Position numbers and translations under genes: made by a program | IMG/VR virus record: IMGVR_UViG_3300033182_001391 | Location: 7,141-71,140 of that record | Source: a virus | Direction: 5' to 3' (one strand) | Length of the DNA: 64,000 nt | Part shown: one piece after another, positions 1 through 64,000 of the stretch | Position numbering within the stretch: position 1 is the first letter of the stretch | How the letters are laid out: every line of letters starts with the position of its first letter | Notes under the pieces: generated by a model | Databases searched by the model: none | What the model saw: only the letters and a program-made list of their open reading frames with translations | Told to the model about the DNA's origin: nothing

Positions 1-1307
1 GTATCAGACAATGTAGGAAGAAGAGAACGAACATCATACTCGACAGAAGCGTAGCCCTGTAGCTGATCTGGAGCAAATCTATCTAATCCAACAAAAGGAC
101 TATTTGATGTATCGGAATCAGAATAATTAGGCCTCCAATAGGCATGTTGTATTTCAACCTGCTGGAACTCTTCTTGCTCAAAAACTATTTCAATCTTAGC
201 AACTAGTCTTTCGCTAAACTTTATTGAAGCCTTATTGTAAAAATAATTCTTGTTTGCCGAAGAATTAAGAGGAGCCATTGAAGACCCAATATAAATACTC
301 TCATCTAAAATTTCCTCAGAAGAACCATCCGCAGAAAACACCTTTATTGATGAAACTTTTAATATTCTCATAGAAGAAAAATATGGAACTATATCTACTG
401 AGTTTGCTTTTTCTGACTTAGTCTTTTCAAGAACCAAAGTCATAGTTAAAGGTTCATTTATATTATGGTCAGACCAATTAACTAATGACCCCTCGGCAAT
501 AGAAGGATCAAACTCTCCATCTGCTACGAAACAAAACTCTTTTTCAGAAGGAAGATTGCCTACCGAATATAAATTTTCCTTATCAACATTTAAAGCTTCA
601 TATTCAAAAAATGTTAAAGGACTAGAGTCTGACGCAGAGCGTATGTAATTAATTGAAGGCGTGTCCTCAAAAATATACTTGTAATAGTCGGCTCCCTCTG
701 AGTTAATAGATTTTATTACCTGATGGTTATTTCCCAAAAACCCATTTCCAGAACTAATAGATACAGAACCGGGCGTCCAACTCTTTAAAGTGGAAACAGG
801 AAAGTTGGCACTGCCAGAACTAATTATAGGAATAAAACCTTTTTTGATTTTAGTCACGTCAACTTTGTCTAAATTATCAAAAGAATCTCCAACATAAATT
901 ATATCTTCAGCTTCACTCATGCTGTACATTTGAAGTATTTTAGACTTAGAAGATATTCTTTCTACATATTTTTTTTCATTTTCTAATTCTTCAAAAAACA
1001 AGTTAAAAGAACTTACAACTCTTGCGCTTAAGTAGTCAATCTGCGGCATTATGGCATTAATATCTTGAGCTAGATCTTGAGAGAAAGTATTAATCTTCTC
1101 AGAATAAGGTGGCTCACCCTTTATGACTGGAACATACTTAGTCATTGGTGCTGAGATGTTTTCGTATATCTCAGACAATATTTTATTATATTCCTGAATA
1201 CGTTCTTGATTAGACTTAAATTCATTTCTAGCCTCTTTGACATAGAAAGATCTAAGCTTCATAAATATTTGATGATAACTTAACGTATTAGAAGATAACT
1301 GTGCCAT
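1..1307 (-). CDS. Virion (baseplate-region) structural protein, partial, running off the left edge
   Basis: Not in the ORF track. ATG at 1307 with upstream AGGT; hand translation gives MAQLSSNTLSYHQIFMKLRSFY...GDSFDNLDK...GNGFLGNNHQV with no stop in the part read. N-terminal layout resembles the adjacent 869-aa protein. Confidence 0.8.
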   Translation of the reverse strand, partial: MAQLSSNTLSYHQIFMKLRSFYVKEARNEFKSNQERIQEYNKILSEIYENISAPMTKYVPVIKGEPPYSEKINTFSQDLAQDINAIMPQIDYLSARVVSSFNLFFEELENEKKYVERISSKSKILQMYSMSEAEDIIYVGDSFDNLDKVDVTKIKKGFIPIISSGSANFPVSTLKSWTPGSVSISSGNGFLGNNHQVIKSINSEGADYYKYIFEDTPSINYIRSASDSSPLTFFEYEALNVDKENLYSVGNLPSEKEFCFVADGEFDPSIAEGSLVNWSDHNINEPLTMTLVLEKTKSEKANSVDIVPYFSSMRILKVSSIKVFSADGSSEEILDESIYIGSSMAPLNSSANKNYFYNKASIKFSERLVAKIEIVFEQEEFQQVEIQHAYWRPNYSDSDTSNSPFVGLDRFAPDQLQGYASVEYDVRSLLPTLSD

Positions 1308-1316
1308 TTTAACCTA

Positions 1317-3926
1317 TCAAACTATTTGATTTAAAAAATTTAACTTATCATAATAAGGATTATAATTGTCTGCCTTCATCTTTAAGAGAACGGAATCAAC
1401 TTTTCCTGGAGCTTCTACAGAATAAACATTTTTTCTTACAATTAATCTGAATCTTAAATTATTAGGAACATAATCATATTCAACAAAAAACGTGTCAGAA
1501 ATAGCTCTGTCAAAAACAATCTGGTTTCCATTCTGGATAAACAAAGGAGTATCAGAAGCAAAGAAAGAAACGCTTTGTGGCTTACCTGTATAATTGGTTA
1601 AATTTATTCCATAACTTCCATTTGAAAATCTAACTCTCACAGGCATGTAGGTCCCAGACGTATCCAAGAATATCGTACCAACATTACTAACATATCTAGA
1701 ATTTGCCACATAAGAACTATTAACATAAGGATTATACTTTAAGGACACAGTTCTATCAGAACCGGTACTAGTAAACCTCTGACCTGAACCCTGACTAGTA
1801 GAATACTTTTTCACTGCATTATTAAATATGTTAGACTTTACGAAATCAACTTCATAGGGATTAAAATTAGATAAATTAGGAATATAACCAGCACAAAAAA
1901 TACTGTTGCTAGAATACAAATCTCGATCTAAAATTATTAACTTATTTAAAGATTGATTATACTTATACTTAGTTGCATTAACGAGCATTCCATCCTTGTA
2001 AAGTAGAACAGAGGTTGGTACAGCATTAAACCTAAGTTTAGCTGAAAGATCAACCGAGTCCAGATAAAGAACCTCAGATTTCACATCATCTAAGTCAGAT
2101 GGAAAAACTGGATACCAATCAGACTCAGAGGACGGAGATTGACTTGTAGATATAGATAACTCATAAGATGTTAACTCTGGTATATCATATCTCATATTGG
2201 AAGACAAAAAAGAGTCGTCAGTTACTTTAACCTTGCCCTTTAAACCAAGAACCTGGCCAGCTGACTGTATACGCTTACTGACAAAAGCGGCCTTAGAGTT
2301 GTTGGTGTATGCTGTAGACAAAAACTCAACTGATCTTATAGAAAAAGTATACTCGTAAAGATCTGAAGATTCATTAATTAAAGTCGACCTTACCGCATCT
2401 TTGTAGCCCCTACCTATAATCGGCCTCTTGTAAAATTGCCTCTTAATATCTACTAAATCATTCGAATTTTTTCTTGCCAAAAATCCAGAGCTAGCAAGAT
2501 TATTAGAGTTAGCCGTAGCAGAGCGCGCTTCAATAAAGCTAGATGATCTAACTATATCTGAATTCTTATCTAGCGTTTCCATTATGGATAAAACTAAATC
2601 AATAAATATAGGTGATCTGTAGAATATTGGTTGATCTTCAAAATCAAAATTATTAATCATATATATTTCATTTTGAATTTTATTCTCATAAGTATTTTTA
2701 TCTTGAGAAAACTTATAGCTGTAGTAATTATAATCTTGAGACCTATTTTTTCTCAGACCAGACACAGTACTTTTTCTCTTAAAGAAATCAAAAACAATAT
2801 CCTGCATTAAACTAAACTTACCGCTTCTTTCTGCCACTCTTTTATTAGCAAAATCTTGAACAAGCTTAGAATTTAACTCACCAGAAATAGGTGTCATCTT
2901 ACTTCTGAAATAAGTAGACTGATTGAAAATCAGAATTACCTTTCTAATCAACTGCCTGGAAAAGGAAATCTCTAAATCATTAGATAAAAGTCTAGGCGAA
3001 TCTAAAAGAAGAAGATAATTATCATCTTGCAATGAACTATTAGTGTTATTTACGTCATCAAAAAACACAACGGCCTGAAGAAGTTGAAGTCCATTACCAA
3101 AATTAGGAGAAACCCTTAATGTATCCATCTCAACACTAGATACAAATTCAAAATCTACTGCAACCTGCGCACCCGATATACCATCTAAATTATAGTTGAG
3201 ATATTTCTCATAACCAAATACATTTGTATTCAAAATTACCGGACTCTTAGCAGTAACGCTCCATGCATCTTTAATCACATCATTAAAAACATTTCCAAAA
3301 TCACTTTGACTCGTAATATAGTTATCGTAGTTAGTTTGAATTGAAACTGATTTTATATTGTCAATGACATTATTAGAAGAATAAGAATTACCTATTTTAA
3401 ACATTCCCATTTTTGAATCAACAAAACCATTTCCACCTACAGGAAATCCTTCACCATCTCTGTCGGGAATAGCAAAAGTTACCGAATCATAAATATAGCT
3501 ATCTAAAATATTATCAAATTTTTCAACATAATTAGTATTATAATAGTCGTCTTTACCAGCTAGAAATTCATAATTATCTATAAACAACTCTAAATTAGAT
3601 ATATCTTTTTTTATTTTCTCTATCTCAGAATCAAAAACATTTATCATTGAATTGGTAACTATACCAATTGAATTTGTTATTGAAAACAGCTGCCTAATTC
3701 TTAAAAAAGAATCCCTAAATAAATCTACAATAACATCTCTATCCAACAAAGATAGAGCAGGTATCCTGCTGGTAGCGAACTCGGTGTTATTAGAGTACTG
3801 ACCAATAGTATCTATCAAAGCCCTCATGTCAGACTTCTGAACCTTCATAGTTCTAATCAAAGAAGACACATTAGTCCTACTAGAATTAGAAAGTGCATTT
3901 ATTGTATCCGGTAATACGTTTAACAT
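1317..3926 (-). CDS. Baseplate-region structural protein (869 aa)
   Basis: Long ORF; helical N-terminus followed by beta-rich domains; lies downstream of the baseplate wedge genes. Confidence 0.7.
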   Translation of the reverse strand: MLNVLPDTINALSNSSRTNVSSLIRTMKVQKSDMRALIDTIGQYSNNTEFATSRIPALSLLDRDVIVDLFRDSFLRIRQLFSITNSIGIVTNSMINVFDSEIEKIKKDISNLELFIDNYEFLAGKDDYYNTNYVEKFDNILDSYIYDSVTFAIPDRDGEGFPVGGNGFVDSKMGMFKIGNSYSSNNVIDNIKSVSIQTNYDNYITSQSDFGNVFNDVIKDAWSVTAKSPVILNTNVFGYEKYLNYNLDGISGAQVAVDFEFVSSVEMDTLRVSPNFGNGLQLLQAVVFFDDVNNTNSSLQDDNYLLLLDSPRLLSNDLEISFSRQLIRKVILIFNQSTYFRSKMTPISGELNSKLVQDFANKRVAERSGKFSLMQDIVFDFFKRKSTVSGLRKNRSQDYNYYSYKFSQDKNTYENKIQNEIYMINNFDFEDQPIFYRSPIFIDLVLSIMETLDKNSDIVRSSSFIEARSATANSNNLASSGFLARKNSNDLVDIKRQFYKRPIIGRGYKDAVRSTLINESSDLYEYTFSIRSVEFLSTAYTNNSKAAFVSKRIQSAGQVLGLKGKVKVTDDSFLSSNMRYDIPELTSYELSISTSQSPSSESDWYPVFPSDLDDVKSEVLYLDSVDLSAKLRFNAVPTSVLLYKDGMLVNATKYKYNQSLNKLIILDRDLYSSNSIFCAGYIPNLSNFNPYEVDFVKSNIFNNAVKKYSTSQGSGQRFTSTGSDRTVSLKYNPYVNSSYVANSRYVSNVGTIFLDTSGTYMPVRVRFSNGSYGINLTNYTGKPQSVSFFASDTPLFIQNGNQIVFDRAISDTFFVEYDYVPNNLRFRLIVRKNVYSVEAPGKVDSVLLKMKADNYNPYYDKLNFLNQIV

Positions 3927-3927
3927 G

Positions 3928-6900
3928 TTAGCTCCAAGTATTGCCGTTCATGTCTTGCAAATCATAAGCAATTCCGGCAGTGAGGTTATTGGATATAACG
4001 GAGTATATTTCCTGATCATCAATGAAGTTATCTCTAACTTCTTCAGGAATTCTGATTATAACATATCCACCCTTCGAATATGCTTCACCCTGAGCTGAAT
4101 ATACATCCCAATTAGATAGTACCTCTGGTATATCATTTAATAACTCATAATTGGTTCTATCCTGTGAAACTCCACCACCCTTTATTCTAATATCCAGGAG
4201 GCTAGGCGGAGTATTTCTCGGCCTACTAAGAACATATACAATTGCCATAGGTATTGCTAGTGGATTATAATCCTTAGAAGAAGAATCAAATAAAGTATAA
4301 TCCCAAGTATAGTTTATAATACTAGACGGCGAATAATCCGTAACCTGCTCGTACACCCCAGCATTTGTTTCTAATACAGAACTGCCATAACTTCTCTTGT
4401 ACAAATCCTTAGGTAAGATGTAAACATACATAGGCGTATCAAAGAAGATGTCTTCATAATTTAAAACTGGATTAATGGGTATAGAAGATCCATTAATATG
4501 ACGAACCATACTGCTTTTATTTTTTGTTGTATAAGAAATTTTTATCAATTTTCTATCAGAAGGAATCTTTGCCTCTTTAAGCTCTATAACTCCAGTTTCA
4601 CAGTTAACATCTCTTACATCACTGTAAGGAATTTCGACCCAGTTATCAAATATTGAATCTCTAATAGAGATTGAGAACTCAGGTTTAACTATTCCAAATA
4701 CGGAGCTAAAATAATTTGTAGGATGATTCCAAGAAAGAATAGGAGCTCTTCTAACTCTTATCTTTCTTTCGTCCATTATAATAGGTGACTCATCGTAAAC
4801 ATCATAATTACCATAGCCATATATCTTAGACCAAGAACCAGTAGACAAATCAACAGTACTATATTCGGCTAAAAGTTCTTGATTCAAATAATTATCTTCC
4901 CAAGAACCAAGATTATATGATCTGTTAAATAGCACTTTCTTTTTAAATGATCCGCTTTTAACAGGAAGCTCCCAAGTTTCAAATCTAGATATATCCTTTG
5001 AAAAATTACCAATACCTATAGACGACGGTGTGTTAATTGAAATCGAATAAACTGGAGCAATATACTTAACTGGAACCTGAACTGGCCTAAAGGTTGTATC
5101 TACTACAGGTCCAATGAACTCATTATCATTTTGAGTATTTCCATCAGCATCGATAGCGCAAACACCTATGAAAATATTTCCTACACCTCTTCTAACAAAA
5201 TCTATATACTGAATATTTTTACCCAAGAATTCTTTTTCGTTTATATCATAGAACCCGTAAACCAATCCCTCTTCTGATGTTTCATTAGAAACTATAAAAC
5301 TACCAAATCTTAGATCACCCTGATCATCAATATTATCAACAGCGGCCGCAGCAATATCAGATGCACTGGGAAGACCAAAAGGCCTGCCAGCAGAATTACA
5401 CAGAAGCATAACTCCATCATTTACAGTTACATCTTTTCTACCATCTTTATAAATAAGTCCTTCATCCTTAAAACTTCTTAAAGAATATCCAGAAGAAAGA
5501 TCTCTAGAAACACTAACGACATCAGCGTCTGCAAAATAAATTTCTGAAGTACCCAAAACACCGGTAACATAAGTCGTTCCATTGGCTATATTCGTAACAC
5601 CAACAGGCGAGACACCAATAGAATCAGAAGACCAAATCAGCTGATTTGTTGGAGTCGTAACCTTAGAAACCGTAAAGACACCATTCTTAACAGCAGATGG
5701 TCTAGATCTAGAGTGACTAAAAGTAGATTCGTTTAATTTAAGTTTAATTGTATCTCTATTATTAATCTGCACAAATATTTCTCTACCATTTAAAATATCA
5801 TACACATCAAAATCTAGACCATATGTCCTACCACCATAACTTAAACCAGTTATATTCAAAGAATAATCACTATTATCAAATCTCTTGATTAGTTCATTTG
5901 TACCTACGCGAACTCGTTGCTCTGCTCCTATTTCCACAATTCCATTAACAGGAATATTCCTAACATCAAAAATTAAATCAACAGAAACAGGACTTTCATT
6001 ATCTTCAAATTCTCCAGTTCCTTGACTAGGAACACCATTTGTTATACCCTCTGCTTTTATTCTCTTGATACCAAAACCCTCGGCCCTACCATACTTAGAA
6101 CCCAAAGATCCACCAACAAGTTTTATGTAACCAAATCTATTCTGAGAACCAGGACCATTAATATCTATCGCAATCTTGCTTCCGGAAATATTTAATGTAG
6201 TATTAGTAACCCTATAGGAACCTCTGTCGTTACCTCCAGAAGAACTCAAACCATACTCTGCGACCTTAAAGTTAGTCCAACCATCAACACCTTCAATGAC
6301 AATTCTATTAACAGTTTCTAAGTGAGTTGGAATAGAGAAATAGATATAGTCAACACCCTCACTAGGGCCAGTTGTTCCTGTAAAAGTTATCTTTCTATAA
6401 TTGTCTTTAATATTTATTTTATCTGCAGTTACAGTAGATGCGGCTGCTAGAATGAAATTTCTAACTCTATCATTTACCTGAGATGGTGCAGCGTTGACGC
6501 TCTGATCGTAGCTGGGCCTATGGTTTTCTTTTGCATTTTTCCAAAACCTAGCCATCAACCACTTGGTTTCACTATCTACTATACCATCAATATATCTGGC
6601 CCCTTCTTGCTGCTGAAACTGCCTGATTCCGTTAGCGGTTTGTGGACCATAAAAACCGTCTAAAGGATAAGGGTAGAAGTTTCTTCCGGTTATATTTTTA
6701 TAAGTCCATAAAGTATATTGTATATAGGTTGCGTAATCACCAGAATTTCCATTAGTCCAAATGGCAGTTTTGTTCCCTAAATCTATATCTCCTGTATAAG
6801 GGAAAATATTAGAAGGACTACTAGTGTTAGCTTCCCTGCCCTGACCCAAATCATCCAAAGCAGACCTAAAACTGAAACAGTTGGGTGAAGTATCTTCTCC

Positions 6901-9426
6901 AGGAAGGGGCTCAGACATTATCTCTTCAGGCTGATTTAAAGTAGCAGTAAATGTTGCTGAGCATGAGAAGTTTACCTTGACATTGAATCTTGATGCCTTC
7001 TCTTCAGGAACAGCAACATAAGAATAAGAAGAAGAAAGCTTAAAGGGATAAGACTTAAACGAATTTAAAACGCCAATATTATTTGAAAGAACTGCATTAC
7101 CAGACGCACTTACCGGCTTAGTCAGAATAGTATAAGGGCCCATAGAAGAAAGGACACGTAGAATAGGGGATCCCTTAGTAGTATACGCATAAAGTTTTTC
7201 ATCGTTATCATTCATCTTCCAAACAGTATAAGAAGACGGTATATCTTCTTCTTCTATTGCTAAGTCATTACTAATCAAAGTCGAATTATAAACTTCAACA
7301 TCTGGATTAGTAGTCTCTATATACATCTCTATGGTGTCAACATTAGTAGCTATTTTATCTCTCTGATAATCTGGGAGAATTTTACTTAATTCATTTTTAT
7401 AGAAATCAAGAATAGTAGGATAATCTTTAATCAAATCTCTAGCGTAAAACTGACTAGAAGAATTACTAGAAACATTTACATACAATTCCTCTCTTTCATC
7501 ATCTAAAAGAGCATCATTGTTCATCACCCAAGAAGAATTCCAATCCGAAACAAAATTGTATACAGCGGATCGGGTATCTATAATTCTACTTGAATGTGCC
7601 TTACAGTATGTCGCATACGCAGAAATGTTAAACAAAAGCTTTAGGGGACCCTCAACTACACCAGAGTAAAAATTTCTATCCTCGGTATCAAGTGAACTGT
7701 TACCATAGTTACTGTTCAAGGGCTCTTGATTTTGAGAAGTTGAATAAATAGAGTTACAGTACTGCAAGAAAGGGAAAGTAGTTGCAATTATATTTCCTCT
7801 GGAAATCCTATCCGAAGAAGTTATAAATGGAAGCAATGTGCCTATAGATGACGCAGCTGAAGTCTCATCAAATCCTGAAAGTATAAAAGAATTCTCAGAA
7901 GAAGAAAAAGACCTGTATCTACGATACACGGGATCTCCAGTTCTAGCAGTATTAGAAGAACCAAATATCCCATAATACGGTTGATCAAAAGCCGTGTCAT
8001 TAAGATTCCATCCACCACTTTTAGCTGAAGATAAAATTGGAGAAGTTTCACTCATGATAATGTGATTACCAGGAATCGTATCTCTTTCAACCTGCAAGAA
8101 AGAATCCAACTCTGTTGCGTCTGCATCACCCAAGCTTAAATCTAAAACAACAGTTCCATTATTCCTTAGAAATGTAGTTAATTTATTAGCATGAACTTCA
8201 CTTATTTTAAAATTTGGAGACCAAACAAGAATATCATAATCCCTTAAATCATCTACAGTATCTATGTCAACTTTCCAATAATCAGCCAGCAAAGTATCAT
8301 CTAAGTCTGAATTTGGATTTACATATCTATACTTAAATAGATTAAAAGGAGATTTCTCAAGCCTCTGAAAAGCGTAAGGATTGATTACACTATTGGTTTT
8401 CTGATTAGAAGAACTATAAAGAACTCCAGCATTGACAGTTCTTAGGGCCAGCAGATCTCCGTCTAATTCGTCGCCAAAATCAATTTCATCAAGATTAATT
8501 GAAAGCCTAGACTTAGCTATAAGTCTCCAGTTAAAAATCTCATATGTTCTATAATCAGAAAAACCTTTTGAAGGAGAAAAAATCTGATAACCACCAGCTA
8601 TATTGGAACTATCAACTAAAGTACTATATTTGTCATTAACTTTCTTTAAAGAAAAAATATTTTTGTTATAACTATTTTTATCTACTACAGTACTTTCTTC
8701 TGGAACCTCGCTCATGTAAGGAACTGCATTAACCGTCTCAGCATAAGCCAGCTCTTGGCTAAATATATTTCCATACTCGTCAGAGTCTACCTTATCATAA
8801 ACAAGCTTTAAATTAATTGGTGGATCTGCATTAAAAAATACAACTACTCTACAAGGTATTTCGTTTCTTGAATAATTATTTGAAGTTTTAAATGGCTCTA
8901 AAAGAATTCTATACTTTCTTTTTCCAGAAATAGTGTCTAAATACTCAAAGCCTTCAGAGTCAATAACTTTAATTGAGAGATCTGACAACTTGTCTGGATC
9001 AAGAAAATCTCTATCCGAGGAAGGACTAAAGAATGGAGGAGCTGAGATGAAATATCTACTAACATACTTATAGTGAATAAAATCATTTACATCGACACTA
9101 TCGACATAAACACGCTGAGTGGTAAATGCTTCTGTTAGAGGAACATTTGAAATTGTCAAATCATTGGAATAGAAATTATAATTTCCATCAAGCCTATGTA
9201 GAACACCTAGCTCATCAGCGTAGGCTAAAACTTTTTCTCCAGATATACCATTACCAACCCTATTTTCCTGTATTGAAGTAGATATATCTATGAAGCTAAG
9301 AGAATTTCCTGCAGTTATCTCTTCCGAGTTAAACCAAGCCAAGCCTACGGAATTATCGGGAACATTATTTCCTATCTTAACCGCTTTTTCTTTCCCATCA
9401 GAAGTTAAGTTAACAAACTTTTCCAT
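3928..9426 (-). CDS. Large baseplate/peripheral virion protein with an internal peptidoglycan-binding domain (1832 aa)
   Basis: PG_binding_1-like motif YIQYTL..DGFYGPQTANGIRQFQ..IDGIVDSET at about 6550-6740; start overlaps the upstream stop. Confidence 0.72.
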   Translation of the reverse strand: MEKFVNLTSDGKEKAVKIGNNVPDNSVGLAWFNSEEITAGNSLSFIDISTSIQENRVGNGISGEKVLAYADELGVLHRLDGNYNFYSNDLTISNVPLTEAFTTQRVYVDSVDVNDFIHYKYVSRYFISAPPFFSPSSDRDFLDPDKLSDLSIKVIDSEGFEYLDTISGKRKYRILLEPFKTSNNYSRNEIPCRVVVFFNADPPINLKLVYDKVDSDEYGNIFSQELAYAETVNAVPYMSEVPEESTVVDKNSYNKNIFSLKKVNDKYSTLVDSSNIAGGYQIFSPSKGFSDYRTYEIFNWRLIAKSRLSINLDEIDFGDELDGDLLALRTVNAGVLYSSSNQKTNSVINPYAFQRLEKSPFNLFKYRYVNPNSDLDDTLLADYWKVDIDTVDDLRDYDILVWSPNFKISEVHANKLTTFLRNNGTVVLDLSLGDADATELDSFLQVERDTIPGNHIIMSETSPILSSAKSGGWNLNDTAFDQPYYGIFGSSNTARTGDPVYRRYRSFSSSENSFILSGFDETSAASSIGTLLPFITSSDRISRGNIIATTFPFLQYCNSIYSTSQNQEPLNSNYGNSSLDTEDRNFYSGVVEGPLKLLFNISAYATYCKAHSSRIIDTRSAVYNFVSDWNSSWVMNNDALLDDEREELYVNVSSNSSSQFYARDLIKDYPTILDFYKNELSKILPDYQRDKIATNVDTIEMYIETTNPDVEVYNSTLISNDLAIEEEDIPSSYTVWKMNDNDEKLYAYTTKGSPILRVLSSMGPYTILTKPVSASGNAVLSNNIGVLNSFKSYPFKLSSSYSYVAVPEEKASRFNVKVNFSCSATFTATLNQPEEIMSEPLPGEDTSPNCFSFRSALDDLGQGREANTSSPSNIFPYTGDIDLGNKTAIWTNGNSGDYATYIQYTLWTYKNITGRNFYPYPLDGFYGPQTANGIRQFQQQEGARYIDGIVDSETKWLMARFWKNAKENHRPSYDQSVNAAPSQVNDRVRNFILAAASTVTADKINIKDNYRKITFTGTTGPSEGVDYIYFSIPTHLETVNRIVIEGVDGWTNFKVAEYGLSSSGGNDRGSYRVTNTTLNISGSKIAIDINGPGSQNRFGYIKLVGGSLGSKYGRAEGFGIKRIKAEGITNGVPSQGTGEFEDNESPVSVDLIFDVRNIPVNGIVEIGAEQRVRVGTNELIKRFDNSDYSLNITGLSYGGRTYGLDFDVYDILNGREIFVQINNRDTIKLKLNESTFSHSRSRPSAVKNGVFTVSKVTTPTNQLIWSSDSIGVSPVGVTNIANGTTYVTGVLGTSEIYFADADVVSVSRDLSSGYSLRSFKDEGLIYKDGRKDVTVNDGVMLLCNSAGRPFGLPSASDIAAAAVDNIDDQGDLRFGSFIVSNETSEEGLVYGFYDINEKEFLGKNIQYIDFVRRGVGNIFIGVCAIDADGNTQNDNEFIGPVVDTTFRPVQVPVKYIAPVYSISINTPSSIGIGNFSKDISRFETWELPVKSGSFKKKVLFNRSYNLGSWEDNYLNQELLAEYSTVDLSTGSWSKIYGYGNYDVYDESPIIMDERKIRVRRAPILSWNHPTNYFSSVFGIVKPEFSISIRDSIFDNWVEIPYSDVRDVNCETGVIELKEAKIPSDRKLIKISYTTKNKSSMVRHINGSSIPINPVLNYEDIFFDTPMYVYILPKDLYKRSYGSSVLETNAGVYEQVTDYSPSSIINYTWDYTLFDSSSKDYNPLAIPMAIVYVLSRPRNTPPSLLDIRIKGGGVSQDRTNYELLNDIPEVLSNWDVYSAQGEAYSKGGYVIIRIPEEVRDNFIDDQEIYSVISNNLTAGIAYDLQDMNGNTWS

Positions 9427-12400
9427 TAGCTATCCTCATAGTCTGGATGTAAATTATTGTAATCAGTTATCTGATTAGGAGTCGAACCCAAAATTCCTAG
9501 CTGATATTGATCATATCTCCTAATTGGTATCCAATCACTAGGAATCCAATTAGGAGTTGAATCAGAATAATAAACTAAATCAGGGTTGCTATGATCATAA
9601 ACAAATGATGGTGTTGACAGCATTTGGCTTTCACTATCTAAATCAACCGTAAAGACCGAAGACATCGGAAGCAATTCGTTGGTGTAATGCAAATTGTCAT
9701 AAAGCTCATGCCAGTAAACAACATCTCCCGATATAGTAACATCAGAAGCTGTTAAAACCTCACCATTAGACTGCAGCAAACTTACCACAGCTGCGGGATC
9801 CTTAAGCTCAACTCTAACAAATCTTAAACCAGGATTCAGATTATTATTTACAGTTATTAAGTCATTCAGGTAGAATGTACCATCTGGATTAGTTGTAATT
9901 ACTGAAGGTGTCGTATCGGTAAACAAATCTCTGTAAGAAGAATTCTCATACCAATACAACTCTATTTCCTCCTCAAGAGGTCTATCATCCCAATAAACTC
10001 TACCAGCCACAGTTACATCAGATTCTCCGTCAGCATCAAGGGAAAATCTTACCGGAATAGCTTTTATCTTTAACCTAAAATTATTACCCCTAAGAATATT
10101 ATAATCTACAGTTTCAAGATATCCTTCAGAACTACTATTGGGTCCACCGTTCGGAGTTGCAGAACCTATACCCTCTATCGTTATTGTATCCTGTGCCACC
10201 GTAGCTGGAATTGCACCAGAGTACCTAATTACACTATAGCCGAATCCATTATCGTTAGTAGTTACAAACTGAGGTGTTGCATCTATATTTGAACCATAAA
10301 TTTTGAAAGTTTGACCTGGCTTTAAATTGTTATTTTCATCATAAGAGACTAAAGAAAGATTCATATAATCTTGAACGTCATCCTCTATGTAGGCCGGCGA
10401 TAATATTGGCTCCACATAGCTAAAGTTAAAGCTATCGTTAGAAACGTAAACAAATCCTTCGTGAAGAGGATTGTCAATTTGATCTATCTCTAAATCAATA
10501 GATCTAAGAGAATCTTTTTTACTGGTTTCATAAGTAATTTCATATGAAGAAGATAAAGAAGGTGTGGATGAGAAGTAGATTATTGAATTGTACTGATCAG
10601 ATGAATCATCATATACATCGGGATCAACAAAGAAAGAATCTTCAACTTTGTAAGAAACTAAATACTCTCTACCTTTTACTGCAGGTGTACTAGAATCAAA
10701 TGGTGTTATAGTTGAATCCTGACTACTCAGGCCACTAAACAAAACAGTATTATTGTAAGCATCCGTTACTGTGACGTCTGAGATATTTTGATATGCCAAG
10801 TAGAGAGAGTTACCCTCATTGCCATAAACTGACTCTAGGTTATAGAAGCTATGCTTTCCAGGAGTAGCCGAATCTTCAAAAGCAACATTTCTATATTCTA
10901 CACCGTCAACATTTGCTATAACAGGAGCACTAAGAATAGGTGTCTCATCTAATGTTAATGAGAAGAATTTGCCTGTTTCATTTTGTGTATTAGAAACAGA
11001 ATATATATACCTATCTTCTTCGCCGTAATATATCCAACCTGGATTTAAGGCTAGCTTATATGGCTCCTCTTTGAATGCCATAAACGAAGATGTTGCCTGC
11101 TCGCTGTTCTCTATTGCATAATTTAAATCGGAAACAACTTGCGCAGGATTATCTATAGCAACTCTTACATCTACATTGTTACCATATATTTTAATATTTT
11201 CTATAATATGCTCAAGACTATCATTTATACCAAAATCATTTGCACCTAACAAATATTTATCTATTAGATTATCCTTATTAAAGAATACGTTAGTTAACTC
11301 TTCTCCGTCCCTGTAGGCATTCCCGTAACTATCCATAAATCCACTAAAGAATGGATTGTTAGTTGTAGCAGAGAAGAAGTCGTAGTAAAGATATCTTAAA
11401 GGATAAAAATCACCGCTAGCAGACTCTAAAGATAGATAGTCAACACTTCCATCATAATCTATCGTTGCCGATTCAAAATAATCCTGGCCAACAACAACTG
11501 AGTCTGAAGAATCATACTGCGTAAACACAATGTTTGGAGAAGAAGGAATAAAATATATGTCTTCATCATTTGGATCTTTTGCAACACCGCCATAAGTATA
11601 GATATCTAATTCATTATTATTTTTTGTGTAAACAGTATTCTCACTAACATTAAAATAAATATCTTGCGGAGTAGCAGAGGATGGATAAACAATATAATCC
11701 TTAAGACTTTGAACCTCTAACACTGAAGGTGTAGCTGAAGTAGAAGAAAAAGTATTTCCAGAATTAATAATTAAAGAATCTGAAAGAGTATCAGTATAGC
11801 GAATGGTTGGCGTTGAGTCATATCTATCAGAAACTAAAAGAAGATTAACATTATAGCCATCTATATTAGGACTGGCTATAGAAATAGCGGATCCATCACC
11901 ATCTCTATAATTTGGTGTTGACTCATCAAAAGAAATCTTGTAATCATTTACCCCTACTGAATCATAAACTTGAGCAATAGCATTCCACGCTTTAGCGGGA
12001 ACAACCCTAATTTCGTCGGCATCAGTTATCGCTATTCTTGTAGAATTAGGTGTAGATAAAGTATTTGAATATTGCTGATTATAAATCTTGTCTCTAAATA
12101 CTATTGTATCCTCAGTTACACTATCTGCTCCAAAAATTTTATAAGATATATACTCTGGGCTAGCTGAACTATTTTCAGGATAAAGATTTTCTAAAAGTAA
12201 AGATGGATCATCTTCATACGTAAAGTTAGCGTAGAAGGTAGATGGAGTTGCATAATTGTCGTGAGATTGAAGATCAATCTCGTAAACGAATGCTGCACCT
12301 ATTCCATCGGTAGGCAATATGGAATCGTAGATATCTACAGAGCCACCATTAGGAGAAGCATATTCGTCATCGCCCGGACTACCAACCACAAAAGTACTTG

Positions 12401-15275
12401 CATAATCTGAAAATGAAAAACTATTACCAAAACTAGTTGTAGTTTCACTAGATACAGGACTCAGTCTACCAACCTCTGTAATTGTTTTATCTTTATCGTA
12501 AGAATAAACATAGACATCACCATCATCTAAAGCAGTTCCTACAGCCAAGGTTCTCTTATCATTAGATATGGACACATAACTTCCAAAACCGTCATTTAAT
12601 GAAGAATCTTGCGGAGAATACTTTAATTTTTCTATCCACTCAAACGTAGATCCATCATTAGAACTATTAACAAAAACAGATATATAACCCGTTCCTGGAG
12701 TAGCTACATCATTTTCATTTGCGCCAACCAAAAGATAAGAACCATCATAAGAACAATCAACTGATATGCCAAAGTAATTCTTATCACTTATAGAATCAAC
12801 AACAATCTCCTGCTGATTCAACCACTCAACTGCGGTATCAGGATACTTAACTGAATTAACGTCATACACATATACAATTCCAGTATCTGAGCCAGACTGA
12901 TAATCAAAATTTGGAGCTCCAACAAAAACCTTAGAAACATCATCGGCAAGAGCTATACTCCAACCAACATCATCACCAGCAGAAGTACCAGATGGCACAG
13001 TTGCACCATCGTAGACCCAAGAAGAACTTAAATAATAGAAGCTATGGAAAGCTCCACCAATAATTGATGCATCTTCCCATGCAGGAGATCCAACAACAAC
13101 AACATCACCATCATAAGAAATATCTAAACTAAATCCGAATAAAGAATCTTCTTGAGAAACAGCTGGAACAAGATAGTCTTCGTAAGACCAGGATCCACCG
13201 CTATATCTATAAATAAATACCGCACCGGAATTTACAGCGCCGCCGCCAAAAATTGCAGCTGAACTATTATACGGGGAACCGACCGCTATCGTTAAGCCAT
13301 CACCAGAAATAGCTATAGAGTAGCCGTAAAGGTCATCTTCTGCGGCTCCAGCACCACCATTAACACCGGTCTGATCTAGCTTAGCGACCTGCGTCCATGT
13401 AGAACCAGATCTATTGAAGACATAAACTGCCCCCACACCTTCAGTGTCAATATTAAGAGGAAAACCAGTAAGCTCTATATTAGCCTTATAAGAAGATACA
13501 ACTAAAGTATTTCCATCTCTAGATAAAACGGTTTTGTATCCAAATTGATCTAGAGCATCTATATCATCGCTCGTTAGATCAATTTGACTTGAAGCAAAAG
13601 TTTGAACAACATCTTTCTGGGCATCCAAGTCGGCAACATTTATAAGATAAGACATATACCAGGAGTAGTTGACAACAATCGGCATGTAGGCATCGCTGTA
13701 ATCAACTTCTTTCAATCCAGTTACTTCAACATATCCATTAAAAGAAACAGTTGCAGCCGAGTCGTCTTCAATATCTATGTAAAGCTTTGCATCGTCGAAA
13801 TCTCCAACCCCAGGCTGATAATCGGAACCAAGAGGAGAAGCATCTTCATCGTAAACAGATGGAACTCTAGAAATACCTTCTCCTAATAAGCCACCGTAAT
13901 CCCAGTTGCCCTCCTCCCATTTAACATATCCGTAATTTGCTGGATACCTTTCATTCAATGATGTTACAAAATCTTTAAAAGCTTTTTGTGGTTTACCTGA
14001 ATTAGAAAAATAAGGACTTGAACTTTCTATGTCAGAAATTTCTAAGATTTCCGGCGTAGCTCCAAGATAATTGGAATCAGGAGTAGATCCATATGCTCTC
14101 CAAATATCTAACTCTCTTCTGAGAATAAGCTTAAGACCTTCCAAATTAGATGCTCCAGGATTCGCAGCTGCATCTAATATTCTCTTCTTAAAAGAGGAAT
14201 TGGATTCAAGATATAATCTAGGGAGACTTACCCTTGCACCAAACTCATCGAAATCATTAAATATATTTATAGCTTCTTGTTCAAAAGAAATACCATTAAC
14301 AGTAAGGGTATCAAAACTTCTTATTGAATACAGCCTCTTATTTAGGGGATCATAATAGTACGCATAATCTTCTTTTCTAAGAGAAACAAAATCGTTGAAA
14401 CTAGATACAACAGCAAGAGATACACCATCACCCTTAACGCTACTTATATTAGGTGGAACATTATAACTTACATATATCCATGCCAACATATCTTCGTCGG
14501 CACTATTAATAAATGCGTTGACTTGCTCTGTATCAACATTCCTTTGAAAATATTCAAAATTATCTTGCACTAAAGCTGTTAAAAACTTACCGCCCTCAGA
14601 CTCTGGTACATCTAAAGCTGGTGTTGCTGAGTCTTTAGAGTCAGAAAAAAGAGCTGTCCAACTAGGAAATCTCTTTAAAACATTCTTAACTCTTCTAGTG
14701 CTAACCGGAGATACTGGATCATGAATTCCAACCTCAAGATAAAAAACTAAACCAACAGAACTCAAATCGGCTTCATCGGAATTAATAACTAATTCAATTT
14801 GCACATATGGCTTAACATCGGTAATAAATAAAGTTCCTATTTCACCGGAAGCAACGTTCTTCAACCATGGACCATCTGCTGAATCAGACTCATAAATATT
14901 TATTTGAAAGTTAGGAGCAGTAATACCCTGAAGGTTTGTAAAAGTATATTTATAAGAAAGTATATCTATCTCCGAAGAAGTATCAACAAACCTTAATATA
15001 CTAGGTGTAGCAGAATCGTAAACAACTTCACCAAAATCAGTTACATACACAGCATTACTATCTATAGGCGTTGCGTGATTCCCAGCTGTATTAGGGGAAG
15101 CTATCTCTGTACCGGAAAAAACTCTTGTACCAATAAGATCTAAACCAGTAGAAAACCTGCTGTAAGAAAAGTTTTTATACTGATCATTAGAATACAGATT
15201 TATAGAAGAAGAACGCCAAACATCATTACTCTTAATGAAGTCGCCACTTCTTAAAGTATATAAATACTGCTTCAT
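9426..15275 (-). CDS. Baseplate wedge protein (gp7/P2 gpI-like core) with inserted FG-GAP beta-propeller and Ig-like domains (1949 aa)
   Basis: Follows baseplate J. Wedge-type motif FDEFGARVSLPRLYLESNSSFKKRIL; repeated FG.s..is.DG..l.VG.P / GaVyvf blades at about 12325-13590. Confidence 0.75.
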   Translation of the reverse strand: MKQYLYTLRSGDFIKSNDVWRSSSINLYSNDQYKNFSYSRFSTGLDLIGTRVFSGTEIASPNTAGNHATPIDSNAVYVTDFGEVVYDSATPSILRFVDTSSEIDILSYKYTFTNLQGITAPNFQINIYESDSADGPWLKNVASGEIGTLFITDVKPYVQIELVINSDEADLSSVGLVFYLEVGIHDPVSPVSTRRVKNVLKRFPSWTALFSDSKDSATPALDVPESEGGKFLTALVQDNFEYFQRNVDTEQVNAFINSADEDMLAWIYVSYNVPPNISSVKGDGVSLAVVSSFNDFVSLRKEDYAYYYDPLNKRLYSIRSFDTLTVNGISFEQEAINIFNDFDEFGARVSLPRLYLESNSSFKKRILDAAANPGASNLEGLKLILRRELDIWRAYGSTPDSNYLGATPEILEISDIESSSPYFSNSGKPQKAFKDFVTSLNERYPANYGYVKWEEGNWDYGGLLGEGISRVPSVYDEDASPLGSDYQPGVGDFDDAKLYIDIEDDSAATVSFNGYVEVTGLKEVDYSDAYMPIVVNYSWYMSYLINVADLDAQKDVVQTFASSQIDLTSDDIDALDQFGYKTVLSRDGNTLVVSSYKANIELTGFPLNIDTEGVGAVYVFNRSGSTWTQVAKLDQTGVNGGAGAAEDDLYGYSIAISGDGLTIAVGSPYNSSAAIFGGGAVNSGAVFIYRYSGGSWSYEDYLVPAVSQEDSLFGFSLDISYDGDVVVVGSPAWEDASIIGGAFHSFYYLSSSWVYDGATVPSGTSAGDDVGWSIALADDVSKVFVGAPNFDYQSGSDTGIVYVYDVNSVKYPDTAVEWLNQQEIVVDSISDKNYFGISVDCSYDGSYLLVGANENDVATPGTGYISVFVNSSNDGSTFEWIEKLKYSPQDSSLNDGFGSYVSISNDKRTLAVGTALDDGDVYVYSYDKDKTITEVGRLSPVSSETTTSFGNSFSFSDYASTFVVGSPGDDEYASPNGGSVDIYDSILPTDGIGAAFVYEIDLQSHDNYATPSTFYANFTYEDDPSLLLENLYPENSSASPEYISYKIFGADSVTEDTIVFRDKIYNQQYSNTLSTPNSTRIAITDADEIRVVPAKAWNAIAQVYDSVGVNDYKISFDESTPNYRDGDGSAISIASPNIDGYNVNLLLVSDRYDSTPTIRYTDTLSDSLIINSGNTFSSTSATPSVLEVQSLKDYIVYPSSATPQDIYFNVSENTVYTKNNNELDIYTYGGVAKDPNDEDIYFIPSSPNIVFTQYDSSDSVVVGQDYFESATIDYDGSVDYLSLESASGDFYPLRYLYYDFFSATTNNPFFSGFMDSYGNAYRDGEELTNVFFNKDNLIDKYLLGANDFGINDSLEHIIENIKIYGNNVDVRVAIDNPAQVVSDLNYAIENSEQATSSFMAFKEEPYKLALNPGWIYYGEEDRYIYSVSNTQNETGKFFSLTLDETPILSAPVIANVDGVEYRNVAFEDSATPGKHSFYNLESVYGNEGNSLYLAYQNISDVTVTDAYNNTVLFSGLSSQDSTITPFDSSTPAVKGREYLVSYKVEDSFFVDPDVYDDSSDQYNSIIYFSSTPSLSSSYEITYETSKKDSLRSIDLEIDQIDNPLHEGFVYVSNDSFNFSYVEPILSPAYIEDDVQDYMNLSLVSYDENNNLKPGQTFKIYGSNIDATPQFVTTNDNGFGYSVIRYSGAIPATVAQDTITIEGIGSATPNGGPNSSSEGYLETVDYNILRGNNFRLKIKAIPVRFSLDADGESDVTVAGRVYWDDRPLEEEIELYWYENSSYRDLFTDTTPSVITTNPDGTFYLNDLITVNNNLNPGLRFVRVELKDPAAVVSLLQSNGEVLTASDVTISGDVVYWHELYDNLHYTNELLPMSSVFTVDLDSESQMLSTPSFVYDHSNPDLVYYSDSTPNWIPSDWIPIRRYDQYQLGILGSTPNQITDYNNLHPDYEDS

Positions 15276-15301
15276 CTACTAACCTTTGCGCAAATAAAAT
15301 A

Positions 15302-16471
15302 TTAGTAAGTACTGTTGCCTATTATAACAGAGAAAACACTTATATTTCCAGCCGCCAAGTATTCCCTAACTCCAGAAGGAGAAAAATCTTTTAGCGGCAC
15401 CTCTCTACCATCTGCGGTCATAGAATTAATTGTCACACCCTTAATAATATCTGAAGACAACTTAACCTGTCGCTCTATTTCATTTAAAGAAACAGAATCT
15501 CCTATAGTTAAAGAATTCAAATATCTTTTAACAAAAAGAGATGATTGATTCCTAACGCCTTGAATAACACCAGAAGTATTTCCAGAAGGAAGTGTAATCG
15601 TTATATTTAGACCAACACTAACCTTTTCTGCAACTGAAACATTAAACCTAATCCCAACAGGCTTGACAGCATTTATGGCAGCAAGAACAGCTTCAGGCAT
15701 TCTCTTTACCGAAGATCCAACTTCCGGAACAACAATAACATCACAAGAACCTATCCCAAAAGAAGCCTCACGAATACGAACATCTTTTACACCGGAAACA
15801 GAAAGTGCAGCAAACCTCACCGACTCTGCGGTACCAGCAACTCTAGTCTTCATAGAAGCAACTATTCTCCTCCTATAGTTGGCATCTGACTCAGCAGAGA
15901 TGTTTGCGTAAACTTCTTTAGGGTTTGTGCAGAAAACTATTACAGAAGGGGCAGCAACATAATTATGCTTAGTTAAGGTCCCCTTTGGTGCAACATAGGT
16001 ATTGTTATTAAAATTGGGCTGAACTCTACCGTAAGCTTTTGTTGAACCTGCTGGTATTGTTACGGCCTCCTGCAAAGAATAGCTATACTGTTTAGAGGCA
16101 AAATTTGTAACATCATTATAGACAAGAGTATTAGCTGGAATAACAACAGAAGTACTATGAGGCTTAGAAAGATAAAACTCTATGTTAAATGATCTTCTCT
16201 CAGTAGCAACCTGATCACTTACACTCTTTCTACGAACACCATACAAATCTCCTATAAGATCCAAATTTCTACCAGAAGCCGTAGAAAGATCAGATTGACT
16301 TACAGTAAACCTAAAAGCCTCATATAAATCAGAAACTTCATCACTGACTGCCTCAGCAAATGCTCTAGCAACAGAACCAGGATGAACGGCAGTAATACTA
16401 GCATTCTTTTGTAGGCCATCAAGAATAGAGACTAAAATTTCAGACTTACTTTTTACACCATAAATACTCAT
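15302..16471 (-). CDS. Baseplate J-like (gp6-type) wedge protein
   Basis: Motifs ASGRNLDLIGDLYGVRR, ESDANYRRRI, AGTAESVRFAALSVSGVKDV, VKPVGI. Confidence 0.9.
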   Translation of the reverse strand: MSIYGVKSKSEILVSILDGLQKNASITAVHPGSVARAFAEAVSDEVSDLYEAFRFTVSQSDLSTASGRNLDLIGDLYGVRRKSVSDQVATERRSFNIEFYLSKPHSTSVVIPANTLVYNDVTNFASKQYSYSLQEAVTIPAGSTKAYGRVQPNFNNNTYVAPKGTLTKHNYVAAPSVIVFCTNPKEVYANISAESDANYRRRIVASMKTRVAGTAESVRFAALSVSGVKDVRIREASFGIGSCDVIVVPEVGSSVKRMPEAVLAAINAVKPVGIRFNVSVAEKVSVGLNITITLPSGNTSGVIQGVRNQSSLFVKRYLNSLTIGDSVSLNEIERQVKLSSDIIKGVTINSMTADGREVPLKDFSPSGVREYLAAGNISVFSVIIGNSTY

Positions 16472-16852
16472 TTATGCTCCCAATTCTTGATTTATAGATA
16501 AGGTTACAGGCTGATCTAGGTCAGACATTATATGAATATCAAATCTAATAGTATCCGGTCCTGTAGGTATAGCATCTATCTTAATCATTCTTTCCTTAAA
16601 TAAACCTTCTCTTTGAAGGGCTGTACGAATTATTTTTTTACCCAACTCACCTGTTGACTGCCTTTGAGGCATGCCGTAAAGAACGGATAGATCTGTACCC
16701 AAAAGAGGATATATATAAAAATCGCCAGGTTCAGTCATAAGCCTAATGTAAACCTGCTGAATATCAGACTGCATAGACGAATTCGTTAATGCAACATCCT
16801 TAGAACCATTTAAAGCTATATCGCCATTAAGTGTGAAGTAAAAATCACTCAT
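16472..16852 (-). CDS. gp25/gpW-like baseplate protein (sheath initiator)
   Basis: 126 aa; DIQQVYIRLMTEPGDFYIYPLLGTDL motif; directly before baseplate J. Confidence 0.85.
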   Translation of the reverse strand: MSDFYFTLNGDIALNGSKDVALTNSSMQSDIQQVYIRLMTEPGDFYIYPLLGTDLSVLYGMPQRQSTGELGKKIIRTALQREGLFKERMIKIDAIPTGPDTIRFDIHIMSDLDQPVTLSINQELGA

Positions 16853-17498
16853 TTGTTTCCCTCAATGCTCTTTCATGAGCTTGATTAAAATCTAAACCTT
16901 CTTGAATAAACTTTACAATTAAATTTATATGCTCTGAAGAATAGTCTGTAGAGTATGCCTCCAGAAGCCCTATTTGCTCAACAGAAAGATTAGAATAATC
17001 TATATTTGAAGTGAGATTTTGCTCTGGTAAAATCTGAGAGTCACCAAAACCATATCCCTTATCTATAGTAATGGTCTTTTGCTTCTCTTCCTCTTCTAAA
17101 ACGGGAATCATATTGATATAATGAGATAGTCCATTTTGTGCAGAATGTATATTTTTTCTATTAATTTTAACCAAAGTTGGCTCTATATAACTAGAGGCAG
17201 CGTAATTAAAAGAATAATTATTCCATCTTAAACCATCTTCCTTACAAAAGAATCTAATCGAATCCGCAAAAAAAGATATGCTTTTGGATTTAGATGATAT
17301 GACTATACCAACACCGGGAGCAGCAAATATTTCTATATCACCCTGATCATTTAATCGTAAAAAGCTTAAAAGATCTGGATGAGTTAAGCCTACTTCTCTA
17401 TCGGAAAATTCATTTCTTCTTTTTAGTTCTTCTGAAATAGGATAATAAGTTTTCTGATCATAAATTTTTCTTAAAGAATTAAAATTAACTTCCGGCAT
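16845..17498 (-). CDS. Putative baseplate spike, C-terminal (beta-strand) half
   Basis: Short beta-strand repeats EVGLTHP..SFLRLNDQGDIEIFA..GIVISSKSKSISF; lies between the OB-fold gene and gp25. Confidence 0.55.
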   Translation of the reverse strand: MPEVNFNSLRKIYDQKTYYPISEELKRRNEFSDREVGLTHPDLLSFLRLNDQGDIEIFAAPGVGIVISSKSKSISFFADSIRFFCKEDGLRWNNYSFNYAASSYIEPTLVKINRKNIHSAQNGLSHYINMIPVLEEEEKQKTITIDKGYGFGDSQILPEQNLTSNIDYSNLSVEQIGLLEAYSTDYSSEHINLIVKFIQEGLDFNQAHERALRETNE

Positions 17499-17867
17499 TT
17501 ATCTCACCATAAACCTTGGGACACCAGTTCTAACACCATAATTCATATTAAAATATATATTTGCATTATTATCTTCAAAATAATTTAAAACATAAGGACT
17601 TGATTCATTATTATCCCTAAAACCCACAAGACACCTTGTCCCTAAAACCGGGGAAACAGTTTGTAGACCTTGAGTTATTGGGCAGGGTACGTTTCTTAAA
17701 GATGAACCCATTTGATCTGAATATTGTTCGTCTAATATAATGTTTGCGGTATTATTTTGCTTACTATAACCAACAATAATTCCAGGTCTAGTTCTAGCGT
17801 TTTGCATCCTGGCAAGGTCTATATGATCTTGTATTTTTTTATCAAATTTAGGATAATTAACCGGCAT
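17499..17867 (-). CDS. Putative baseplate spike OB-fold (gpV/gp5 N-terminal-like)
   Basis: RPGIIVGY..TANII..LRNVPCP..SPVLGTRCLVGF.DNNESSPYVL follows the gpV N-terminal pattern. Confidence 0.7.
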   Translation of the reverse strand: MPVNYPKFDKKIQDHIDLARMQNARTRPGIIVGYSKQNNTANIILDEQYSDQMGSSLRNVPCPITQGLQTVSPVLGTRCLVGFRDNNESSPYVLNYFEDNNANIYFNMNYGVRTGVPRFMVR

Positions 17868-17878
17868 TATAACTCCAT

Positions 17879-20815
17879 TTAATAATTTATTATAGTTCTT
17901 CTAACAGGACCCTGAGGCTGCCATCCACCCGAATATATAACTTCATAGTACCATCCATTTACCCAATTCTGTGCATACTGAGAAGATTTCGAAGAAGCAC
18001 CAGCGGTATTAAACATCTCTAAAACCCAATCTCTTAACACTGTTTTACTCTTACCCGTTGAAGCCTCATATACTTCTACTGCTGTTTGAAAATCAACATT
18101 AGAGATCCAACCATAATCCGGACCACCACCATAATCCCCCCAGGCAAAGAAATAGTACGAAGATTGTGGATCTAAGCCAAGTTTTTGATCTTCTGTCAAA
18201 ACACCATTAGGAGTAGTTCCTGTTATTATTTTATATAACATAAATGCTTGATTAACAGGAATCAAAATTTCATCAGAAAGATATCTGTACATCTCAGAAA
18301 GCTCATAGCCAGAAACATTCGCCCTATAATTATTTCCAGCATTTCCTGCTGCTGTTAAAAACTGTTCAAAATTAGATATACCCTCATCTAACCACTCATC
18401 ATAAGCCAACTTCCAACCATACTGAGTGCCATTATTAGGAAAGAAGAAAGAGAAATCCTTATCACCATGAGCTAACATATTTATTTGCCACATAGTAGCA
18501 GACCAATCTCCGGTAACAGAACCAGACTGGCTAGACTCAATGTTATCACTGTAGTTAACACCAGGAAAATAACCGACATGAGTCCATTTATATGTTCCAT
18601 CAATATACTTATAGGCGCTAGCGGTGGCATCACTTAACTTTAAGCCATCTATACTATTTGCCGCATTAATAATCTGATAACCATTGCCCATAGATATTCC
18701 AACATGCCCACTTACCCCATTACTGGCCCCTGGGCTCACGGGAAGATTGGTATCCCTATCGGTCCAAGGATAGACCAGAATCGCACCAGGTGTATTTAAG
18801 GCAGTTTCGACATCAGGAGTTCCATTATCTAAGGTAAAGAGATTACCGGCATCTACCATAATATCTCTAATAGTGTTAGTCGTACTCCAATCCGCATTTT
18901 CTGATGCGATATTTGTTAGTTGCCATCTTCCGCCAACTTGCTTAAAATATATTCCAAGTTGGTAGGCAATCCAATATATAAAACCCGAACAATCCCAACC
19001 CGAAATTTGACTAGCAGGTTTAGCAACATCTGCAGCTGTAGGTGAATTGCTTATATACAGCGAGTACCCCCTTGACGATTGTTGACCAAGGGCCTCTTGC
19101 CCTTTTGCTATAAAACTATTTGGAGTAACAAAAGATTCTCCACTAGAGCCAGAAGTAGATCCAGATATTCTTGCTTGAGGATTAAAAGCTGCCGGTCTAA
19201 AATTACTTTCTCTTTCTGCTATAGCAGTGAAGATTGCAGCAGCTTCGTCTGAACACACAGTTCCCCTTAAAAGGTCAAAGACTTCCTGGGCAGAAAGGCT
19301 AGTGACTTGAGAGTTCCTATAACTAGTATTAAGTCTTGGGTTAGAGAATATATCCCCCACCAAAACATAGGTACCCTCAATCTGAGGCAAAGCATCTAGG
19401 TGTCCATCAGAGAAATCCACACTACTATCAAGACCATTTGCCTCTAAGGCCAAAACTCCAGGACCCGAATAAATTCCCGATCTGTACGCACCAAAGCTCA
19501 GATGTATATGATTTCTATGCTCAGAAATACCGCTATGAAAATCAACATTAGCCAAACCAGGATATCTTACTCTTAGCGGAGAATTTCCCAACTCAAAATC
19601 ATCGTCAGTAATTTCATACTCAGTTGCAAGATCTGGATGAACAGATATTGAGTCAGGAAGAAGATATGGATGACTCATACCTATTATATTTAGCTCTTCC
19701 ATCAATAGCTCAAAACCAACCCTAAAGGTAGAACCAGAAACACCACCACCATTATTATTAAAATTAACAGAATCTTGACCATTTCTTCTAGAAATATTAG
19801 TTATATCAACCGCTCTACCAAAAACATGATCTAAAACATACATTCCAACAGTAGAACCGTTGATGTTATATACGTCATTAGAAGACACAATTTGACTACT
19901 TACTCCAGTATTGCACTTAATAGATATTCCTGAATCATCAGAAGACAAATAGATTAAAAGTTCTATAAGAGCAGGGGCAAGGTAGGCTACAGAAGAACTT
20001 GTTCCATTAATTAAATCTTGACTAACTTGTGAAGTAGAGAAACTACCACCATAGCTCTGTTCAGTTTGTCTAAGATTAGCAATATCATTAGGTATGTCAA
20101 AAGCAAAGCCATTAACTAAGTTTTCAGAATCTTCTACAATACCCGTATCATTAAGAACTCTTAACCTGTCCCTATGCCAACCTAATTCTTGCTCAGACAT
20201 GGTAGAACCCAATGCTATATCTCTTCCTACTGCTCCCGTTAATTCAACTCCAGTAATATAATTATAAGTTCCATCATGTATATTTCCATCAATAGAAGTT
20301 GCAGAAAGGCTAGTTCCTTCTGATGAAATTGCTCCATTTAATCTTGCCATTGCTCTTGCAATGCTATTTTTTAAAACCTGATCTTGACCACTTTTAGCTA
20401 TGCTAGCCATCAAAGCTGCTTGTGCAGCACCTCGTGTTTTAACTATTGCAGATTTCGGGTCAGCAGAAAGGCTATCTTCAGAAAGAAGGCTAATACCACC
20501 TTCAGCGTTTTCATCTGAATTATTAGATCGCAGAGTAACAGCATTCTCCGCACCGCCGACAATAATACCATCAAAAGTACTCTCTGTACTATTTAAGCCA
20601 TCCAATAATCCGTATTTTGCACTCCTATAAATGCCATGGCCAGATAAATAATCTGCTTGAGTGCTTCCTGACAAACTGTTCTTGTATGGACCCTCTACAG
20701 AATTTGTTGTAGCCTTTGCCTTAATCTCTCCTTTAGGATAGGTGTTTTCAACAACTTTTCTTGTTAAACTACCAAACGTAACAAGATTATCAGCACTAAA
20801 ACTTGTCATAATCAA
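17879..20815 (-). CDS. Virion-associated multi-domain peptidoglycan hydrolase (M15-like peptidase, SLT-like glycosylase, NlpC/P60)
   Basis: HVFGRAVDI...HRNHIHLSF; AIAERESNFRPAAFN...GDWSATMWQIN; WDCSGF...GHVGI. ATG at 20809 is an alternative start. Confidence 0.8.
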   Translation of the reverse strand: MIMTSFSADNLVTFGSLTRKVVENTYPKGEIKAKATTNSVEGPYKNSLSGSTQADYLSGHGIYRSAKYGLLDGLNSTESTFDGIIVGGAENAVTLRSNNSDENAEGGISLLSEDSLSADPKSAIVKTRGAAQAALMASIAKSGQDQVLKNSIARAMARLNGAISSEGTSLSATSIDGNIHDGTYNYITGVELTGAVGRDIALGSTMSEQELGWHRDRLRVLNDTGIVEDSENLVNGFAFDIPNDIANLRQTEQSYGGSFSTSQVSQDLINGTSSSVAYLAPALIELLIYLSSDDSGISIKCNTGVSSQIVSSNDVYNINGSTVGMYVLDHVFGRAVDITNISRRNGQDSVNFNNNGGGVSGSTFRVGFELLMEELNIIGMSHPYLLPDSISVHPDLATEYEITDDDFELGNSPLRVRYPGLANVDFHSGISEHRNHIHLSFGAYRSGIYSGPGVLALEANGLDSSVDFSDGHLDALPQIEGTYVLVGDIFSNPRLNTSYRNSQVTSLSAQEVFDLLRGTVCSDEAAAIFTAIAERESNFRPAAFNPQARISGSTSGSSGESFVTPNSFIAKGQEALGQQSSRGYSLYISNSPTAADVAKPASQISGWDCSGFIYWIAYQLGIYFKQVGGRWQLTNIASENADWSTTNTIRDIMVDAGNLFTLDNGTPDVETALNTPGAILVYPWTDRDTNLPVSPGASNGVSGHVGISMGNGYQIINAANSIDGLKLSDATASAYKYIDGTYKWTHVGYFPGVNYSDNIESSQSGSVTGDWSATMWQINMLAHGDKDFSFFFPNNGTQYGWKLAYDEWLDEGISNFEQFLTAAGNAGNNYRANVSGYELSEMYRYLSDEILIPVNQAFMLYKIITGTTPNGVLTEDQKLGLDPQSSYYFFAWGDYGGGPDYGWISNVDFQTAVEVYEASTGKSKTVLRDWVLEMFNTAGASSKSSQYAQNWVNGWYYEVIYSGGWQPQGPVRRTIINY

Positions 20816-23800
20816 TCCACCCTTCTAGGTAGCGCTGCCTGCTCATACGAACCTACAACAGACATAGATTCTTTTTGCAAATCTTTAACATAAACTTTAG
20901 CTAAATTATTAACAACCAACTCCCAGTTTAAAGTAACCGGAGTGCCATCTTCATAGTACTCATCCCATAAGGTAATTGGCCATTGTGAAGCAGTCTCGTA
21001 AACGCTTTCAAGACACTTAATGTAAACCAAAGTATCAAATACAACATAATTATTCTCTACAAGTTGCTGACCTAATTCAGATAATTCTGGAACATAGTTC
21101 TCAAAAAAGTTATATTTATTTTCTGCAACAAGTGAGCTGATAACTTCAGCGTAAAGTTTATCGTATCCCATGAAAAATACTGATAGATCATCTAGCTTCT
21201 GCTTATATTTTTCTTTTACTTCAACAAAATTATTCACATTACCTGACTCTAATAAAGAATTAAATATAGAAGAAACAAAACTAACACTTTGAGAAATAAC
21301 ATCATCAGTAAAATGATAGAAAATAGTAGCAATAGTTCTATCAAACTGATCCTGAACATAACTAGACGGCTTATTATAATCTGCACCTGCATCAAAGTCC
21401 TCATTTGTCCCAGCCAAAGACTCACGAGATCTATTAACCCTCAAAACAATAACCTTATTTAAAATTTTATCCTTAACAAAGAACTTAGCTTTACCACCAG
21501 GAGTTGATACATCTAAAATACTTAAAGTATAAGATTCAGAATTTTCCTCTGAATAAACTTTTCCTTCCATAACATTTGTTTCTTCGGTGTTAATGCCATC
21601 AAAACGAATTGTGAACGGATCGCCACCCCTTAAGATGTCAACAACTTTTATAGTGTCACCGTCAACAACATCAACAACTTTTACCAAAACTTTAAACTGA
21701 GGCTCTAATTGAGCCTTGTCTGGACCCAAACTAGAAAGATTCAAAACCCTAGAATGAACCAAAGCGTTTTCATAACTGATATATCTTACGGCTTCTTTTA
21801 TTTCTGTTTCTCGCCAACCCAAACTCTTAAACAAATCATCACTTCTAACATAAGAATATCCTTCAGGAGTTCTTATCTTAGTCCTAACCCCCAATATACC
21901 AGGCAATAATGCTTTGCTATGGTATTGACCAACAACCATACCCTGACTATAAGAAAGGCCAGAATCCATAGGTTGACCATTTCTATTTAAATACTGAACA
22001 TAGCATCCGTGTTGATCTAGCAGATTATCCCTAACCCACTTCCACCCCTTCCAGCCTAATTGGGATCCAAGAGAACCAACAATCGGACCAGCCACTAAAC
22101 CTGCTGCACCTCCAGTAGCAACAGTTGCAACTGTACCAGCTAAAACACCGAATCCAATAGAAGCAAGCGCGGCACCGCCGGCAGCATTTGTATTGGCCTG
22201 AGTCTGCCTTATAACTGCTTCGGCTGCATCTGGCATAGACTTAGCTGTTTCTAGAGCTATTGCATCTTTAACTATTGCACTAGAACCATGGGTAAACTGT
22301 AGCCCTCCAACAATTTGAGTCGAAAGCATGTCGCTCAATCTGTCGATAGAAATAGATCCACCAATCATCATTGAAGAATCACCATCTCTAATACTGTCAA
22401 GATAAATTCTTGCATCGTTTCTAATTGCTTGAGTGTTCATCCAGGAACTTATCCAAGAACTTAAATACCATCTACTTGGATCATTAACGGTAACAAGCGC
22501 ATTCGGTGTAATCGCCGTAACAAAACCTAGATCGCTAGTAAAATGATGGACAACTTGTTCAACCTCAAATAAACCATACATCCTCTCATAAACATCAGAC
22601 AAATAAACCATGTCATGAGGTCTAATATCTGGATTGCCAATAACTAACAATTCTCCACCATAAATATCTTTAATAGATTCCTTCAAATGAGCAAGAGCAA
22701 CCCTTCTGGCACTTAGCTCATCTGGACTTCCCTGAATATTCTTTGCGACCCCCCTAAAGGTTTCCAATGGATGCATAAGCGGATGCAGGAAACCAAAGAA
22801 ACCACTTCCAACCATATTATCATAGTACAATCCAGTTTCTACTGTTTTTTCTGTTTGGCGTTCAGCTGGAGCCCCTTTATCTAGAGCTACAGTTACCGGA
22901 TATTTTCCATCAGAGACTGCAGTGACGACTGTTGAAACGCCATTTAAATTTTCCTCTATGTTGTTAGCTAAAATGTGAGAGAAAGAACTTATATAGTGCA
23001 GTCTTTGGAAAGGCTCCCTAACTTCCAAAACAGGTTCTCCATATTCCCTTGTAAAAGGATTGTCCACAGCTCTGAGTAAAGATCCCTCCCTACCCAAAGA
23101 GTAGTAAATGGAATCATTAAGAACCTTATTCATTACGTGTGCGTGCTTCCTAAAGTCTGCCGCCTCAGACACACCATATCCCAACTGCTGCATACTCAAC
23201 TTAAACATAGAATATAGGCCACTAAGACCAGTAGTCAATGCTGTAAAAATAGGACCAACATTTTCACTAAAGAAATCTTTTACGCTAGAGACAGAATAAG
23301 ATATAATGTTATTAGAACTATTTCCCTCTGCTTTAGTTGCAACCAAAAGTTTTAAGAATTTGCTTTGACCAGAATCTGAAGACAAAGCTCCTTTCGCGTA
23401 ATCTGCGTATGGGTCAATGAATGCTCTAAAAACCTTATCGACAGACCTAAAAGACCACTGCTCGTCAGTAAAAGAATTTCCACCAAATAACTTTCTATCT
23501 GGCTGAAGCACGAGCCAAGCTCTTCCGTAGGCATTATTCCAGAGAGCCTGCCTAAACATTCCAACCATCAGCAAGAATAATTGCTTAGGAGTATCTATCT
23601 GCGAAGCCAGTGAAATAGAAGGTTGTTCCGTATCAGAACCCTCTATACTGACCTGTAGCACATTATTAATACTAGGGTCATCAAAGAAGTTTTCCTTGAA
23701 CTTTTGCAGCCTTTTAACTAAGAAGTTGTTTAAGCTTTCAATGAGGCCACCTTGATCCAATGGAGCATCTATAAATGAAGTTCTTACAAATTCTAATGCT

Positions 23801-26800
23801 TCTTCAACAGAAGTCTGATATTCTACAGAAGAAGTAGTGGGATTATATTCATAGCTAGAATCTCCTGAATAAATAAACTCATCTCCTAAAATAAGAGAGA
23901 ACTTATCTAAAGCACCAGTTGTAGAAAAATTTCTAATTGCATCTATAGGTTGAGAACCTCGTAAAATATCCAAAATATAATCTGGCATTGTGGCCTCAGA
24001 ATCTGGATCCATACCATAAAGATCTGCAAATATTTGCTTAACACTATCTAATGTATGATATGAATACCTAAATTCATCCCATATATCCTGGGCATCGGCT
24101 AGGTGTCTTCCGTCTCCAGCTATAACCGAAACATCTGGACTAAAATTCTCATCATAAAATGCTCTTGCCTCCATAGAAAGCTGATCAGCTTCAGTATAAA
24201 CAGGAGTAAATGTTCCCACAATTCTTTTTGAGGCCTGCTCCGTATAGCTATTAGATCCTTCTATTGACTCCATTTCTGTTAGATATATATCTCTTAAATA
24301 ATTAAACTCAAGTACATCAAATCTTTTTTGAATAACTGCTTCAAAATAACTTGAGTCATCAATAAAACCATTTCCACTATACGCATAGCTATCCAGATAA
24401 GATAGACTAGATGTTTCCACTGCTAAATATCTATCTAAAATATTATTATGATCAAAAGAACCATTTAAAATCTGAACTGGATTACCAGACTCATTTTTTT
24501 CTGCATATAAATTGTCTGAGTCAGAATTAACAAAAGAACCAAAACCAATCAAAAAATCTTCAGACCCCTCATCAGAATCGCTAACTCTTAAAGAAAACTC
24601 TTGTGCACTAGCAACCTGCGGAGAAACAACTCCAACTGGAACCGAATCAGGAACAAAAGCAAAAAAACATTCACGTTTTATAGGATACCTTCTAAAACCA
24701 AACTGATCTACACCAGTCTCAACATCTACAAACGGTATCGCGTCTAGCACAGTTTCGGCAGCATCTCTAGCCCCCACTTCAAAATTATTTCCATGGAACC
24801 ACCCTGTTATTATATTCAAATAGTATGCTGCGTCAGGAGAAACAAGCGCATCAATATCAGAAAGATTATTCAAATCAGAATCTTCAAGTTCACCCCACAA
24901 AAAATAAGCTGGCTTACAAACTACAGCTCTTTTATTAATAGGATTATAAACTAGAATTTTTCTATTCTTATAATCTGAAGCCGTTCCATATAAGTTATCA
25001 AAACCATACCTATCTTTGAACCTTTCAAGATCTACTCCGCCATTTGAAGAAGGATTATATGGCCATTTCATGGCAACATAAAATTGCTCATCTTCTTCAG
25101 ATGCTGGCTTGCCCCATTCTGATGCAATTAACGTATCGATCTCAGAAGCGCCATCGATTTCAGGTTTAGGCATTTCTACAATATCATTGGTGTTTGATAA
25201 ATAATTAAGAAGATTATTAGTTCCCATTGAAATTCTTAAAGGATTTTCTAGTTCTAAAACATCATTTTCACCAATAAGTGTCTGAGAAGTCTCTTTTAAA
25301 TAATCTCTTTCTATTTCCATTAGTTTGCCAAAATTATCAGAATAACTAGTCTCATCTTCTTCCATATCAAAAGCTGGACTCTTTAAAATTCTAACACTTT
25401 TTGTATTCGCAAAGAAAGGATATCTGTATCTATCAGGAAGATTACTTATATGACGATGCTCTTCAGAAACAATATTGACCTTACCTTCTATAGGTAAATG
25501 AAATCCGATATAGGCATTGCCTCTTGAAACCGGAATCTTAGATACTATTTCATTTCCACTACTATCTCCATAGTAAACAAGCGACTTTGGATCAGAAAAA
25601 TTAATTACTTTATTTCTCAGAGAATTAGTTGGAGCATATATTCCAGTAGAATTATTTATATTATAGGCAGTAGAAGCAAATATTTCGTTGACATCTGATG
25701 CACCAAAAAAAGCTGCGTAATCTGCAAGAGGATTCGTAGATCTATTTAGGCCATCCAATAGTTCTGCAAGGAAATTATCTTCCTTTCTTGCAGCAGGCGC
25801 CTTGTCAACCCTGTAGCCAGTCGTGACAGGAACAACACCAGAAGTGTAAAGCCAATGAGGCTTACCATAAAAAACGGTAGACCTGTCTTCAAATGGTCTT
25901 ACGGCAACAATGTAATTTGGAAGAAGACGTGCACAAGTTTGGAAAAGATCCCAAACAGTTCTCATATAAGTTTGAGCCCTAAAAGAAACTTCATCAAAAC
26001 CAGGAAGATCATCATCATCATTCATAGATATAACGCCCATAGTTTTGAATAAATTTTTGCCCCCTCTACCAACAAGAATTCCCAAAAGGCTTGACCCAAC
26101 AGAAACTCCTTTACCAAGATAAACTGGATTACGTGTCACTAATGTACCTACAACCGTAGTTGCAGAAGCCGTAAACGCACTAGTTCCAACCCCTAAAACA
26201 GTATTCAATATACCGCCACCCAACAAACCAGTTACTATGTCACCCGAAGGAGATTTATTAAGCTGATTATCTGCAACCAATGTATCTACTGCAAAATTGG
26301 AACCCGGTATTCCCTGACCCGACTCCATAACCAACCTGTTCCAAGATCTATCAGTAAGAGAAGCTAAATCTCTTACTGATCTAGCATTACTGTCTTCAGG
26401 GGTCAATGAGGCAACAGTTGACCAACCGTCATCAATATCGCCGCCCAAGAATTGTGCTATCCCAGTACCATTTCCAGGATAAATATTTCTCTTAAACAAT
26501 TCTAAATCAACGTCAGATTGCATATTGGCCATAAGGGTCTCTATCAAAGGAATTATAGAAGAACGCTCATTGCTAGAAAAGTTGTTTTCATCTTTTCCAC
26601 GCCCTATATAATTAAAAGCTCCACTTATAGCACTAGATATCTGATCATGTTTAACCTGATCATCACCCATAAAATCGTAGAGTATGCTACCAAAATGTCT
26701 GATACCAAATCTATTTTCAGAAAAAATGATCCCCTTAGTCGCCCTAAGTAGAGCTTCTCTAGTTCTAGAAGACCCCATGCTTAAAAGTCTAACCATCAAA

Positions 26801-29800
26801 TCCCTAGGCTCAGAAAGCCACATACCAGTGTTTATACCGCCATCAATTTTTCCACTATCACCCTTTTTATTAGTGCTATTAACCATTGCACCAAGCTCTA
26901 TTGCATCAGACTGAGCTGTTACTGTTACTATTTCTCCCTGCTCAACACTTGTAATTATTCCATTAAAAAGAGTATTTAATGAATTAGGATTAGAACCATA
27001 TCCAGCTCTTAGATGAACTCTAACACCAGGCTTTAACCTTATATTGTTAATATCGACTACATATTCATGCCTCATGTGCCCCAGCATATTTCGAGACATA
27101 TTTAAAGTTCTTTCAACTATATTAGCTAAACCCTCAGTCAAAGATAATTCATCTTGATTAAATTCGTCTAAATTAGGATTGAATATCTTACTTGACTCAG
27201 GTCTAGTTATCTTAGAATACATATTAGACAATCTAAGAATTAGAGTATCACCCATAATATCTTCAGAAGAAACAACAGAGAAATCTATTATCGACTGCAA
27301 TCCGTAGAAATTATCAAAAAGTTTTACACCAGCAAAATATCCACCCTCATCAATAAGCCACAACATATAAGTAGGGAACGCCCTTAGCATGCGTCCAGAA
27401 ATATCGCGATACGAAGTATCAACCATCATCTTTTCCCAGTGACGATACTCATCACCGTCATATGCGTTTTGATACTCTGACACACCCTTAAGAGTTGCTA
27501 TGCCGCTGTTAACGGTAGTGTTTCCGGTGTCAGGAGTCTGAACATCTTGAGTTAGATTTGGTCTTAAAGAATACCTTCTGTCTTCAGATGATATTTGAAC
27601 ATTACTGCCTGCAACCGTCAGATAAAATCTTCCATTATTATTATCTATATAACCAAAATGTGTACCGGCTGCTGTCAACATCATGGCTGAAATCTTGTTT
27701 TCATCTAACTGGGTTTGATCATTAGCGGGAATAACCAAAATAACTTTATGGAAATCTACGTTATCAGGATGAAAACTAACGTACTCTTCATCTGGTAAAC
27801 TGTAGGCACCCTCTAATGCGGCTTCTAAAGATTCTTTCATGTGATAATCAGTACCGGTAGATAGGTCACCAACAATAAAGGAACCAACACCAGAAACTTC
27901 ATTCATAAACGGATTATTCTCATCATCTTCTTCTTCAGCAAAGTTGATGAACGACGTTAAAAGCTGCCACTTTTCAACATTATTATAACCAGGAATTGTA
28001 GAGCCAAGAACTAGCTCAAAAGCTCTTATGAACTTAGCCTGAGTAATCCCCTCTTCTTTAACATAATCAACAAGAAGCTTAATAATTAATTGTCTTTTTT
28101 CTTCTGCGCTTAAACTAGGTAGATCTGCAGACATCAAATTCTTAATCCTATCTGCAATGGCTGTTATAGGAAGATTCTGTCCATCCATTTCATAATTCCA
28201 CGATGTTCCATCCCAACCAACTTGAACTTCTTCATCGTCAAAAAAGAAATCCGTAACCCTAGGAATTTCATTAGTTATATTATTAGTGACATCATCGTCA
28301 AACATCTCAAAACTTCTAAAATAGAAATCTGGATCTAGATGACCAACAGTTTCTCCAGAAGAATCTTTTAACTGTAAAGGTAAATCGGGGTAGGCATTGA
28401 AGGCACCCCACATTTGCTTAATTCTTAAAAATGGATTTTTCTTAGTTGTAAACTGCTCGACCATATCCTTCTGCTGTTTACTACTTAACTCTTCTCTCTT
28501 TTGCTGGAAAATGTCAAAATCAACAAGAGTAAGATTTACATCATAGACATGAGGAAAACCAGGTTTTGTAGAAACCTGATAGTTCATAGGCATTACATAC
28601 TTCATGCCAGACAAAGCTGTTATAACATTTTTAATACCAAGAAAACCTATAACACCTGTTGCATGCTCCAGTCTTGCGAGAGCTGTAATATGATCAAAAA
28701 TTCTTTTAAACTTTACAAGTTCTTTCTCACCAATAACTGTCATAGAAATATTAATAAAGCTATCTTTACCGCCGATATGCTGATAAGAAGGTTCGTCTTG
28801 CATCTGAACCTGAAGCTTTGCAAAGTTATTAGAAAGAGAAACAGTTACACCATTAACTATTACGGCATCAGGGTCCATGTCGACCTTAACCATTGGAACT
28901 TCCCATTCGTTAAAAGTATAGTTACCAACCCTGGCCCTAGCAGCCTCCATTAAAGACTGAATACTTCCACTCTTAAAGAAGTTCTCGTAAAGGTAAACAT
29001 TAAAAGATTTCTTAAACTCTTCCTCTATCGAAGTTATGTCAGGATGAATTCCGTTTCTATTATAGAAATCGCTGGCGGCATCATCGACCAACTTATCCAA
29101 GAGAGAAGTAGGGTTCTTGGAGAAATCTGAGAAAAACTTTTTTACACCATTTAAATTCATATTTACAGAATCAGGTGCGACACCAACTGAAAGAACTTTG
29201 CCGCCAAAGAAATATGGACCTATCTCACCAGGATACTGACTGAAATCGTTATCATAAGATCTTAACCATTCCTCAATTTCCTCCCTGTCTGCCTGGCTAT
29301 TAGGAAGCCTTGCACTATTCTCGGATATAAAATCTTCAACTAAGAAACGATAGACTGCTTCAGAATCACTGTTAGTATTAATTCCTGCAGTTAAAACATT
29401 TATAGAATCTGTAACTAAACTATATATATCTTTGCTATACTCATTAGATCTAGATAAATCAACAACCTGGTTTAATTTAATTCCATACTTTGAACTTTCA
29501 TTGATATCAATATCAAAGAACTTAAGTAATTCGCGCCAAGTAGTCTCACCTAAATCACTAAAGGTTTCTTCCTGAGTCGTTCTAAATGAAGCTGTATCTG
29601 GAAGAAACAGCTTTGTTTGAACTTCGGCTGGAGTATAGAAAGTAATATTATTACCATTTCTCCATTCATCAATTATATTTGTTTCTAAAATGTAGTCCCT
29701 ATAAGAATCTGTAACCGTTTCGTTTTCATAGTCAGTACTGTAGGCGGCATCAGAAGGTGGCAAGGAAACATACTCCCTATCATTGAGCCCCACATACGCC

Positions 29801-31815
29801 GCATCACCGGGTGGCAAGGAAATGTAAGAGTCAGTTTCATTTACCGTATCTTGCTCTTTTGAATCCGATGTCTTAAGTAGGAATTCTTCATTAACATATT
29901 TATGTAATATGTTGGCGGCTTTACCTATATACTGACGATACTTACCCCAATGAACAGACTGATTGAAGTCTCTTAACATTGGTAGAAATGGCTTATGATT
30001 AAAATTCAGTAGTTCTATATCTACAGCCAGAGCAAACGGGAACCCTGGAACGGTAGATATTGTCATGTTAGACAGAGCCACACCGGTTATTCCATGAATA
30101 CTATTTAGGTAATGATTTTTTATTGGAAGAATAGGAGAAAACTTAAAGGCGGCAACTAAGCCCCTAAGAGAAGACAAAAATTTATCTATCTTTTCTTCAC
30201 TATCACCAATTATTCTATTTCCATTTTCATCTTCTCTATATCTAAAATCTATCTCAAAATTTTCGTTTAAATTTATTTGAGATATACCATCTATAGAAAC
30301 ACCCCATATTTCCTGATAGTTAGGAAAGAAAAGCCTCATAGAGACAACGGTTTCTCTGTAACCTGAATTAAATTTTGGGCTATTAGTTTGACGTATTGCA
30401 CCACCAGTTAAACTACCAGTCTTAAATCTGGTATTAACATTTATATTTACAGGTGGCACATAGAAATTAGCTGCACCTAAACGCAAATGGAAAATATCTG
30501 GATTATTAGGAGCAATATTCTTTCTATAAGGCGATCTTTCAAGAACTTTTTTAATTCTACTAGCTGTCGTATCAAACTCAAAAGCTAACTCAAAAACATT
30601 TTTATTACTCTCATCTGTTTGCTTTACACCAAAAGCAGCCTCTAAAGTTTCCTTAAACTCTTGAGCCGTTTCCGCAACCAAACCCCCACCAAGACCATCA
30701 TTAGAATAATCAACTATAGTCGACAATGCCATAGCATAAAAATCTACTAAACTAGGAAAGTAATAGTTTATTGAGGCAAATATAATTGGATTATTATTCC
30801 AATTCTTATGAACATCTATCAATTTCATTAACCAAGGTAAATCTACCGATGGGTCAATATATTCAGAAGAATTCTGTTGCGCATCATAAACACTAACAAA
30901 CCTCTTCTTAGCGAACTCGCCTATTTCATAAGCGTAACTTGCCAATTGAAATAAGCCTGTCTCTACTAAATTTGAATACAAAGATTTAGCCATAGAAACA
31001 TCTAAAGAAGAAACATTGTTATCAATTCTAGAAAAAACTCTATAAAAATTCCCAAGATTAGAAGGAGCGCTTCTTGCCGGAGAAAAAGAATCTGAAACAA
31101 ATTTATTTAAAGCTAGATCTGATCTAACACCATCTTCTTCGGTACCCAATATTGCTTTGTTTAAAAAAGTTCTTAGAGGCCCAAGATCATTTAACGTCTC
31201 TACAAAATCTGACCCCTCATCAATTGCCTCCTGCCTATCTTCAGATGCTACAACATTTTCTATTTGAGATAAATTATCTTTATTTAAATTCCCCTCATCG
31301 TGCAAAGCTTTTGCATTTTGCAATCTTTTAAGACACTGTTGAGAAAAGAAATCAATACACTTTTCATCCAATAACCAATTATAGCTAGCAAAAAGATCTA
31401 GCAATATCTCCGCATCGTTGCTCTGATCAAAAACACCAGATAGAGAAGGATAAACTATCCTGTCACTATCGTAAGAGAAAAAGCCCTGACCATATCTATC
31501 AACTAATGAATCGACCCTGCCTACGTATAAGTCATAGTAGGTTACTACATCAAAGTCAGCTCCCGCCTGAATATCTACATCGCCTCTAGCTCCACTAACA
31601 AAAAGTGCAAACATACTACTCCAAGTTACGTAGGAGTAAGAATCATCATACGAAAATTGAACTATTAATTTTCTTCCAACACTTTCATGAAAATAATCTT
31701 TTACGCCCTGAGCATTCGAGTTAGAGTTAGACAGAATATCAACAACTCTTTGATATTCGCTGTCATTTTCAACAATATATTTAATTTCATCAAAGGCATC
31801 GTTTGAAATTGACAT
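20812..31815 (-). CDS. Giant baseplate hub protein (gp27/gpD-like) with C-terminal staphylococcal-nuclease-like domain (3667 aa)
   Basis: Hub motifs LKPGVRVHLRAGYGSN..LFNGIITSV and GELLVIGNPDIRPHD..GLFEVEQVVHHF..GFVTAITP; SNase motifs VVDVVDGDTIKV, IRFDGINTEE, DQFDRTIA. Confidence 0.78.
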   Translation of the reverse strand: MSISNDAFDEIKYIVENDSEYQRVVDILSNSNSNAQGVKDYFHESVGRKLIVQFSYDDSYSYVTWSSMFALFVSGARGDVDIQAGADFDVVTYYDLYVGRVDSLVDRYGQGFFSYDSDRIVYPSLSGVFDQSNDAEILLDLFASYNWLLDEKCIDFFSQQCLKRLQNAKALHDEGNLNKDNLSQIENVVASEDRQEAIDEGSDFVETLNDLGPLRTFLNKAILGTEEDGVRSDLALNKFVSDSFSPARSAPSNLGNFYRVFSRIDNNVSSLDVSMAKSLYSNLVETGLFQLASYAYEIGEFAKKRFVSVYDAQQNSSEYIDPSVDLPWLMKLIDVHKNWNNNPIIFASINYYFPSLVDFYAMALSTIVDYSNDGLGGGLVAETAQEFKETLEAAFGVKQTDESNKNVFELAFEFDTTASRIKKVLERSPYRKNIAPNNPDIFHLRLGAANFYVPPVNINVNTRFKTGSLTGGAIRQTNSPKFNSGYRETVVSMRLFFPNYQEIWGVSIDGISQINLNENFEIDFRYREDENGNRIIGDSEEKIDKFLSSLRGLVAAFKFSPILPIKNHYLNSIHGITGVALSNMTISTVPGFPFALAVDIELLNFNHKPFLPMLRDFNQSVHWGKYRQYIGKAANILHKYVNEEFLLKTSDSKEQDTVNETDSYISLPPGDAAYVGLNDREYVSLPPSDAAYSTDYENETVTDSYRDYILETNIIDEWRNGNNITFYTPAEVQTKLFLPDTASFRTTQEETFSDLGETTWRELLKFFDIDINESSKYGIKLNQVVDLSRSNEYSKDIYSLVTDSINVLTAGINTNSDSEAVYRFLVEDFISENSARLPNSQADREEIEEWLRSYDNDFSQYPGEIGPYFFGGKVLSVGVAPDSVNMNLNGVKKFFSDFSKNPTSLLDKLVDDAASDFYNRNGIHPDITSIEEEFKKSFNVYLYENFFKSGSIQSLMEAARARVGNYTFNEWEVPMVKVDMDPDAVIVNGVTVSLSNNFAKLQVQMQDEPSYQHIGGKDSFINISMTVIGEKELVKFKRIFDHITALARLEHATGVIGFLGIKNVITALSGMKYVMPMNYQVSTKPGFPHVYDVNLTLVDFDIFQQKREELSSKQQKDMVEQFTTKKNPFLRIKQMWGAFNAYPDLPLQLKDSSGETVGHLDPDFYFRSFEMFDDDVTNNITNEIPRVTDFFFDDEEVQVGWDGTSWNYEMDGQNLPITAIADRIKNLMSADLPSLSAEEKRQLIIKLLVDYVKEEGITQAKFIRAFELVLGSTIPGYNNVEKWQLLTSFINFAEEEDDENNPFMNEVSGVGSFIVGDLSTGTDYHMKESLEAALEGAYSLPDEEYVSFHPDNVDFHKVILVIPANDQTQLDENKISAMMLTAAGTHFGYIDNNNGRFYLTVAGSNVQISSEDRRYSLRPNLTQDVQTPDTGNTTVNSGIATLKGVSEYQNAYDGDEYRHWEKMMVDTSYRDISGRMLRAFPTYMLWLIDEGGYFAGVKLFDNFYGLQSIIDFSVVSSEDIMGDTLILRLSNMYSKITRPESSKIFNPNLDEFNQDELSLTEGLANIVERTLNMSRNMLGHMRHEYVVDINNIRLKPGVRVHLRAGYGSNPNSLNTLFNGIITSVEQGEIVTVTAQSDAIELGAMVNSTNKKGDSGKIDGGINTGMWLSEPRDLMVRLLSMGSSRTREALLRATKGIIFSENRFGIRHFGSILYDFMGDDQVKHDQISSAISGAFNYIGRGKDENNFSSNERSSIIPLIETLMANMQSDVDLELFKRNIYPGNGTGIAQFLGGDIDDGWSTVASLTPEDSNARSVRDLASLTDRSWNRLVMESGQGIPGSNFAVDTLVADNQLNKSPSGDIVTGLLGGGILNTVLGVGTSAFTASATTVVGTLVTRNPVYLGKGVSVGSSLLGILVGRGGKNLFKTMGVISMNDDDDLPGFDEVSFRAQTYMRTVWDLFQTCARLLPNYIVAVRPFEDRSTVFYGKPHWLYTSGVVPVTTGYRVDKAPAARKEDNFLAELLDGLNRSTNPLADYAAFFGASDVNEIFASTAYNINNSTGIYAPTNSLRNKVINFSDPKSLVYYGDSSGNEIVSKIPVSRGNAYIGFHLPIEGKVNIVSEEHRHISNLPDRYRYPFFANTKSVRILKSPAFDMEEDETSYSDNFGKLMEIERDYLKETSQTLIGENDVLELENPLRISMGTNNLLNYLSNTNDIVEMPKPEIDGASEIDTLIASEWGKPASEEDEQFYVAMKWPYNPSSNGGVDLERFKDRYGFDNLYGTASDYKNRKILVYNPINKRAVVCKPAYFLWGELEDSDLNNLSDIDALVSPDAAYYLNIITGWFHGNNFEVGARDAAETVLDAIPFVDVETGVDQFGFRRYPIKRECFFAFVPDSVPVGVVSPQVASAQEFSLRVSDSDEGSEDFLIGFGSFVNSDSDNLYAEKNESGNPVQILNGSFDHNNILDRYLAVETSSLSYLDSYAYSGNGFIDDSSYFEAVIQKRFDVLEFNYLRDIYLTEMESIEGSNSYTEQASKRIVGTFTPVYTEADQLSMEARAFYDENFSPDVSVIAGDGRHLADAQDIWDEFRYSYHTLDSVKQIFADLYGMDPDSEATMPDYILDILRGSQPIDAIRNFSTTGALDKFSLILGDEFIYSGDSSYEYNPTTSSVEYQTSVEEALEFVRTSFIDAPLDQGGLIESLNNFLVKRLQKFKENFFDDPSINNVLQVSIEGSDTEQPSISLASQIDTPKQLFLLMVGMFRQALWNNAYGRAWLVLQPDRKLFGGNSFTDEQWSFRSVDKVFRAFIDPYADYAKGALSSDSGQSKFLKLLVATKAEGNSSNNIISYSVSSVKDFFSENVGPIFTALTTGLSGLYSMFKLSMQQLGYGVSEAADFRKHAHVMNKVLNDSIYYSLGREGSLLRAVDNPFTREYGEPVLEVREPFQRLHYISSFSHILANNIEENLNGVSTVVTAVSDGKYPVTVALDKGAPAERQTEKTVETGLYYDNMVGSGFFGFLHPLMHPLETFRGVAKNIQGSPDELSARRVALAHLKESIKDIYGGELLVIGNPDIRPHDMVYLSDVYERMYGLFEVEQVVHHFTSDLGFVTAITPNALVTVNDPSRWYLSSWISSWMNTQAIRNDARIYLDSIRDGDSSMMIGGSISIDRLSDMLSTQIVGGLQFTHGSSAIVKDAIALETAKSMPDAAEAVIRQTQANTNAAGGAALASIGFGVLAGTVATVATGGAAGLVAGPIVGSLGSQLGWKGWKWVRDNLLDQHGCYVQYLNRNGQPMDSGLSYSQGMVVGQYHSKALLPGILGVRTKIRTPEGYSYVRSDDLFKSLGWRETEIKEAVRYISYENALVHSRVLNLSSLGPDKAQLEPQFKVLVKVVDVVDGDTIKVVDILRGGDPFTIRFDGINTEETNVMEGKVYSEENSESYTLSILDVSTPGGKAKFFVKDKILNKVIVLRVNRSRESLAGTNEDFDAGADYNKPSSYVQDQFDRTIATIFYHFTDDVISQSVSFVSSIFNSLLESGNVNNFVEVKEKYKQKLDDLSVFFMGYDKLYAEVISSLVAENKYNFFENYVPELSELGQQLVENNYVVFDTLVYIKCLESVYETASQWPITLWDEYYEDGTPVTLNWELVVNNLAKVYVKDLQKESMSVVGSYEQAALPRRVD

Positions 31816-31819
31816 TACA

Positions 31820-32254
31820 TCACCTAAACATCATGTTATTGCTAACTATATTATTCATTCTAAAACTAGAAGTATCTTTAGTATGCGCAGAACTATAATT
31901 GTCCATTATACTATAATTTGAGGAAGATTGAAACTTATCAAAAACAAAATTTGCGTTATTGTGAGAAACAATTTCCTTATTATACCTAGCCGTCTGCAAA
32001 GCCTTATTATCATAACCAGTATTATCTGGATTAATTAAAGTACCAGAACTATGCTGCAATCCCTCAAAAGAACCTTTGACAGGATCAGACTTAACTTCTC
32101 TAGCATCATTTCTGGAAGAACTTAACTTAGAACGACCTTGAGCTTGAGATCTAGAAATTTTAGCTGAAAAATTATCTGAATTCTCTTTCCTATGAGATGT
32201 ATCCTTAGGGGTACGTGCAGCTTGGGAAAGTCTTTTATTCTGATCAGCGATCAT
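31820..32254 (-). CDS. Hypothetical basic, S/N-rich protein (144 aa)
   Basis: Fills the gap between two large genes; AAGGAAG upstream of the ATG. Confidence 0.65.
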   Translation of the reverse strand: MIADQNKRLSQAARTPKDTSHRKENSDNFSAKISRSQAQGRSKLSSSRNDAREVKSDPVKGSFEGLQHSSGTLINPDNTGYDNKALQTARYNKEIVSHNNANFVFDKFQSSSNYSIMDNYSSAHTKDTSSFRMNNIVSNNMMFR

Positions 32255-32265
32255 CCAACACTTCC

Positions 32266-35200
32266 TTAGAAGGCTTCCATTATACTACGTAATGGATTTC
32301 GAGAAAAATCTGGAGCTCTATCATACATAGTAGTGTTAATACTAGCATTAGTTAACCCACCAATCTCCGAGTTAAATCTATCCAAATCATCTCGACTACC
32401 ATTAACAGAAACCTGATAACTCATACCAGGCGAATAGCCTTGACCAGAAAAACTACCAATTTCAGGAATCCTAAAAGGATAATCTTCTTCATATGCAGAA
32501 CCGCCAGGAAGCAAAGGCGGGCCCTGCATATCGGCATGAGTCCTATCCTTATACGAAGAATACGCAAAGCTTCCTAAGACCAAAGCCCCTATAGCTAAGC
32601 CGGTATTTCTAATGGGCGCGCTTTTCAAGAATCTTCTAAAATCATCTTCTTTAAGTTTATCCCCAATTCTCTTGTATGCTCTTTCACGAACAGTTCCAAT
32701 GCCCTCAGCTTCATCATCCATAGTCTGAAAAATATCTTTTAAGAAAGAATCATCTGCAACTTGCGATAAATCATCGATAACACCAGCAGTAGTTAAATCG
32801 TCAATAATTCCAGGATCAATTCCACGTACATTAGCCCTACTTCTAATTAAAGTTGCCACCCTATCAGCCTCCGCCCTAGAAGCTGCATCAGCTATTTCCT
32901 CAGACCTTCCCACCATAGACAGTAACACTTCTTCAACTGATTGATCATACATACCAGTAGGCCTGAGGGTTTTCAATAATTGTGCAGCCTGCTTATCTAA
33001 ACGATCCGCTTCAAAATCTCCACCCAACATAAAATTAAGCCTTGATTCCACAGCAGATCCTACACCACCAGATAAATCATCCATACGACTATAATAATTA
33101 GCTCTTCTGATAGATTTTATATCCATAATTCTTTTAGATAACTCAAAGGCATTATCGGGATTTGCTTCATTAAATACTGCACTTAAATTTTCTAAACGAA
33201 ATCTTCTACCATGAGACAGGCGGTCAATTTCATTAACCAAGTCCATCATAGACACACCTCTAACCTTGACGGCTTCAGCCATATCATCTAAAACAGCTCG
33301 GCCATGATACTGCAAGGCGCCAACCTTTTCCATAATTTCCTCTTCAGACAGTGAAGCTGCTACGGAATCAACCCTATTATAAATATTTTCCATAAGATCT
33401 GCATGCTTATCCATGATAGCTTTTGCTGCAGCTTGTGTTTCGGAATTGGCAACAAAGTTAGACAGGGTTTCATCTCTACCTATTCTACCTATAGCAGATC
33501 TTCTGACAGCATCAAACATTTCTTGAGCATTGCTAGCATCGACATTTGCTAAAGATGCGTACTTATTTCCCCTAACCAAGCCAATAGTTCTAGATAAATA
33601 ATCCCTTATATCCTGCTCATTTTTATTTTTAAGAACACTTTTCATTTCCGCTATTCTATTTTGCACCAACGTGGAATCAGCTGTAGCCAAGCCAGCTTTC
33701 TGCATTTCTTCCGCACCAGAAATCATTCCCTCCAAAAGAATCTTTAAATCTTCTCCCTTTATTCTAGTGTTCAACAATATTGAATCAAGTCCAGCACCTA
33801 TGTCTTTAACCTCATCCAAAGTTCCAACTCCACCAATAATCTTACCCAAAGAAGAAATTGCCTTTCTACCAACATCATCTAAAGATCCCATTTGACCAGT
33901 TATTTGATTTACTGCAGCCTCTACACCTTTAACATTTAAACTAAAACCACTCTCAGCAATCGCGCTACCTATCGCAGCATTCATTTGCCTTGATGCGCTA
34001 AAGTTAATTGCATAGTCGATAGCAGACTCCTGTGCCAGCAAACCTATTTGAAAGTTCTCAAGCAAAAACTTTCCTGCTTTTTGATTACTTATTTGCAGAT
34101 TACCTAATATATCTTCATACTGATTTAGAAATGATCCAACAGCCATTGATCTATTTACATATAAACCAAGTATATCTGCTCCAGATTCTTGTGCAGCGCG
34201 CGCAGATTCCTGAAATGCCATACTGAAAATAGCTCTGGCACTAGGGTCGCCTGGAAAAAACTTAGATAATTCCTGCATTGCTAGACCAAAATCTCCACCA
34301 GAAGACTGAAGTATATTTTTCATTCTTGAATAAGAAGAAGCTTTAATGTTATCCTTATTTGCCTCTAAGGCAGACATCATTTCATCTGCCAAACTAAAGG
34401 CACCATTTTCAGACATAATCTTATATATACCCTGTCTCGTATACTTGGCATCATCCTCTAAAACATCCTCAATTCTAAGAGAAGTTGCCCCAAACTTTTT
34501 CATTCTATCAAGAACATTAAACTTTTTAGACAAATCACTAACACGAGTTAATCCTTTTGCCTGTAGCCTTTCATAAACACCTATAATTGCTTGCTCTATA
34601 TCATCAGGAATAGCCTGAATATTTTTAGGTGTACCAGAATACATTCCATAAACTCTTCTCATTTCTGGATCTTCTGCTAAAAGTCTATCTTTTAAATCAG
34701 AACCCAAAACATGCTTTAAGGCCCTAAAACGATCTGCACCTGGAGCGTTCTCTGATATCAATTCATCTAATGCATTAGTAAACTGATCACCACTAAATAA
34801 AGCTTGAATAGTTTCAAAGTCCATGCTCATTCTACCAAAAATAACTTCTTCTGGACCAGAAGGCTGTCTAAAAATATTGAAACCTAATCTTCTAATACCT
34901 TTATCGTCCTCAAAAGTACTGATCTTAGGCAAGCCTTTATCGTCTAGGTCAAAACCACCCAAAGCGTGCCTGACATCGCCAACAACACCTGGGGCAAACA
35001 TCATTTTGTGACCTTTAACCCTAAACTTCACAGCCTCAAAAGGCTCGTACACACCCTTAGTTTTTTCATGCTTAATCAATAGACCATTATTAATATCTTT
35101 TATACCACCAATTTTTTCATATCCGGTACCCAAGATAGGATTAATGTTTTTAGACCCATAAGAAATAGCTTCAGTATCAATAGCAAAACGATAAACATCA

Positions 35201-37089
35201 GGAAGGACTGCTTGAACAAATCCATCCTTTTCCCTGAAGGCTTGAGAAGCCATCATGGAAGCAAGAAGGTTCATCATTTTTGGAGACTGTCTTGGACCAA
35301 CACCGCTACGATGTAACTCTAAAATTTGTCTTGCATACTCTCTATTTCTTAAAGCTGAATACCTTAAATGAGGAGCAATCATATCGACATCTTCACTAGC
35401 AGACTTTTCTAACATTGCTTTTAGCCTTTGTGGCAATACATTATTATCTATAGAGCTTTGAAACTCTGAAATTATGGAATTAATCCTACCCCTTATAGCT
35501 TGCTGAGTTTCAAGGTCTGCAAAATACTCTGGCTGAAAAGCAGTCAAAACAGGGTCAGCATAAACCAGGCCCCTAGATCGTCCCTGCAATATGTCATCTG
35601 CAAGGTCGCCAAAACCGCCCAAAATAAGAGACTCCTGATCACCCATAAGACCAAGGTCATCCTTTAATGAGAACTTACTAATAATCCCAGCGTACTTATT
35701 TAACCTAGGATCTAAATCCGTTATATGAAACGCTGTTTTTACATCACCTCTGCCAGCAATTCTACCTCTACCAGTAATCTGATCACCATGCTTTAATCCT
35801 AGATCTATACTTTTTAATTGCTGATCAATTTCAGCGACTTGTTGTATAGCTTGCTTTTTTGCATCTCCTGTCAAACTCGCAATTCTTCCTTCTAATCTAT
35901 TTCTTTCTGATTGAAGACTATTTCTATAATTCTTTAAATGCCTAGAGTTAAGAACATCTGAACCATCAAAACCATATTCAATAGTTTTAAATATTTGCTC
36001 TACTAATCTGACTTGTTGTTTTATAATTTTTTCACGATCAGCAATATTTTTAAGCTTAGGATCATTCTCAATACTTTTTATCAATTCATTGAATAAATCT
36101 TTACTATTGCCAACACCTTTAGTTATAAGACTATTTATTCTATCTTTAAGCCCATTAGAATCTATATCACTCATATATTTACTTAAGAACTCTGTTGGAT
36201 CAGCTTTAGCGTAATAAATATCAAGATCTCGCTTTAAATTTTGACCAGCAAGCTTTTTCAGCAAATCAAACTGAGGATCAACATATAAAAATGCCTCATT
36301 TAAGTTCTTTGCATTTTTGCCTATAAATCTAGATAATTCACTACCAGCCAAAGAAACCTCACGCTCAGCCAAAAAAGCCCTAGCCCTCTTAGGTATCTTC
36401 ATTAAGGCTTTAGATAGATCTGACGTGCTTCCACTTTTAAGAATATCAGTAAATCTTTGAGAATCCAACATGTCATGACCAGTAACAGAAAGAAGAAGAT
36501 TAGTCTGATAACTATTTAAAAGATTTTTACCAGCCCTAAACTGAACAACACGACCACCCTCGTCATCAACTACAGTTAACCCATGAAGACTACCACGCTC
36601 CCGCATAACCCTAATTCTTTCAGCAATCTGCTTAGCATTAGACTCACCCTTACGAGCATGCATAGTCAATATGTCCATATTGCCATTCTTCACTAATTCA
36701 TCAACATCAATACCTGCATCCCTTAAAAGCTGAAGATCTTGAGAACCGATAGCACCAAGTTGATTAATTACAGAACTAAACATAGCCGCGGCAGCAGAAG
36801 TTTTATTACCGGCAAAAGATCTACCCCTGTTCACCATTTTTGCACGAACTGAAGAAACAGAAGTTAGCTCAGTTAAATTTAAAGGCTGAACCTCCCTTAC
36901 GGCAGAATCAAGATTTGCATGAACCTTGCCCGTAACAGAAGAAATAAACACAACATTGTCACCATCTAGGTCGGCCCTAATAATATTGCCCCTACCATAA
37001 GTAGAGGCACGCAACATAGACTGAGCTGCCATCAACTTTTCGGCAGGAGTCTTATACCTATTGTAATAATCTGTAACTCTAGTTGCCAT
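32266..37089 (-). CDS. Large tape-measure-adjacent virion protein, candidate divergent two-barrel (DPBB) RNA polymerase (1607 aa)
   Basis: The ORF is secure; the function is inferred from motifs GFDGSDVL, QITGRG..GDVK, SKFSLK, MMF..LGGFDLDDK and IFRQPS, plus a C-terminal hydrophobic helix. Confidence 0.5.
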   Translation of the reverse strand: MATRVTDYYNRYKTPAEKLMAAQSMLRASTYGRGNIIRADLDGDNVVFISSVTGKVHANLDSAVREVQPLNLTELTSVSSVRAKMVNRGRSFAGNKTSAAAAMFSSVINQLGAIGSQDLQLLRDAGIDVDELVKNGNMDILTMHARKGESNAKQIAERIRVMRERGSLHGLTVVDDEGGRVVQFRAGKNLLNSYQTNLLLSVTGHDMLDSQRFTDILKSGSTSDLSKALMKIPKRARAFLAEREVSLAGSELSRFIGKNAKNLNEAFLYVDPQFDLLKKLAGQNLKRDLDIYYAKADPTEFLSKYMSDIDSNGLKDRINSLITKGVGNSKDLFNELIKSIENDPKLKNIADREKIIKQQVRLVEQIFKTIEYGFDGSDVLNSRHLKNYRNSLQSERNRLEGRIASLTGDAKKQAIQQVAEIDQQLKSIDLGLKHGDQITGRGRIAGRGDVKTAFHITDLDPRLNKYAGIISKFSLKDDLGLMGDQESLILGGFGDLADDILQGRSRGLVYADPVLTAFQPEYFADLETQQAIRGRINSIISEFQSSIDNNVLPQRLKAMLEKSASEDVDMIAPHLRYSALRNREYARQILELHRSGVGPRQSPKMMNLLASMMASQAFREKDGFVQAVLPDVYRFAIDTEAISYGSKNINPILGTGYEKIGGIKDINNGLLIKHEKTKGVYEPFEAVKFRVKGHKMMFAPGVVGDVRHALGGFDLDDKGLPKISTFEDDKGIRRLGFNIFRQPSGPEEVIFGRMSMDFETIQALFSGDQFTNALDELISENAPGADRFRALKHVLGSDLKDRLLAEDPEMRRVYGMYSGTPKNIQAIPDDIEQAIIGVYERLQAKGLTRVSDLSKKFNVLDRMKKFGATSLRIEDVLEDDAKYTRQGIYKIMSENGAFSLADEMMSALEANKDNIKASSYSRMKNILQSSGGDFGLAMQELSKFFPGDPSARAIFSMAFQESARAAQESGADILGLYVNRSMAVGSFLNQYEDILGNLQISNQKAGKFLLENFQIGLLAQESAIDYAINFSASRQMNAAIGSAIAESGFSLNVKGVEAAVNQITGQMGSLDDVGRKAISSLGKIIGGVGTLDEVKDIGAGLDSILLNTRIKGEDLKILLEGMISGAEEMQKAGLATADSTLVQNRIAEMKSVLKNKNEQDIRDYLSRTIGLVRGNKYASLANVDASNAQEMFDAVRRSAIGRIGRDETLSNFVANSETQAAAKAIMDKHADLMENIYNRVDSVAASLSEEEIMEKVGALQYHGRAVLDDMAEAVKVRGVSMMDLVNEIDRLSHGRRFRLENLSAVFNEANPDNAFELSKRIMDIKSIRRANYYSRMDDLSGGVGSAVESRLNFMLGGDFEADRLDKQAAQLLKTLRPTGMYDQSVEEVLLSMVGRSEEIADAASRAEADRVATLIRSRANVRGIDPGIIDDLTTAGVIDDLSQVADDSFLKDIFQTMDDEAEGIGTVRERAYKRIGDKLKEDDFRRFLKSAPIRNTGLAIGALVLGSFAYSSYKDRTHADMQGPPLLPGGSAYEEDYPFRIPEIGSFSGQGYSPGMSYQVSVNGSRDDLDRFNSEIGGLTNASINTTMYDRAPDFSRNPLRSIMEAF

Positions 37090-40000
37090 TATCCGACTCC
37101 AGCGTAAACATTAACTTGATCGGAACCAAAAGGAGTCATAACAGGAGTGACACTCCCAGACAACCCCATGCTAGACATCATTTGTCTTATATTATCCAAC
37201 ATAGAATTATTTCTGGTCCCACCAAAAATTTCAGGATAAGAAGGGTTAGCTAAATTAGCTTGCTTTATCTGTTGAGGATAGTAACCCATTTGAGACATTT
37301 CTAGACCCATAGACTGACCCATCTTAATCTTAACATGATCTAAATTAGTATTAGGATGCCAACCCTCCCATGACGCATCAGGTAATTCGTGCCTACTGAA
37401 ATACTCTTGTAACTCTGGCCTCTTTTCAACTCTCATACCCCAGGCAGCCTGATAAATTCTTCTCTCCAATCTTCCCGCAGTAGAAAGAATTCTCTCCCTA
37501 TCTTCAACAGGAGCACCTATCATAGCCTTAAAATGCTCTCTCTTTCTTTTCGGAACAGCAAGAGCTAAAGTATCAACATCTCCACCATATATATCTGCAC
37601 CATACATTGTTCTCTTAGCTGCCATTCTAAACTGAACAGCAGCCCTACCATTTCCGGCAGCTTGCGCCTCGGCAGCTAGCTTAGTGTTCTTAACATAATT
37701 TAATATATCAGTATACTCTTCAAGTGCTAATTCCTTTTTTCTTTCTTGCGGAAGAAATCTGTCACCAGTAACTGCCTCTGCTACATTGCCGACCAAAGAA
37801 GCACCAACTCCGACTGCACCGCCAACAACCGAACCAAAAAGCCTAGCCCTAGGAGTTCTAGCAAAAAGTGCACCTGCGGTAGCAAGAGTAGCACCGGCAA
37901 CAACAGGATTTCTCTGAGTAGCCCTATTAACCATCGGCTCAATAAAGCTCTCATAAGGCCTACTCCATTCGGGGAAAGTAGCACCATAAACATTTCTTCT
38001 TTCCCAATCCTCTACCGCATTTCTTTTACCACCAAACTTATGAACTATAAAGTTGTCAGTATGAGCAATGTACTCACCAACTCTACCTAAGGCATACTGC
38101 GTGCCACTTATGCCAAGCTCTTCAGGACTAGAACCCTTATACCTGTAATCTTCAAAATCATATTTTTTAGTTGTAGTCTCAACTTGAGATCTAATATCCT
38201 GGACTCTAATTCTCTCTTCAGGAGAAAGACCCATTTTATCTATCTGTCTATTTAAAGTTTTAAACTGCTTAGAGTAAGGAGCAACATCAGCAAGAATATC
38301 CAACTGATTTACTGGACCATACCTATTAATATTATCGCCATAAAGTTGATTAAATCTTTCATAACCAACTCCAGGCAGTCTTATCTCACCCTCTTGAACT
38401 TTAGTGAAAGGATCACCAGTTTTAAAATTAGTAAAATAATCTGCACCCGGCAAGAAAGGATGCTGCATACCCATAGTGTTAGCTATCGGGTTAATGTAAT
38501 CAATTCCCTTTCTATCTTTGGGAACAAATCTTCTTACAATTTCAGAGAACTCTAAATTTCCTAGAGCATCTCTTGATGGTAAAGGAACGTCACCTAAACC
38601 GCCAAGATTTAAATCCCAGAAAGAACGAGAAGACCCATAAGCTTTAGAGGCAGATTGAAGCACGGATCTCTGCGGCTCAAAATCTCCCTCACCGAAACCA
38701 AAAGCCTCTCTCATAGAAGCAAATCCGAAGCCGTAAATACCAGCCATTTCCTGAATTCTATAACCTATCTCACCAGCCTGATAAGCCAAAGATTCTGGAC
38801 CTATTGGTGCACCCGCAGCAATAAGATTAGGCTGCATAACACCAGAAACCTTAGGTGGACCATAAGAAGCACTAATTAAGCCGGCATTAAAATCAGATAT
38901 ACCAGATCTCACACTTCCTGCCGCAAGGTTTCTGCTTCCAGCATTAGCAGCAAGCGCAGCATTAGTCTGAGAAATACCGAAGCCGCCAACACCACCACCT
39001 ACAGCCGTACCAACAGAAATTGGTGCAGCTCCGGCTATACCGGCGCCGTACCCGAATCCACCAGTTCCAGTAGCCATATAGGCGGAAGCATCAAAAGCAC
39101 CAAACTCTCCTGCTCTAACATAATTAGCAAGTCCTGCGGCGGTTTCCTCTTCGTGCATACGAATTTGTGGCTTGAGAATCTTACCTATAGTCGCATTTGC
39201 TATAGGTGTCATAGGTCCAAAGGGTCCACTAAAATATTCGCCAGTTACAGGATAAGGCCTATCTTCATAATGCTTTCTTTCAAATCTGTAAGGATCTAAA
39301 GGCCTTAAGGGAGAGATGTCATTATAGAATAAAAACTTCTCCATAGGACTTCCATAAGTGTCGCTAGTAAAGAGCGCGCCACCTTGCAGCTTTCTGTACC
39401 AAGAAGGACGATAATACATAACCTTACCGCCCTCAAAAGGAGTATTGCCCAATGGCCAGAATCTACCCTGCCTAATAGGAACTTCACCCTCAACTAGCTG
39501 CTCCTTCTTTTCCGAATATGTCATACCACCAGGAGTAATGCCGGCAGCAAGTGCCTGCCCTTCAACAACACCCCTAGCAATATTTCCCATTATTAAAGGA
39601 GAATAAACTCTCTCACCAGTTTGATCCTCTCCATTAACCATTCCACCCAAAGTTCTATCAACAGTAAAGGCAGTTGTCCCAGCAGCATATAGTGGCAGAA
39701 CTCTCTTACCAACCATTCCTCTAGCAAAAAGATCTAATGGCCCCTTAAAGTCTGATACATCTAACTGCATACCTAAAGTACCGAAATATCTATTCAATCT
39801 CTCAACAGAGTGGGCAACAGGTACAGAGGCACCAGAATACGCTGCTGGATTAGAATATGTATTTATACCCAATGCGCTAGCGATAGCAGCAAATGGATCT
39901 CTACCAAAAGTAGTTCCAAAAGTAGGAACTGCGGTAAAACCGCCAGAGCTGCCTAAGGCATCAACGGATAGATCATCCATCTCATAGGGTGCGACACCAA

Positions 40001-43000
40001 ACCTTCTCTTAAGAGGAGAAATTAATGGAGAGAATTTTTTCCTTATAGAACTGCTGACTTGCCCTATCTCACCCTTTGTAAAGGGATCAAATAACCTTCC
40101 TAATTCAGGAACGGCACCGACATGACTTCTTAACTCAGCTATATTCCTACGGGCATTCAAAGTCCCAGTCGCAGATCCCCTAAAGGTACTAAATGCACTA
40201 ATATTAAATAGTGTTGAAAGACCTGCTGCTTGAGCTTCTGTTCTTTGAGCCGAACTAATAACGCCTCTTGCAACTAAATCATCTACAGCTTTTTGAAGAT
40301 TAGTAAGGTTTGAAATCATATCAACCTTACCCGTCCCGGCATTTAGCATCGGGTTGACTTGAGATATATATCTAAATATTTCGTTCTTTAACTCATCTAA
40401 CCTTGTATTAATAGTTGGAGATTTATCAAACCTTCTAGATACCGCACCAAGGTCTGCATCTTGCAGAATATTTCTTATCCTTGAACCAGATGTCAAAATA
40501 TAATCAGGATCATACCCTGAAGCTCTTAGCTGTTTTGCCACCATAGATTCTGCAGCAAGTATGTCTTCAGCAAAAGAAACAACCTGAGATTGAGACTGAA
40601 GATCACTAACCCTTCTACCCAGGTAGCTAAATGCTTGAGGACTTCTCTTTTCCAACTCCTGAATGACCGGCATAGGTACACCGTACTCAAAAGATCTTCT
40701 TCTTAAAGAGTCATACGCCCTTATTATGTCCTCTTCTGCAAAATCATCTAAACCAAGTTGTCTCGAACCATACTTTACTCTTTCACCCTTAAGAAGTTTA
40801 GATAGAACAACTGGGTTTCCAGGATCATAAGATCTTCTATTGAATCTTGATGCAAGACCAAAAAGAGAATTAGGCTGCTCAGAATCTATACTTAAACGCC
40901 TCTTAAATCTAAGCGCATTTTCTTCACCAAGAATCTTATTTAAAAATCTAGATCCACTATTGCCCTTAATCTGATCTATGGTCTCACCCTCCATGCCTGA
41001 GGCAAGACGGGCCTGCCTAGAGAGTAGGTCTGCAGAATTAGTTGGAACACCTCTGTAAGCTCCCTCTAAAGTTCTGCCAAAAACAGCTCCAGACATTTGA
41101 TCTTTTTCATACGCAATTATATTACCTTTTGTTCCACCCTTCTTAAACCATATACCAAAATCTCCCCTACTCTGACCACCCAAGAATGGCTGAACATCTC
41201 TACCAGACATATATTGAACAGGAGACCTTCTAGCCATCTCGCTGAAAGATCTATAACCAAAGAGATCAGCCGGATTAAAACCTAAAATTGGAATCTGAAA
41301 CTCTGACGCAAAAAAGTTAGCAGTTCTGCTAAAGGTAGACTTTACTGCAGTAAAGTCTAAAAGCTTGCCGCTAGCGGTTTTATATACTCCGTCTAATTTT
41401 GAAAAACCTATACTACTAGATACTGGATCGTCAAGAGCCTGTCTAACAGCTAGCTGGTTAACTATCTTTTGCTCCTGAGGACGCATATGCTTAAAGAATC
41501 CGCGTGACTGCGCCTCGTTTACAGTAACCGACTGAAGGCCAAAAAGATTAAAACCTCCACCCATAACACCAGAAGTCATCTGACGATTCTTAATTAAAAA
41601 TGCTCTAAGATCAACAAAATTATTAGGATCAAAACCCTTATTAGCCAAAGCTTTATTAACAACATCATCCGCCACCAAAGAACCATCAGACTTCTTCAAA
41701 GGCACACCGAGAACCTGAGCGGTTTTTCTCTGAAGGAACTGTTGCTTAGCCGCAGAAAGATTATGTACACCAACAAAATCTTGATACTGAGCCTTTTGAG
41801 GCCTCATTACTGTACTAGCTATATCTGCTAAATCATTGCGATGAAAAGTGTTCCAATTTTTCTCAATAGAATTCTTTAAATTCTTTTGAAAATCAGCGGA
41901 TAGATAAACACCTTTGGCGTCTTCTATTGCATTAAGAAGAGCCTTATTGGCATCTTGGCCAAGAGCAGCTTCTACTGCACTACCATTTTTAATTCCTCTA
42001 TATCTCTTTAATATAGTAGAAGCGAAATCTTCAGCTATTTCCTGTTCAGTTGATCCAGCTCCATATATTTTAGTCTTACCAATGGAAACAATATTTGTTG
42101 CATTTGATCCAGGCTTAGGAACATTTACCTTAAGGTAGTCAACAAACTGGCGTGCGTCTGTTTTACCAACACCGGTAGAAATTAATTGCTGCTCAATAAG
42201 ATCCTTAAATGCATCTCTTTTTTGCCCCATGGCAAAATCGCTAACAGCAAAAGGCTTATCTCCAGGACCACCAGCACCCAAAACTCTTAACCCAGTAGCA
42301 AGGTCGGAAATCCTACTCTTATGTTGAGATTGTATTTTATTTATAGAACTTAAAAGATCATCTGAACTACTGAATATATGTTTTTGCTGCGAAAGAATCC
42401 TATTGAACGCAACAGAATTCTCCATCGCATCATACGCAAAACCTGTCTTTTTAAACTCTTTAGCACCAACCTTAAGGGACTCACCTATACCCCTATAGGC
42501 AGGGATTAAATCTAATATTCCCCTATATGTTTGCTGGCTTGCAGGATCGGTATAACCAAAAACAGTAGCCTTAAAATTAGTTGCCCTAATCTGCCTCTTA
42601 GAAGCTCCAGCAGCCCTAGCTGCCTTCAGGGCATTCTCCCTACCTGCTCTTAAGCTATGTAAAGTTTGAACCAAACCAGTTTGATTAGTAAAAGCATCAG
42701 CAGCAGCGCTCAAAGCGCCAGACGATTGAGCAGACGTTCTCAAGAACTTATCTGTTAAAGTTGCAAAATCATGACCAACTTCTCGCAACAACTCTGTTGT
42801 GTCTATAAAGTTTTCATGCATAACCTTCTTAAAACCGGTTAAACGACGCATGTCGTTAACAGAATAACGAAGAGTATGTAAAGAAGATCTTCCTGCGCTT
42901 GCAGCAGCTCCAGCAAACTCAAACGGCAAGATCATTGTTGCGAGATTAGTTACAGACTGCTTAGTAAAATCAGCTATAACATCTGCAGGGTTATACCATT

Positions 43001-43655
43001 TAATCTTTCTGTCTTCAGCTTCTCGCTCACCAAAAAGCGGATCAGTAATCCCCCTTTGAACACCATACATAGCTGGAAGCTCATACGGCAGCCTTCTACC
43101 AGCCCTAACTAAACGCTGCTGTAAAGCATCCCTAAATTCCCAGACTGCCGCAGGCTCATTAAAACCTCCAGTACCAGCCTGCTGCTTTTCTGCCTTAGTT
43201 AAAAGTGTATAGCTAAATCTTTCGCTTTTAACACCCTCATATCCGGTAAGAAACTCATCTCCACGAGTACCTTTTATCGTATGAATAATTTTCGAATAAG
43301 GATCATCTGGAGAATCTATCTGACGAGTAACACCCTGAAGCTCATCAAGATGCCTCCTTATATCAGTAACACTCTTAACAATAGAAGTTGCATAAGTGGA
43401 ACCATCATCAGCTTTTTGCTGAACAAACTTAGCTAATTTAATACCGCCACTTCTAGTCAGCTTAGACGCAGCAACAGCACCCACCATAGTGAGCGCCGTA
43501 GCAGAAAAGAACCGCATTATAGGATGATCATTTAAGGCCCTAGCAACAAAACCAGAGTTAGGCGCTACACCCTCAGTCTCCCCTTCGTTAATGGGTACAT
43601 CACGAGAAGTAACGCTAAAACCTAAATTATGTATTGGGCCAGGATCGCGTATCAA
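37089..43655 (-). CDS. Tape measure protein (2188 aa)
   Basis: Follows the tail chaperones; A/G/R-rich and helical with Gly-rich hydrophobic segments; TTG start with AAGGAG RBS. Confidence 0.75.
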   Translation of the reverse strand: MIRDPGPIHNLGFSVTSRDVPINEGETEGVAPNSGFVARALNDHPIMRFFSATALTMVGAVAASKLTRSGGIKLAKFVQQKADDGSTYATSIVKSVTDIRRHLDELQGVTRQIDSPDDPYSKIIHTIKGTRGDEFLTGYEGVKSERFSYTLLTKAEKQQAGTGGFNEPAAVWEFRDALQQRLVRAGRRLPYELPAMYGVQRGITDPLFGEREAEDRKIKWYNPADVIADFTKQSVTNLATMILPFEFAGAAASAGRSSLHTLRYSVNDMRRLTGFKKVMHENFIDTTELLREVGHDFATLTDKFLRTSAQSSGALSAAADAFTNQTGLVQTLHSLRAGRENALKAARAAGASKRQIRATNFKATVFGYTDPASQQTYRGILDLIPAYRGIGESLKVGAKEFKKTGFAYDAMENSVAFNRILSQQKHIFSSSDDLLSSINKIQSQHKSRISDLATGLRVLGAGGPGDKPFAVSDFAMGQKRDAFKDLIEQQLISTGVGKTDARQFVDYLKVNVPKPGSNATNIVSIGKTKIYGAGSTEQEIAEDFASTILKRYRGIKNGSAVEAALGQDANKALLNAIEDAKGVYLSADFQKNLKNSIEKNWNTFHRNDLADIASTVMRPQKAQYQDFVGVHNLSAAKQQFLQRKTAQVLGVPLKKSDGSLVADDVVNKALANKGFDPNNFVDLRAFLIKNRQMTSGVMGGGFNLFGLQSVTVNEAQSRGFFKHMRPQEQKIVNQLAVRQALDDPVSSSIGFSKLDGVYKTASGKLLDFTAVKSTFSRTANFFASEFQIPILGFNPADLFGYRSFSEMARRSPVQYMSGRDVQPFLGGQSRGDFGIWFKKGGTKGNIIAYEKDQMSGAVFGRTLEGAYRGVPTNSADLLSRQARLASGMEGETIDQIKGNSGSRFLNKILGEENALRFKRRLSIDSEQPNSLFGLASRFNRRSYDPGNPVVLSKLLKGERVKYGSRQLGLDDFAEEDIIRAYDSLRRRSFEYGVPMPVIQELEKRSPQAFSYLGRRVSDLQSQSQVVSFAEDILAAESMVAKQLRASGYDPDYILTSGSRIRNILQDADLGAVSRRFDKSPTINTRLDELKNEIFRYISQVNPMLNAGTGKVDMISNLTNLQKAVDDLVARGVISSAQRTEAQAAGLSTLFNISAFSTFRGSATGTLNARRNIAELRSHVGAVPELGRLFDPFTKGEIGQVSSSIRKKFSPLISPLKRRFGVAPYEMDDLSVDALGSSGGFTAVPTFGTTFGRDPFAAIASALGINTYSNPAAYSGASVPVAHSVERLNRYFGTLGMQLDVSDFKGPLDLFARGMVGKRVLPLYAAGTTAFTVDRTLGGMVNGEDQTGERVYSPLIMGNIARGVVEGQALAAGITPGGMTYSEKKEQLVEGEVPIRQGRFWPLGNTPFEGGKVMYYRPSWYRKLQGGALFTSDTYGSPMEKFLFYNDISPLRPLDPYRFERKHYEDRPYPVTGEYFSGPFGPMTPIANATIGKILKPQIRMHEEETAAGLANYVRAGEFGAFDASAYMATGTGGFGYGAGIAGAAPISVGTAVGGGVGGFGISQTNAALAANAGSRNLAAGSVRSGISDFNAGLISASYGPPKVSGVMQPNLIAAGAPIGPESLAYQAGEIGYRIQEMAGIYGFGFASMREAFGFGEGDFEPQRSVLQSASKAYGSSRSFWDLNLGGLGDVPLPSRDALGNLEFSEIVRRFVPKDRKGIDYINPIANTMGMQHPFLPGADYFTNFKTGDPFTKVQEGEIRLPGVGYERFNQLYGDNINRYGPVNQLDILADVAPYSKQFKTLNRQIDKMGLSPEERIRVQDIRSQVETTTKKYDFEDYRYKGSSPEELGISGTQYALGRVGEYIAHTDNFIVHKFGGKRNAVEDWERRNVYGATFPEWSRPYESFIEPMVNRATQRNPVVAGATLATAGALFARTPRARLFGSVVGGAVGVGASLVGNVAEAVTGDRFLPQERKKELALEEYTDILNYVKNTKLAAEAQAAGNGRAAVQFRMAAKRTMYGADIYGGDVDTLALAVPKRKREHFKAMIGAPVEDRERILSTAGRLERRIYQAAWGMRVEKRPELQEYFSRHELPDASWEGWHPNTNLDHVKIKMGQSMGLEMSQMGYYPQQIKQANLANPSYPEIFGGTRNNSMLDNIRQMMSSMGLSGSVTPVMTPFGSDQVNVYAGVG

Positions 43656-43668
43656 CCCTACTCCTTAA

Positions 43669-44298
43669 CTACTGAAGACCCCACAGCTTCTGAGCAATTG
43701 GATCTTGAATACCAGCAGCTCCTGTAGGTTTGGCTTTATCATATCTTTCAGAGAAATCTTTAGCCTTTTGAGCTTCCTCTTCCGGATCTATTAACTGAAG
43801 TCTAAGTTCATTAGACTCTAAACCATTCATACCCTGTTTAATCTCAATAATTTTTTCCGCCAATGCGACCTTCTCAGATAGCTGAGAAAAAGTCATCTCT
43901 TCCAAATCTTCAGGCGAATATGTAGATATAGTAGCGAGAACAAACGCTTTCATTAAATTTTTAACTTGATTAGCTTCTTCTCTTTTTTCCTCCATAATAG
44001 CTTTTGCAAGCCCAGCGGAATAAAAGCCAGATAAATCAAGTATTTCTTCAGCAAGCAGAGATACTGTACCAGCAGGAATTTGATATATATCAAAACCTTC
44101 AGGATAAACAATTGCACTTTGAAGAATATAATCTTCTATGTCTGCAGAAGAAAATTCGTCAGACTCTTGAAAATAAACAATCTTACCGTATTCACTAAAA
44201 GTTAATTCCCTAAATATTAGAGGAATTTCTTTTATATTTACAGAATATATTTTACCGTATTTATTTTTTAGGTCAAAGATTGCATTATGATCCAACAT
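43669..44298 (-). CDS. Tail assembly chaperone 2
   Basis: LKNKYGKIYSV..LIFRELTFSEY..PAGTVSLLAEEILDLSGF; paralogue of the next gene; directly before the tape measure. Confidence 0.72.
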   Translation of the reverse strand: MLDHNAIFDLKNKYGKIYSVNIKEIPLIFRELTFSEYGKIVYFQESDEFSSADIEDYILQSAIVYPEGFDIYQIPAGTVSLLAEEILDLSGFYSAGLAKAIMEEKREEANQVKNLMKAFVLATISTYSPEDLEEMTFSQLSEKVALAEKIIEIKQGMNGLESNELRLQLIDPEEEAQKAKDFSERYDKAKPTGAAGIQDPIAQKLWGLQ

Positions 44299-44302
44299 CT
44301 CA

Positions 44303-44830
44303 TCAGAGCTGCCTAACCTCTAGAGCAACAAAGCCAGAAGCCTCTAAAACCTCCTGGGCAATAAGAGACGGAAGACCAGCCATCTCATTCTTAATAGCAG
44401 ACGAATTATAACTTGGATACAAAATGCATAACTCAGAAACAGTCTCCTCATTCCACATATTTGCCTCTGCAGAAGAAAGCTCACCAGTCTGAATCATATC
44501 TTCCATCTTCTTAACAATCTGCTTGTACTCTAATCGATTAAGTACACGCCAAACGACATGCTTATCGAAAGAAATAGAAGTTACATAAACCTCACCGTAC
44601 TGACTCTTCCACTGCTTGATCATAGCAGCAGTAGGGCCGCCGTCCCAAATCTCCTCATTATCATCAAGATCCTCGACAGCAACAGATTCTTCAACCTCAA
44701 GATCTAATTCCTCATCCCTAACATCTACAGCATCAGGATCTTCAGAAATAGACAGTGTTGTTACATCATCAAACTCTAAATTTTTTATAGCTTCTGGAGT
44801 TTCAGAAACCACAACTTTTTTATCGGACAT
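44303..44830 (-). CDS. Tail assembly chaperone 1
   Basis: WKSQYGEVYVT..VVWRVLNRLEY..AGLPSLIAQEVLEASGF; acidic N-terminus; AAGGAG RBS. Confidence 0.75.
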   Translation of the reverse strand: MSDKKVVVSETPEAIKNLEFDDVTTLSISEDPDAVDVRDEELDLEVEESVAVEDLDDNEEIWDGGPTAAMIKQWKSQYGEVYVTSISFDKHVVWRVLNRLEYKQIVKKMEDMIQTGELSSAEANMWNEETVSELCILYPSYNSSAIKNEMAGLPSLIAQEVLEASGFVALEVRQL

Positions 44831-44858
44831 TATAATCTCCTTACAGTATACTCATAAC

Positions 44859-44887
44859 ATTATATCACTTACGTGAAACAAAATCTA
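44859..44887 (-). promoter_or_regulatory. Sigma70/SigA-type extended -10 promoter
   Basis: TAGATT-17 nt-TATAAT with TG extension (TGATATAAT), about 30 nt upstream of the chaperone ATG. Confidence 0.6.
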
Positions 44888-44909
44888 TACAAAATAGATT
44901 AATAAAAAA

Positions 44910-45830
44910 TTAGGCGTAAGTACCGCCAGTATAATTCGTAGAAGGAATAAAAGAACTTTCATCATCCTGCCCCACAGGATAATCATCCGAAGAAACAGTT
45001 GTTCTAATATTCTTAACAAAAGAAAGATCTATCTTACTGAAATAATAATCTCTAGCAATAAACTGATAGCTCTCAGCAACTGGTTGGCCGCCCGGCGTAT
45101 ATGCAGTAGACATATTCATTAGGTGCACTTGTTGCAAAACTATTTTCATAGGATCTTTAAACTGATCAACCTGAACACTTCTCTCGTTAACATCTGAATG
45201 CATTAATCTATCTAAAGAATCTGAAACATCTTGATCAGTGTTCCTTAAAAGACCAGAAGGAGTAAGGGCTGTTTCTTCAGCACCGTACATTATAACAAAG
45301 TTAAATGGTGGATGAGCGCTAAAAATATTTCTTCCATCTATACCATCGGATGCAGGATCTGAAGTTATTCTATCTAGCTGACTATATGACCAGTACTTTT
45401 GAAGATTAGCCTCATCTTGACGAGTAGTATTTTGTGGCGACATCCTAGTAAGAACCTTATCATTGCTGCCCCTATTCTCCACATTAGTTCTAACCTCTGC
45501 GGCCTTTGCTAGCATATCGGTCATTCTCTGAGGATATCTAGTAAACAATGTTATTTCGCCAGTAATCACTCTCGTACCTAGCATGACAGTGTCATAGTTA
45601 TATGACCAAAAACCATAAAGAGGCTGCTTCTCCTGTCTAACCGAATATGCAAACGAAGCAATATCTAACTCATCTGTAGGATCATACAAACCGTCAATAA
45701 AAACCTTTACATCTTCACCACTAAAATAATAGTCATAGTATGTATTAAATTTAGCGTAAGATGAATCTGACTGACCAGACCAAACAAGATCTATCTCATC
45801 AGACAAAAGATTAAATGTTCTATTATCCAT
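44910..45830 (-). CDS. Tail tube-family protein (probable baseplate tube initiator)
   Basis: YFSGEDV, YSVRQEKQPLYG, GTRVITGEITLFT, PPFNFVI and YQFIARD are shared with the major tube. Confidence 0.75.
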   Translation of the reverse strand: MDNRTFNLLSDEIDLVWSGQSDSSYAKFNTYYDYYFSGEDVKVFIDGLYDPTDELDIASFAYSVRQEKQPLYGFWSYNYDTVMLGTRVITGEITLFTRYPQRMTDMLAKAAEVRTNVENRGSNDKVLTRMSPQNTTRQDEANLQKYWSYSQLDRITSDPASDGIDGRNIFSAHPPFNFVIMYGAEETALTPSGLLRNTDQDVSDSLDRLMHSDVNERSVQVDQFKDPMKIVLQQVHLMNMSTAYTPGGQPVAESYQFIARDYYFSKIDLSFVKNIRTTVSSDDYPVGQDDESSFIPSTNYTGGTYA

Positions 45831-46585
45831 TACGGTCCTAAGGGCTCTGATACTTCAACGGTTTGCAAAAAAGAACTATACTCATCTATAACATCACCAA
45901 AAATATTCTTAGAAATTTGAATATCTCTATCTATTTCAGCTTGAGACCTAAAGAAACTTTCATCCTTACCAACTAGCCTGGTAAGAGGCTGAATATTTCT
46001 AGCCATATAGGTATAAGTCTGTTCAGTAATTAGGTCATCTATAGATATAGTCTGACCTTCATCCACTATAGTAACACCCATAATCTTCATTTTTGAGGCT
46101 TGACCATATTCATTAAAGAAGGAAATTACAATATCAAACGGCGGCAACATGTCAGCCAATGGCGCAAAGAAACCTTGACGAGCAAGAAATTCCCTATACT
46201 GAGATATCCTATAGAAAGCATACTCGTTAAAAACAGTAAAAATTAAGCTGCCAGCAATAGTTCTACCGCCCTTAATAAAACCCCTAGGATTAACATGGCC
46301 AAGAGTTCTAACTGGAGAGTTTTCTCTGTGTATAGAATAAGATATTGTCTGCAATTCGCCAAGTTCTATTGGTTGACCGGGGCCAATAGCATTACCGTCT
46401 GGTGATATTTCTGGTACAACTATAGTTACAGTAGCATCAGAACCAGAAAAAGAATTATAAGTAGATCTATAACCAACAGTATTCGTATTTACATAATAAT
46501 TAGAATTTGCATCTGTAGAATCTGAATCATTACCTACAACGGGATTTGGATTCCCGGTATCAGGTTCTCTATTTTGCTCTGGCAT
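45830..46585 (-). CDS. Tail tube-family protein (probable baseplate tube initiator)
   Basis: SFSGSDA, LQTISYSIHRE, GGRTIAGSLIFTVF, LPPFDI, EQTYTYMAR. Start moved from 46609 to ATG 46585, which has a GAGGAG RBS; 46609 lies inside the terminator. Confidence 0.8.
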   Translation of the reverse strand: MPEQNREPDTGNPNPVVGNDSDSTDANSNYYVNTNTVGYRSTYNSFSGSDATVTIVVPEISPDGNAIGPGQPIELGELQTISYSIHRENSPVRTLGHVNPRGFIKGGRTIAGSLIFTVFNEYAFYRISQYREFLARQGFFAPLADMLPPFDIVISFFNEYGQASKMKIMGVTIVDEGQTISIDDLITEQTYTYMARNIQPLTRLVGKDESFFRSQAEIDRDIQISKNIFGDVIDEYSSFLQTVEVSEPLGP

Positions 46586-46595
46586 AAATCTCCTC

Positions 46596-46635
46596 AAAAA
46601 AATGCGCACGAAGAATAATACTCCGTGCGCATTTT
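46596..46635 (-). terminator. Intrinsic terminator after the tail tube gene
   Basis: AAAAUGCGCACG-loop-CGUGCGCAUUUUUUU on the minus strand. Confidence 0.85.
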
Positions 46636-46655
46636 AATAACTATAAATATTTTTA

Positions 46656-47324
46656 TCAGGGTCTGATAATAGTGCTATCTAACTGATTCTCAACGACTAA
46701 ACCTTCATCATTGGAAGTGACTGTACCATCATCATTCTTAGCCTTAATTGTATACATTGGGCCAAGCTCTCTGGCAACGTAAGTCATTGTCTCTTCAATA
46801 ACAATATCATCCATCGAAGCGCCAGAACCCTCATTAAGAAGCTCAACGCCATAGATGGATCTAGCTGAACCCTGACCGTATTCATTAACAAAAGTTATTG
46901 TAATGTCAAACGGAGGAATTTGATCCGCATAAAATGGCATCTCTCTAACAACACCTGTCTCGTCGCTGTAAACAGAAGAAATGCCACGAGTTCTGCCACC
47001 ATCATTATCTGTGGTAGCAGGAATGGCGTTATGTGTCCTGGTGTAATAGTATTGCGCATCTCTGCCATAATTCTCTGCAAGCATCGTGTAGAGAGCAGGG
47101 CGGTCAAAGACCGTAAAGATTAATGAACCAGCAATACCTCTTTTACCACGAGAGAAAGAACGCGGGTTAGGTGAGCCCATTGTATAAATAGGTGCTTTTT
47201 CTCTTGTAACAGAGAAGGTGATACCAGAAAGAGCACCAATTTCTACGCCACCAAAAGTAGCTACAATGTCTGCACCAGAGAATGTAGTGTAAGTATTTAA
47301 ATATTTGTTTACATCATCAGCCAT
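46656..47324 (-). CDS. Major tail tube protein
   Basis: Directly after the sheath; strong GGAGG RBS; followed by a terminator; TFSGADI..REKAPIYTMG..RGKRGIAGSLIFTVFDR. Confidence 0.85.
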   Translation of the reverse strand: MADDVNKYLNTYTTFSGADIVATFGGVEIGALSGITFSVTREKAPIYTMGSPNPRSFSRGKRGIAGSLIFTVFDRPALYTMLAENYGRDAQYYYTRTHNAIPATTDNDGGRTRGISSVYSDETGVVREMPFYADQIPPFDITITFVNEYGQGSARSIYGVELLNEGSGASMDDIVIEETMTYVARELGPMYTIKAKNDDGTVTSNDEGLVVENQLDSTIIRP

Positions 47325-47351
47325 TTTAGTTTACCCTCCAATCGGTAATTA

Positions 47352-48593
47352 TCATATATCAACGGCTACTTGCACTTCGATATTCTTAAGTTCGAAGGCA
47401 GGTGTGATAACGAGATCAACTATCGCCTTATTTTGTGCAGGAAGATACGTTACCGCAAAGTCACTGCTTAACAAGGCACCTAGTAGCTGCATCCCTCTTA
47501 GGCCAGAGCTAATCGCTGTTTCCATTGAATTTCTGACCTGAATATTAGAAGGTTGACCGATAAACTTTTGGCAAACTCTTCTAACAATATTTGTTGCATC
47601 ATCAACAATTCTCTTAGTAGTAATTCTAGTATAATCTGAAGTTGCGGAAGCAAAAGTCACTGCGTCAGCAAAAACTGGAATCCTATTAAAGTTAACGATA
47701 GCTGCATTAATACCCTTCGTTGCTAACGTATTCTGTACTGTTCTTGAAGGTGAGTAACGAACCGAATCAACATTAAACAGTGGCTTATTAACAACAGAGA
47801 CATATGAAGAGGTTGAAGTTAATGTGGCGGCCATTGAGGCGGCTGCGTTAGTGTAACCAAAATCCACTCCATTAGAGTTGTAGTTAATGGGCTTAATTTC
47901 CCCGGCAACAACGATAACATAAGGTCCAACAGCTGAAAGTGTTAAATCAGATGTAGAAGGAAGATTACTGAGGGCGAGATGACTATTGATCTGTGATGGA
48001 GTCATCTTCTCTGTAGTTGAAATGTAAGGCTTAACACCCATCACCGCTATGCAAGGATTAGTATTCTCGGAAATAGACTTAACCTTTAAGCCAACCTGAT
48101 ATGCCCAGTTTTGAGAGACGGTCGAACTATTATCAGCATGGAAACCGTACTCCGCATCGTTACTAGGTGTGGCCGGATCTTCCCAGTCGTCTGGATGACC
48201 ACCACGACCCCAAGGAATAATAATGTCTGGAACTGAAGACTCAGCTGCATCAAAAGCTGCATCAAAAAGACCAGCGCCAAAATCTGAACTAGTAACAGCA
48301 CCATTTGTATGATTAAAAACCGTGTCACTAGGAAGTGGTACTAGGTAGATCCTATCAGCGCCAGCTGAAACAAGCTCTTTATATGATCTGTGAATATCGG
48401 AACCATCACCGAATGCAGTTATAACATCTGCTTCGTTGGTTGCACGATAAGAATCAACGTCAGCTATCCCACCAGTATTGTTCGCTGTGCTTCTACGAGC
48501 AATAGCGACAACCCTAGGACCAGTTGGCGTGTCGGTGCGAGAAACGCTATAAAAACGATCTCTAATAATCGTATTTACTCCAGGTGTAGCCAT
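47352..48593 (-). CDS. Tail sheath protein
   Basis: Starts MATPGV; C-terminal sheath motifs DAVTFA..SDYTRITTKRIV..KFIGQP..VITPAFELKNIEV. Confidence 0.88.
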   Translation of the reverse strand: MATPGVNTIIRDRFYSVSRTDTPTGPRVVAIARRSTANNTGGIADVDSYRATNEADVITAFGDGSDIHRSYKELVSAGADRIYLVPLPSDTVFNHTNGAVTSSDFGAGLFDAAFDAAESSVPDIIIPWGRGGHPDDWEDPATPSNDAEYGFHADNSSTVSQNWAYQVGLKVKSISENTNPCIAVMGVKPYISTTEKMTPSQINSHLALSNLPSTSDLTLSAVGPYVIVVAGEIKPINYNSNGVDFGYTNAAASMAATLTSTSSYVSVVNKPLFNVDSVRYSPSRTVQNTLATKGINAAIVNFNRIPVFADAVTFASATSDYTRITTKRIVDDATNIVRRVCQKFIGQPSNIQVRNSMETAISSGLRGMQLLGALLSSDFAVTYLPAQNKAIVDLVITPAFELKNIEVQVAVDI

Positions 48594-48635
48594 ATTGTCT
48601 TAAGACCTCCGATTATGGAACTTACTAATCTCCAC

Positions 48636-48647
48636 ATATAGTAACGT
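48636..48647 (-). promoter_or_regulatory. Putative late promoter (TTACTAT motif)
   Basis: ACGTTACTATAT in the intergenic region upstream of the sheath; the same core lies upstream of three other operon starts. Confidence 0.5.
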
Positions 48648-48702
48648 ACAACTTATAAAAACAACCATCAAACAGTTTTCTGACTACAACAAATATATAA
48701 GA

Positions 48703-49575
48703 TTATAGCGAATTTGGTGTTGCACCCTGGAAAAGATCCGTTTGAGTAAAAGAAATACTACCATCAATAGCAGAAATATCTGGTGTCGCGGCATTGCTCG
48801 CAACCCAAAGTCTAATATCGCCAGAAATATTTTGAATCACGTTATTTCTAATCGCAAAAACCTTTTCAGTTGTTAACATGTATGTAACAGTTCTTTTATG
48901 AATATCTTTTCCATCTCTATTTATTTCAGAATCAGAAAGTCTCCTAGAATAAACTAGATCTGAGGCACCAGCTGCTTTGAATATGGGTGTAAATTCTAAC
49001 ATGAAATCTTCAAAAGCTTCAATAACTTCATCACACAGAACAGCTGCATCTAAATCATCTCTAGTTGTAGTGGTGTTTTCTCCTTGAAAAGTACCAACTT
49101 TAGACATAATTGTGAAGCCAACTATATTTTGAAACTTTTGACCATAGATAGTATATTCATTATTTATTACATTCTGGCGCATTCTTGGCTTTGGTTCTGT
49201 AGTGTGGCTTTTACGAAGCTCTAAAGAATATCCTATTATTGCAGGGTATTCATCTAGACTAGATGTACCAGTAAAGCTGGGACTATCAGCCGAATTTGAA
49301 ACAGAAGAAGTTATATTTGCTGAATCGCCAGAAAAACTGTAAGTAGAAAAAGCTTCCCTATTAGCTGAATAAGGAAACATTGGAATATTAGGATGGCTAT
49401 CTTCCCATATTTTTTTAACCATTAAAATAAATTCTAGATAACTTAAACTACCTGTTTGAAAAATCTCTAAATTATTGTTTATATACCCAGGAGAAATTAA
49501 AACTGGCTCACTTAAAATATCAGGCCAACTACTGTTAACATTATCTATTGGAAAATTTCTATTAATATAAGCCAT
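48703..49575 (-). CDS. Putative tail terminator/completion protein
   Basis: Position just before the sheath; YGQKFQNIVGFTI...IEAFEDFMLEFTPIFK..G.SDLVY pattern. Confidence 0.55.
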   Translation of the reverse strand: MAYINRNFPIDNVNSSWPDILSEPVLISPGYINNNLEIFQTGSLSYLEFILMVKKIWEDSHPNIPMFPYSANREAFSTYSFSGDSANITSSVSNSADSPSFTGTSSLDEYPAIIGYSLELRKSHTTEPKPRMRQNVINNEYTIYGQKFQNIVGFTIMSKVGTFQGENTTTTRDDLDAAVLCDEVIEAFEDFMLEFTPIFKAAGASDLVYSRRLSDSEINRDGKDIHKRTVTYMLTTEKVFAIRNNVIQNISGDIRLWVASNAATPDISAIDGSISFTQTDLFQGATPNSL

Positions 49576-49576
49576 A

Positions 49577-51169
49577 TTACACCGCCGGACCAGCTGAGAG
49601 TGAGAAGTTAATATTCTTCAAACCCAGTGAAGATAGTACATCTACATAAAATATTAACTCACCAGGATTATCAGTTCTCTTAGTTATATTTAAAGAATAA
49701 TCTGAAATAACATTATTAAATTTTAAATCATTCAAAAAATCAACAGACTGACTTTTTACCTTATCATAACTAAAGCGACCGATAGCCCCTTCAGCAAAGA
49801 ACTTTATTTCACTAACTATCCTTGCTACAAGTTTCATCTGAGCAAGTTTGTGAAGAGAAGAAGATGAATGAGACAACGTATATTCATTGGAAACATAAAC
49901 CTCAAAAGGAACAGAACGACGAGTTTTCTTACCTCGATAAATAGTATTTATACCATAAGAGTCCAAAAGATTGTGCTGTTCTTGAGTTAGATCTAAACCA
50001 TATAGAGACATGGCCTCAGGAATTCTTTTTCTAACCAACGACTGAGACAGGCTTGCCGCAGCGCTCATGCCAGCAATAGCTGCAACTGGCGAACCTATAT
50101 ATGATCTAAATAGATGGGGATGTTTAAATACAACTTCACCATAAACAGGAACAACAAATCTACCATTATCACTAGTTATTTGATTACCAGAAAAAGTAGT
50201 TAACTTATTTATCAATACTGAATTAGATTGTATAGAATCTATATCTGCAGAATTGACTCCACCAGATCTGGATCCAATGAACCCAATTTGAACATTACCA
50301 GTATAATTATGAAAATCTGTACAATAATTAGCTAGCTGCGAAACAAAGTCAACATCACCAGTATTTATAATAGAAGTTTCTAGCGGAACAACAATATCTA
50401 CAAAATCCAAATCTTTTATAAAAGAATATGTCGTTTCTAACCTTTCATAATATTTCTCATAAAAAGTTTTCTGCGCAGGGCTAATTTCATCGTACTCAAA
50501 AGCAGAAGTCGAAACCAATCTATTCTCAAAAAGATTAACATACTCATTCATTCTTGCAACAGAACAAACAACTATATCCCTAGCACCTGCTGCATAGGCG
50601 TCAAATACACCCCTTAGTAAAGGAGAGGAATCATCTGCACCAAGAATATCAACTGCAGACTGAACACTAGGTATTCTTACGGGCTCATTTAAAGGAAGAT
50701 TATTTGAGTGACCCAACAACAATATAGTTGAAGTATTAGACTTATTTACCTGGTCATAATTAGCCCTATAATTTACAACAGTATTAGAATTATTAGAGAT
50801 AACAACAGGATTTAAGGAAACAGCCCCTTCATTTACTTGAAAGAAAGATTGAATTTCAAGAGACCCATTTTCATCAAACGTATTAGCTAAAACAGAGTAC
50901 TTACCCTGAAAAAGTCCATTAGGAACCTTGTAATTAAAAGTATATTCTCCGCTTGCAGAAACTTCTATATAAGTATCACTATCTGGAGTAGAAGGCTGAG
51001 AAAGATACGAATAAGGACCATCAATAACAGGACCATTACCCATCTCACCACGAATAATATTAAATCTAACATCAACAGGTGTAGCAGCATTAACTGGATC
51101 GTAAACTACACCATCTCTAATAAACAAAAATTTAAACGATGCAACAGATCCTCTTTGAACAGTAAACAT
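49577..51169 (-). CDS. Second sheath-family protein with N-terminal Ig-like domain
   Basis: Sheath-like motifs LLRGVFDAYAAGARDI, GINTIY, LAQMKLVARIV..IGR; about 110-aa beta-sandwich N-terminus. Confidence 0.65.
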   Translation of the reverse strand: MFTVQRGSVASFKFLFIRDGVVYDPVNAATPVDVRFNIIRGEMGNGPVIDGPYSYLSQPSTPDSDTYIEVSASGEYTFNYKVPNGLFQGKYSVLANTFDENGSLEIQSFFQVNEGAVSLNPVVISNNSNTVVNYRANYDQVNKSNTSTILLLGHSNNLPLNEPVRIPSVQSAVDILGADDSSPLLRGVFDAYAAGARDIVVCSVARMNEYVNLFENRLVSTSAFEYDEISPAQKTFYEKYYERLETTYSFIKDLDFVDIVVPLETSIINTGDVDFVSQLANYCTDFHNYTGNVQIGFIGSRSGGVNSADIDSIQSNSVLINKLTTFSGNQITSDNGRFVVPVYGEVVFKHPHLFRSYIGSPVAAIAGMSAAASLSQSLVRKRIPEAMSLYGLDLTQEQHNLLDSYGINTIYRGKKTRRSVPFEVYVSNEYTLSHSSSSLHKLAQMKLVARIVSEIKFFAEGAIGRFSYDKVKSQSVDFLNDLKFNNVISDYSLNITKRTDNPGELIFYVDVLSSLGLKNINFSLSAGPAV

Positions 51170-51171
51170 AA

Positions 51172-51543
51172 TTATCTCTCTCTAGAAGCACCAACAATCC
51201 AATAGTTTATTTTACCTAGTCTACCACGAACAGGGGTAACGGCATCAATTTTAAATACAGTATAATTCTTATTTAACTTACTAGAAAACCCTTCATATAT
51301 TCTATCACCCTCAGTAGGATTTACAATATCCTCAAAATAATAAACTGCATCATACCTGACAACCAAGCCCTCATCCATCTCATGTGCAGACGTAGTATTT
51401 GCTATTCCTGACTGCCCAACCTGCCTCGTAGTAACCATCTCAAATTCATCACAATAATTACCATTAGACAAAAGTCTTTGCAGATAAACGTCATGACCCC
51501 ATTCTTTAAGAATCTTTTTGAAAGTTCTTTTAGGATCAATCAT
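51172..51543 (-). CDS. Putative head closure (stopper) protein
   Basis: ILKEWGHDVYLQR..YYFEDIVNPTEGDRIYE pattern, size and position. Confidence 0.6.
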   Translation of the reverse strand: MIDPKRTFKKILKEWGHDVYLQRLLSNGNYCDEFEMVTTRQVGQSGIANTTSAHEMDEGLVVRYDAVYYFEDIVNPTEGDRIYEGFSSKLNKNYTVFKIDAVTPVRGRLGKINYWIVGASRER

Positions 51544-52441
51544 AACTTCTCAGATCCCTATCTGGCATTGGGTCATCCTTAAGGGTAACCTTTCTACCCG
51601 GACCATAAAGATCTCTGTCCGTAAGATATACCACCTTACCCGTCTCGGCCTCAATTTGCTTACCACTAGTTGTTACTCTCTTACCAGGAAGACCCTTAGG
51701 CTGAATCGAAGTAGGTCCAACTCTACCTGCCAACATTTCTTTTCTTAAAGCTGTAGCTATCTGACACCACGTTGTCGCATTATCTCTATTGACAACATTT
51801 CTTGGAATAGATCTATTACTTATAGAAAGATCACCAAGTGAAATAGATGTTTCATCGTCCCCACCAAAACCATATGTTCTAGTCAAGTCACAAGCAGTAG
51901 CAGCTTTTATATACTCGGAAACTATAAACGGTAAACCTGATCCATCTTCACTATCTTGAAGATTATAAATAGATTTAACTTCTAAAGAATATGAATGAAT
52001 TATCTCACCTATCTCAAGCAGAGTTGCATCAGGGAAAATGGCAAGAAGTGATTCTGGATCTATATACAAAGGATCAACATCTGGAGCAAATGCAATAACC
52101 TCATCAGACTTCAGGGTTACCGTTGGCTTATACTCTTGCTCAGGAGTAAAAGAACTAACATACAATCTTTGCTTAACTACAACAGAGTTACCAGAGCTTA
52201 AAGTGCCAGTAAAAGTAATCTCATAAGTATCTGCAGAATCAGGAACATAATCATAATAGAATACAGATGCAGACTCCTGAACCGCATCATCAGCTAAGAC
52301 TTCTGTACCAGAACTATTAACAATTTTAATTAGTACGGTAGCAGGAAAAATATCAACCTCATTACCTGTTAATGGGTCAACATCTACAAATCTTACACGT
52401 ATTCTTACAGTATCATTAACTAGAATTTGCTGAGTAGACAT
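51536..52441 (-). CDS. Putative head-tail adaptor with N-terminal Ig-like domain
   Basis: Beta-rich N-terminus, then PLYIDP..EYIKAATAC..SISLGDLSIS adaptor-like domain. Confidence 0.6.
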   Translation of the reverse strand: MSTQQILVNDTVRIRVRFVDVDPLTGNEVDIFPATVLIKIVNSSGTEVLADDAVQESASVFYYDYVPDSADTYEITFTGTLSSGNSVVVKQRLYVSSFTPEQEYKPTVTLKSDEVIAFAPDVDPLYIDPESLLAIFPDATLLEIGEIIHSYSLEVKSIYNLQDSEDGSGLPFIVSEYIKAATACDLTRTYGFGGDDETSISLGDLSISNRSIPRNVVNRDNATTWCQIATALRKEMLAGRVGPTSIQPKGLPGKRVTTSGKQIEAETGKVVYLTDRDLYGPGRKVTLKDDPMPDRDLRSYD

Positions 52442-52454
52442 AAAAACTCCCGTA

Positions 52455-52826
52455 TTACGATGTTGGTATTATAGTAACGTCTACTGTACCAGCTGAATTT
52501 TCTTCCAGTACAATTGTTTCCGCACTAGTTATGGCATAAGCTTCTTCGTCTAAAACGCTGAAAGCTATATATCCACTATCATACGTCTCAAAAGTCATTG
52601 ATGACGGGCTAATAGTATTATCAACTACACCAGTTGAAATAATAACTTTTGTAGCGTCAACAAAAACTAAAGTAGAACCAATAGTCTCTGGAGATAAAAG
52701 TATTACTTTTAATACTTTGAAATCAGTTACAACAGAAGTGGGACCAAAAGAACTTGGCTCTACAACCCTTACACCATTATACTGAAAATACGGCTCATTA
52801 TACGTTACTGCTTCACTATAAAGCAT
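52455..52826 (-). CDS. Hypothetical virion protein (123 aa)
   Basis: Beta-rich ORF in the neck/fibre cluster. Confidence 0.6.
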   Translation of the reverse strand: MLYSEAVTYNEPYFQYNGVRVVEPSSFGPTSVVTDFKVLKVILLSPETIGSTLVFVDATKVIISTGVVDNTISPSSMTFETYDSGYIAFSVLDEEAYAITSAETIVLEENSAGTVDVTIIPTS

Positions 52827-52841
52827 GACGAGCCTTTCTTA

Positions 52842-54644
52842 TCAGAATGTACCGCAGTCGATAGTTATACCGTCAAAAGTAGTAAGGTTAATAATACTGC
52901 CGCCAGTAATGTTCACATTATTAGCATTCTGAACTGCAATAGTGCCAAGGCCAAGAGTTGTTCTTGCGGTTGCAGCGTCAGCGTCATCCAAGAGAGTTCT
53001 TGCATAAGCCGTCATAGTTGTAAGGGCGGCAGTTCCACTACCTGTAAAGTATGGAAGCTGATCAGCAGCAGATGTAAGACCAGCAATTGCTGCTAACTCA
53101 GCGTCGTAAGCCTGTACATCAGTTCCTATTGCTAACCCAAGATTTGTTCTAGCCCCCGATGCAGTGGTTGCACCGGTGCCACCGTAAGCTATGGCGACTT
53201 CAGTGCCCTGCCAAACACCAGTTGCGATAGTTCCAACTGAAGTTAGACTAGAATTAACGACACCAGAACCGAGAGTTGTAGAACTAAGAACTTCAGTAGT
53301 ACCAATATGATAAGCTTTACCCGAAGCTAGATCCATATGCTCAGAAGATGTCCACGAATCTGACGCATCAACCCAGTTGAAAGTCTTATCGGTTGTACCC
53401 TTTAAGGTTAAACCGCCGCCATCGGCAGTAGCGTCCGACGGGGAAGCCGTTGACCCTAATTCGATGTTCTTATCGTCAACAGTAACAGTAGTAGAGTTAA
53501 CTGTAGTGACAGTACCGTTAACAGTTAAGTCTCCACCAACAACAAGATCATTTCCGATACTAGTTGTTGAAGTAGCTGAACCAATGTTTATCGCAGTTGC
53601 ACCAGTGGTAAATATGTTACCAGTTGCAGAAGTGGTTGTAATATCACCACCATTTACCGCTGCATCACCGGTAAGTGTAATATTGACAAATGTGGGACTA
53701 GCCCCAGTATGAATATCCTGAGGAGTAGAAAGCGTTACCGCACGTCCCTCGGTGCCAGCACCAGAAACAATAACTTGATTAGTTGTACCCGCAATAGTCG
53801 CAACATAGTCGCCAGTTGTTTGACTAGTAAGATTTACATTAGAGATACTTACCGCACCGCTTGATACAGAAAAATCGCTAGAATTAAACGAAGCCACACC
53901 CTTATTTGTGGTGCTAGCATCTTCGCCAGAAATTGTGACCTTATCGATACCAGTAACACCATCGGTAGAAACTACAGTATCAATACCTTCACCAGCTTCA
54001 AAAACTAAACCTTCAGTCAATAGATCAATAGAACCACTACCAGACTCTCCAGAAAAATCTAGCGTAGTAGCAACTGAAGCTGTACTAGCAGCAGTTAGAC
54101 GTCCCTGCTGATCAACCGTAAATGTAGGTATCGCGGTCGAAGAACCATATGAACCAGGCGTAACCGCAGTATCATCCAAATCTACGGTAATAGTGTTTGT
54201 GCCACTAGCAGTTGTGGTTAAGCCGGTACCACCAGCAATAGTTACAGTTTCCTCATCGTCTACCGTCTGAGTAGTTCCACCATCACCAGCAAGATCAAAG
54301 GTATATGTTGCAGTTACTATTGCGCTATCAACATAAGCTGTGGTTGCAACAGAAGTCGAATTATCTCCAGCTGTCTGAGTAGTGGCTGTAGCTGAAGAGC
54401 CAAGGGCAACTGTTCCGGTAAATGTCTTATTACCAGAAATGGTCTGATTCGTTGCAAGTGTAGCGAAAGCACCAGAGCCACCAATGGCCTCTACGGTAGT
54501 AGCAGTGCCGCCTGTACCACCAGTACCCTTACCATAATAGAGTACGTCACCTACTTCATTAAATGCTAACTCGGCGTTCTCGAGTGAACTAGGTGCACCT
54601 GCAACACCGCTAGACCTTCTTTTAATTCTAATTGTATTAGCCAT
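52842..54644 (-). CDS. Head or neck fibre protein (T/G/S/A-rich, 600 aa)
   Basis: N-terminal TIRIKRR..APSSL..AELAFNE anchor; fibre motifs [11 protein letters not shown] and [17 protein letters not shown]; ends IDCGTF. Confidence 0.75.
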
Positions 54645-54646
54645 TA

Positions 54647-54985
54647 CTAAAAGTTTCCTCCATCAACAAGGTTTTCCTCAGGGTAATTAACCCATTCAGA
54701 CCCGCTATAACGCAAAACGTCACCATTATTAGCTGTACTTATAGTAACGTCAGTTAAACCATTTAAAACTGATTGATTACTTATATCAATTTCAGCAGCT
54801 ATAATTCTATCTTTGACGGTAAGGTGTGCACCAGCTGGATTTATACCCAAAACAGTTTGAAGTGCCTCAATGGCATCATTCGCATCGGCATGCTGCCTAG
54901 CATGAGGTACGGTTACAGAATTTAATCTGTCAGTATCTGTAGGATTAATTAAAGTATCTAAAGAATTTGGATAATTGGTTGCCAT
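54647..54985 (-). CDS. Small fibre/decoration protein (112 aa)
   Basis: [22 protein letters not shown]; LTDVTI..GDVLRY..WVN; ends VDGGNF. Confidence 0.65.
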
Positions 54986-54993
54986 ATCTTTCC

Positions 54994-55404
54994 TTACAAA
55001 CTAAATATCTTAGTAGCTAGGTCGCTCCACTGTATAGTAATAGAAATAGTCTCATTAGTGCTATTAACAGGTAACCCGTCAGCTGTGTCTATATATGCTA
55101 TCAATCTAGAAGTAGATGATAAACCACTATCTTGATATATAATCAAATAACTAAAACCGCTAGTTCCATAATTTTCTATAGTTTCATTTTCCGCGTCAAA
55201 CACACCATCATCAATTGTTATTTGCTCTAAAGCAACAGATGTTGCTGCAATATTAGAAGCGCCCACATCAGAAAGAAACTCATGATTAACCAAATCAACA
55301 ATGTAAGTACTTTTAACTAATGCAGTCTTTAGAGAAACATTTAAAAGATCTAAATCGGCTCCAAGAAAAGCTTCTTTAGCTTTGGCATAAAGAGCGTTAG
55401 CCAT
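54994..55404 (-). CDS. Virion structural protein (136 aa)
   Basis: MANALY..K..L....DL / LIAYIDTADGLP / ITIQW pattern typical of small phage structural proteins. Confidence 0.65.
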   Translation of the reverse strand: MANALYAKAKEAFLGADLDLLNVSLKTALVKSTYIVDLVNHEFLSDVGASNIAATSVALEQITIDDGVFDAENETIENYGTSGFSYLIIYQDSGLSSTSRLIAYIDTADGLPVNSTNETISITIQWSDLATKIFSL

Positions 55405-56183
55405 TATATACCCACCTCCGAAGAAACAATCACACGATACTTGTAGCCTGTTTCGAAATAAGTTTTTCCATCAACATAATAAACCGGAGTAGAATCATTA
55501 GAAGGAAAATCTACATAAACATCAGGCTTCCAAGAATGCATCGAAATTGCAGGAGATAAGCTCTCCCATCTAGAAGGAGCTTTTTGTATTTTCTTTCTCT
55601 GAATTTTAAAGAACTTAGAAGTTAAAAAGTTAGATGCTGGACGTGAACTAAAAGTTATAATAACTCTACCATTATTTTCATCATTATTTAAATAAAAGTC
55701 ACCATTAGTTGGTGTAACTTCTTCAATATAAAAATTAGGGTTCTTAGCTATAATTTGATAGCCAGTTTCAATATCTGCCCTAATAGACTTATCTTCTATT
55801 AAAACTTCATTTATAATAGTTCCCGCATTCTGCGTCTCCTGAATATAAGAAGGAGTAGCGGAAGTGGTTGAACTAGTAAAAGTAATTTGCTCTTCAGGAA
55901 CAGATATCCCAGAGGCATCGACAAGATTATTGATCTTTAAAACATAATCGGTAGCAGGAGAAAGAATATTATCCCAATACAAAGTCAATACACGACTTAC
56001 CTGATTATAATCAGTTAATGTATCTATCGGCCTAAAAGGAGATACAACTTCTACAGGGGTAGCCTCATCTGTAAAGACGGTAAAAGAACTATCTTTAATA
56101 GAAGATATTTTTATAGTTCTACCAAATTTTATCGTTACCGTGTTAACAGTAACAATAGCACTGTCTACAAGAAAAAGCGCCAC
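55404..56183 (-). CDS. Virion protein with two Ig-like domains (259 aa)
   Basis: GTG start with GAGG RBS; VTIKFGR..VLTLY..LSPATDYVLKINNLVDASG (Big_5-like). Confidence 0.65.
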   Translation of the reverse strand: MALFLVDSAIVTVNTVTIKFGRTIKISSIKDSSFTVFTDEATPVEVVSPFRPIDTLTDYNQVSRVLTLYWDNILSPATDYVLKINNLVDASGISVPEEQITFTSSTTSATPSYIQETQNAGTIINEVLIEDKSIRADIETGYQIIAKNPNFYIEEVTPTNGDFYLNNDENNGRVIITFSSRPASNFLTSKFFKIQRKKIQKAPSRWESLSPAISMHSWKPDVYVDFPSNDSTPVYYVDGKTYFETGYKYRVIVSSEVGI

Positions 56184-56211
56184 TACTCTACCTCACAATA
56201 AGAACCTACAA

Positions 56212-56221
56212 CAATAGTAAC
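56212..56221 (-). promoter_or_regulatory. Putative late promoter (TTACTAT motif)
   Basis: GTTACTATTG just downstream of the capsid terminator and about 30 nt upstream of the next start. Confidence 0.5.
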
Positions 56222-56241
56222 AACTATAGATGAATATAGAA

Positions 56242-56275
56242 CTAGGGGGCGGCAGATTTCTCCACCGCCCCCTAA
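56242..56275 (-). terminator. Strong GC hairpin, probable terminator of the head operon
   Basis: UAGGGGGCGGUGGA-GAAA-UCUGCCGCCCCCUA followed by a weak U tract (GUUCUAUAUU). Confidence 0.75.
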
Positions 56276-56276
56276 T

Positions 56277-56311
56277 CCATCAGGGCATTCCGTAACTATA
56301 ACGCCCTAAGG
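56277..56311 (-). other. 3'-UTR hairpin complementary to 23S rRNA helix 69 and the nucleotides just after it
   Basis: Minus strand CC-UUAGGGCGUU-[AUAGUUACGG]-AAUGCCCUGA-UGG. Plus strand CCGTAACTATAACG-C-CCTAAGG versus 23S CCGTAACTATAACG-GT-CCTAAGG. Confidence 0.55.
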
Positions 56312-56316
56312 CTTTA

Positions 56317-57375
56317 TCAGGTAGCCTCGTTAGTAACCTGAACCTCGTAGTTGCGAGCCAGGCTGACATTCTTAGCAACAGTGATACCCTCACCATCACC
56401 AAGCATGACGATGTCGTAGCGCTCCTTCATCTTGAGGGAACGAATGTCACGTGTAGGATCATCAAACTGATCCGTGCTCATGTCATCCTTAACCAGCATG
56501 GTCCCCACCTCATTACGATCAATGAGGAAGAGGTCTGACTTGGCAGGTGTTGCGCCACTCTTAGCTGTGAAGCTTACGAATGGTGAAACTAGAACGTTCA
56601 GACCCATAGGAGCGGTAGCGTTGAGTGCACCCTCAGCTGACTGAGGACGATAACCCCAACTTGAACCAACGCCAGAGGCGGCGCCACCCATATGGAAGAT
56701 GGCATCCTTAAGGAATACCGACCACATTAGTGGGTGGAGAATGAAATCTGTTGGAACATGATTTTCGGCCATAAGAACAGCAGCCATGTCTACGATATCA
56801 TCCCAAGTAACGGTCTTGTTGGCGACACCATCAATGTCGAGACCTGTGGTGTTATCGTAGGCAACGTCATCATTGTCGAAAACAATGGTAGCTGCATCCT
56901 TGAAACGGCTAAGAGCAATTTGCTCCTTTAGGCGAGCCATGGCACGACCTGCGGCGCGGACATGTAGACCAACAATGTCCCAAAGTGAGTCAGCGATAAC
57001 TTCCTCGGTAAAGGCGAGCTTAACGCCTTTCTTTGAGACCTTGCCCTCTACCTGCTTTGCGAAGGCGAGTGCTTGCTCTGGGTACTCTTGACCCTCAGGG
57101 ATTTCGGCAGCTTGGATTGCGTTGACTGCTGGGAACTCCAATGAGCGCCCCTTACCGAGGCGAACTGTTGAAAGTAGTGGAGTCACTAGTAATTGTGGCT
57201 CAGCTGCTTCCCTCAGAGTACGAGAAAGAACCTTGGGGAAAAGTGCAGCCGCATCGGGTGATGCGAAAGCTTCCTTAATAGTAACTCTATTCTCTTCATC
57301 AATGTTCCCGTCCTCAGTCAGTGCAGCCTCCCAAGCTGGGAGACCCGAGAGGAGCTCTTGGATTGTCTTACTCAT
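56317..57375 (-). CDS. Major capsid protein (HK97 fold)
   Basis: AAEIPEGQEYPE, KKGVKLAFTEEVIADS.WDI, AGRAMARLKE, FILHPLMW, DPTRDIRSLKMKERY; AGGAGG RBS; strong codon bias. Confidence 0.93.
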   Translation of the reverse strand: MSKTIQELLSGLPAWEAALTEDGNIDEENRVTIKEAFASPDAAALFPKVLSRTLREAAEPQLLVTPLLSTVRLGKGRSLEFPAVNAIQAAEIPEGQEYPEQALAFAKQVEGKVSKKGVKLAFTEEVIADSLWDIVGLHVRAAGRAMARLKEQIALSRFKDAATIVFDNDDVAYDNTTGLDIDGVANKTVTWDDIVDMAAVLMAENHVPTDFILHPLMWSVFLKDAIFHMGGAASGVGSSWGYRPQSAEGALNATAPMGLNVLVSPFVSFTAKSGATPAKSDLFLIDRNEVGTMLVKDDMSTDQFDDPTRDIRSLKMKERYDIVMLGDGEGITVAKNVSLARNYEVQVTNEAT

Positions 57376-57406
57376 CTTAGGATTATTCCTCCTGTGCTAT
57401 TGTTTA

Positions 57407-58177
57407 TCAGAGTGTGAGATTGACGCGGAATGCACCAATCACGTTGTGTACGTCCAGGTTTGAACGGATACCGAGCTTACCGCTGTAAGTACCACTGCGT
57501 GTGAGCTCATACACCGTCTTTAGTGCACCTGGATCAGATGGAAGCTGCATGTAGCTGAGAAGGCCGTCATCAAAGTTCGTAGCGAACTTCTCGACCTCGA
57601 TGACCTTACCAACTTGCAAGTGTGAGTAAACGGCGCTGCTGTTATACTGTTCTGCTGGGGTCAGCTTAACAGGACGACCCATATGGTCAGCACGAACTGC
57701 ATCACCGATAGCAATATCTGCGTTGAGGCCATCAACCATCGGATACTCTACGTAACCGTGAGTGATAAAGCCAGCACCTTGCGATGTACCCTTATCAAAT
57801 GGTCTGTAGAGATCATACTGAGCGCAACCGATTGGAACTGAGCGAGCTGCAACAGTTACTGTATCAGTTGAACCACTAGTGCTGGTGGGTGTCGCACCGT
57901 CAACTGGATCCCAACCGCTCATTGTATCGCCCCAAGATACAGATGAAGCTGTACCATTAGCTGGGACGACTCTTGCATCGCCGTTTGAATCGGCAACGAC
58001 TGAAAGAATGGTACCTTTTGTGATGACGATCTCGAAACGATCATCCTCACTGTCGTAGTACCAAGTAGGAAGACCCTGGTCAGGAAGCAGGTATGCGCTG
58101 GGGGCAACACCCTCAGAAACAACAAAGCGACCTGAACCCGTCTTGCTATGTACTTTACGGAACTTTGCTAAACTCAT
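57407..58177 (-). CDS. Capsid decoration/minor head protein (256 aa)
   Basis: Between scaffold and MCP; same codon bias; IVITKGTIL..VVPANG..PIGCA beta-rich pattern. Confidence 0.7.
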   Translation of the reverse strand: MSLAKFRKVHSKTGSGRFVVSEGVAPSAYLLPDQGLPTWYYDSEDDRFEIVITKGTILSVVADSNGDARVVPANGTASSVSWGDTMSGWDPVDGATPTSTSGSTDTVTVAARSVPIGCAQYDLYRPFDKGTSQGAGFITHGYVEYPMVDGLNADIAIGDAVRADHMGRPVKLTPAEQYNSSAVYSHLQVGKVIEVEKFATNFDDGLLSYMQLPSDPGALKTVYELTRSGTYSGKLGIRSNLDVHNVIGAFRVNLTL

Positions 58178-58196
58178 TTTATTATCTCCTTAATTA

Positions 58197-59036
58197 TCAG
58201 AGTTTACGTCTACCCATAAGGGTGTCTACCAAAACCTGCTCAAAAGAATTAATTGGCTCCTCTTCCTGCTCAGGCACATTGTCAACAGAAATTGTGACAA
58301 CATTATTCTCAGCAACAACTTCTGCCTCAGACATAACCTCTGGCATAACCAAAGAAGCCATCTTTGCGGCAGGTGTCTTTGCGAGATCTCTTAAAGAATC
58401 AGCCAAAGATGAAGCGGTTCTTGCAGCATGCTCAGCAACAAGTGCCTCTCTATCATCAACCGACTCAAGACCTAAAGCAATCTTAGTATCCACAACTCTC
58501 TCAACCAGAGTCATATGTAAAGCACCCTTAAGCTTTGAATTCTCATCCTTAAGAGATGAAACTTCACTTTCAAGAAGAGCAATTTTTGCATTTAGCTCAT
58601 CAGCACTTTGCTCATCACTACTTTGCTCCGTGGTGAGATCGCTGTCCTGATCAGCTTCTTCCTGAACTTCATCAGCATCTTCAACTGATGACTCTTCTGG
58701 CTTTTCAGCATTTTCGGAATCTACAGCTTCTTCCTGTACTTCCGCCTCTTCTGAATCGTCAGCAGAGTTCTCTTCGACGGTCTCAGCCTCAGCCTCAGCT
58801 GACTCCTCAACAGTCTCCTCTTCTGCCTCAACACTTTCCTCTGCGGCCTCTTCTACAACATCCTCAACTGTATCGTCTTCAGAAGTTGACTCAGAAACCT
58901 GATCCTGTGCTTCATCGGCAGATTCATCTAACCCTTCTTGCTCTTCAACTGAGCTAGAAGCAGCGATGTTAGAAAGATCCTCACTTAAGCCAGTGGCAAC
59001 AGCTAGGATGTCTTCATCTTTGGTAACATCATCCAT
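58197..59036 (-). CDS. Nested in-frame scaffold protein (about 279 aa)
   Basis: In-frame ATG (Met290, MDDVTKDE) with GAGGAG 9 nt upstream at 59046-59051. Confidence 0.6.
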   Translation of the reverse strand: MDDVTKDEDILAVATGLSEDLSNIAASSSVEEQEGLDESADEAQDQVSESTSEDDTVEDVVEEAAEESVEAEEETVEESAEAEAETVEENSADDSEEAEVQEEAVDSENAEKPEESSVEDADEVQEEADQDSDLTTEQSSDEQSADELNAKIALLESEVSSLKDENSKLKGALHMTLVERVVDTKIALGLESVDDREALVAEHAARTASSLADSLRDLAKTPAAKMASLVMPEVMSEAEVVAENNVVTISVDNVPEQEEEPINSFEQVLVDTLMGRRKL

Positions 59037-59903
59037 CGTTGAAATCTCCTCAGATTTTTCGTTTTCAGAATCTTCATTAGATAGTAATGATTCTGTTTCG
59101 CTTATATCACTTTCGCTCTCATGGAAGGCTAAAGCGCTAAGAAACGCTCCTTTAGTATGAAGATAAGTAGTCTTTAAATCTTTCTTCTTCATATTCTTAA
59201 GAATCGATTCATTTTCCTCTACGGAAACAATATCTTCTGAATCCATATGAAGAACAAAAGCAGAACTCCTTGCAACCCAATCATCAGAAGCTGCAACTGG
59301 TGCATCACCAGATGACGACTTTGTTGAACGAACACCCGACTTTTGATCAGCCGGCTGATTCACAAAAGAGTACTCCTTAAAAGAAATATCCTGCATATCT
59401 ATATATGCGAGCTTACCCTTGTAAACCTTACCCCTCTTAAACTTTGGCAGGCGGGGACGACCAGACTCAGTTTCCTGAGCCAAATCTTCACCACTAATAC
59501 TGCACACCGCCTTACCCGCTCTACCGCCAACAGAACCAGTTAAATACCTCTTATCCATTACCTTCTGAGCTGCAACAGGATCAGTTACAGCAACTTGCAA
59601 TCTTACATAAGAAGAACCATCAGACTCTTTATCCATCTTAGCAGCAATGACCCTGCCTATTGGTTCAGTACTTAAATCATGGTTGAGAATAATTGGCTTA
59701 GGGTACGGCTCAACCCAAGACTCCAATGCTTTCTCTAACTCATCTGCCGAATAGTTATTGTAATTCGCAGTCAAGCCCTCGTGAATAGCAGCAATCTCTA
59801 TAATAAGACCGTGCTTAGAGTTAAACTCTTCCGAAAAATCTAATTCTGATTTTGAAAAATCTGGAAGTTGAACTGTAAAGTTTTCTACAAAGTCGAATGA
59901 CAT
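58197..59903 (-). CDS. Prohead serine protease fused to scaffold
   Basis: PIILNHD (His), YLTGSVGG (Ser), EYSFVNQPAD; followed by an acidic linker and coiled coil. Confidence 0.85.
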   Translation of the reverse strand: MSFDFVENFTVQLPDFSKSELDFSEEFNSKHGLIIEIAAIHEGLTANYNNYSADELEKALESWVEPYPKPIILNHDLSTEPIGRVIAAKMDKESDGSSYVRLQVAVTDPVAAQKVMDKRYLTGSVGGRAGKAVCSISGEDLAQETESGRPRLPKFKRGKVYKGKLAYIDMQDISFKEYSFVNQPADQKSGVRSTKSSSGDAPVAASDDWVARSSAFVLHMDSEDIVSVEENESILKNMKKKDLKTTYLHTKGAFLSALAFHESESDISETESLLSNEDSENEKSEEISTMDDVTKDEDILAVATGLSEDLSNIAASSSVEEQEGLDESADEAQDQVSESTSEDDTVEDVVEEAAEESVEAEEETVEESAEAEAETVEENSADDSEEAEVQEEAVDSENAEKPEESSVEDADEVQEEADQDSDLTTEQSSDEQSADELNAKIALLESEVSSLKDENSKLKGALHMTLVERVVDTKIALGLESVDDREALVAEHAARTASSLADSLRDLAKTPAAKMASLVMPEVMSEAEVVAENNVVTISVDNVPEQEEEPINSFEQVLVDTLMGRRKL

Positions 59904-59936
59904 TTAACTATCCTTCTCATATTGGTTAACCATTCT

Positions 59937-59974
59937 ATATAGTAAATTTGTTTTTCTAACATTGAACAAATTTA
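59937..59974 (-). promoter_or_regulatory. Putative late promoter (TTACTAT) overlapped by a 10-bp inverted repeat
   Basis: TTTACTATATAG about 35 nt upstream of the protease ATG; inverted repeat TAAATTTGTT/AACAAATTTA at 59943-59952 and 59965-59974. Confidence 0.5.
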
Positions 59975-59981
59975 TATGAAT

Positions 59982-60749
59982 TTATACTAATTGATACACA
60001 TTCTTTCTTCTGTCACCAGTTTTCTTGAAAGATTCATACATTAAAGGCGACATAATATGAGGTGCATAAACATAAGAAGCGCAAAATAGCTCATATCCCA
60101 GCTTCCTACAATTCAAAGACCAACCAAGATCCTCACCCTGAGGATGAACCTCGTAATCAACAGTCTGATAAACCTTCTTACTCATCATTTTTGCAGCCAT
60201 TATCACATCAGACTTAAAATAAGTTCCCAAAGGATAATCCTTCTTCCTATATCCCCTATTGCTAGTTGAATCTCGCCAAGTCATGACACTAGGAAAATTA
60301 GTGCCAACAGGAGTCATAAACATTAAAGGATTGACCGCATCGGCACCCTCTTTAATATGGGCGATAAGGAGTTCTAAAGTATTAGAATTTTTTAAAAGAA
60401 TATCTGAATCTAAACTAAAATAATAATCAGGTTCCAACTCTCTAACTTTAGAAAGAACAGAGTTTCTTAGATTCACCATATTAACATACTTAGAAATAGT
60501 CCACTGACGACCATTATCGGTATGCTCAAAATGGGGAATATCTTCCCTGCAAACTATATCAAAATGAGGAATTCTTTTATCCAACTGCTTCCAAGCATTC
60601 AGCTTATTTACAGTCTCGTCATCATCTGGAGAAGTTTCAAAAACAAAACCAATATTAGACAAACTCAAAGATTGAGCAAGAATAGATTGAATCCACTCAT
60701 CTAATATCCAACTTCTCTTATAAATTGGACACCCTATAACAAGTTTCAT
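59982..60749 (-). CDS. GT-A fold glycosyltransferase (GT2-like)
   Basis: N-terminal LVIGCPIYKR, LRNSVL, DxD motif YYFSLDSDILL, GEDLGWS, C-terminal His (APHIM). Confidence 0.85.
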   Translation of the reverse strand: MKLVIGCPIYKRSWILDEWIQSILAQSLSLSNIGFVFETSPDDDETVNKLNAWKQLDKRIPHFDIVCREDIPHFEHTDNGRQWTISKYVNMVNLRNSVLSKVRELEPDYYFSLDSDILLKNSNTLELLIAHIKEGADAVNPLMFMTPVGTNFPSVMTWRDSTSNRGYRKKDYPLGTYFKSDVIMAAKMMSKKVYQTVDYEVHPQGEDLGWSLNCRKLGYELFCASYVYAPHIMSPLMYESFKKTGDRRKNVYQLV

Positions 60750-60750
60750 A

Positions 60751-61068
60751 TCAATCTTCTACTTCAGAATCCACCTTATCATCTGAAGCTTTTGGGGCCT
60801 TAGGGGCTGCAGCAGTTTTTGCCGGAGCCTTCTTCCGAGGCTTTGTATCTGCAGATACGTCTTTCACATCCTGCATCGTGATAACATCTTCCTTCTTCTC
60901 CTCTACAGAAGGAGAAGCTTGCGCCAAACTATTAATTATAGGAACCAGAATCTCTAAAGCTAGCCGAGCCTGACCATTACCCACAGCAGTATTAAAAGCC
61001 TCTACTGCATCATCCGTTCTCGCATACGCTATAAGCGCGTCATCTTCTAATAGAATTTTATTGCTCAT
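60751..61068 (-). CDS. Small protein with K/A/P-rich tail (105 aa)
   Basis: ATGA overlap with the portal stop; KPRKKAPAKTAAAPKAPKA. Confidence 0.7.
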   Translation of the reverse strand: MSNKILLEDDALIAYARTDDAVEAFNTAVGNGQARLALEILVPIINSLAQASPSVEEKKEDVITMQDVKDVSADTKPRKKAPAKTAAAPKAPKASDDKVDSEVED

Positions 61069-62708
61069 AAATCACCTTTATCACTATCTTCATTATAATA
61101 AACTACATTATACTCTTTTTCAAGCAAACTTTCAACAGCAGTTAAAAGCTCACTATCATTTCTCTTAATATTTGGAGAAGTTCTTCTTGAATTTTGATTA
61201 GCGGGTCTAACTGAATTACCGACACCTCTGCGATTATTTGGAAGATTTCTTGCACCACCAGAAGAAGACTGCTGCTTATCCCCATCTTTAACAACATCAG
61301 TTCCAGATGGCTGCTGCTGCGCCTGCATCTGTGCTTGCATCTTCATTTGAACATTAGCTTGAATCGATGGGAAAAGAGACTCTTCTTCAAAATCAGGATC
61401 TATACCAAGTTCCATTCTAGCCTCAGGAAGAGAAATAACAGAGTTAACAAACTTCTGAATAATATGCGTTTCCTTCTTAACCTGTGTATCGACATCTATT
61501 TCGTTAAACTTGAAGTAACATCTGTCTGACGAACCTTCTTCGTAAGGATTTGCAATAGGGTCAAATCCACCCTCTAGCAGCATTTCATTGAAAATGTGAA
61601 CTCTAACCATTTCTGCGAAAATCTTTTGATACTGCTTCACCTTGTCATATAGGGCGGTATCTAATCTTTCCGTAACAGATCTATTACCACCATTCATTGA
61701 CATGCCAAGATGATGTGGCGCAACACCTAGTCCGACTGCAACTCTCTCCTTAAAATGGTCCAAGTAGCTTGTAGCATCAATAGAAGCTCCGTTAGCACCA
61801 ACTATATCGATATCGTGACGGTGCGGCAAAATTAAGCCACCTTCAGATCTCATACTCTCTATCTCTGCCGCCGCACGAGTGATCTCTTCTGGCTCAGCCG
61901 GCTGCTCAGGAGTACCTATACGATACTTATATAAAGGAAACAGTTCTCTGTGAACAAGATTTTGTATATCTTCTTCCATTTGTCGCAACGCAACAACATC
62001 ATCTAAAACATTCGATAAAAATGGTGTACCAAATGCACGACCAGTTTTTTTGTCAAAAGACATGTGGACAACTCTTTCGGCAGTCCAAACAGGATCTTTT
62101 TCAGTAGGTGCATAAGTTAAAGGGTCAGTTGCCTGCTGATAAGACCTGGGCCTATTATACTTATCTCTTAAAATTCTGACCTGCTCAGTTGGGATAAGGT
62201 AATATCCAACGAGTGTTTGATTTGCATTTATAGGAGTAAGTGCAGAAGGGAAATACTGAGATATATCACCTCTAGCTTTAACTATGAAAGCGTTGGCAAA
62301 CTTAAAAAGATGATCTGAAACTTCTAGAAGAAAATCTGAAAATGGTCTTTTCATAGCCATTTCCATATAATCAATTCTTTGATACAAGTACTGTACGGCC
62401 TCAGGATTTTCACCTACAATATTCCAGCCCTCTTTCCAAAAGAGTTCCTTATACTTAGCTATAGATTGTTTCACATAAGAATCGGTATCTACAGCCTGTA
62501 TAATCCTATCAAAATCATAAGGAGATGGCTCAAAATTAGTACGATTATCATAGTACCAAGTCGTACCCTGAAAACCGAGAGCTAATGCGGCCACCCGCAT
62601 TGACTTGCCAACACTTTTGATTTCATCTGGAGCCAAAGCTCTAGCTATTACATTGTTTCTAGGAAAACTATCTATCTGCCTAAACGGCAGAAAATCTAAA
62701 ATGGCCAT
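61065..62708 (-). CDS. Portal protein
   Basis: 547 aa upstream of the protease; GRAFGTPFLSNVLDDVVALRQMEE, RVAVGLGVAPHHLG, ISLPEARMELGIDP. Confidence 0.88.
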   Translation of the reverse strand: MAILDFLPFRQIDSFPRNNVIARALAPDEIKSVGKSMRVAALALGFQGTTWYYDNRTNFEPSPYDFDRIIQAVDTDSYVKQSIAKYKELFWKEGWNIVGENPEAVQYLYQRIDYMEMAMKRPFSDFLLEVSDHLFKFANAFIVKARGDISQYFPSALTPINANQTLVGYYLIPTEQVRILRDKYNRPRSYQQATDPLTYAPTEKDPVWTAERVVHMSFDKKTGRAFGTPFLSNVLDDVVALRQMEEDIQNLVHRELFPLYKYRIGTPEQPAEPEEITRAAAEIESMRSEGGLILPHRHDIDIVGANGASIDATSYLDHFKERVAVGLGVAPHHLGMSMNGGNRSVTERLDTALYDKVKQYQKIFAEMVRVHIFNEMLLEGGFDPIANPYEEGSSDRCYFKFNEIDVDTQVKKETHIIQKFVNSVISLPEARMELGIDPDFEEESLFPSIQANVQMKMQAQMQAQQQPSGTDVVKDGDKQQSSSGGARNLPNNRRGVGNSVRPANQNSRRTSPNIKRNDSELLTAVESLLEKEYNVVYYNEDSDKGDL

Positions 62709-62732
62709 AAATACTCCTATAAAGAACTAATG

Positions 62733-62742
62733 TAATAGTAGT
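62733..62742 (-). promoter_or_regulatory. Putative late promoter (TACTAT motif)
   Basis: ACTACTATTA about 27 nt upstream of the portal ATG. Confidence 0.45.
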
Positions 62743-62765
62743 TTGTAAAAAACTTTTTTATAAGC

Positions 62766-62969
62766 TCAGATTGACTCTTCCATTCCTGCAGCGGCAAAAG
62801 CGTTCTTGATAATTAGATCCTTAACAGCCTCTAACCAAAAAACTGTTTCACCCTCACCAAAATCACTTCTATACTGAAGATTCTTATTAGAAATATTAAT
62901 CTCTATAGAAAACTCAGTTTTTGCCTCTTCACCTTCAACGGTCTCAACATCTATAACTTGCTCTGACAT
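62766..62969 (-). CDS. Small hypothetical protein (about 67 aa)
   Basis: ATG at 62969 (MSEQ) with GAGGT RBS is preferred to the track start at 62981. Confidence 0.7.
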   Translation of the reverse strand: MSEQVIDVETVEGEEAKTEFSIEINISNKNLQYRSDFGEGETVFWLEAVKDLIIKNAFAAAGMEESI

Positions 62970-62977
62970 TTTATACC

Positions 62978-63169
62978 TCACTCAAAACTTTCATCTTTTT
63001 TAGCTGTTTTTTTAGAACTAGAATCAGAGTGTGAATGCGATTCAAGCTCTTCTATTTTTATCGTAAGCTGTCTAATTATAGCATCTTTTACAATCAGATC
63101 AGACGACATTTGTGCAATTCTTTCATTGAAAACTTGCACAAGAACATTTACATCAAGGTTATTTTCCAT
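62978..63169 (-). CDS. Small coiled-coil protein (63 aa)
   Basis: AAGGAG RBS; heptad pattern; directly downstream of a consensus promoter. Confidence 0.75.
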   Translation of the reverse strand: MENNLDVNVLVQVFNERIAQMSSDLIVKDAIIRQLTIKIEELESHSHSDSSSKKTAKKDESFE

Positions 63170-63189
63170 AGTTCTCCTTAAAACATGCG

Positions 63190-63218
63190 ATTATATCACC
63201 AAAAAGTATTGCGGTCAA
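63190..63218 (-). promoter_or_regulatory. Near-consensus sigma70/SigA promoter
   Basis: TTGACC-17 nt-TATAAT with TG extension. Confidence 0.8.
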
Positions 63219-63268
63219 ATTGTAAATTTAGTTCATTCAATAATATTATACATAATTATCATTTCTTA

Positions 63269-63298
63269 AGACCAGACGCTTAATTAAGCGTCTGGTCT
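63269..63298. repeat. Perfect 30-bp palindrome
   Basis: AGACCAGACGCTTAA|TTAAGCGTCTGGTCT, spanning the tail fibre stop codon. Confidence 0.9.
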
Positions 63299-64000
63299 GA
63301 TTCTTCTTCTCTTGTGAGAATCCAGTTTTTGTAGGCTTCTATGTCGATAAGGCTTTCTTGTTTTGAACCAACGCCCCTTTCTCTAGGGGAGGTCCAATCC
63401 GGGTTTGCCTGCTTGTATAATTCTTCTACCATTTTAGAAAGTCGTTGAATTTCAGCAGTGAGGAGCGGAGCCAAAACATCTATATCATACATCACCAACT
63501 CGCCGTCGGGCCCTAGAAGTGATGCTTCTGGGAGCTCATCGACTACTTCCTCAGCGATAAAACCGTAGTTATAGGGCTTAGCGTCGTCCGGCTCTTCTGT
63601 GATCGTTCTTTTAAAGATAACGGGTCTCAAATTTTGTATTGGGTTTACTTCATCAAGATACTCTAAAATTTCACCAATTGAGTAAACATTTGTTTTTGTA
63701 CTTCTTAAAGAAGTGCTTCTGTATACCCTCCCGGTTCCCGAAGATACTCTTACGTATTGACCAAACCCTGATGTCGGTAGATTTGTCATGTAGATAGAGG
63801 AGCTCTTAAGGGTCACCCCCACGCTTACCGTTCCAGTCGTCCCATAATCTTTTGGAAGATAGTCATGAGCGTGATTAGTCGCAGCGTATGGATGAGAATG
63901 TGCCAAGGAAAAATCACTTGCGTGATAGCCGTCTAATCTGTCAGCGTGAAGACCTGAACCTGGTCCGTCGTTGTTGGAGGTCCAGATTGTGCCTGATACA
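63280..64000 (-). CDS. Tail fibre C-terminus with peptidase S74-like intramolecular chaperone (partial; open to the right edge)
   Basis: The frame stays open beyond the track start (IWTSNNDGPGSGLHADRLDGYHASDF fibre motif); TSLRSTKTNV..LRPVIF..YGFIAEEV..LTAEIQRL. Confidence 0.85.
   Translation of the reverse strand, partial: VSGTIWTSNNDGPGSGLHADRLDGYHASDFSLAHSHPYAATNHAHDYLPKDYGTTGTVSVGVTLKSSSIYMTNLPTSGFGQYVRVSSGTGRVYRSTSLRSTKTNVYSIGEILEYLDEVNPIQNLRPVIFKRTITEEPDDAKPYNYGFIAEEVVDELPEASLLGPDGELVMYDIDVLAPLLTAEIQRLSKMVEELYKQANPDWTSPRERGVGSKQESLIDIEAYKNWILTREEESDQTLN

Follow-up and report, generated by a model that had tools for sequence, protein, structure and literature searches.

A candidate glycosylation sequon, [AS]-T-P, in the baseplate and other virion proteins of uncultured jumbo myophages

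Chloroviruses (PBCV-1 Vp54) and giant viruses use viral glycosyltransferases (GTs), and not those of the host endoplasmic reticulum (ER), to glycosylate virion proteins at noncanonical sites. O-glycosylation also has preferences that can be written as short motifs, including D-[ST]-[AILVMT] in Bacteroidota and the Thr-Pro favored by mucin-type GalNAc transferases. In the tailed phages, mycobacteriophage Che8 is reportedly modified on its capsid and tail tube. As cited in PMC13445384, Freeman et al. (2023, Cell Host Microbe) describe O-glycosylation of the Che8 virion by phage-encoded GTs.

The jumbo myophage DNA analyzed here (the window, a stretch of 64,000 nucleotides) resembles Che8 in coming from a tailed phage that has its own GT gene near the structural genes and whose virion proteins are proposed O-linked targets. 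The original prediction held that an [AS]-T-P tripeptide found across the surface proteins is an acceptor sequon with which the phage coats its virion. Comparative analysis and structure prediction lend partial support to this interpretation, which we regard as tentative.

Distribution and conservation of the motif

The [AS]TP tripeptide exceeds chance expectation by a wide margin in one protein and is modestly enriched elsewhere in the window. That protein is a 1949-aa baseplate wedge or peripheral protein (9426..15275; all features described here lie on the minus strand). Its gene is directly downstream of one for a 389-aa Baseplate_J-like wedge subunit (15302..16471; PF04865 E=3e-13, phrog_6 E=1.3e-38), which has no motif and which fixes the baseplate context. 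The wedge protein matches the FG-GAP_2 and phrog_21059 profiles and belongs to a contractile-tail module with sheath-like genes upstream, a neighborhood also found in the environmental relatives G005, G008, and G009. On the basis of a single reduced-confidence peptide, annotation places its weak homolog in phage 0305phi8-36, ORF162, among the low-copy virion proteins.

A recount gave 11 ATP, 9 STP, and 5 ASP tripeptides in the wedge and reproduced the motif counts originally given for every protein. The 20 [AS]TP sites compare with 0.94 expected by composition, a count reached in none of 2000 shuffled sequences, and no tripeptide of the protein is more enriched than ATP, with STP next (Poisson P 3.7e-14 and 2.8e-8). 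There are 23 TP dipeptides where 5.3 would be expected, and an A or S precedes 20 of the 23. From the N terminus, the sites are ATP68 (15066-15074), ATP89 (15003-15011), ATP217 (14619-14627), STP397 (14079-14087), ATP406 (14052-14060), ATP858 (12696-12704), ATP1009 (12243-12251), STP1074 (12048-12056), STP1119 (11913-11921), STP1154 (11808-11816), ATP1181 (11727-11735), ATP1201 (11667-11675), ATP1470 (10860-10868), STP1529 (10683-10691), STP1570 (10560-10568), ATP1666 (10272-10280), ATP1706 (10152-10160), STP1887 (9609-9617), STP1906 (9552-9560), and STP1931 (9477-9485).

Alignments indicate that the motif is conserved and that selection acts on it as protein. All 120 wedge homologs listed carry it, with 7-26 copies each (median 18 vs 0.93 expected), and the enrichment persists down to ~30% identity among them. 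The wedges of G005, G008, and G009, which share 33-50% identity with the query over the best-aligned N-terminal segment, hold 22, 18, and 23 motifs. In an alignment of the query with 60 homologs (61 sequences), 17 of the 20 query sites have the motif in at least 23 sequences, and 1087 motifs fall into 85 columns, 721 of them in majority columns; totals are stable while some sites shift position. At the 14 sites where at least half of the 61 sequences have the motif, the major residue reaches a frequency of 0.84 for T and 0.89 for P, compared with 0.46-0.67 in the flanks and an overall mean of 0.55. Position -1 of the majority sites is A in 463 cases, S in 250, and T in 54, and the commonest replacement of T is S (46 of 116). 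The query itself reads ASP or SSP at columns where relatives show ATP or STP, and two conserved columns have E or D in place of T. Codons vary from site to site, and conservation is higher at the Thr and Pro than in the flanking positions, which agrees with the original view of the motif as a protein feature and not a DNA repeat.

In the predicted structure, the C-terminal half of the wedge consists of arrays of Ig-like beta-sandwiches, and the motifs lie in loops. The motif Thr is assigned to coil in 13 of 14 modeled sites, against 26 of 52 other Thr residues; 3 of the 14 are in low-confidence regions of the model. Nine of the 14 stand 1-4 residues ahead of the next beta-strand, and positions +3 and +4 show an excess of hydrophobic residues. 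Exposed loops had been predicted, of which the loop position is the part that this result covers and supports.

Outside the wedge, pooling the other 34 window proteins gives 9 ATP where 3.0 would be expected (rank 20 of 5254 tripeptides, P=0.004); STP in the same 34 proteins shows no enrichment (4 vs 4.05 expected). The strongest case is a 259-aa Ig-like protein encoded after the major capsid protein (MCP) (55404..56183; weak Big_5 match), with three motifs against 0.22 expected. Its ATP41 (56055-56063), ATP109 (55851-55859), and STP231 (55485-55493) recur in 42, 45, and 44 of the 45 sequences aligned, whose mean identity is 69%. Between two sheath-like genes lies the gene for a 290-aa virion protein (48703..49575; phrog_20284 virion structural protein; originally labeled a tail terminator, a putative assignment) with two sites, ATP263 (48781-48789) and ATP285 (48715-48723), the latter near the C terminus (residues 285-287 of 290). 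At a mean identity of 54%, these are kept in 54 and 49 of 58 sequences, and a further 5 of the 58 have ASP in the ATP285 column.

Both sheath-like proteins match tail sheath PHROGs and have two motifs. In the 413-aa protein (47352..48593), ATP141 (48165-48173) is conserved in 49 of 49 sequences with gapped columns on either side, and ATP2 (48582-48590) is found in 4 of 49. In the 530-aa protein (49577..51169), ATP29 (51077-51085) is partly conserved (35 of 58) and STP60 (50984-50992) is not (7 of 58, plus 3 one column off); 37 of 58 sequences also have the motif at another column, where the query reads ISP. Some conserved non-wedge sites fall inside otherwise gapped loops. A 256-aa presumed decoration protein (57407..58177) has one site, ATP95 (57887-57895, DGATPT), that reads ATP in all 62 aligned sequences, and this carries little weight because mean identity is 83.5%.

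Alignments thus show conservation of [AS]TP in unrelated virion proteins (wedge, Ig-like, 290-aa, and sheath-like). The single sites of two further carriers fared differently. That of the 352-aa MCP (56317..57375), ATP275 (56545-56553, SGATPA), is probably outside the motif system because it is not conserved: it is found in 13 of 53 sequences, query included, at a mean identity of 92%, and 40 of 52 homologs have no motif at all. STP306 (53721-53729) of the 600-aa fiber (52842..54644) is probably a chance occurrence for the same reason, with the motif in 2 of 12 sequences and none anywhere in 7 of 11 homologs. The 3667-aa hub has one motif, and the portal, the 568-aa protein, and the 2188-, 1607-, 1832-, and 869-aa proteins have none. 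A motif across surface proteins therefore holds for the wedge, Ig-like, decoration, 290-aa, and two sheath-like proteins and fails for the MCP and the fiber. With the signal mainly in one protein and STP not enriched outside it, the idea of a virion-wide coat was overstated.

The glycosyltransferase and its relatives

The candidate enzyme is a 255-aa protein (59982..60749) of the GT25-N-terminal/Anp1-like (PF13704) type, confidently predicted to be a GT-A fold glycosyltransferase, with D114-S-D116 as its DxD motif. The gene order is portal, a 105-aa gene, the GT, and then the gene for the 568-aa presumed protease or scaffold, as also in G005; the location and fold originally assigned to the GT are thus supported. 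PF13704 is precomputed on all 120 GT homologs listed, window protein included, and on the nearest Atlas clusters. In a separate scan, PF00535 scored 20.4 bits, under its 23.3 cut-off, with PF13704 absent from that scan's list, and there was no NCBIfam match. Residues D114, D116, E206, D207, and H231 are invariant in 46 of 46 aligned homologs.

The AlphaFold2 model (pLDDT 91.6, pTM 0.91) has a single Rossmann-like alpha/beta/alpha GT-A fold. Foldseek returned at least 500 matches, all with E<=0.001, and every match listed is a glycosyltransferase. The top matches include COLGALT1, LH3, Mimivirus R699, TarP, SpsA, and Mnn9, with 15-17% identity to the COLGALT1/LH3/R699 group (E 7.8e-17, TM 0.72). 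COLGALT1, LH3, and R699 are protein O-glycosyltransferases, a point in favor of a glycosylation reading. In sequence, the GT matches COLGALT1 residues 52-146 with a profile E-value of 1.1e-8, and the DxD region aligns. The COLGALT1 GT1 domain is reported to bind UDP-Gal and Ca2+ and to be noncatalytic (PMC12003778). Because this nucleotide-sugar-binding domain is the nearest solved sequence relative, catalysis by the phage protein cannot be assumed.

A tblastn search (E<=1e-3) of 50,697 GenBank phage records gave no homolog of the GT, and the same GT profile matches distant environmental relatives at 3.6e-97 and 5.6e-94. Every environmental relative with the head module on its contig has both GT and motif; the G008 and G009 contigs have no head module. 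The cultured Bacillus phages 0305phi8-36 and Edson and the cultured Moorella phage MTATph1 have complete genomes without a GT homolog, and their wedge homologs have 0, 0, and 1 motifs. Of the query wedge sites, six can be aligned to these three phages, with four in gaps and two substituted, and at these sites the motif is an insertion or substitution specific to the clade. GT-less relatives had been expected to lose the motif, and the only ones found do lack it in the wedge, so persistence of the motif without the GT was not seen. The comparison should be read as a single clade-level phylogenetic contrast. The two groups differ in many other genes as well.

Possible readers of the motif

In the glycosylation reading, [AS]-[T>S]-P would be a short linear motif placed in ~20 inter-strand loops of the giant baseplate protein of a clade of uncultured jumbo myophages, and it occupies one to three loops in the Ig-like head protein, the 290-aa tail protein, and the sheath-like proteins. 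Unrelated proteins seem to have gained this tripeptide independently, and it stays fixed while its flanks drift, so a single reader acting in trans is most likely. For this reader, the leading possibility would be a cytoplasmic GT-A glycosyltransferase encoded by the phage, which would attach an O-linked sugar to the Thr and recognize its sites by the small residue at -1 and the Pro at +1. The outcome would be defined glycans on selected virion surfaces, and if this is true, the baseplate periphery above all would display glycans added by the phage's own enzyme.

From the established motif, its conservation, loop position, and clade restriction, and from the GT fold, we infer the modification itself, its being a sugar, and the enzyme responsible; taken as a whole, the reading is plausible at somewhat less than even chances. 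The 255-aa head-module GT is the best-placed candidate, not the sole one. The motif, its conservation, and the GT fold fit the idea of a sequon read by the head-operon enzyme, but this GT is not singled out because each large relative record has 2-5 further canonical GT2 genes. A head-module enzyme with a baseplate protein as its main target is also not an obvious arrangement, and the sub-cut-off PF00535 score, the noncatalytic COLGALT1 GT1 relative, and the weak non-wedge enrichment are further points against the glycosylation reading.

Chance, composition, or a DNA-level repeat is refuted for the wedge, where shuffles never reach the count, codons vary at every site, and all 120 homologs listed are enriched; it has a negligible probability and fits only the weak MCP, fiber, and hub signals. 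A less likely reading is an intramolecular role in which [AS]-T-P is the preferred loop-to-strand entry of this lineage's beta-sandwich domains, with Pro as a strand-edge gatekeeper, Thr as an ST-turn donor, and no reader in trans. The placement of 9 of 14 motifs shortly before a strand suits such a strand-entry motif as well, and the coil assignment of the Thr, the hydrophobic enrichment at +3/+4, and positions mostly fixed in the family agree with it. However, the giant 1832-, 3667-, 1607-, 2188-, 978-, and 869-aa proteins have one motif in total against ~4 expected, and the homologous segments of the Bacillus and Moorella phages fold without it at all six alignable sites. A generic turn would also not be expected to hold strictly to A/S at -1 or to recur as one and the same tripeptide in nonhomologous proteins.

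That last recurrence, the islands of conservation, and the clade-specific loop insertions would be equally expected if the loops were bound noncatalytically, as a docking or assembly motif, by a partner that recognizes the tripeptide anywhere, such as a cement, decoration, or fiber protein or an assembly chaperone. Every protein with the motif is a virion component in contact with other components, and a baseplate protein is a natural contact hub. Three residues alone give little binding energy or specificity, though, and docking sites do not usually come in ~20 copies per chain distributed among many different domains. The analysis turned up no candidate reader protein, and tolerance of S for T at the center suits a hydroxyl acceptor at least as well, so docking seems unlikely. 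Another covalent modification is rather improbable: either Ser/Thr-Pro phosphorylation, or Pro hydroxylation by a P4H-like 2OG-Fe(II) oxygenase of the phage, after which the hydroxyproline might itself be glycosylated, with plant [A/S/T]-Pro glycomodules and Skp1 as precedents. E or D for T at two conserved columns can mimic phosphate, but a protein kinase family (Pkinase) match was found in none of five records. P4H-like PF13640 genes occur in 1-8 copies in five of six large relative records, directly upstream of the tail module in G008 and G009, and COLGALT1 and LH3, the best structural relatives of the GT, glycosylate a hydroxylated residue. Against this, G005 (90% complete, 22 wedge motifs) has no PF13640 match, and the link between oxygenase and protein is putative. 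The central T/S interchange, with P as the most invariant residue, does not separate these options.

Comparison with known systems

The proposed glycosylation of [AS]TP sites differs from the Che8 case in several respects. The 255-aa GT has no homology detectable by tblastn in the 50,697 GenBank phage records, and the host group and phage type differ, the phage here being a jumbo myophage. Its main putative target is a baseplate protein in which a tripeptide marks ~20 candidate sites in internal loops.

COLGALT1/GLT25D1, LH3/PLOD3, and Mimivirus R699 share the GT-A fold and DxD motif and belong to protein-glycosylating systems. They differ in their low identity to the phage protein and, for COLGALT1, in that the matched GT1 domain is described as noncatalytic (PMC12003778). 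COLGALT1 and LH3 act on collagen-repeat hydroxylysine in the ER, whereas the phage protein has a single domain and is presumably cytoplasmic.

The motifs of Bacteroidota and of GalNAc transferases are likewise short consensus sequences around a Ser/Thr acceptor in extended loops, and Pro at +1 favors some O-GalNAc transferases. At only five of the 20 wedge sites does the sequence also read D-S-A or D-S-T, and the Bacteroidota system is periplasmic, whereas the virions of tailed phages are put together in the cytoplasm. GalNAc transferases work in the eukaryotic Golgi and belong to a different GT family. With chloroviruses and giant viruses, the phage shares a viral GT and, putatively, a nonhost sequon. 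Those are eukaryotic viruses whose capsid protein has N-linked glycans, whereas the bacteriophage would use a putative O-linked Thr tripeptide concentrated in the baseplate.

The tripeptide [AS]-T-P in a giant baseplate protein

The window spans bases 7141-71140 of an IMG/VR virus record that is 71 kb long and has an estimated completeness of 34%. Its minus strand carries every large open reading frame (ORF), and its G+C content ranges from 32 to 45%. By family searches, the window encodes a portal of the Mu-like type (61065-62708), a major capsid protein of the HK97 type (56317-57375), and a Baseplate_J protein (15302-16471), all on the minus strand. Two sheath-like proteins and several giant tail proteins were assigned in the same way. 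The capsid protein shares 38-44% identity with its counterparts in the Bacillus phages 0305phi8-36, Edson, WH1, and KLEB27-3 and the Moorella phage MTATph1. A 255-aa glycosyltransferase-like protein from the head module (59982-60749, here the GT) is encoded on 228 viral contigs, some of them 190-202 kb, and uncultured relatives number in the hundreds. The capsid identity, the abundance of relatives, and the size of their contigs indicate that the window is part of a jumbo myophage genome, one of a large environmental clade. No family search backs the labels of protease for a 568-aa protein and tail terminator for a 290-aa protein, and both are referred to here by length.

The original prediction was that [AS]-T-P (ATP or STP) serves as an O-glycosylation sequon across the virion, and the motif counts behind it are all reproduced. 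The 1949-aa wedge protein (9426-15275, minus strand), encoded directly downstream of the Baseplate_J gene, has 11 ATP and 9 STP tripeptides against 0.94 expected from composition, and 0 of 2000 shuffles reach 20. These are the two most enriched tripeptides in the protein. Of its 23 TP dipeptides (5.3 expected), 20 are preceded by A or S. Codons vary from site to site, which, together with shuffles that never reach the observed count, rules out a DNA repeat or a composition artefact; chance is excluded as the source of the wedge motifs. The remaining 34 window proteins, taken as a pool, contain 9 ATP where 3.0 are expected (P=0.004, which ranks it 20th among 5254 tripeptides) and 4 STP where 4.05 are expected. 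Within the window, the phenomenon is essentially one protein and a handful of sites.

Other genes in the window show features of their own. The adjacent genes for a 259-aa (45830-46609) and a 222-aa protein (46656-47324) are paralogues that both match phrog_9206 and phrog_34314, which are labelled "major head protein"; from their place behind the sheath genes, they look like duplicated tail-tube-like proteins. Upstream of the portal, a 208-aa ORF (63280-63906) that combines tail-fibre PHROG matches with a domain of the Peptidase_S74 family (endosialidase intramolecular chaperone) looks like a fibre C-terminal fragment outside the tail module. The 1832-aa protein encoded downstream of the wedge (3928-9426) has a PG_binding_1 domain (residues 917-954), a weak match to an endolysin PHROG, and no [AS]-T-P. 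No family matches the Ala-rich 105-aa gene (60751-61068) that separates the portal from the GT, and this gene is far less conserved than its neighbors, with only 8 homologues passing the coverage filter among 80 loci. Mean identity across 52 relatives is 92% for the major capsid protein and, in the same phages, 83.5% for the decoration protein, 68% for the GT, and about 40% for the wedge.

Conservation and structural setting of the motif

A database search with the wedge finds 176 homologues at E<=1e-10, and motif statistics were taken from 120 listed among them. All 120 carry between 7 and 26 motifs, with a median of 18 against 0.93 expected; the lowest counts belong to homologues P0079 (7) and P0091 (9). 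Among relative genome records, the wedge has 18 motifs in G003 (0.98 expected), 22 in G005 (1.47), 18 in G008 (1.05), and 23 in G009 (0.92), and in G001, where the gene is split in two, 15 and 4 (0.74 and 0.29). The G005, G008, and G009 wedges are 33-50% identical to the window's wedge over the best-aligned N-terminal segment.

An alignment of the window's wedge with 60 homologues (every second one of the 120 listed) shows the motif in at least 23 of the 61 sequences at 17 of the 20 query sites, and the other sites, 858, 1154, and 1181, are lineage specific. The site at residue 217 keeps its T and P in every aligned sequence (T 61/61, P 61/61), and at residue 1470 the motif is found in 58 of 61. 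Relatives also bear extra sites at positions that are ASP, SSP, or other residues in the query. The alignment holds 1087 motifs, which are spread over 85 columns; majority columns account for 721 of the motifs. The frequency of the major residue at the 14 majority sites is 0.84 for T and 0.89 for P versus 0.46-0.67 in the flanks. Position -1 at these sites is A, S, or, rarely, T, and where T is replaced it is most often by S (46 of 116). The pooled context reads [DE]-[SG]-[AS]-T-P-[NS], then hydrophobic residues. The center of the family is hypervariable and the alignment spans 5661 columns. An FG-GAP_2 beta-propeller region (about residues 560-1000) is an insertion found in few homologues, with PF14312 recorded on P0001, P0060, P0073, and P0075 among the 120 listed. 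The split G001 gene is represented by ORFs of 525 and 961 aa.

An AlphaFold2 model of wedge residues 1000-1949 (mean pLDDT 78.9; pTM 0.33, as expected of a multi-domain chain) predicts a string of beta-sandwich domains, for which Foldseek finds invasin, intimin, FN3, macroglobulin, and other Ig-like arrays. The motif Thr is modelled in coil at 13 of 14 sites, versus 26 of 52 for the remaining Thr residues, and in 9 of the 14 the next predicted beta-strand begins 1-4 residues after the motif. Three of the 14 fall in the low-confidence C-terminal 90 residues. A repeated-domain signature, with one motif per Ig-like domain at a spacing of ~90 aa, does not describe the wedge: spacings are irregular (9-379 residues) and a domain holds several motifs. 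The D-[ST]-[AILVMT] sequon of Bacteroidota, which belongs to a periplasmic glycosylation system, was likewise rejected, fitting only 5 of the 20 wedge sites.

The survey of other proteins drew on 80 loci that surround the GT gene and 57 that surround the gene for the 290-aa protein, with ORFs assigned by blastp at a coverage of at least 60%. Conserved sites are found in an Ig-like 259-aa head protein (sites 41, 109, and 231, in 42, 45, and 44 of 45 sequences) and in the 290-aa protein (sites 263 and 285, in 54 and 49 of 58). Site 141 of the 413-aa sheath-like protein has the motif in 49/49, surrounded by gapped columns, and site 2 of the same protein has it in 4/49, so it is not conserved. Site 29 of the 530-aa sheath-like protein is partly conserved (35/58). 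Site 95 of the 256-aa decoration protein is present in 62/62, which counts for little at a mean identity of 83.5%. No homologue with the motif is found for the 112-aa, second 123-aa (52455-52826), or 306-aa families, nor for the paralogous 222- and 259-aa (45830-46609) proteins, where it is absent in 48/48; GT and portal homologues also lack it (0/79 and 0/71). The 301-aa protein is without it in 23/23 homologues of one locus set and 48/52 of the other. The 568-aa, 136-aa, and first 123-aa (51172-51543) proteins show one motif each, in one or two homologues. Site 275 of the major capsid protein (13/53) and site 306 of the 600-aa fibre (2/12) are not conserved. On this survey, therefore, about five unrelated virion proteins share the motif at conserved sites, and it is not a general virion property.

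The head-module protein and its relation to the motif

The GT scores 20.4 bits against Pfam GT2, under the threshold of 23.3, and precomputed PF13704 annotation is found on every one of the 120 homologues listed. Across 46 aligned homologues, D114-S-D116, E206-D207, and H231 never vary. A GT profile matches COLGALT1 at E=1.1e-8. The AlphaFold2 model is confident (pLDDT 91.6), and Foldseek groups it with COLGALT1, LH3, Mimivirus R699, Mnn9, SpsA, and TarP; its Atlas neighbors are viral "GT25 N-terminal" clusters. The 255-aa protein is a GT-A fold protein by these comparisons, and its catalysis is a prediction. The GT1 domain of COLGALT1, the part matched here, binds UDP-Gal and Ca2+ and is reported as non-catalytic (PMC12003778). 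G005, which is the furthest removed of the relatives that have the GT, also carries a canonical GT2 gene (368-aa ORF, G005:C1:2545-2826) ~3 kb upstream of the portal, in addition to the head-module GT at 8014-8802.

No GT homologue is found by tblastn in 50,697 GenBank phage records. A GT profile search of three complete cultured relatives gives no match at E<=1 in any of the three, and as a positive control the same profile finds the GT of G005 and G006 at 3.6e-97 and 5.6e-94. The wedge homologues of this outgroup contain 0 motifs in ORF162 of 0305phi8-36 (372 aa), 0 in Edson (536 aa), and 1 in Moorella (1363 aa), the last against 0.68 expected. Six query sites are covered by pairwise outgroup alignments: 217, 397, 1470, and 1529 fall in outgroup gaps, and 406 and 1570 are substituted. 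The motifs are therefore additions of the environmental clade. This pattern agrees with the expectation that relatives without the GT would also lack the motif, and it amounts to a single evolutionary contrast. Within the clade, no record was found with a head module that lacks the GT. Records G007, G008, and G009 have no GT match yet no portal match either, and in G008 and G009 head genes are not found near tail genes; the GT locus is therefore off-contig in all three, and their lack of a GT match is uninformative.

What might read the motif

Several arguments favor a motif that is read in trans rather than one required for folding: unrelated proteins acquired the same tripeptide independently, it persists as its flanks change, loops have gained it by insertion when compared with the outgroup, and the virion's other giant proteins have almost none. 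A lineage-specific structural motif at strand entry, which the strands modelled just after the motif would suit, is unlikely in the face of these observations. The most parsimonious reader would be a glycosyltransferase that modifies the hydroxyl of the Thr, because the phages are rich in such enzymes, kinases are lacking, and the central residue tolerates Ser. The large records hold between two and five canonical GT2 genes (G001 5, G002 3, G003 3, G005 4, G008 2, G009 4), and a search of five records gave no Pkinase match. This reading is put at somewhat below even probability; the head-module GT is the foremost candidate enzyme, though not the sole one. A non-catalytic docking motif would equally be read in trans, and is rather unlikely.

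Another modification, including Pro hydroxylation, seems improbable. P4H-like 2OG-Fe(II) oxygenase genes (PF13640) are present in several records (G001 2, G002 2, G003 7, G008 8, G009 1), although G005 has none despite the 22 motifs in its wedge. These genes form clusters of up to eight (G008:C1:12776-23751; G003:C1:185691-197977; G009:C1:145004-145312), directly upstream of the tail module in G008 and G009, and two of them have a GT2 gene within a few kb in both G001 and G002.

The O-glycosylation reading is partly supported: the motif is confirmed and conserved and the head-module protein has a GT-A fold, but the virion-wide scope is overstated, the link to the GT is one contrast, and the modification is putative. 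In its fullest form, which is tentative and rather doubtful, a widespread aquatic clade of uncultured jumbo phages would have its own cytoplasmic, sequon-directed O-glycosylation of the baseplate and a few other proteins. The head-module GT-A enzyme would read [A/S]-T-P in surface loops, where sequons would have been inserted as the clade evolved. It would install ~20 glycans per copy of the giant baseplate protein, and the 290-aa tail protein, the sheath, and the Ig-like head protein would each receive a few. If this were true, phages would be shown to tune their baseplate surface with glycans, be it for shielding, adhesion, or stability, and the retention of a GT within an otherwise canonical portal-protease-capsid block would be accounted for. 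The result would be a bacteriophage whose glycan coat is genetically programmable, and the sequon with its small soluble enzyme would offer a simple transferable tag for site-specific O-glycosylation in the bacterial cytoplasm. Even as a docking or structural element, a tripeptide enriched ~20-fold, found in 120 of 120 listed homologues, and loop-inserted relative to the outgroup is an unusual pattern and a clean, testable short linear motif in phages.

We know of very few cases of phage virion protein glycosylation. The literature covered on this subject, short of the primary study on phage Che8 that PMC13445384 cites, gave no defined acceptor sequon for the known cases, and with Thr-Pro O-glycosylation sequons and 0305phi8-36 relatives included, it described no [AS]-T-P sequon and no glycosylated phage baseplate. 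The modification predicted here from sequence, if real, would join a process already known from phage virions.

Follow-up and report, generated by a model that had tools for sequence, protein, structure and literature searches.

A candidate virion-carried two-barrel RNA polymerase with an altered metal loop in the tail module of an uncultured phage

In an uncultured phage with a genome of about 200 kb, a gene in the tail module encodes a 1607-aa protein that we consider, with fair confidence, to be a single-chain polymerase with two double-psi beta-barrels, most likely a DNA-dependent RNA polymerase that is carried in the virion and transcribes the first phage genes. We favor an active polymerase over a degenerate one, and activity is predicted from the residues that the protein keeps. 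Its gene lies in a 64,000-nucleotide window, the whole stretch of viral DNA that was analyzed. A sequence-only reading of the window had listed eight motif strings; all of them lie in the translation of this one minus-strand open reading frame (ORF), in the order given, and the approximate coordinates reported with them were off by at most about 30 nt.

Conservation of the motifs in a metagenomic family

We found no paper describing this protein family, and the absence of any match for the protein in Pfam or PHROGs counts against a polymerase. A shared-word search returned 113 homologues, all unnamed and all metagenomic, and 234 of 1.84 billion representatives matched in a profile search at E ≤ 0.001. 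Candidates for the 113-homologue set were chosen via shared 5-residue words, and one homologue search used the pattern GGFDLDD itself, so that sampling qualifies the counts, including those for loop conservation; the profile search was the sole homologue search made without a word index. Conservation was counted in a MAFFT alignment of the 113 homologues and in an hmmsearch alignment of 235 stored proteins (240 aligned stretches).

In the MAFFT alignment, G711, D714, D716, D717, R741, P743, and E748 were each present in 113/113 sequences, D375 and G376 each in 107/107, and K476 in 109/109, followed by R634 (112/113), K451 (106/108), R441 (103/109), and Q437 (102/109). The corresponding hmmsearch counts were 231/231 each for D714, D716, D717, R741, P743, and E748, 202/202 for D375, 201/202 for G376, 214/216 for K476, 209/213 for K451, 204/212 for R441, and 226/232 for R634. 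Conservation was weaker at R690 (197/231) and K718 (210/231) in the hmmsearch alignment and at H694 (94/113) in the MAFFT alignment. Residues 701 to 750, the active-site block, were the most conserved in the protein (mean top-residue share, 0.64; MAFFT), and the catalytic residue types were invariant down to about 25% identity. Judged from these alignments, the motifs mark the positions most strongly conserved in a family found only in metagenomes, and because they form its conserved core, they lie well beyond chance. Conservation of DLDD and RQP in homologues, a point that the sequence-only reading had left for checking, was confirmed at 231/231 for each Asp, R741, and P743 and at 207/231 for Q742.

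Eight residues are invariant across two-barrel polymerases, their QDE-1 versions being D709, D1007, D1009, D1011, R738, K743, R962, and P964, according to Ruprich-Robert and Thuriaux (2010; PMC2919709). The family's invariant set in the hmmsearch alignment (D375; R441, K451, and K476; D714, D716, and D717; R741 and P743) matches these in residue kind.

Predicted fold and layout of the protein

AF2 models were obtained for residues 140 to 1140 (full model; 86-sequence alignment, pLDDT 84.4, pTM 0.85) and residues 360 to 780 (core model; 42-sequence alignment, pLDDT 82.4, pTM 0.76). The top natural PDB matches by Foldseek were phi14:2 gp66 (E of 0.051, full model), QDE-1, and RDR2. Neither model had a PDB match at E ≤ 0.001, which counts against a polymerase. 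Two-barrel RNA polymerases led two Foldseek-independent searches of 48,161 PDB chains, where their alignments exceeded those of every unrelated row 3- to 4-fold in length, and these searches bear out the two-barrel polymerase fold. Six two-barrel enzymes recurred across searches: QDE-1, At RDR2, Zm RDR2, gp62, gp96, and gp66. Gp66 was not among the matches listed by VIA-align. Sequence-level comparisons count against a polymerase: 0/42 core sequences had a polymerase-family match at E ≤ 10, a PDB profile search with the family gave chance-level matches only, and hhalign found no similarity of the family to gp66 or gp96 (probability of 0.1-0.2).

In structural alignments, core model residues 5 to 368 were paired with QDE-1 700 to 1025, core residues 3 to 366 with RDR2 546 to 842, and the full model with QDE-1 535 to 1151. 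By range arithmetic (core residue 5 = QDE-1 700), D375 lies no more than about 2 residues from QDE-1 D709. In the RDR2 register (core residue 366 = RDR2 842), D714, D716, and D717 fall on RDR2 831, 833, and 834, beside 830-DLDGD-834, provided that the alignment has no gap in its last 11 residues.

Table 1. Coordinates of the protein, its motifs and domains, and its neighbors in the window (single numbers mark where a motif string begins)
Feature	Residues	Nucleotides	Strand	Basis
Upstream gene, putative tape measure	2188 aa	37089..43655	-	role from position
Polymerase-like protein P0001	1607 aa	32266..37089	-	ORF; homologues by word-index and profile searches
Downstream gene	144 aa	31820..32254	-	ORF
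Downstream gene (giant tail or hub protein)	3667 aa	20812..31815	-	ORF
First barrel (beta-like, DPBB-B/DPBB1)	about 373-513	35551..35973	-	strands, both models
GFDGSDVL	373	35973	-	ORF translation
Candidate metal-B Asp-Gly	D375-G376	35962..35967	-	conservation; QDE-1 D709 register
Helical hairpin within first barrel, about 53 residues	382-434	35788..35946	-	H23-44, H49-75, core model
QITGRG	437	35781	-	ORF translation
Basic hairpin	Q437-R441-K451	35737..35781	-	conservation
GDVKTAF	448	35748	-	ORF translation
IISKFSLK	469	35685	-	ORF translation
First barrel's second invariant Lys	K476	35662..35664	-	214/216
Helical connector between barrels	514-617	35239..35550	-	helices, both models; conserved G596, P603
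Second barrel (beta-prime-like, DPBB-A/DPBB2) and extra strands	about 618-754	34828..35238	-	strands; R634
AVLPDVYRF	627	35211	-	ORF translation
Arg without Pro	R690-V-K-G-H694	35008..35022	-	strand ahead of helix into metal loop
HKMMF	694	35010	-	ORF translation
RHALGGFDLDDK	707	34971	-	ORF translation
Metal loop (DxDD)	G711-G-F-D714-L-D716-D717-K718	34936..34959	-	Asp 231/231 each; pLDDT block 85
FNIFRQPS	737	34881	-	ORF translation
Invariant R-x-P loop	R741-Q-P743 ... E748	34846..34869	-	R, P, E 231/231 each; Q 207/231
Long conserved helix (G975, N979, R980, Q990)	973-1001	34087..34173	-	H834-862, full model
Acidic residues	E1021 ... D1025	34015..34029	-	D1025 108/109 (MAFFT)
Moderately hydrophobic helix	1496-1513	32551..32604	-	Kyte-Doolittle
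C-terminal domain (GPPLLPGGSAYE and following)	1515-1607	32269..32547	-	conserved

The models support the earlier placement of the DG, Q..R, K, and K elements in the first barrel (Table 1). RDRs have an Asp-Gly at the metal-B site (PMC8713982), and QDE-1 Q736, R738, and K743 bind product and NTP (PMC9508822). The pattern Q437/R441/K451 resembles the latter trio and would be its match; K476, which lies 25 residues past K451, may correspond to QDE-1 K767, 24 residues past K743. The helical hairpin attracts many coiled-coil matches of 55 to 65 residues (GreB, Gfh1, and the seryl-tRNA synthetase arm). Farther along, the helix at 973 to 1001 (G975, 112/112; N979, 112/113; Q990, 108/113; MAFFT) is a candidate bridge helix, and D1025 is a candidate trigger-loop acidic residue, putatively equivalent to QDE-1 D1116 of the trigger loop, which touches the NTP ribose. 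The C-terminal hydrophobic helix of the sequence-only reading exists but is only moderate, with a best 19-residue Kyte-Doolittle mean of 1.17, the protein's maximum. Residues 1515 to 1607 are second in conservation to the active site (mean top-residue share, 0.61-0.62; MAFFT) and had no family match in Pfam or PHROGs.

The metal loop, the R-x-P motif, and a proposed mechanism

The noncanonical DLDD metal motif noted earlier is present family-wide, with the variants FDLDD, MDLDD, FDFDD, YDHDD, YDNDD, FDMDD, FDQDD, and HDNDD among homologues. It equals the RDR2 DLDGD minus Gly; DxDxD was seen at the metal loop in no homologue, which counts against a polymerase. The position of RQP after this motif is likewise family-wide: the sole invariant R-x-P lies 24 residues past the metal loop (D717 to R741), not ahead of it. 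In both models, R741-Q-P743 closes the second of two successive strands (718-728 and 733-742; pLDDT 85-95). From strand order, R690 may mark the site expected for the canonical R-x-P (Pro-Gate). The structural alignments with QDE-1 and RDR2 all end at residue 725 to 727, short of RQP, and it is the hairpin register that would bring R741 and P743 close to the Asp residues. The noncanonical order of R-x-P and the absence of an alignment that reaches it count against a polymerase. The interpretation given in the sequence-only reading is supported in part, a barrel rearranged in three dimensions being a candidate feature.

A literal DLDGD, absent from the earlier motif list, occurs at residues 40 to 44 of the ORF; conservation there is low (Asp in 23/94, 48/74, and 57/93 sequences), and the motif lies outside the modeled barrels.

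In the mechanism that we propose, for which we infer residue roles, activity, template, packaging, and promoter use, the protein would be synthesized alongside tail proteins, packaged into the virion, and brought into the cell together with the DNA, packaging being suggested by gene position alone. The catalytic core would span residues about 140 to 1140 and comprise an N-terminal domain, the first barrel, the connector, the second barrel, and the bridge-helix/trigger-loop region. D375 of the Asp-Gly would join D714, D716, and D717 in binding two Mg ions, R441, K451, and K476 would contact the RNA 3' end and the NTP phosphates, and R741-Q-P743 would serve as the Pro-Gate loop, sensing ribose and minor groove. 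The triad loop is one residue shorter (DLDD versus DLDGD), and the R-x-P loop would come from a hairpin past the triad instead of a strand ahead of it. The C-terminal hydrophobic helix and conserved C-terminal domain may anchor the protein to the membrane or within the tail lumen.

Genomic context, known polymerases, and alternative readings

The claim that the gene sits next to the tape measure held for adjacency in 21/21 relatives, whereas the tape-measure role of the 2188-aa gene is plausible from its position: it follows sheath-like and tube-like genes and two small genes, and it had no match in Pfam or PHROGs. The two genes share one base, which ends the 2188-aa gene and opens the start codon of the 1607-aa ORF. 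The order of the 2188-aa, 1607-aa, and 3667-aa genes is kept in 21/21 related loci; the 144-aa gene has a homologue in 14/21, ORFs of <150 aa being unlisted there, and the 3667-aa gene had no Pfam match at E ≤ 0.1. The tail block is bordered by sheath-like genes and Baseplate_J, and the sheath-like genes indicate a contractile-tailed phage. Against the polymerase reading, the gene is broken into 2 to 3 ORFs in 7/21 relatives, through either assembly errors or true interruptions. Four relatives rated 97-100% complete by CheckV (205-216 kb) have one core-profile copy each, and no PF00623 or recognizable multisubunit polymerase was found in those four (the control matched in 14/14 genomes).

In 8/18 relatives' records, copies of the candidate promoter TTTATGnnTAG cluster in a single orientation within 5 to 12 kb. 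One relative (G003) has 11 exact TATGACTAG copies, all on the same strand; a T-rich tract precedes 11/11, a GC-rich hairpin precedes most, and 8/11 sit 43 to 95 nt ahead of a start codon. Against promoter use, no promoter-like cluster was found in the 71-kb record from which the window comes (34% complete) or in the nearest relatives examined (G005, G006, G017, and G018; 48-63% complete).

There is precedent for a virion polymerase tied to a tape measure: in the Thermus phage P23-45, the virion RNA polymerase gp96 is part of a fusion with the tape measure protein, and its paralogues are gp64 and P74-26 gp62 (Chaban et al. 2024; PMC10770324). Gp96 forms the N-terminus of the tape measure and has a canonical DFDGD at 779 to 783, whereas the 1607-aa protein is encoded by its own ORF behind the putative tape measure, has DLDD, and, unlike P23-45 gp96, comes from a contractile-tailed phage. 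No second, non-virion paralogue was found for our family in the four relatives rated 97-100% complete. As proposed for the 1607-aa protein, gp66 of crAss-like phi14:2 (PDB 6VR4) is a giant single-chain two-barrel polymerase adjoining giant structural genes, and it is virion packaged. Gp66, however, is from a podovirus-like crAss phage rather than a contractile-tailed one, and it has a canonical metal motif. The Bacillus SPbeta prophage encodes YonO, which is, as the 1607-aa protein is predicted to be, a single-chain two-barrel phage RNA polymerase (PMC2919709). YonO is not known to be a virion or tail-module protein.

QDE-1 and RDR2 belong to RNA silencing in Neurospora and plants (Pfam RdRP, PF05183), and the family has no PF05183 match. 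The QDE-1 R-x-P (962-964) lies about 45 residues ahead of the triad (1007-1011), whereas ours follows a triad without Gly; the 53-residue coiled-coil hairpin is inserted in our first barrel, and our protein is encoded in a phage tail module. That these nearest structural matches are RNA-dependent enzymes, and that DG and Q..R are signatures of the RDR type, would suit a two-barrel enzyme with another job, which we regard as unlikely: a primase-like enzyme, an RNA-dependent or DNA polymerase (as archaeal PolD), or a nucleotidyl-transferase on the incoming genome, not a promoter-dependent transcriptase. The altered triad and displaced R-x-P could shift sugar or template choice, QDE-1 R962 being the residue that reads the 2'-OH, and a study of PolD reportedly showed that the two-barrel fold can make DNA. 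However, phage relatives with known function (gp96, gp64, and gp66) are DNA-dependent transcriptases, promoter-like clusters occur in 8/18 relatives, and QDE-1 itself copies DNA too (PMC9508822).

The invariance of four Asp, three basic residues, R-x-P, and E748 in 202 to 231 sequences at 25-45% overall identity, with an active-site block that is the protein's most conserved part, makes it improbable that a catalytically dead polymerase fold was retained in a structural, tape-measure-like, or ejection role, even though the gene lies between two giant tail proteins, is split in 7/21 relatives, encodes a C-terminal half that is long, helical, and equipped with a hydrophobic helix, and has lost the canonical DxDxD. 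The degenerate polymerase reused as a structural protein that the sequence-only reading had offered is unsupported because every catalytic residue type is invariant. More improbable still is a chance beta-hairpin/helix arrangement with acidic and basic motifs from another metal-dependent enzyme, given the six recurring two-barrel enzymes with no other matches of comparable length, alignment ends that put D375 and the DxDD loop on known catalytic residues, and the fit to the published eight-residue inventory (PMC2919709).

Two universal catalytic motifs are altered in this protein, and therefore the phage may have an unusual transcription enzyme of its own, which, if the reading as a virion-carried RNA polymerase is true, it brings with it.

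Gene neighborhood and family of the polymerase-like protein

The polymerase-like protein under study (here, the target) is encoded by a minus-strand open reading frame (ORF) of 1607 codons within an uninterrupted series of minus-strand genes, and it contains all eight peptide strings that a sequence-only reading had quoted, in the order claimed (residues 373, 437, 448, 469, 627, 694, 707, and 737; residue numbers are those of the target throughout). The source viral record is 71,140 bp long and is rated 34% complete by CheckV, which implies a full genome of about 200 kb; relatives with a completeness rating of 97 to 100% measure 205 to 216 kb. Two sheath-like genes lie upstream on the coding strand (PHROG tail-sheath families, E values down to 6.6e-22). 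Tube-like and small genes separate them from the gene for a 2188-aa putative tape measure, whose final base doubles as the first of the target start codon. Downstream of the target come a 144-aa gene, the gene for a 3667-aa giant protein, a 978-aa protein that gives weak signals for lysozyme and NlpC/P60, and then a Baseplate_J / wedge protein. Because its neighbors are sheath-like, tube-like, and baseplate genes, we assign the target to the tail module of a phage with a contractile tail, where it immediately follows the gene in the tape-measure position. A homolog of the 2188-aa gene lies directly upstream, and one of the 3667-aa gene downstream, in 21 of 21 related loci. The earlier statement that the target sits next to the tape measure is plausible, with the role of that neighbor assigned by its position.

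Coordinates of the target, its neighbors, and the features discussed in the text
Feature	Window coordinates	Strand	Target residues	Length
Giant downstream protein gene	20812-31815	-		3667 aa
Small ORF between target and giant protein gene	31820-32254	-		144 aa
Target ORF	32266-37089	-		1607 aa
Putative tape measure gene	37089-43655	-		2188 aa
Literal DLDGD	36958-36972	-	40-44
Basic helix	36361-36399	-	231-243
First predicted double-psi barrel			about 373-513
Second predicted double-psi barrel			about 618-754
Triad loop, D-L-D-D			714-717
First predicted strand after triad loop			718-727/728
Second predicted strand after triad loop			733-742
R-Q-P			741-743
Conserved helix past second barrel			973-1001	29 residues
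Moderately hydrophobic helix			1496-1513

The two flanking giants contain Gly/Ala-rich hydrophobic stretches and are far better conserved among the relatives than the target is (blastp E = 0 in 21 of 21 loci). Homologs of the 144-aa ORF, which has no family match, occur in at least 14 of the 21 loci. A proposal that the target C terminus is a paralog of parts of the neighboring giants was set aside (best blastp E value, 0.025). Seven of the 21 loci (L023, L024, L049, L067, L070, L075, and L076) have the target homolog divided between two or three ORFs, with the break in L023 and L024 falling just past both barrels (about residues 760 to 785); such cases could stem from an error in assembly, a genuine split, or a programmed frameshift.

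A word-seeded search recovered 113 homologs of the target, all metagenomic; none carries a Pfam domain, and their names are uninformative. A profile search of 1.84 billion representatives, run without the word index, returned 234 (E ≤ 0.001), of which 148 reached E ≤ 1e-30. Overall identity to the target drops to about 20 to 25%, yet the motifs singled out by the sequence-only reading are the invariant positions, and residues 701 to 750 form the most conserved block of the whole protein. Among aligned homologs, D714, D716, D717, R741, P743, and E748 are each present in 231 of 231; both the Asp residues of the DLDD loop and the Arg and Pro of the RQP element, whose conservation the sequence-only reading had proposed to check, are thus retained throughout. 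Nearly the same holds for D375 (202/202), G376 (201/202), K476 (214/216), K451 (209/213), R441 (204/212), and R634 (226/232). These homolog sets are partly motif biased, and one collection of loci, which was retrieved with GGFDLDD itself, is for that reason not counted as independent evidence of conservation. About 130 residues ahead of the first barrel, a basic helix carries K231 and K234 (96/96 each), R235 (96/96), and R243 (95/97); this helix may bind nucleic acid.

Sequence methods are blind to any relationship between the target and a polymerase, and the link comes from predicted structure. Pfam and PHROGs gave no match for the target and both neighbors (for the giants, Pfam was run on both and PHROGs on the 2188-aa protein). 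The target did not match the Pfam RdRP model (PF05183) at E ≤ 1, nor did any of 42 core sequences at E ≤ 10, a threshold at which 0 of the 42 matched any polymerase family. The T7/N4-type single-subunit RNA polymerase model PF00940 (RNA_pol) likewise did not match the target. No match was obtained by tblastn against 50,697 phage records, and the ESM Atlas yielded no usable match. The family profile found two chance-level matches among PDB sequences (E values of 0.64 and 1.8), and hhalign comparison of the family with phi14:2 gp66 and P23-45 gp96 (first 1500 residues) gave probabilities of 0.1 to 0.2.

Predicted fold and active-site residues

AlphaFold2 models built with the family alignment scored a pLDDT of 84.4 and a pTM of 0.85 for residues 140 to 1140 (full model) and a pLDDT of 82.4 and a pTM of 0.76 for residues 360 to 780 (core model). 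In these models, the target is predicted to contain two double-psi barrels that share one active-site cleft, the arrangement that characterizes the superfamily of two-barrel nucleotide polymerases. Foldseek against the PDB returned no row at E ≤ 0.001 with either model; the best natural matches were phi14:2 gp66 (E = 0.051), QDE-1, and RDR2. In BFVD, three rows were significant (E values of 4.9e-10 to 6.3e-7), each named "Uncharacterized protein [uncultured Caudovirales phage]," and these show only that relatives exist. The matches listed by VIA-align included neither gp66 nor the beta and beta-prime chains of multisubunit enzymes. The full model aligns to QDE-1 as far as QDE-1 residue 1151, and past the second barrel, in the region where a bridge helix and trigger loop were sought, are a conserved helix and a conserved D1025. 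The structural evidence consists throughout of predicted models, and register is read from the ends of alignments and from strand order.

According to Ruprich-Robert & Thuriaux (PMC2919709), eight residues are invariant across all two-barrel polymerases; in QDE-1 they are D709, D1007, D1009, D1011, R738, K743, R962, and P964. Structures of QDE-1 complexes (PMC9508822) assign the binding of cations A and B to D709 together with the Asp trio of the second barrel, and that of the product and NTP phosphates to Q736, R738, K743, and K767; R962-x-P964 forms a "Pro-Gate" loop that senses the 2'-OH and the minor groove. The invariant set of the target family comprises D375; (Q437) R441, K451, and K476; D714, D716, and D717; and R741 and P743, and it matches the universal two-barrel set in the kinds and numbers of residues. 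D375 provides the fourth Asp, that of the first barrel (D709 in QDE-1 and D837 in Rpb2): residue 5 of the core aligns to QDE-1 residue 700, so that D375 falls no more than about 2 residues away from D709. With G376 it forms an Asp-Gly pair, the type that RDRs are described as having at the metal-B site, as opposed to the Glu-Asp of multisubunit enzymes (PMC8713982). Candidate counterparts of the two invariant basic residues of the first-barrel loop (R738 and K743 in QDE-1, K979 and K987 in Rpb2) are R441 and K451, on a hairpin of the first barrel, together with K476.

The metal motif differs from this pattern. Each of the 231 aligned sequences has D-x-D-D in its loop, and no family member has at this position the DxDxD that PMC2919709 gives as the invariant second-barrel signature; three carboxylates are kept, with a spacing that differs by one residue. 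The noncanonical DLDD motif reported earlier is therefore real and family-wide. Residue 366 of the core aligns to RDR2 residue 842, which places D714, D716, and D717 on residues 831, 833, and 834, compared with 830-DLDGD-834, in a register that assumes that the final 11 residues are ungapped. The simplest reading is that the triad loop is DLDGD minus its Gly. The sole DxDxD in the target ORF is a literal DLDGD near the N terminus. We rejected it as the true triad, because it is poorly conserved (D in 23/94, 48/74, and 57/93) and lies outside the barrels and the modeled core.

Position of the R-x-P element

The sole invariant R-x-P of the family, R741-Q-P743, lies 24 residues past the triad, whereas that of QDE-1 precedes the triad by about 45. 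Upstream, where the Pro-Gate of the superfamily is found, the target has only R690, conserved in 197 of 231 sequences and without a Pro. Both models place two strands in succession after the triad loop (pLDDT of 85 to 95), and RQP ends the second. If these strands pair as a hairpin, residue 742 would lie beside residue 718, and strand register would thereby bring R-x-P next to D717 in space. The stretch R690-V-K-G-H694 ends a strand that leads to a short strand and a helix ahead of the triad loop; from strand order in the models, this is where we would expect a canonical R-x-P. Every alignment to QDE-1 and RDR2 ends at residue 725 to 727, which indicates that the RQP hairpin has no counterpart in those structures. 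In our reading, an added hairpin that carries RQP now serves as the Pro-Gate, and the second barrel may be strand permuted. Thus, of the "permuted active site" claimed previously, the placement of R-x-P after DLDD stands, and permutation of the barrel itself is an interpretation of strand order.

A rival explanation is that R690 is the working Pro-Gate Arg and that RQP has a family-specific role. In multisubunit enzymes, an H-V-P comes after the NADFDGD of beta-prime, and in one version of this rival, RQP would be the counterpart of that H-V-P. R741 and P743, however, are invariant in 231 of 231 sequences, whereas R690 is retained in 197 of 231 and lacks the Pro; we therefore rank this rival below relocation of the Pro-Gate to RQP.

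Likely activity, proposed virion role, and a candidate promoter motif

On the strength of its conserved residues, the target is likely an active Mg-dependent nucleotide polymerase, since an inactive scaffold would not be expected to keep such a residue set. The suggestion that it is a degenerate polymerase reused as a structural or ejection protein is disfavored on the same ground, the catalytic set being invariant across the family. The target probably functions like, and descends from, the single-chain two-barrel clade, in which Chaban et al. group phage, plasmid, and RNA-silencing enzymes (PMC10770324). It is not an ordinary member, because it lacks DxDxD, an R-x-P before the triad, a Pfam RdRP match, and fusion to a tape measure. 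Whereas gp96 of P23-45 joins polymerase and tape measure in one chain, the target is a separate ORF, as it is in 21 of 21 relatives, and the absence of a PF05183 match sets it apart from eukaryotic-type RdRPs (QDE-1/RDR). No paper that describes a two-barrel enzyme with a DxDD loop, or this family, turned up in our literature search; the 23 published RNAP families in Supplementary Data 3 of Chaban et al. could include it.

We slightly favor the view that the target is a virion-borne, DNA-dependent transcriptase of the first phage genes. Four points argue for this: its fixed place behind the putative tape measure gene; the example of P23-45 gp96, in which a virion polymerase is joined to the tape measure and uses a promoter of its own to transcribe the pre-early genes (PMC10770324); the setting of crAss-like gp66, which is encoded beside giant virion proteins; and the absence of a second copy of the core (one profile match each) and of a PF00623 match (0/4; the control matched 14 of 14 genomes) from four relatives rated 97 to 100% complete. 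In the genome-wide PF00940 search of relatives, the control matched 0 of 14 genomes. As judged from the protein sequence, the moderately hydrophobic helix near the C terminus and the strongly conserved C-terminal domain could anchor the target in the tail lumen or at the membrane.

A k-mer screen of upstream regions in a terminally repeated 209.7-kb relative (G003) identified TATGACTAG. Its 11 exact copies occupy a single strand, between 136.9 and 148.8 kb (L091-L092); each is preceded by a T-rich tract and most also by a GC-rich hairpin. Eight of them are located 43 to 95 nt ahead of a start codon. In this genome, which has a 127-bp terminal repeat, about 0 to 130 kb is transcribed from the minus strand and about 135 to 205 kb from the plus strand (L085-L095), and the promoter-like cluster stands at the start of the plus-strand block. 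Of 18 records from relatives that were searched with the pattern TTTATGNNTAG (TTTATGnnTAG), 8 contain one-directional clusters within 5 to 12 kb (G001, G002, G003, G009, G010, G014, G015, and G016; for example, at 115.3 to 126.0 kb in G002 and 50.5 to 55.7 kb in G001), with 0 to 4 occurrences per strand for reversed-pattern controls. G009 and G010 share the same intersite spacing and motif variants, so the eight cases are probably seven independent ones. The central dinucleotide varies by lineage (mostly AC, GG, GC, or CC), and the variants named for G003- and G002-type phages are TTTATGACTAG and TTTATGGGTAG. Clusters were absent from the other ten relatives, including the four closest to the window and several that are 48 to 69% complete, and from the window's own 71-kb, 34% complete record (0 forward and 1 reverse occurrence). 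In our judgment, the motif is unlike a sigma-70 -10/-35 pair. The clusters are a candidate phage-specific promoter class that would fit a transcription system of the phages' own, without linking it to the target. More tentatively, and with some doubt, the parts might combine into an RNA polymerase with a DxDD triad and an R-x-P moved past it in a strand-permuted barrel, carried in a contractile tail beside the tape measure and initiating at TTTATGnnTAG.

PMC2919709 treats a DxDxD triad with a preceding R-x-P as invariant in all two-barrel polymerases, from bacteria to RNA-silencing enzymes. Here, a large family, with 234 representative clusters in a set of 1.84 billion proteins, keeps all of the chemistry with spacing and order changed. 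If this reading is true, the family shows how far the most ancient polymerase active site tolerates rebuilding. It also offers a direct test case for that site, by inserting a Gly or moving the loop. Virion-delivered two-barrel polymerases would then extend beyond a Thermus siphovirus and crAss-like phages to a widespread group of uncultured phages from aquatic settings, with contractile tails and genomes of about 200 kb, which would gain a candidate early-transcription system consisting of an enzyme and a promoter motif.

What the first reader, a model, noticed from the sequence alone, without database searches (positions are those of the whole stretch)
56277..56319. Capsid mRNA 3'-UTR hairpin antisense to 23S rRNA helix 69
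Seen: 5 nt after the MCP TGA the transcript reads CCUUAGGGCGUUAUAGUUACGG. Established: the conserved 23S sequence at about 1908-1930 (E. coli numbering; H69 and the I-CeuI site) is CCGUAACUAUAACGGUCCUAAGG, so 21 of 23 nt are complementary (14 contiguous, then 7). The transcript folds into a 10-bp stem with two G-U pairs that work only on the transcribed strand, exposing the loop AUAGUUACGG, complementary to the H69 5' strand and loop. H69 forms intersubunit bridge B2a and takes part in termination and recycling. Inference: a cis element that captures or recycles 50S subunits on the most translated phage mRNA, or a processed RNA that interferes with host ribosomes. Alternatives: a relic of recombination with rDNA, a homing endonuclease target, or an H69 decoy on an antisense RNA. 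I am not aware of a described element like this.
Basis: partly seen in the sequence, partly recalled or inferred. Interest (0 to 1): 0.82.

Follow-up and report, generated by a model that had tools for sequence, protein, structure and literature searches.

The report
Conserved anti-23S hairpin after capsid gene
Just after the capsid gene's stop codon this phage and hundreds of relatives keep a small RNA hairpin whose exposed bases are the mirror image of a key loop of the large ribosomal RNA, so it may be a new way for a viral message to contact the ribosome, though binding has not been shown.

Summary
After the MCP stop (TGA 56319-56317, minus strand) the mRNA forms a 10-bp hairpin with two G-U pairs and loop AUAGUUACGG, then an 18-bp GC hairpin. 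It is complementary to E. coli 23S 1908-1921 and 1924-1930.

In this window alone the match is weak evidence. Exact 14-mers to rRNA are expected by chance (3 seen, 1.31 in shuffles). The 14+7 composite arose in 2 of 300 shuffles.

Conservation carries the case. CCUUAGG(G)-linker-GUUAUAGUUAC follows the MCP stop in 64 of 64 relatives with enough 3' sequence. The 19 element positions are 98% identical, against 48% at MCP third codon positions. Variants also follow an unrelated MCP family (16 of 80 loci) and a tail-tube-like gene (31 of 31). Stem changes are compensated, and the G-U pairs fit only the mRNA strand.

No Rfam family or paper matched. The best reading (about 0.4) is a 3'-UTR hairpin that pairs with the helix 69 loop of 23S rRNA. 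A protein-binding or stabilising hairpin of rDNA-like origin is almost as likely. Binding is untested. A reported second copy after the tail tube gene is chance (0 of 80 relatives).

The parts
56317..57375 (-). Major capsid protein gene (352 aa). Stop TGA at 56319-56317, second in-frame stop TAA at 56316-56314.
   Evidence: ORF list. PHROG phrog_3922 major head protein, E 3.1e-26. 38-43.5% aa identity to major head proteins of Bacillus phage 0305phi8-36 and relatives.
56304..56311 (-). 5' arm CCUUAGGG of the hairpin. CCUUAGG (56311-56305) is complementary to 23S 1924-1930.
   Evidence: Present in 64 of 64 MCP-homology loci. G-to-A variants at arm positions 6, 7 and 8 occur elsewhere and are compensated in the 3' arm.
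56292..56302 (-). Conserved core GUUAUAGUUAC, the complement of 23S 1910-1920 (helix 69 loop plus closing pair). Only exact copy in the window.
   Evidence: Single copy in 4 of 5 large related records; the fifth has two.
56280..56309 (-). Hairpin 1: 10-bp stem with two G-U pairs and 10-nt loop AUAGUUACGG (56299-56290). It can extend to 56311/56277 through two C-G pairs.
   Evidence: Covariation.
56239..56278 (-). Hairpin 2: 18-bp GC-rich stem-loop with a U-poor tail, probably a non-canonical terminator.
   Evidence: Fold. Not called by the simple terminator scan because the tail has too few U. A GC-rich hairpin stands at this place in relatives.
56214..56222 (-). Conserved TGTTACTAT, promoter-like (extended -10-like by eye), 38 nt upstream of the next gene's start at 56183.
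   Evidence: Not called by the sigma-70 scan. The promoter reading is inference.
55404..56183 (-). Next gene downstream (259 aa, GTG start), with no PHROG match.

Best explanation
The element is a conserved cis-encoded RNA hairpin in the 3' UTR of the mRNA for the most abundant virion proteins. Its job is to present a fixed single-stranded sequence: the loop core (G)UUAUAGUUA(C), helped by the 5' arm CCUUAGG. That sequence base-pairs with the universally conserved helix 69 region of 23S rRNA (nt 1910-1930). Shown: the element is real, strongly conserved, structured on the mRNA strand, and recurs after unrelated structural genes. Its conserved bases are the ones complementary to 23S, and helix 69 is the best pairing site anywhere in the rRNAs. 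Inferred: the loop kisses the exposed helix 69 loop of free 50S subunits or late assembly intermediates, and pairing may spread into the 5' arm. Also inferred: this tethers a large subunit to the 3' end of the message, which would shield the 3' end from exonucleases or keep subunits near a heavily translated mRNA. Because ribosomes far outnumber the mRNA, an effect in cis on the message is more plausible than poisoning of host ribosomes.
For: Conservation:
- 64 of 64 MCP-homology loci with at least 45 nt after the stop carry the element, 3-10 nt after the stop.
- Mean identity of its 19 positions is 0.977, against 0.477 at third codon positions of the last 600 nt of MCP (1830 pairs).
- In a second, more distant MCP-homology set, 72 of 78 loci carry it.

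Independent contexts:
- It follows a 343-aa MCP of another family (phrog_1623; BLASTP against the window MCP E = 1.1) in 16 of 80 loci.
- It follows a 177-aa tail-tube-like gene in 31 of 31 loci.
- The flanks and the downstream hairpins are unrelated between clades.
- Each clade departs from the perfect antisense differently: GGG-N1-3 in clade 1, GG(G/A)-C(U) in clade 2, GG-CC in clade 3.
- Some variants are near-perfect. L436 gives 21 contiguous pairs; L129 and L450 give 23 nt with one G-U.

Structure on the mRNA strand:
- The position after GGG pairs as U-A 37, C-G 9, A-U 7, U-G 5 and unpaired 5 in 63 unique hairpins.
- U-G pairs in the stem would be C-A on the other strand.
- Native hairpins are more stable than 5'/3' chimeras in 39 of 50 (Wilcoxon p 3.5e-6, not corrected for relatedness).

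Target:
- The helix 69 site is the best duplex site in E. coli 16S+23S+5S (-33.5 kcal/mol; next non-overlapping sites -19 to -24). 0 of 40 shuffled 22-mers reach it.
- Net cofold gain after melting both hairpins is -12 to -22 kcal/mol for 7 variants.
- All 32 23S-type contexts read from sampled Actinomycetota keep GTAACTATAAC and TCCTAAGG.

Loop variation:
- At loop positions 3-10 (facing 1911-1918) the two actinophage clades show only A-to-G changes, which keep a wobble with U.
- In clade 3 the one variable base (U 25, C 5, A 1 of 31) faces 1915.
- By recalled knowledge, that base is N3-methylated by RlmH and cannot pair.
- RlmH (PF02590) is found in 12 of 61 sampled Actinomycetota. Among controls it is found in Bacteroides thetaiotaomicron but not Corynebacterium glutamicum.

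Other UTRs: MCP 3' UTRs that lack the element show no rRNA complementarity above shuffles in 14 of 14.
Against: No binding, crosslink or chimeric read was seen, so all pairing is in silico on naked RNA.

- In this window alone the match is near chance.
- In mature 50S, nt 1920-1930 are paired or buried (recalled ribosome structure), so the 5' arm could pair only with immature or unfolded 23S.
- The linker between the two blocks varies from 1 to about 10 nt. The window itself needs a bulge.
- Arm changes G6-to-A (6 loci) and G7-to-A (5 loci) keep the hairpin but would give A-C mismatches with 23S. G1-to-A and U2-to-C in the core also mismatch.
- Over all 18 positions, 4 of the 9 substitution types seen in the MCP-homology set (L413-L492) are pairing-compatible, against about 39% expected, so there is no clear filter for complementarity.
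- The element is absent from 64 of 80 loci of the second MCP clade, from the MCP relatives at 67-73% identity, and from 6 of 6 cultured relatives.
- The loop lacks a YUNR U-turn motif (read by eye).
- The host of clade 3 is guessed from a 32% identity match, so the RlmH concordance rests on one clade.
Confidence: 0.4

Rival explanations
1. It is a 3'-end hairpin whose conserved loop and 5' arm are read by a protein, such as a phage or host RNA-binding protein, RNase or RNA chaperone. It would set the 3' end, stability or readthrough of the capsid mRNA. On this reading the likeness to antisense 23S is historical: a captured rDNA-like fragment spread between co-infecting phages, not used for pairing.
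For: Hairpin constraints dominate the stem, since G6, G7 and G8-to-A changes are compensated in the 3' arm while breaking 23S pairing. The position just upstream of a GC-rich terminator-like hairpin is typical of 3' stabilisers. The distribution is patchy and accessory. Identical 20-23-nt cores in unrelated phages could reflect transfer. High-depth metatranscriptome contigs stop inside the hairpin (56285 in X1; 56282 and 56304 in X8), and summed depth falls from 107-164 to 6 and then 3 downstream in X1. Sixteen short IMG/VR contigs end 27-62 nt after the stop. These contig ends are only a weak hint of a 3' end here.
Against: It does not explain why an 11-nt loop and a 7-nt arm match one 23S site in order and orientation. 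My estimate for a fixed 18-nt motif against 4.5 kb of rRNA on both strands, with three spacings, is about 4e-7. Transfer of a 20-nt piece without flanks into the same position after three unrelated genes needs strong selection anyway. The three clades differ in how they depart from the 23S complement, so they do not share one derived copy. No candidate protein was identified. Contig ends may be assembly breaks where conserved sequence meets divergent sequence.
Confidence: 0.33
2. It is an antisense element aimed at precursor 23S rRNA, not mature subunits. In hosts whose 23S genes carry group I introns around helix 69, the phage RNA would mask the exon bases that the introns' guide sequences need. 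More generally it would block folding of helices 69-71, and so shut down new host ribosome production.
For: The likely hosts are Actinomycetota: WhiB is found in 2 of 2 near-complete relatives, and the second clade's MCP is 50% identical to Streptomyces phage MCPs. 15 of 54 sampled Actinomycetota with a 23S match have insertions at about 1911/13, 1923/24 and 1931/32. Their 5' ends carry guide sequences such as GCCUUAG that pair with exon CUAAGGU. The phage element covers that exon stretch, 1910-1930. Pairing of the 5' arm is feasible on unfolded precursor.
Against: Most sampled hosts have uninterrupted 23S (39 of 54). The benefit of blocking ribosome biogenesis late in infection is unclear. 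The variable base facing 1915 in clade 3 suggests contact with fully modified, mature rRNA, which conflicts with this reading. There is no experimental support.
Confidence: 0.1
3. It is a DNA-level site: a look-alike of the 23S rDNA target of intron-encoded homing endonucleases (the I-CeuI-type site), or a relic of recombination with rDNA.
For: The matched stretch is the left part of the classical rDNA homing site (recalled). Introns at these sites are common in the probable host phylum.
Against: The right half-site (GGTAGCGA) is absent from the phage. Spacing between the two blocks varies from 1 to about 10 nt. Compensatory changes and G-U pairs show selection on a single-stranded RNA fold of the mRNA strand. 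No relative shows an insertion at the site.
Confidence: 0.05
4. It is an ordinary hairpin and the 23S complementarity is coincidence.
For: In this window alone the composite match appears in 2 of 300 shuffles, and 14-mers to rRNA are expected. The reported second copy after the tail tube gene is chance.
Against: The conserved bases coincide with the complementary bases in three gene contexts. Helix 69 is the single best site in the rRNAs.
Confidence: 0.05

Closest known systems
Shine-Dalgarno / anti-Shine-Dalgarno pairing, and the proposed 'epsilon' and 'downstream box' elements of T7 gene 10 (recalled)
   Same: An mRNA segment complementary to rRNA, found in a phage capsid message.
   Different: Those pair with 16S rRNA at the 5' end to start translation and are 4-9 nt long. 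This element lies in the 3' UTR, faces 23S rRNA, has 11+7 nt and is presented by a hairpin.
3' cap-independent translation enhancers of plant RNA viruses, such as the BYDV-like element with 18S complementarity and the turnip crinkle virus T-shaped structure that binds the large subunit (recalled)
   Same: A structured 3'-UTR element of a viral message proposed to contact the ribosome or rRNA directly.
   Different: Those are eukaryotic, act on initiation factors or the P site, and have no sequence or fold likeness to this element. None is known from phages.
Kissing-loop antisense RNAs (CopA/CopT, RNA I/RNA II, Sok/hok; recalled)
   Same: A hairpin loop presents 7-11 nt to a target hairpin loop, with possible spreading into the stem, and the 3' arm acts only as a presenter.
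   Different: Here the 'antisense' is part of an mRNA, the target would be rRNA, and no YUNR U-turn motif is seen.
3' stabiliser hairpins and tandem hairpin terminators of highly expressed genes (recalled)
   Same: Position directly after the stop codon and before a GC-rich hairpin.
   Different: Such hairpins conserve structure, not loop sequence. This loop is nearly invariant across unrelated phages.
Internal guide sequences of group I introns in 23S rDNA at about 1911-1931 (seen)
   Same: They are antisense to the same exon bases, for example GCCUUAG against CUAAGGU.
   Different: No ribozyme core is present. Only about 35 nt lie between the stop codon and the next hairpin, and no Rfam intron match was found.

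Membership tests
Any Rfam 15 family | Score at or above the family's gathering threshold | tested here: not met
   0 matches in the whole window. The best sub-threshold match at 56180-56360 is BjrC68 at 24.3 bits against 39 needed, a generic two-hairpin fit.
Intrinsic (Rho-independent) terminator | GC-rich stem-loop directly followed by a U tract | tested here: not met
   Hairpin 1 has no U tract. Hairpin 2 is GC-rich, but the scan found 0 terminator-like sites in 56000-56500 because the tail is U-poor. It may still terminate in hosts that use U-poor terminators (inference).
Kissing-loop antisense RNA | Loop complementary to a loop of the target RNA | tested here: met
   Core positions 2-10 are the exact complement of 23S 1911-1919, the helix 69 loop.
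Kissing-loop antisense RNA | Demonstrated binding and a regulatory effect on the target | not testable with these tools
   Only in silico energies are available.
Kissing-loop antisense RNA | YUNR U-turn motif in the loop | tested here: not met
   No YUNR tetranucleotide in GUUAUAGUUACGG, read by eye.
Shine-Dalgarno-type mRNA-rRNA pairing | Pairs with the 3' end of 16S rRNA upstream of a start codon | tested here: not met
   The best site is in 23S at 1896-1930. The best 16S site is much weaker, -19.4 kcal/mol for the L091 variant. The position is after a stop codon.
Group I intron (guide sequence plus ribozyme) | Ribozyme core next to the guide sequence | tested here: not met
   No intron family in Rfam scans. 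The space between the stop codon and hairpin 2 is about 40 nt.
LAGLIDADG homing site of 23S rDNA (I-CeuI type) | Both half-sites at fixed spacing, including ...CCTAAGGTAGCGA | tested here: not met
   The window reads CCCTAAGGCTTTATCA. The linker varies from 1 to about 10 nt among relatives. The site definition itself is recalled.
Helix 69 structural mimic (decoy) on the opposite strand | Helix 69-like stem closing the UAACUAUAA loop on the plus strand | tested here: not met
   G-U pairs of the minus-strand hairpin become C-A on the plus strand. The plus strand runs into the MCP coding sequence.

The most novel reading that the evidence does not exclude
A natural mRNA-to-23S rRNA base-pairing element. 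Phage structural-gene messages would carry a 3'-UTR hairpin that kisses helix 69 of free large subunits and tethers a 50S particle to the message, giving stability or subunit supply. On this reading the element has spread or arisen repeatedly in phages of different hosts because the target is universal. The one loop base that varies (facing 1915) would then track whether the host methylates that pseudouridine through RlmH.
Probability: 0.35. Interest if true: 0.9.

Novelty: new variant of a known kind. Interest (0 to 1): 0.72.

Why it matters
All accepted mRNA-rRNA pairing in bacteria involves the 3' end of 16S rRNA. A conserved message element aimed at helix 69 of 23S rRNA would be a new kind of contact between a message and the ribosome. 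Helix 69 forms the central inter-subunit bridge and takes part in termination and recycling, so the contact would sit on the most heavily translated phage mRNAs.

The idea is directly testable. The element is 35 nt long, the target is universal, and compensatory helix 69 mutants can be made in single-rRNA-operon strains.

Even if pairing is not the mechanism, the element is an uncatalogued RNA motif. It is present in hundreds of uncultured jumbo actinophage-like genomes and two other phage groups. It is also a compact, portable 3' module of possible use for expression control.

Tried and rejected
1. Promoter reading of the loop. Some relatives read TGTTATAGT, which resembles an extended -10. 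Rejected: the 11-mer is unique in the window, the window and many relatives lack the TG, the motif sits just upstream of a strong hairpin, and compensatory stem changes point to RNA. One unrelated pattern hit (L153) does look like TTGACA-17-TATAGT and was set aside as a chance or promoter context.

2. The 9-mer is there at 46638-46646. However, 47 of 100 shuffles give at least 2 copies in the window, and 0 of 80 relatives keep it or even T[AG]TAGTT within 45 nt of the stop. Rejected as chance.

3. General anti-rRNA strategy. 14 of 14 MCP 3' UTRs that lack the element show only 7-9 nt of rRNA complementarity, which is shuffle level. The L091 row of that call was extracted on the wrong strand and was dropped.

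4. Target other than rRNA: the 23S-like RNA found in bacterial tRNA arrays. Rejected as the usual target. It was not found in viral contigs, and it was found in only 1 of 401 sampled Actinomycetota, which was the genome used as the search centre.

5. Extra copies in the phage genome. Four of five large related records have a single copy of the 11-mer. One has two.

6. Expression and 3' ends. Only Logan contigs were available. The MCP is covered in 4 of 4 metatranscriptome runs laid. Contig ends inside the hairpin and the fall in summed depth downstream may be assembly breaks. No starts or ends table was returned, and no conclusion is drawn on habitat or on the true 3' end.

7. More distant MCP relatives. 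A walk with P0001 reached only four loci at 67-73% identity to the window MCP, and all four lack the element.

8. Formal covariation tools. MAFFT alignments A1 and A2 put the 3' arms out of register. I therefore used constrained folds and a chimera control in scripts instead of the count of structure pairs or a covariance model.

9. Substitution table. In one search the 'clade 1' set was L413-L492 only, because a zero-padding slip skipped L001-L080. Those loci are covered.

10. Literature.
- (helix 69 / complementary / bacteriophage / mRNA): 13 papers.
- (major capsid / stem-loop / terminator and related terms): 16 papers.
- (tRNA array / 23S rRNA / mimic): listing only.
- (the sequence strings): 16 papers hold the 11-mer, and none holds the 17-mers.
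- I saw search listings and abstract starts only, read no paper, and nothing in them describes this element. Supplements were not consulted.
Full report
**What is there**

The window is part of a 71-kb IMG/VR virus record estimated to be 34% complete. The ORF at 56317..57375 on the minus strand (352 aa) is a major capsid protein. It matches phrog_3922 at E 3.1e-26 and is 38-43.5% identical to the major head proteins of Bacillus phage 0305phi8-36 and its relatives.

RNAfold gives a 10-bp stem with two G-U pairs and the loop AUAGUUACGG. An 18-bp GC-rich hairpin follows. The region has z = -5.33, and 0 of 200 shuffles fold as well. The simple scan does not call hairpin 2 a terminator because its tail is U-poor.

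E. coli rrlH confirms that 23S 1908-1930 is CCGTAACTATAACGGTCCTAAGG. The window matches 1908-1921 exactly and 1924-1930 after a 1-nt gap.

**Is it more than chance?**

Not in this window alone. The window has three exact matches of 14 nt or more to the E. coli rRNAs, against a mean of 1.31 in 300 shuffles. The 14+7 composite occurred in 2 of 300 shuffles. A scan of many windows would meet such matches by accident.

Relatives decide the matter:
- A search with the MCP found 560 related stretches, of which the best 80 were fetched.
- All 64 loci with at least 45 nt after the stop carry CCTTAGGG, a 1-3-nt linker and GTTATAGTTAC (48 loci), GCTATAGTTAC (9) or GTTATAGTTGC (7). The element starts 3-10 nt after the stop.
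- The 19 element positions are 97.7% identical over 1830 locus pairs. Third codon positions of the last 600 nt of MCP are only 47.7% identical.
- A second, more distant MCP-homology set gave the element in 72 of 78 loci. The four loci with MCP identity of 67-73% lack it.
- Six of six cultured relatives lack it.

**Independent contexts**

Together with the loci already held it gave 183 motif instances. Of these, 172 follow the window-type MCP at 78.8-98.1% identity.

Among the other 11, four loci (L130, L163, L188, L141) carry the element 0-6 nt after the stop of a 343-aa capsid protein of another family:
- It matches phrog_1623 at E 3.4e-82.
- BLASTP against the window MCP gives E = 1.1.
- It is 50% identical to Streptomyces phage capsid proteins.
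- In an unbiased sample of that clade, 16 of 80 loci have the element, in six sequence variants.

One locus (L194) carries the element after a 177-aa gene that stands where a tail tube gene would, followed by 133-aa and 574-aa ORFs. In that clade 31 of 31 loci have CCTTAGG-CC-GTTAT[T/C/A]GTTAC. Flanks and downstream hairpins are unrelated between the three clades. Only the roughly 20-nt core is shared.

**It is an RNA structure on the mRNA strand**

- In 63 unique hairpins the position after GGG pairs as U-A (37), C-G (9), A-U (7) and U-G (5), and is unpaired in 5.
- The two stem U's pair with A or G (29/19 and 40/16). On the other strand these G-U pairs would be C-A.
- G6, G7 and G8-to-A variants come with C-to-U in the 3' arm.
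- Native hairpins are more stable than chimeras of 5' and 3' halves in 39 of 50 cases (p 3.5e-6, relatedness not removed).
- The 5' arm and loop are far more conserved than the 3' arm. In the second clade the 3' arm is a different sequence altogether.

The hairpin therefore seems to present the 5' 20 nt.

**Relation to 23S**

- Helix 69 is the best pairing site in E. coli 16S, 23S and 5S (-33.5 kcal/mol, against -19 to -24 for other sites). 0 of 40 shuffles reach it.
- The net gain after melting both hairpins is -12 to -22 kcal/mol for seven variants.
- All 32 23S-type contexts read from sampled Actinomycetota keep the target bases.
- The probable hosts of the first two clades are Actinomycetota, because WhiB is found in 2 of 2 near-complete relatives.
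- The three clades depart from the perfect antisense in different ways, and some variants reach 21-23 contiguous pairs. This fits selection toward a common target better than one inherited copy.
- Within the loop proper (positions 3-10), the actinophage clades vary only by A-to-G.
- In the third clade the single variable base faces 1915. By recalled knowledge, RlmH methylates that base on N3 so that it cannot pair.
- RlmH was found in 12 of 61 sampled Actinomycetota. Among controls it was found in Bacteroides thetaiotaomicron but not Corynebacterium glutamicum. This concordance is suggestive only, because the host of the third clade rests on a 32% match to a Nonlabens phage protein.

**Evidence against a simple antisense duplex**

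- The linker varies from 1 to about 10 nt.
- G6-to-A, G7-to-A, G1-to-A and U2-to-C would mismatch 23S. Over all 18 positions, substitutions are not clearly filtered for complementarity.
- Nucleotides 1920-1930 are not free in mature subunits (recalled).
- The distance to the stop codon differs between clades.
- The element is accessory.
- A second anti-helix-69 9-mer after the tail tube gene, noted earlier in this scan, is chance.
- Other MCP 3' UTRs carry no anti-rRNA sequence.

**Transcription**

Relatives of the MCP are covered in 4 of 4 metatranscriptome runs laid. High-depth contigs stop inside the hairpin, as do 16 short IMG/VR contigs. These are contigs, so this is only a weak hint that the stable 3' end lies at the element.

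**Verdict**

A real, conserved and so far uncatalogued RNA hairpin follows the genes for the most abundant virion proteins in three phage groups. No Rfam family matches it, and nothing turned up in four literature searches (listings only).

| Reading | Confidence |
|---|---|
| Pairs with the helix 69 loop of 23S rRNA, probably on free 50S subunits, acting in cis on the message | about 0.4 |
| Protein-read stabiliser of rDNA-like origin | about 0.33 |
| Antisense to precursor 23S in intron-bearing hosts | about 0.1 |
| DNA-level homing site | about 0.05 |
| Coincidence | about 0.05 |

Its interpretation is partly supported.

Noticed in passing
L204-L249 (genome contigs), e.g. L210:2141-2161, L217:4618-4638, L245:3271-3291: 31 of 46 genome hits to the phage pattern are a non-rDNA element. 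On the tRNA-sense strand it reads CGTAACTATAACGNCCCTAAGGTAGCGA (like 23S 1909-1936, sense), followed by a small GNRA-capped hairpin and further conserved sequence. It lies inside or at the end of tRNA gene arrays: 10 of 14 loci scanned have tRNAs, all 10 in the same orientation, and L223 also has two YrlA. By record title the hosts are Cyanobacteriota, Myxococcota, Bacteroidota, Chloroflexota, Verrucomicrobiota and Catenulispora. No Rfam 15 family matches. It was not found in viral contigs. It may be an undescribed RNA that mimics the helix 69-71 region.
   Followed up: partly
L285-L299 (Actinomycetota 23S rDNA): 15 of 54 sampled Actinomycetota with a 23S match carry insertions of about 330-1300 nt at about 1911/13, 1923/24 and 1931/32, some genomes at two sites. 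This leaves a 20-nt micro-exon that is almost exactly the stretch the phage element is complementary to. The insertions look like group I introns, with guide sequences such as GCCUUAG next to the 5' splice site.
   Followed up: partly
window 56214-56222, 48638-48646, 52471-52479 (minus strand): GTTACTAT lies 37-52 nt upstream of three structural-gene starts and is conserved downstream of hairpin 2 in relatives. It may be a phage late-promoter or -10-like motif. The sigma-70 scan does not call it.
   Followed up: no
window 46638-46646 (minus strand): UUAUAGUUA after the tandem stop of the 222-aa tail-tube-like gene, noted earlier in this scan as a second anti-helix-69 core. It is present, but it is not conserved in 0 of 80 relatives and is expected by chance.
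   Followed up: yes
MCP stop codons, window 56314-56319 and L001-L080: Tandem in-frame stops (TGATAA in 32 and TGATAG in 24 of 64 loci) end the MCP gene. The tail-tube-like gene of the window also ends TGATAA.
   Followed up: no
G001:C1:23906-24106 and G002:C1:170030-170230: A WhiB-family gene in both near-complete (92%, 193 kb) relatives points to actinobacterial hosts for this jumbo-phage clade.
   Followed up: partly
L004, L005, L008-L010, L018, L021, L028, L035, L047, L049, L054, L062, L076 and others: Sixteen short contigs (2-3.6 kb) end 27-62 nt after the MCP stop, inside or just past hairpin 1. Five of them start 1655-1693 nt upstream of the MCP start. They may be transcript-shaped assemblies or assembly breaks at a conserved island.
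   Followed up: no
L153 (minus strand, motif at position 6457 of the reverse complement): One pattern hit lies in a sigma-70-like promoter context (TTGACA, 17 nt, TATAGT) downstream of an HNH-like ORF. It is unrelated to the capsid element.
   Followed up: no
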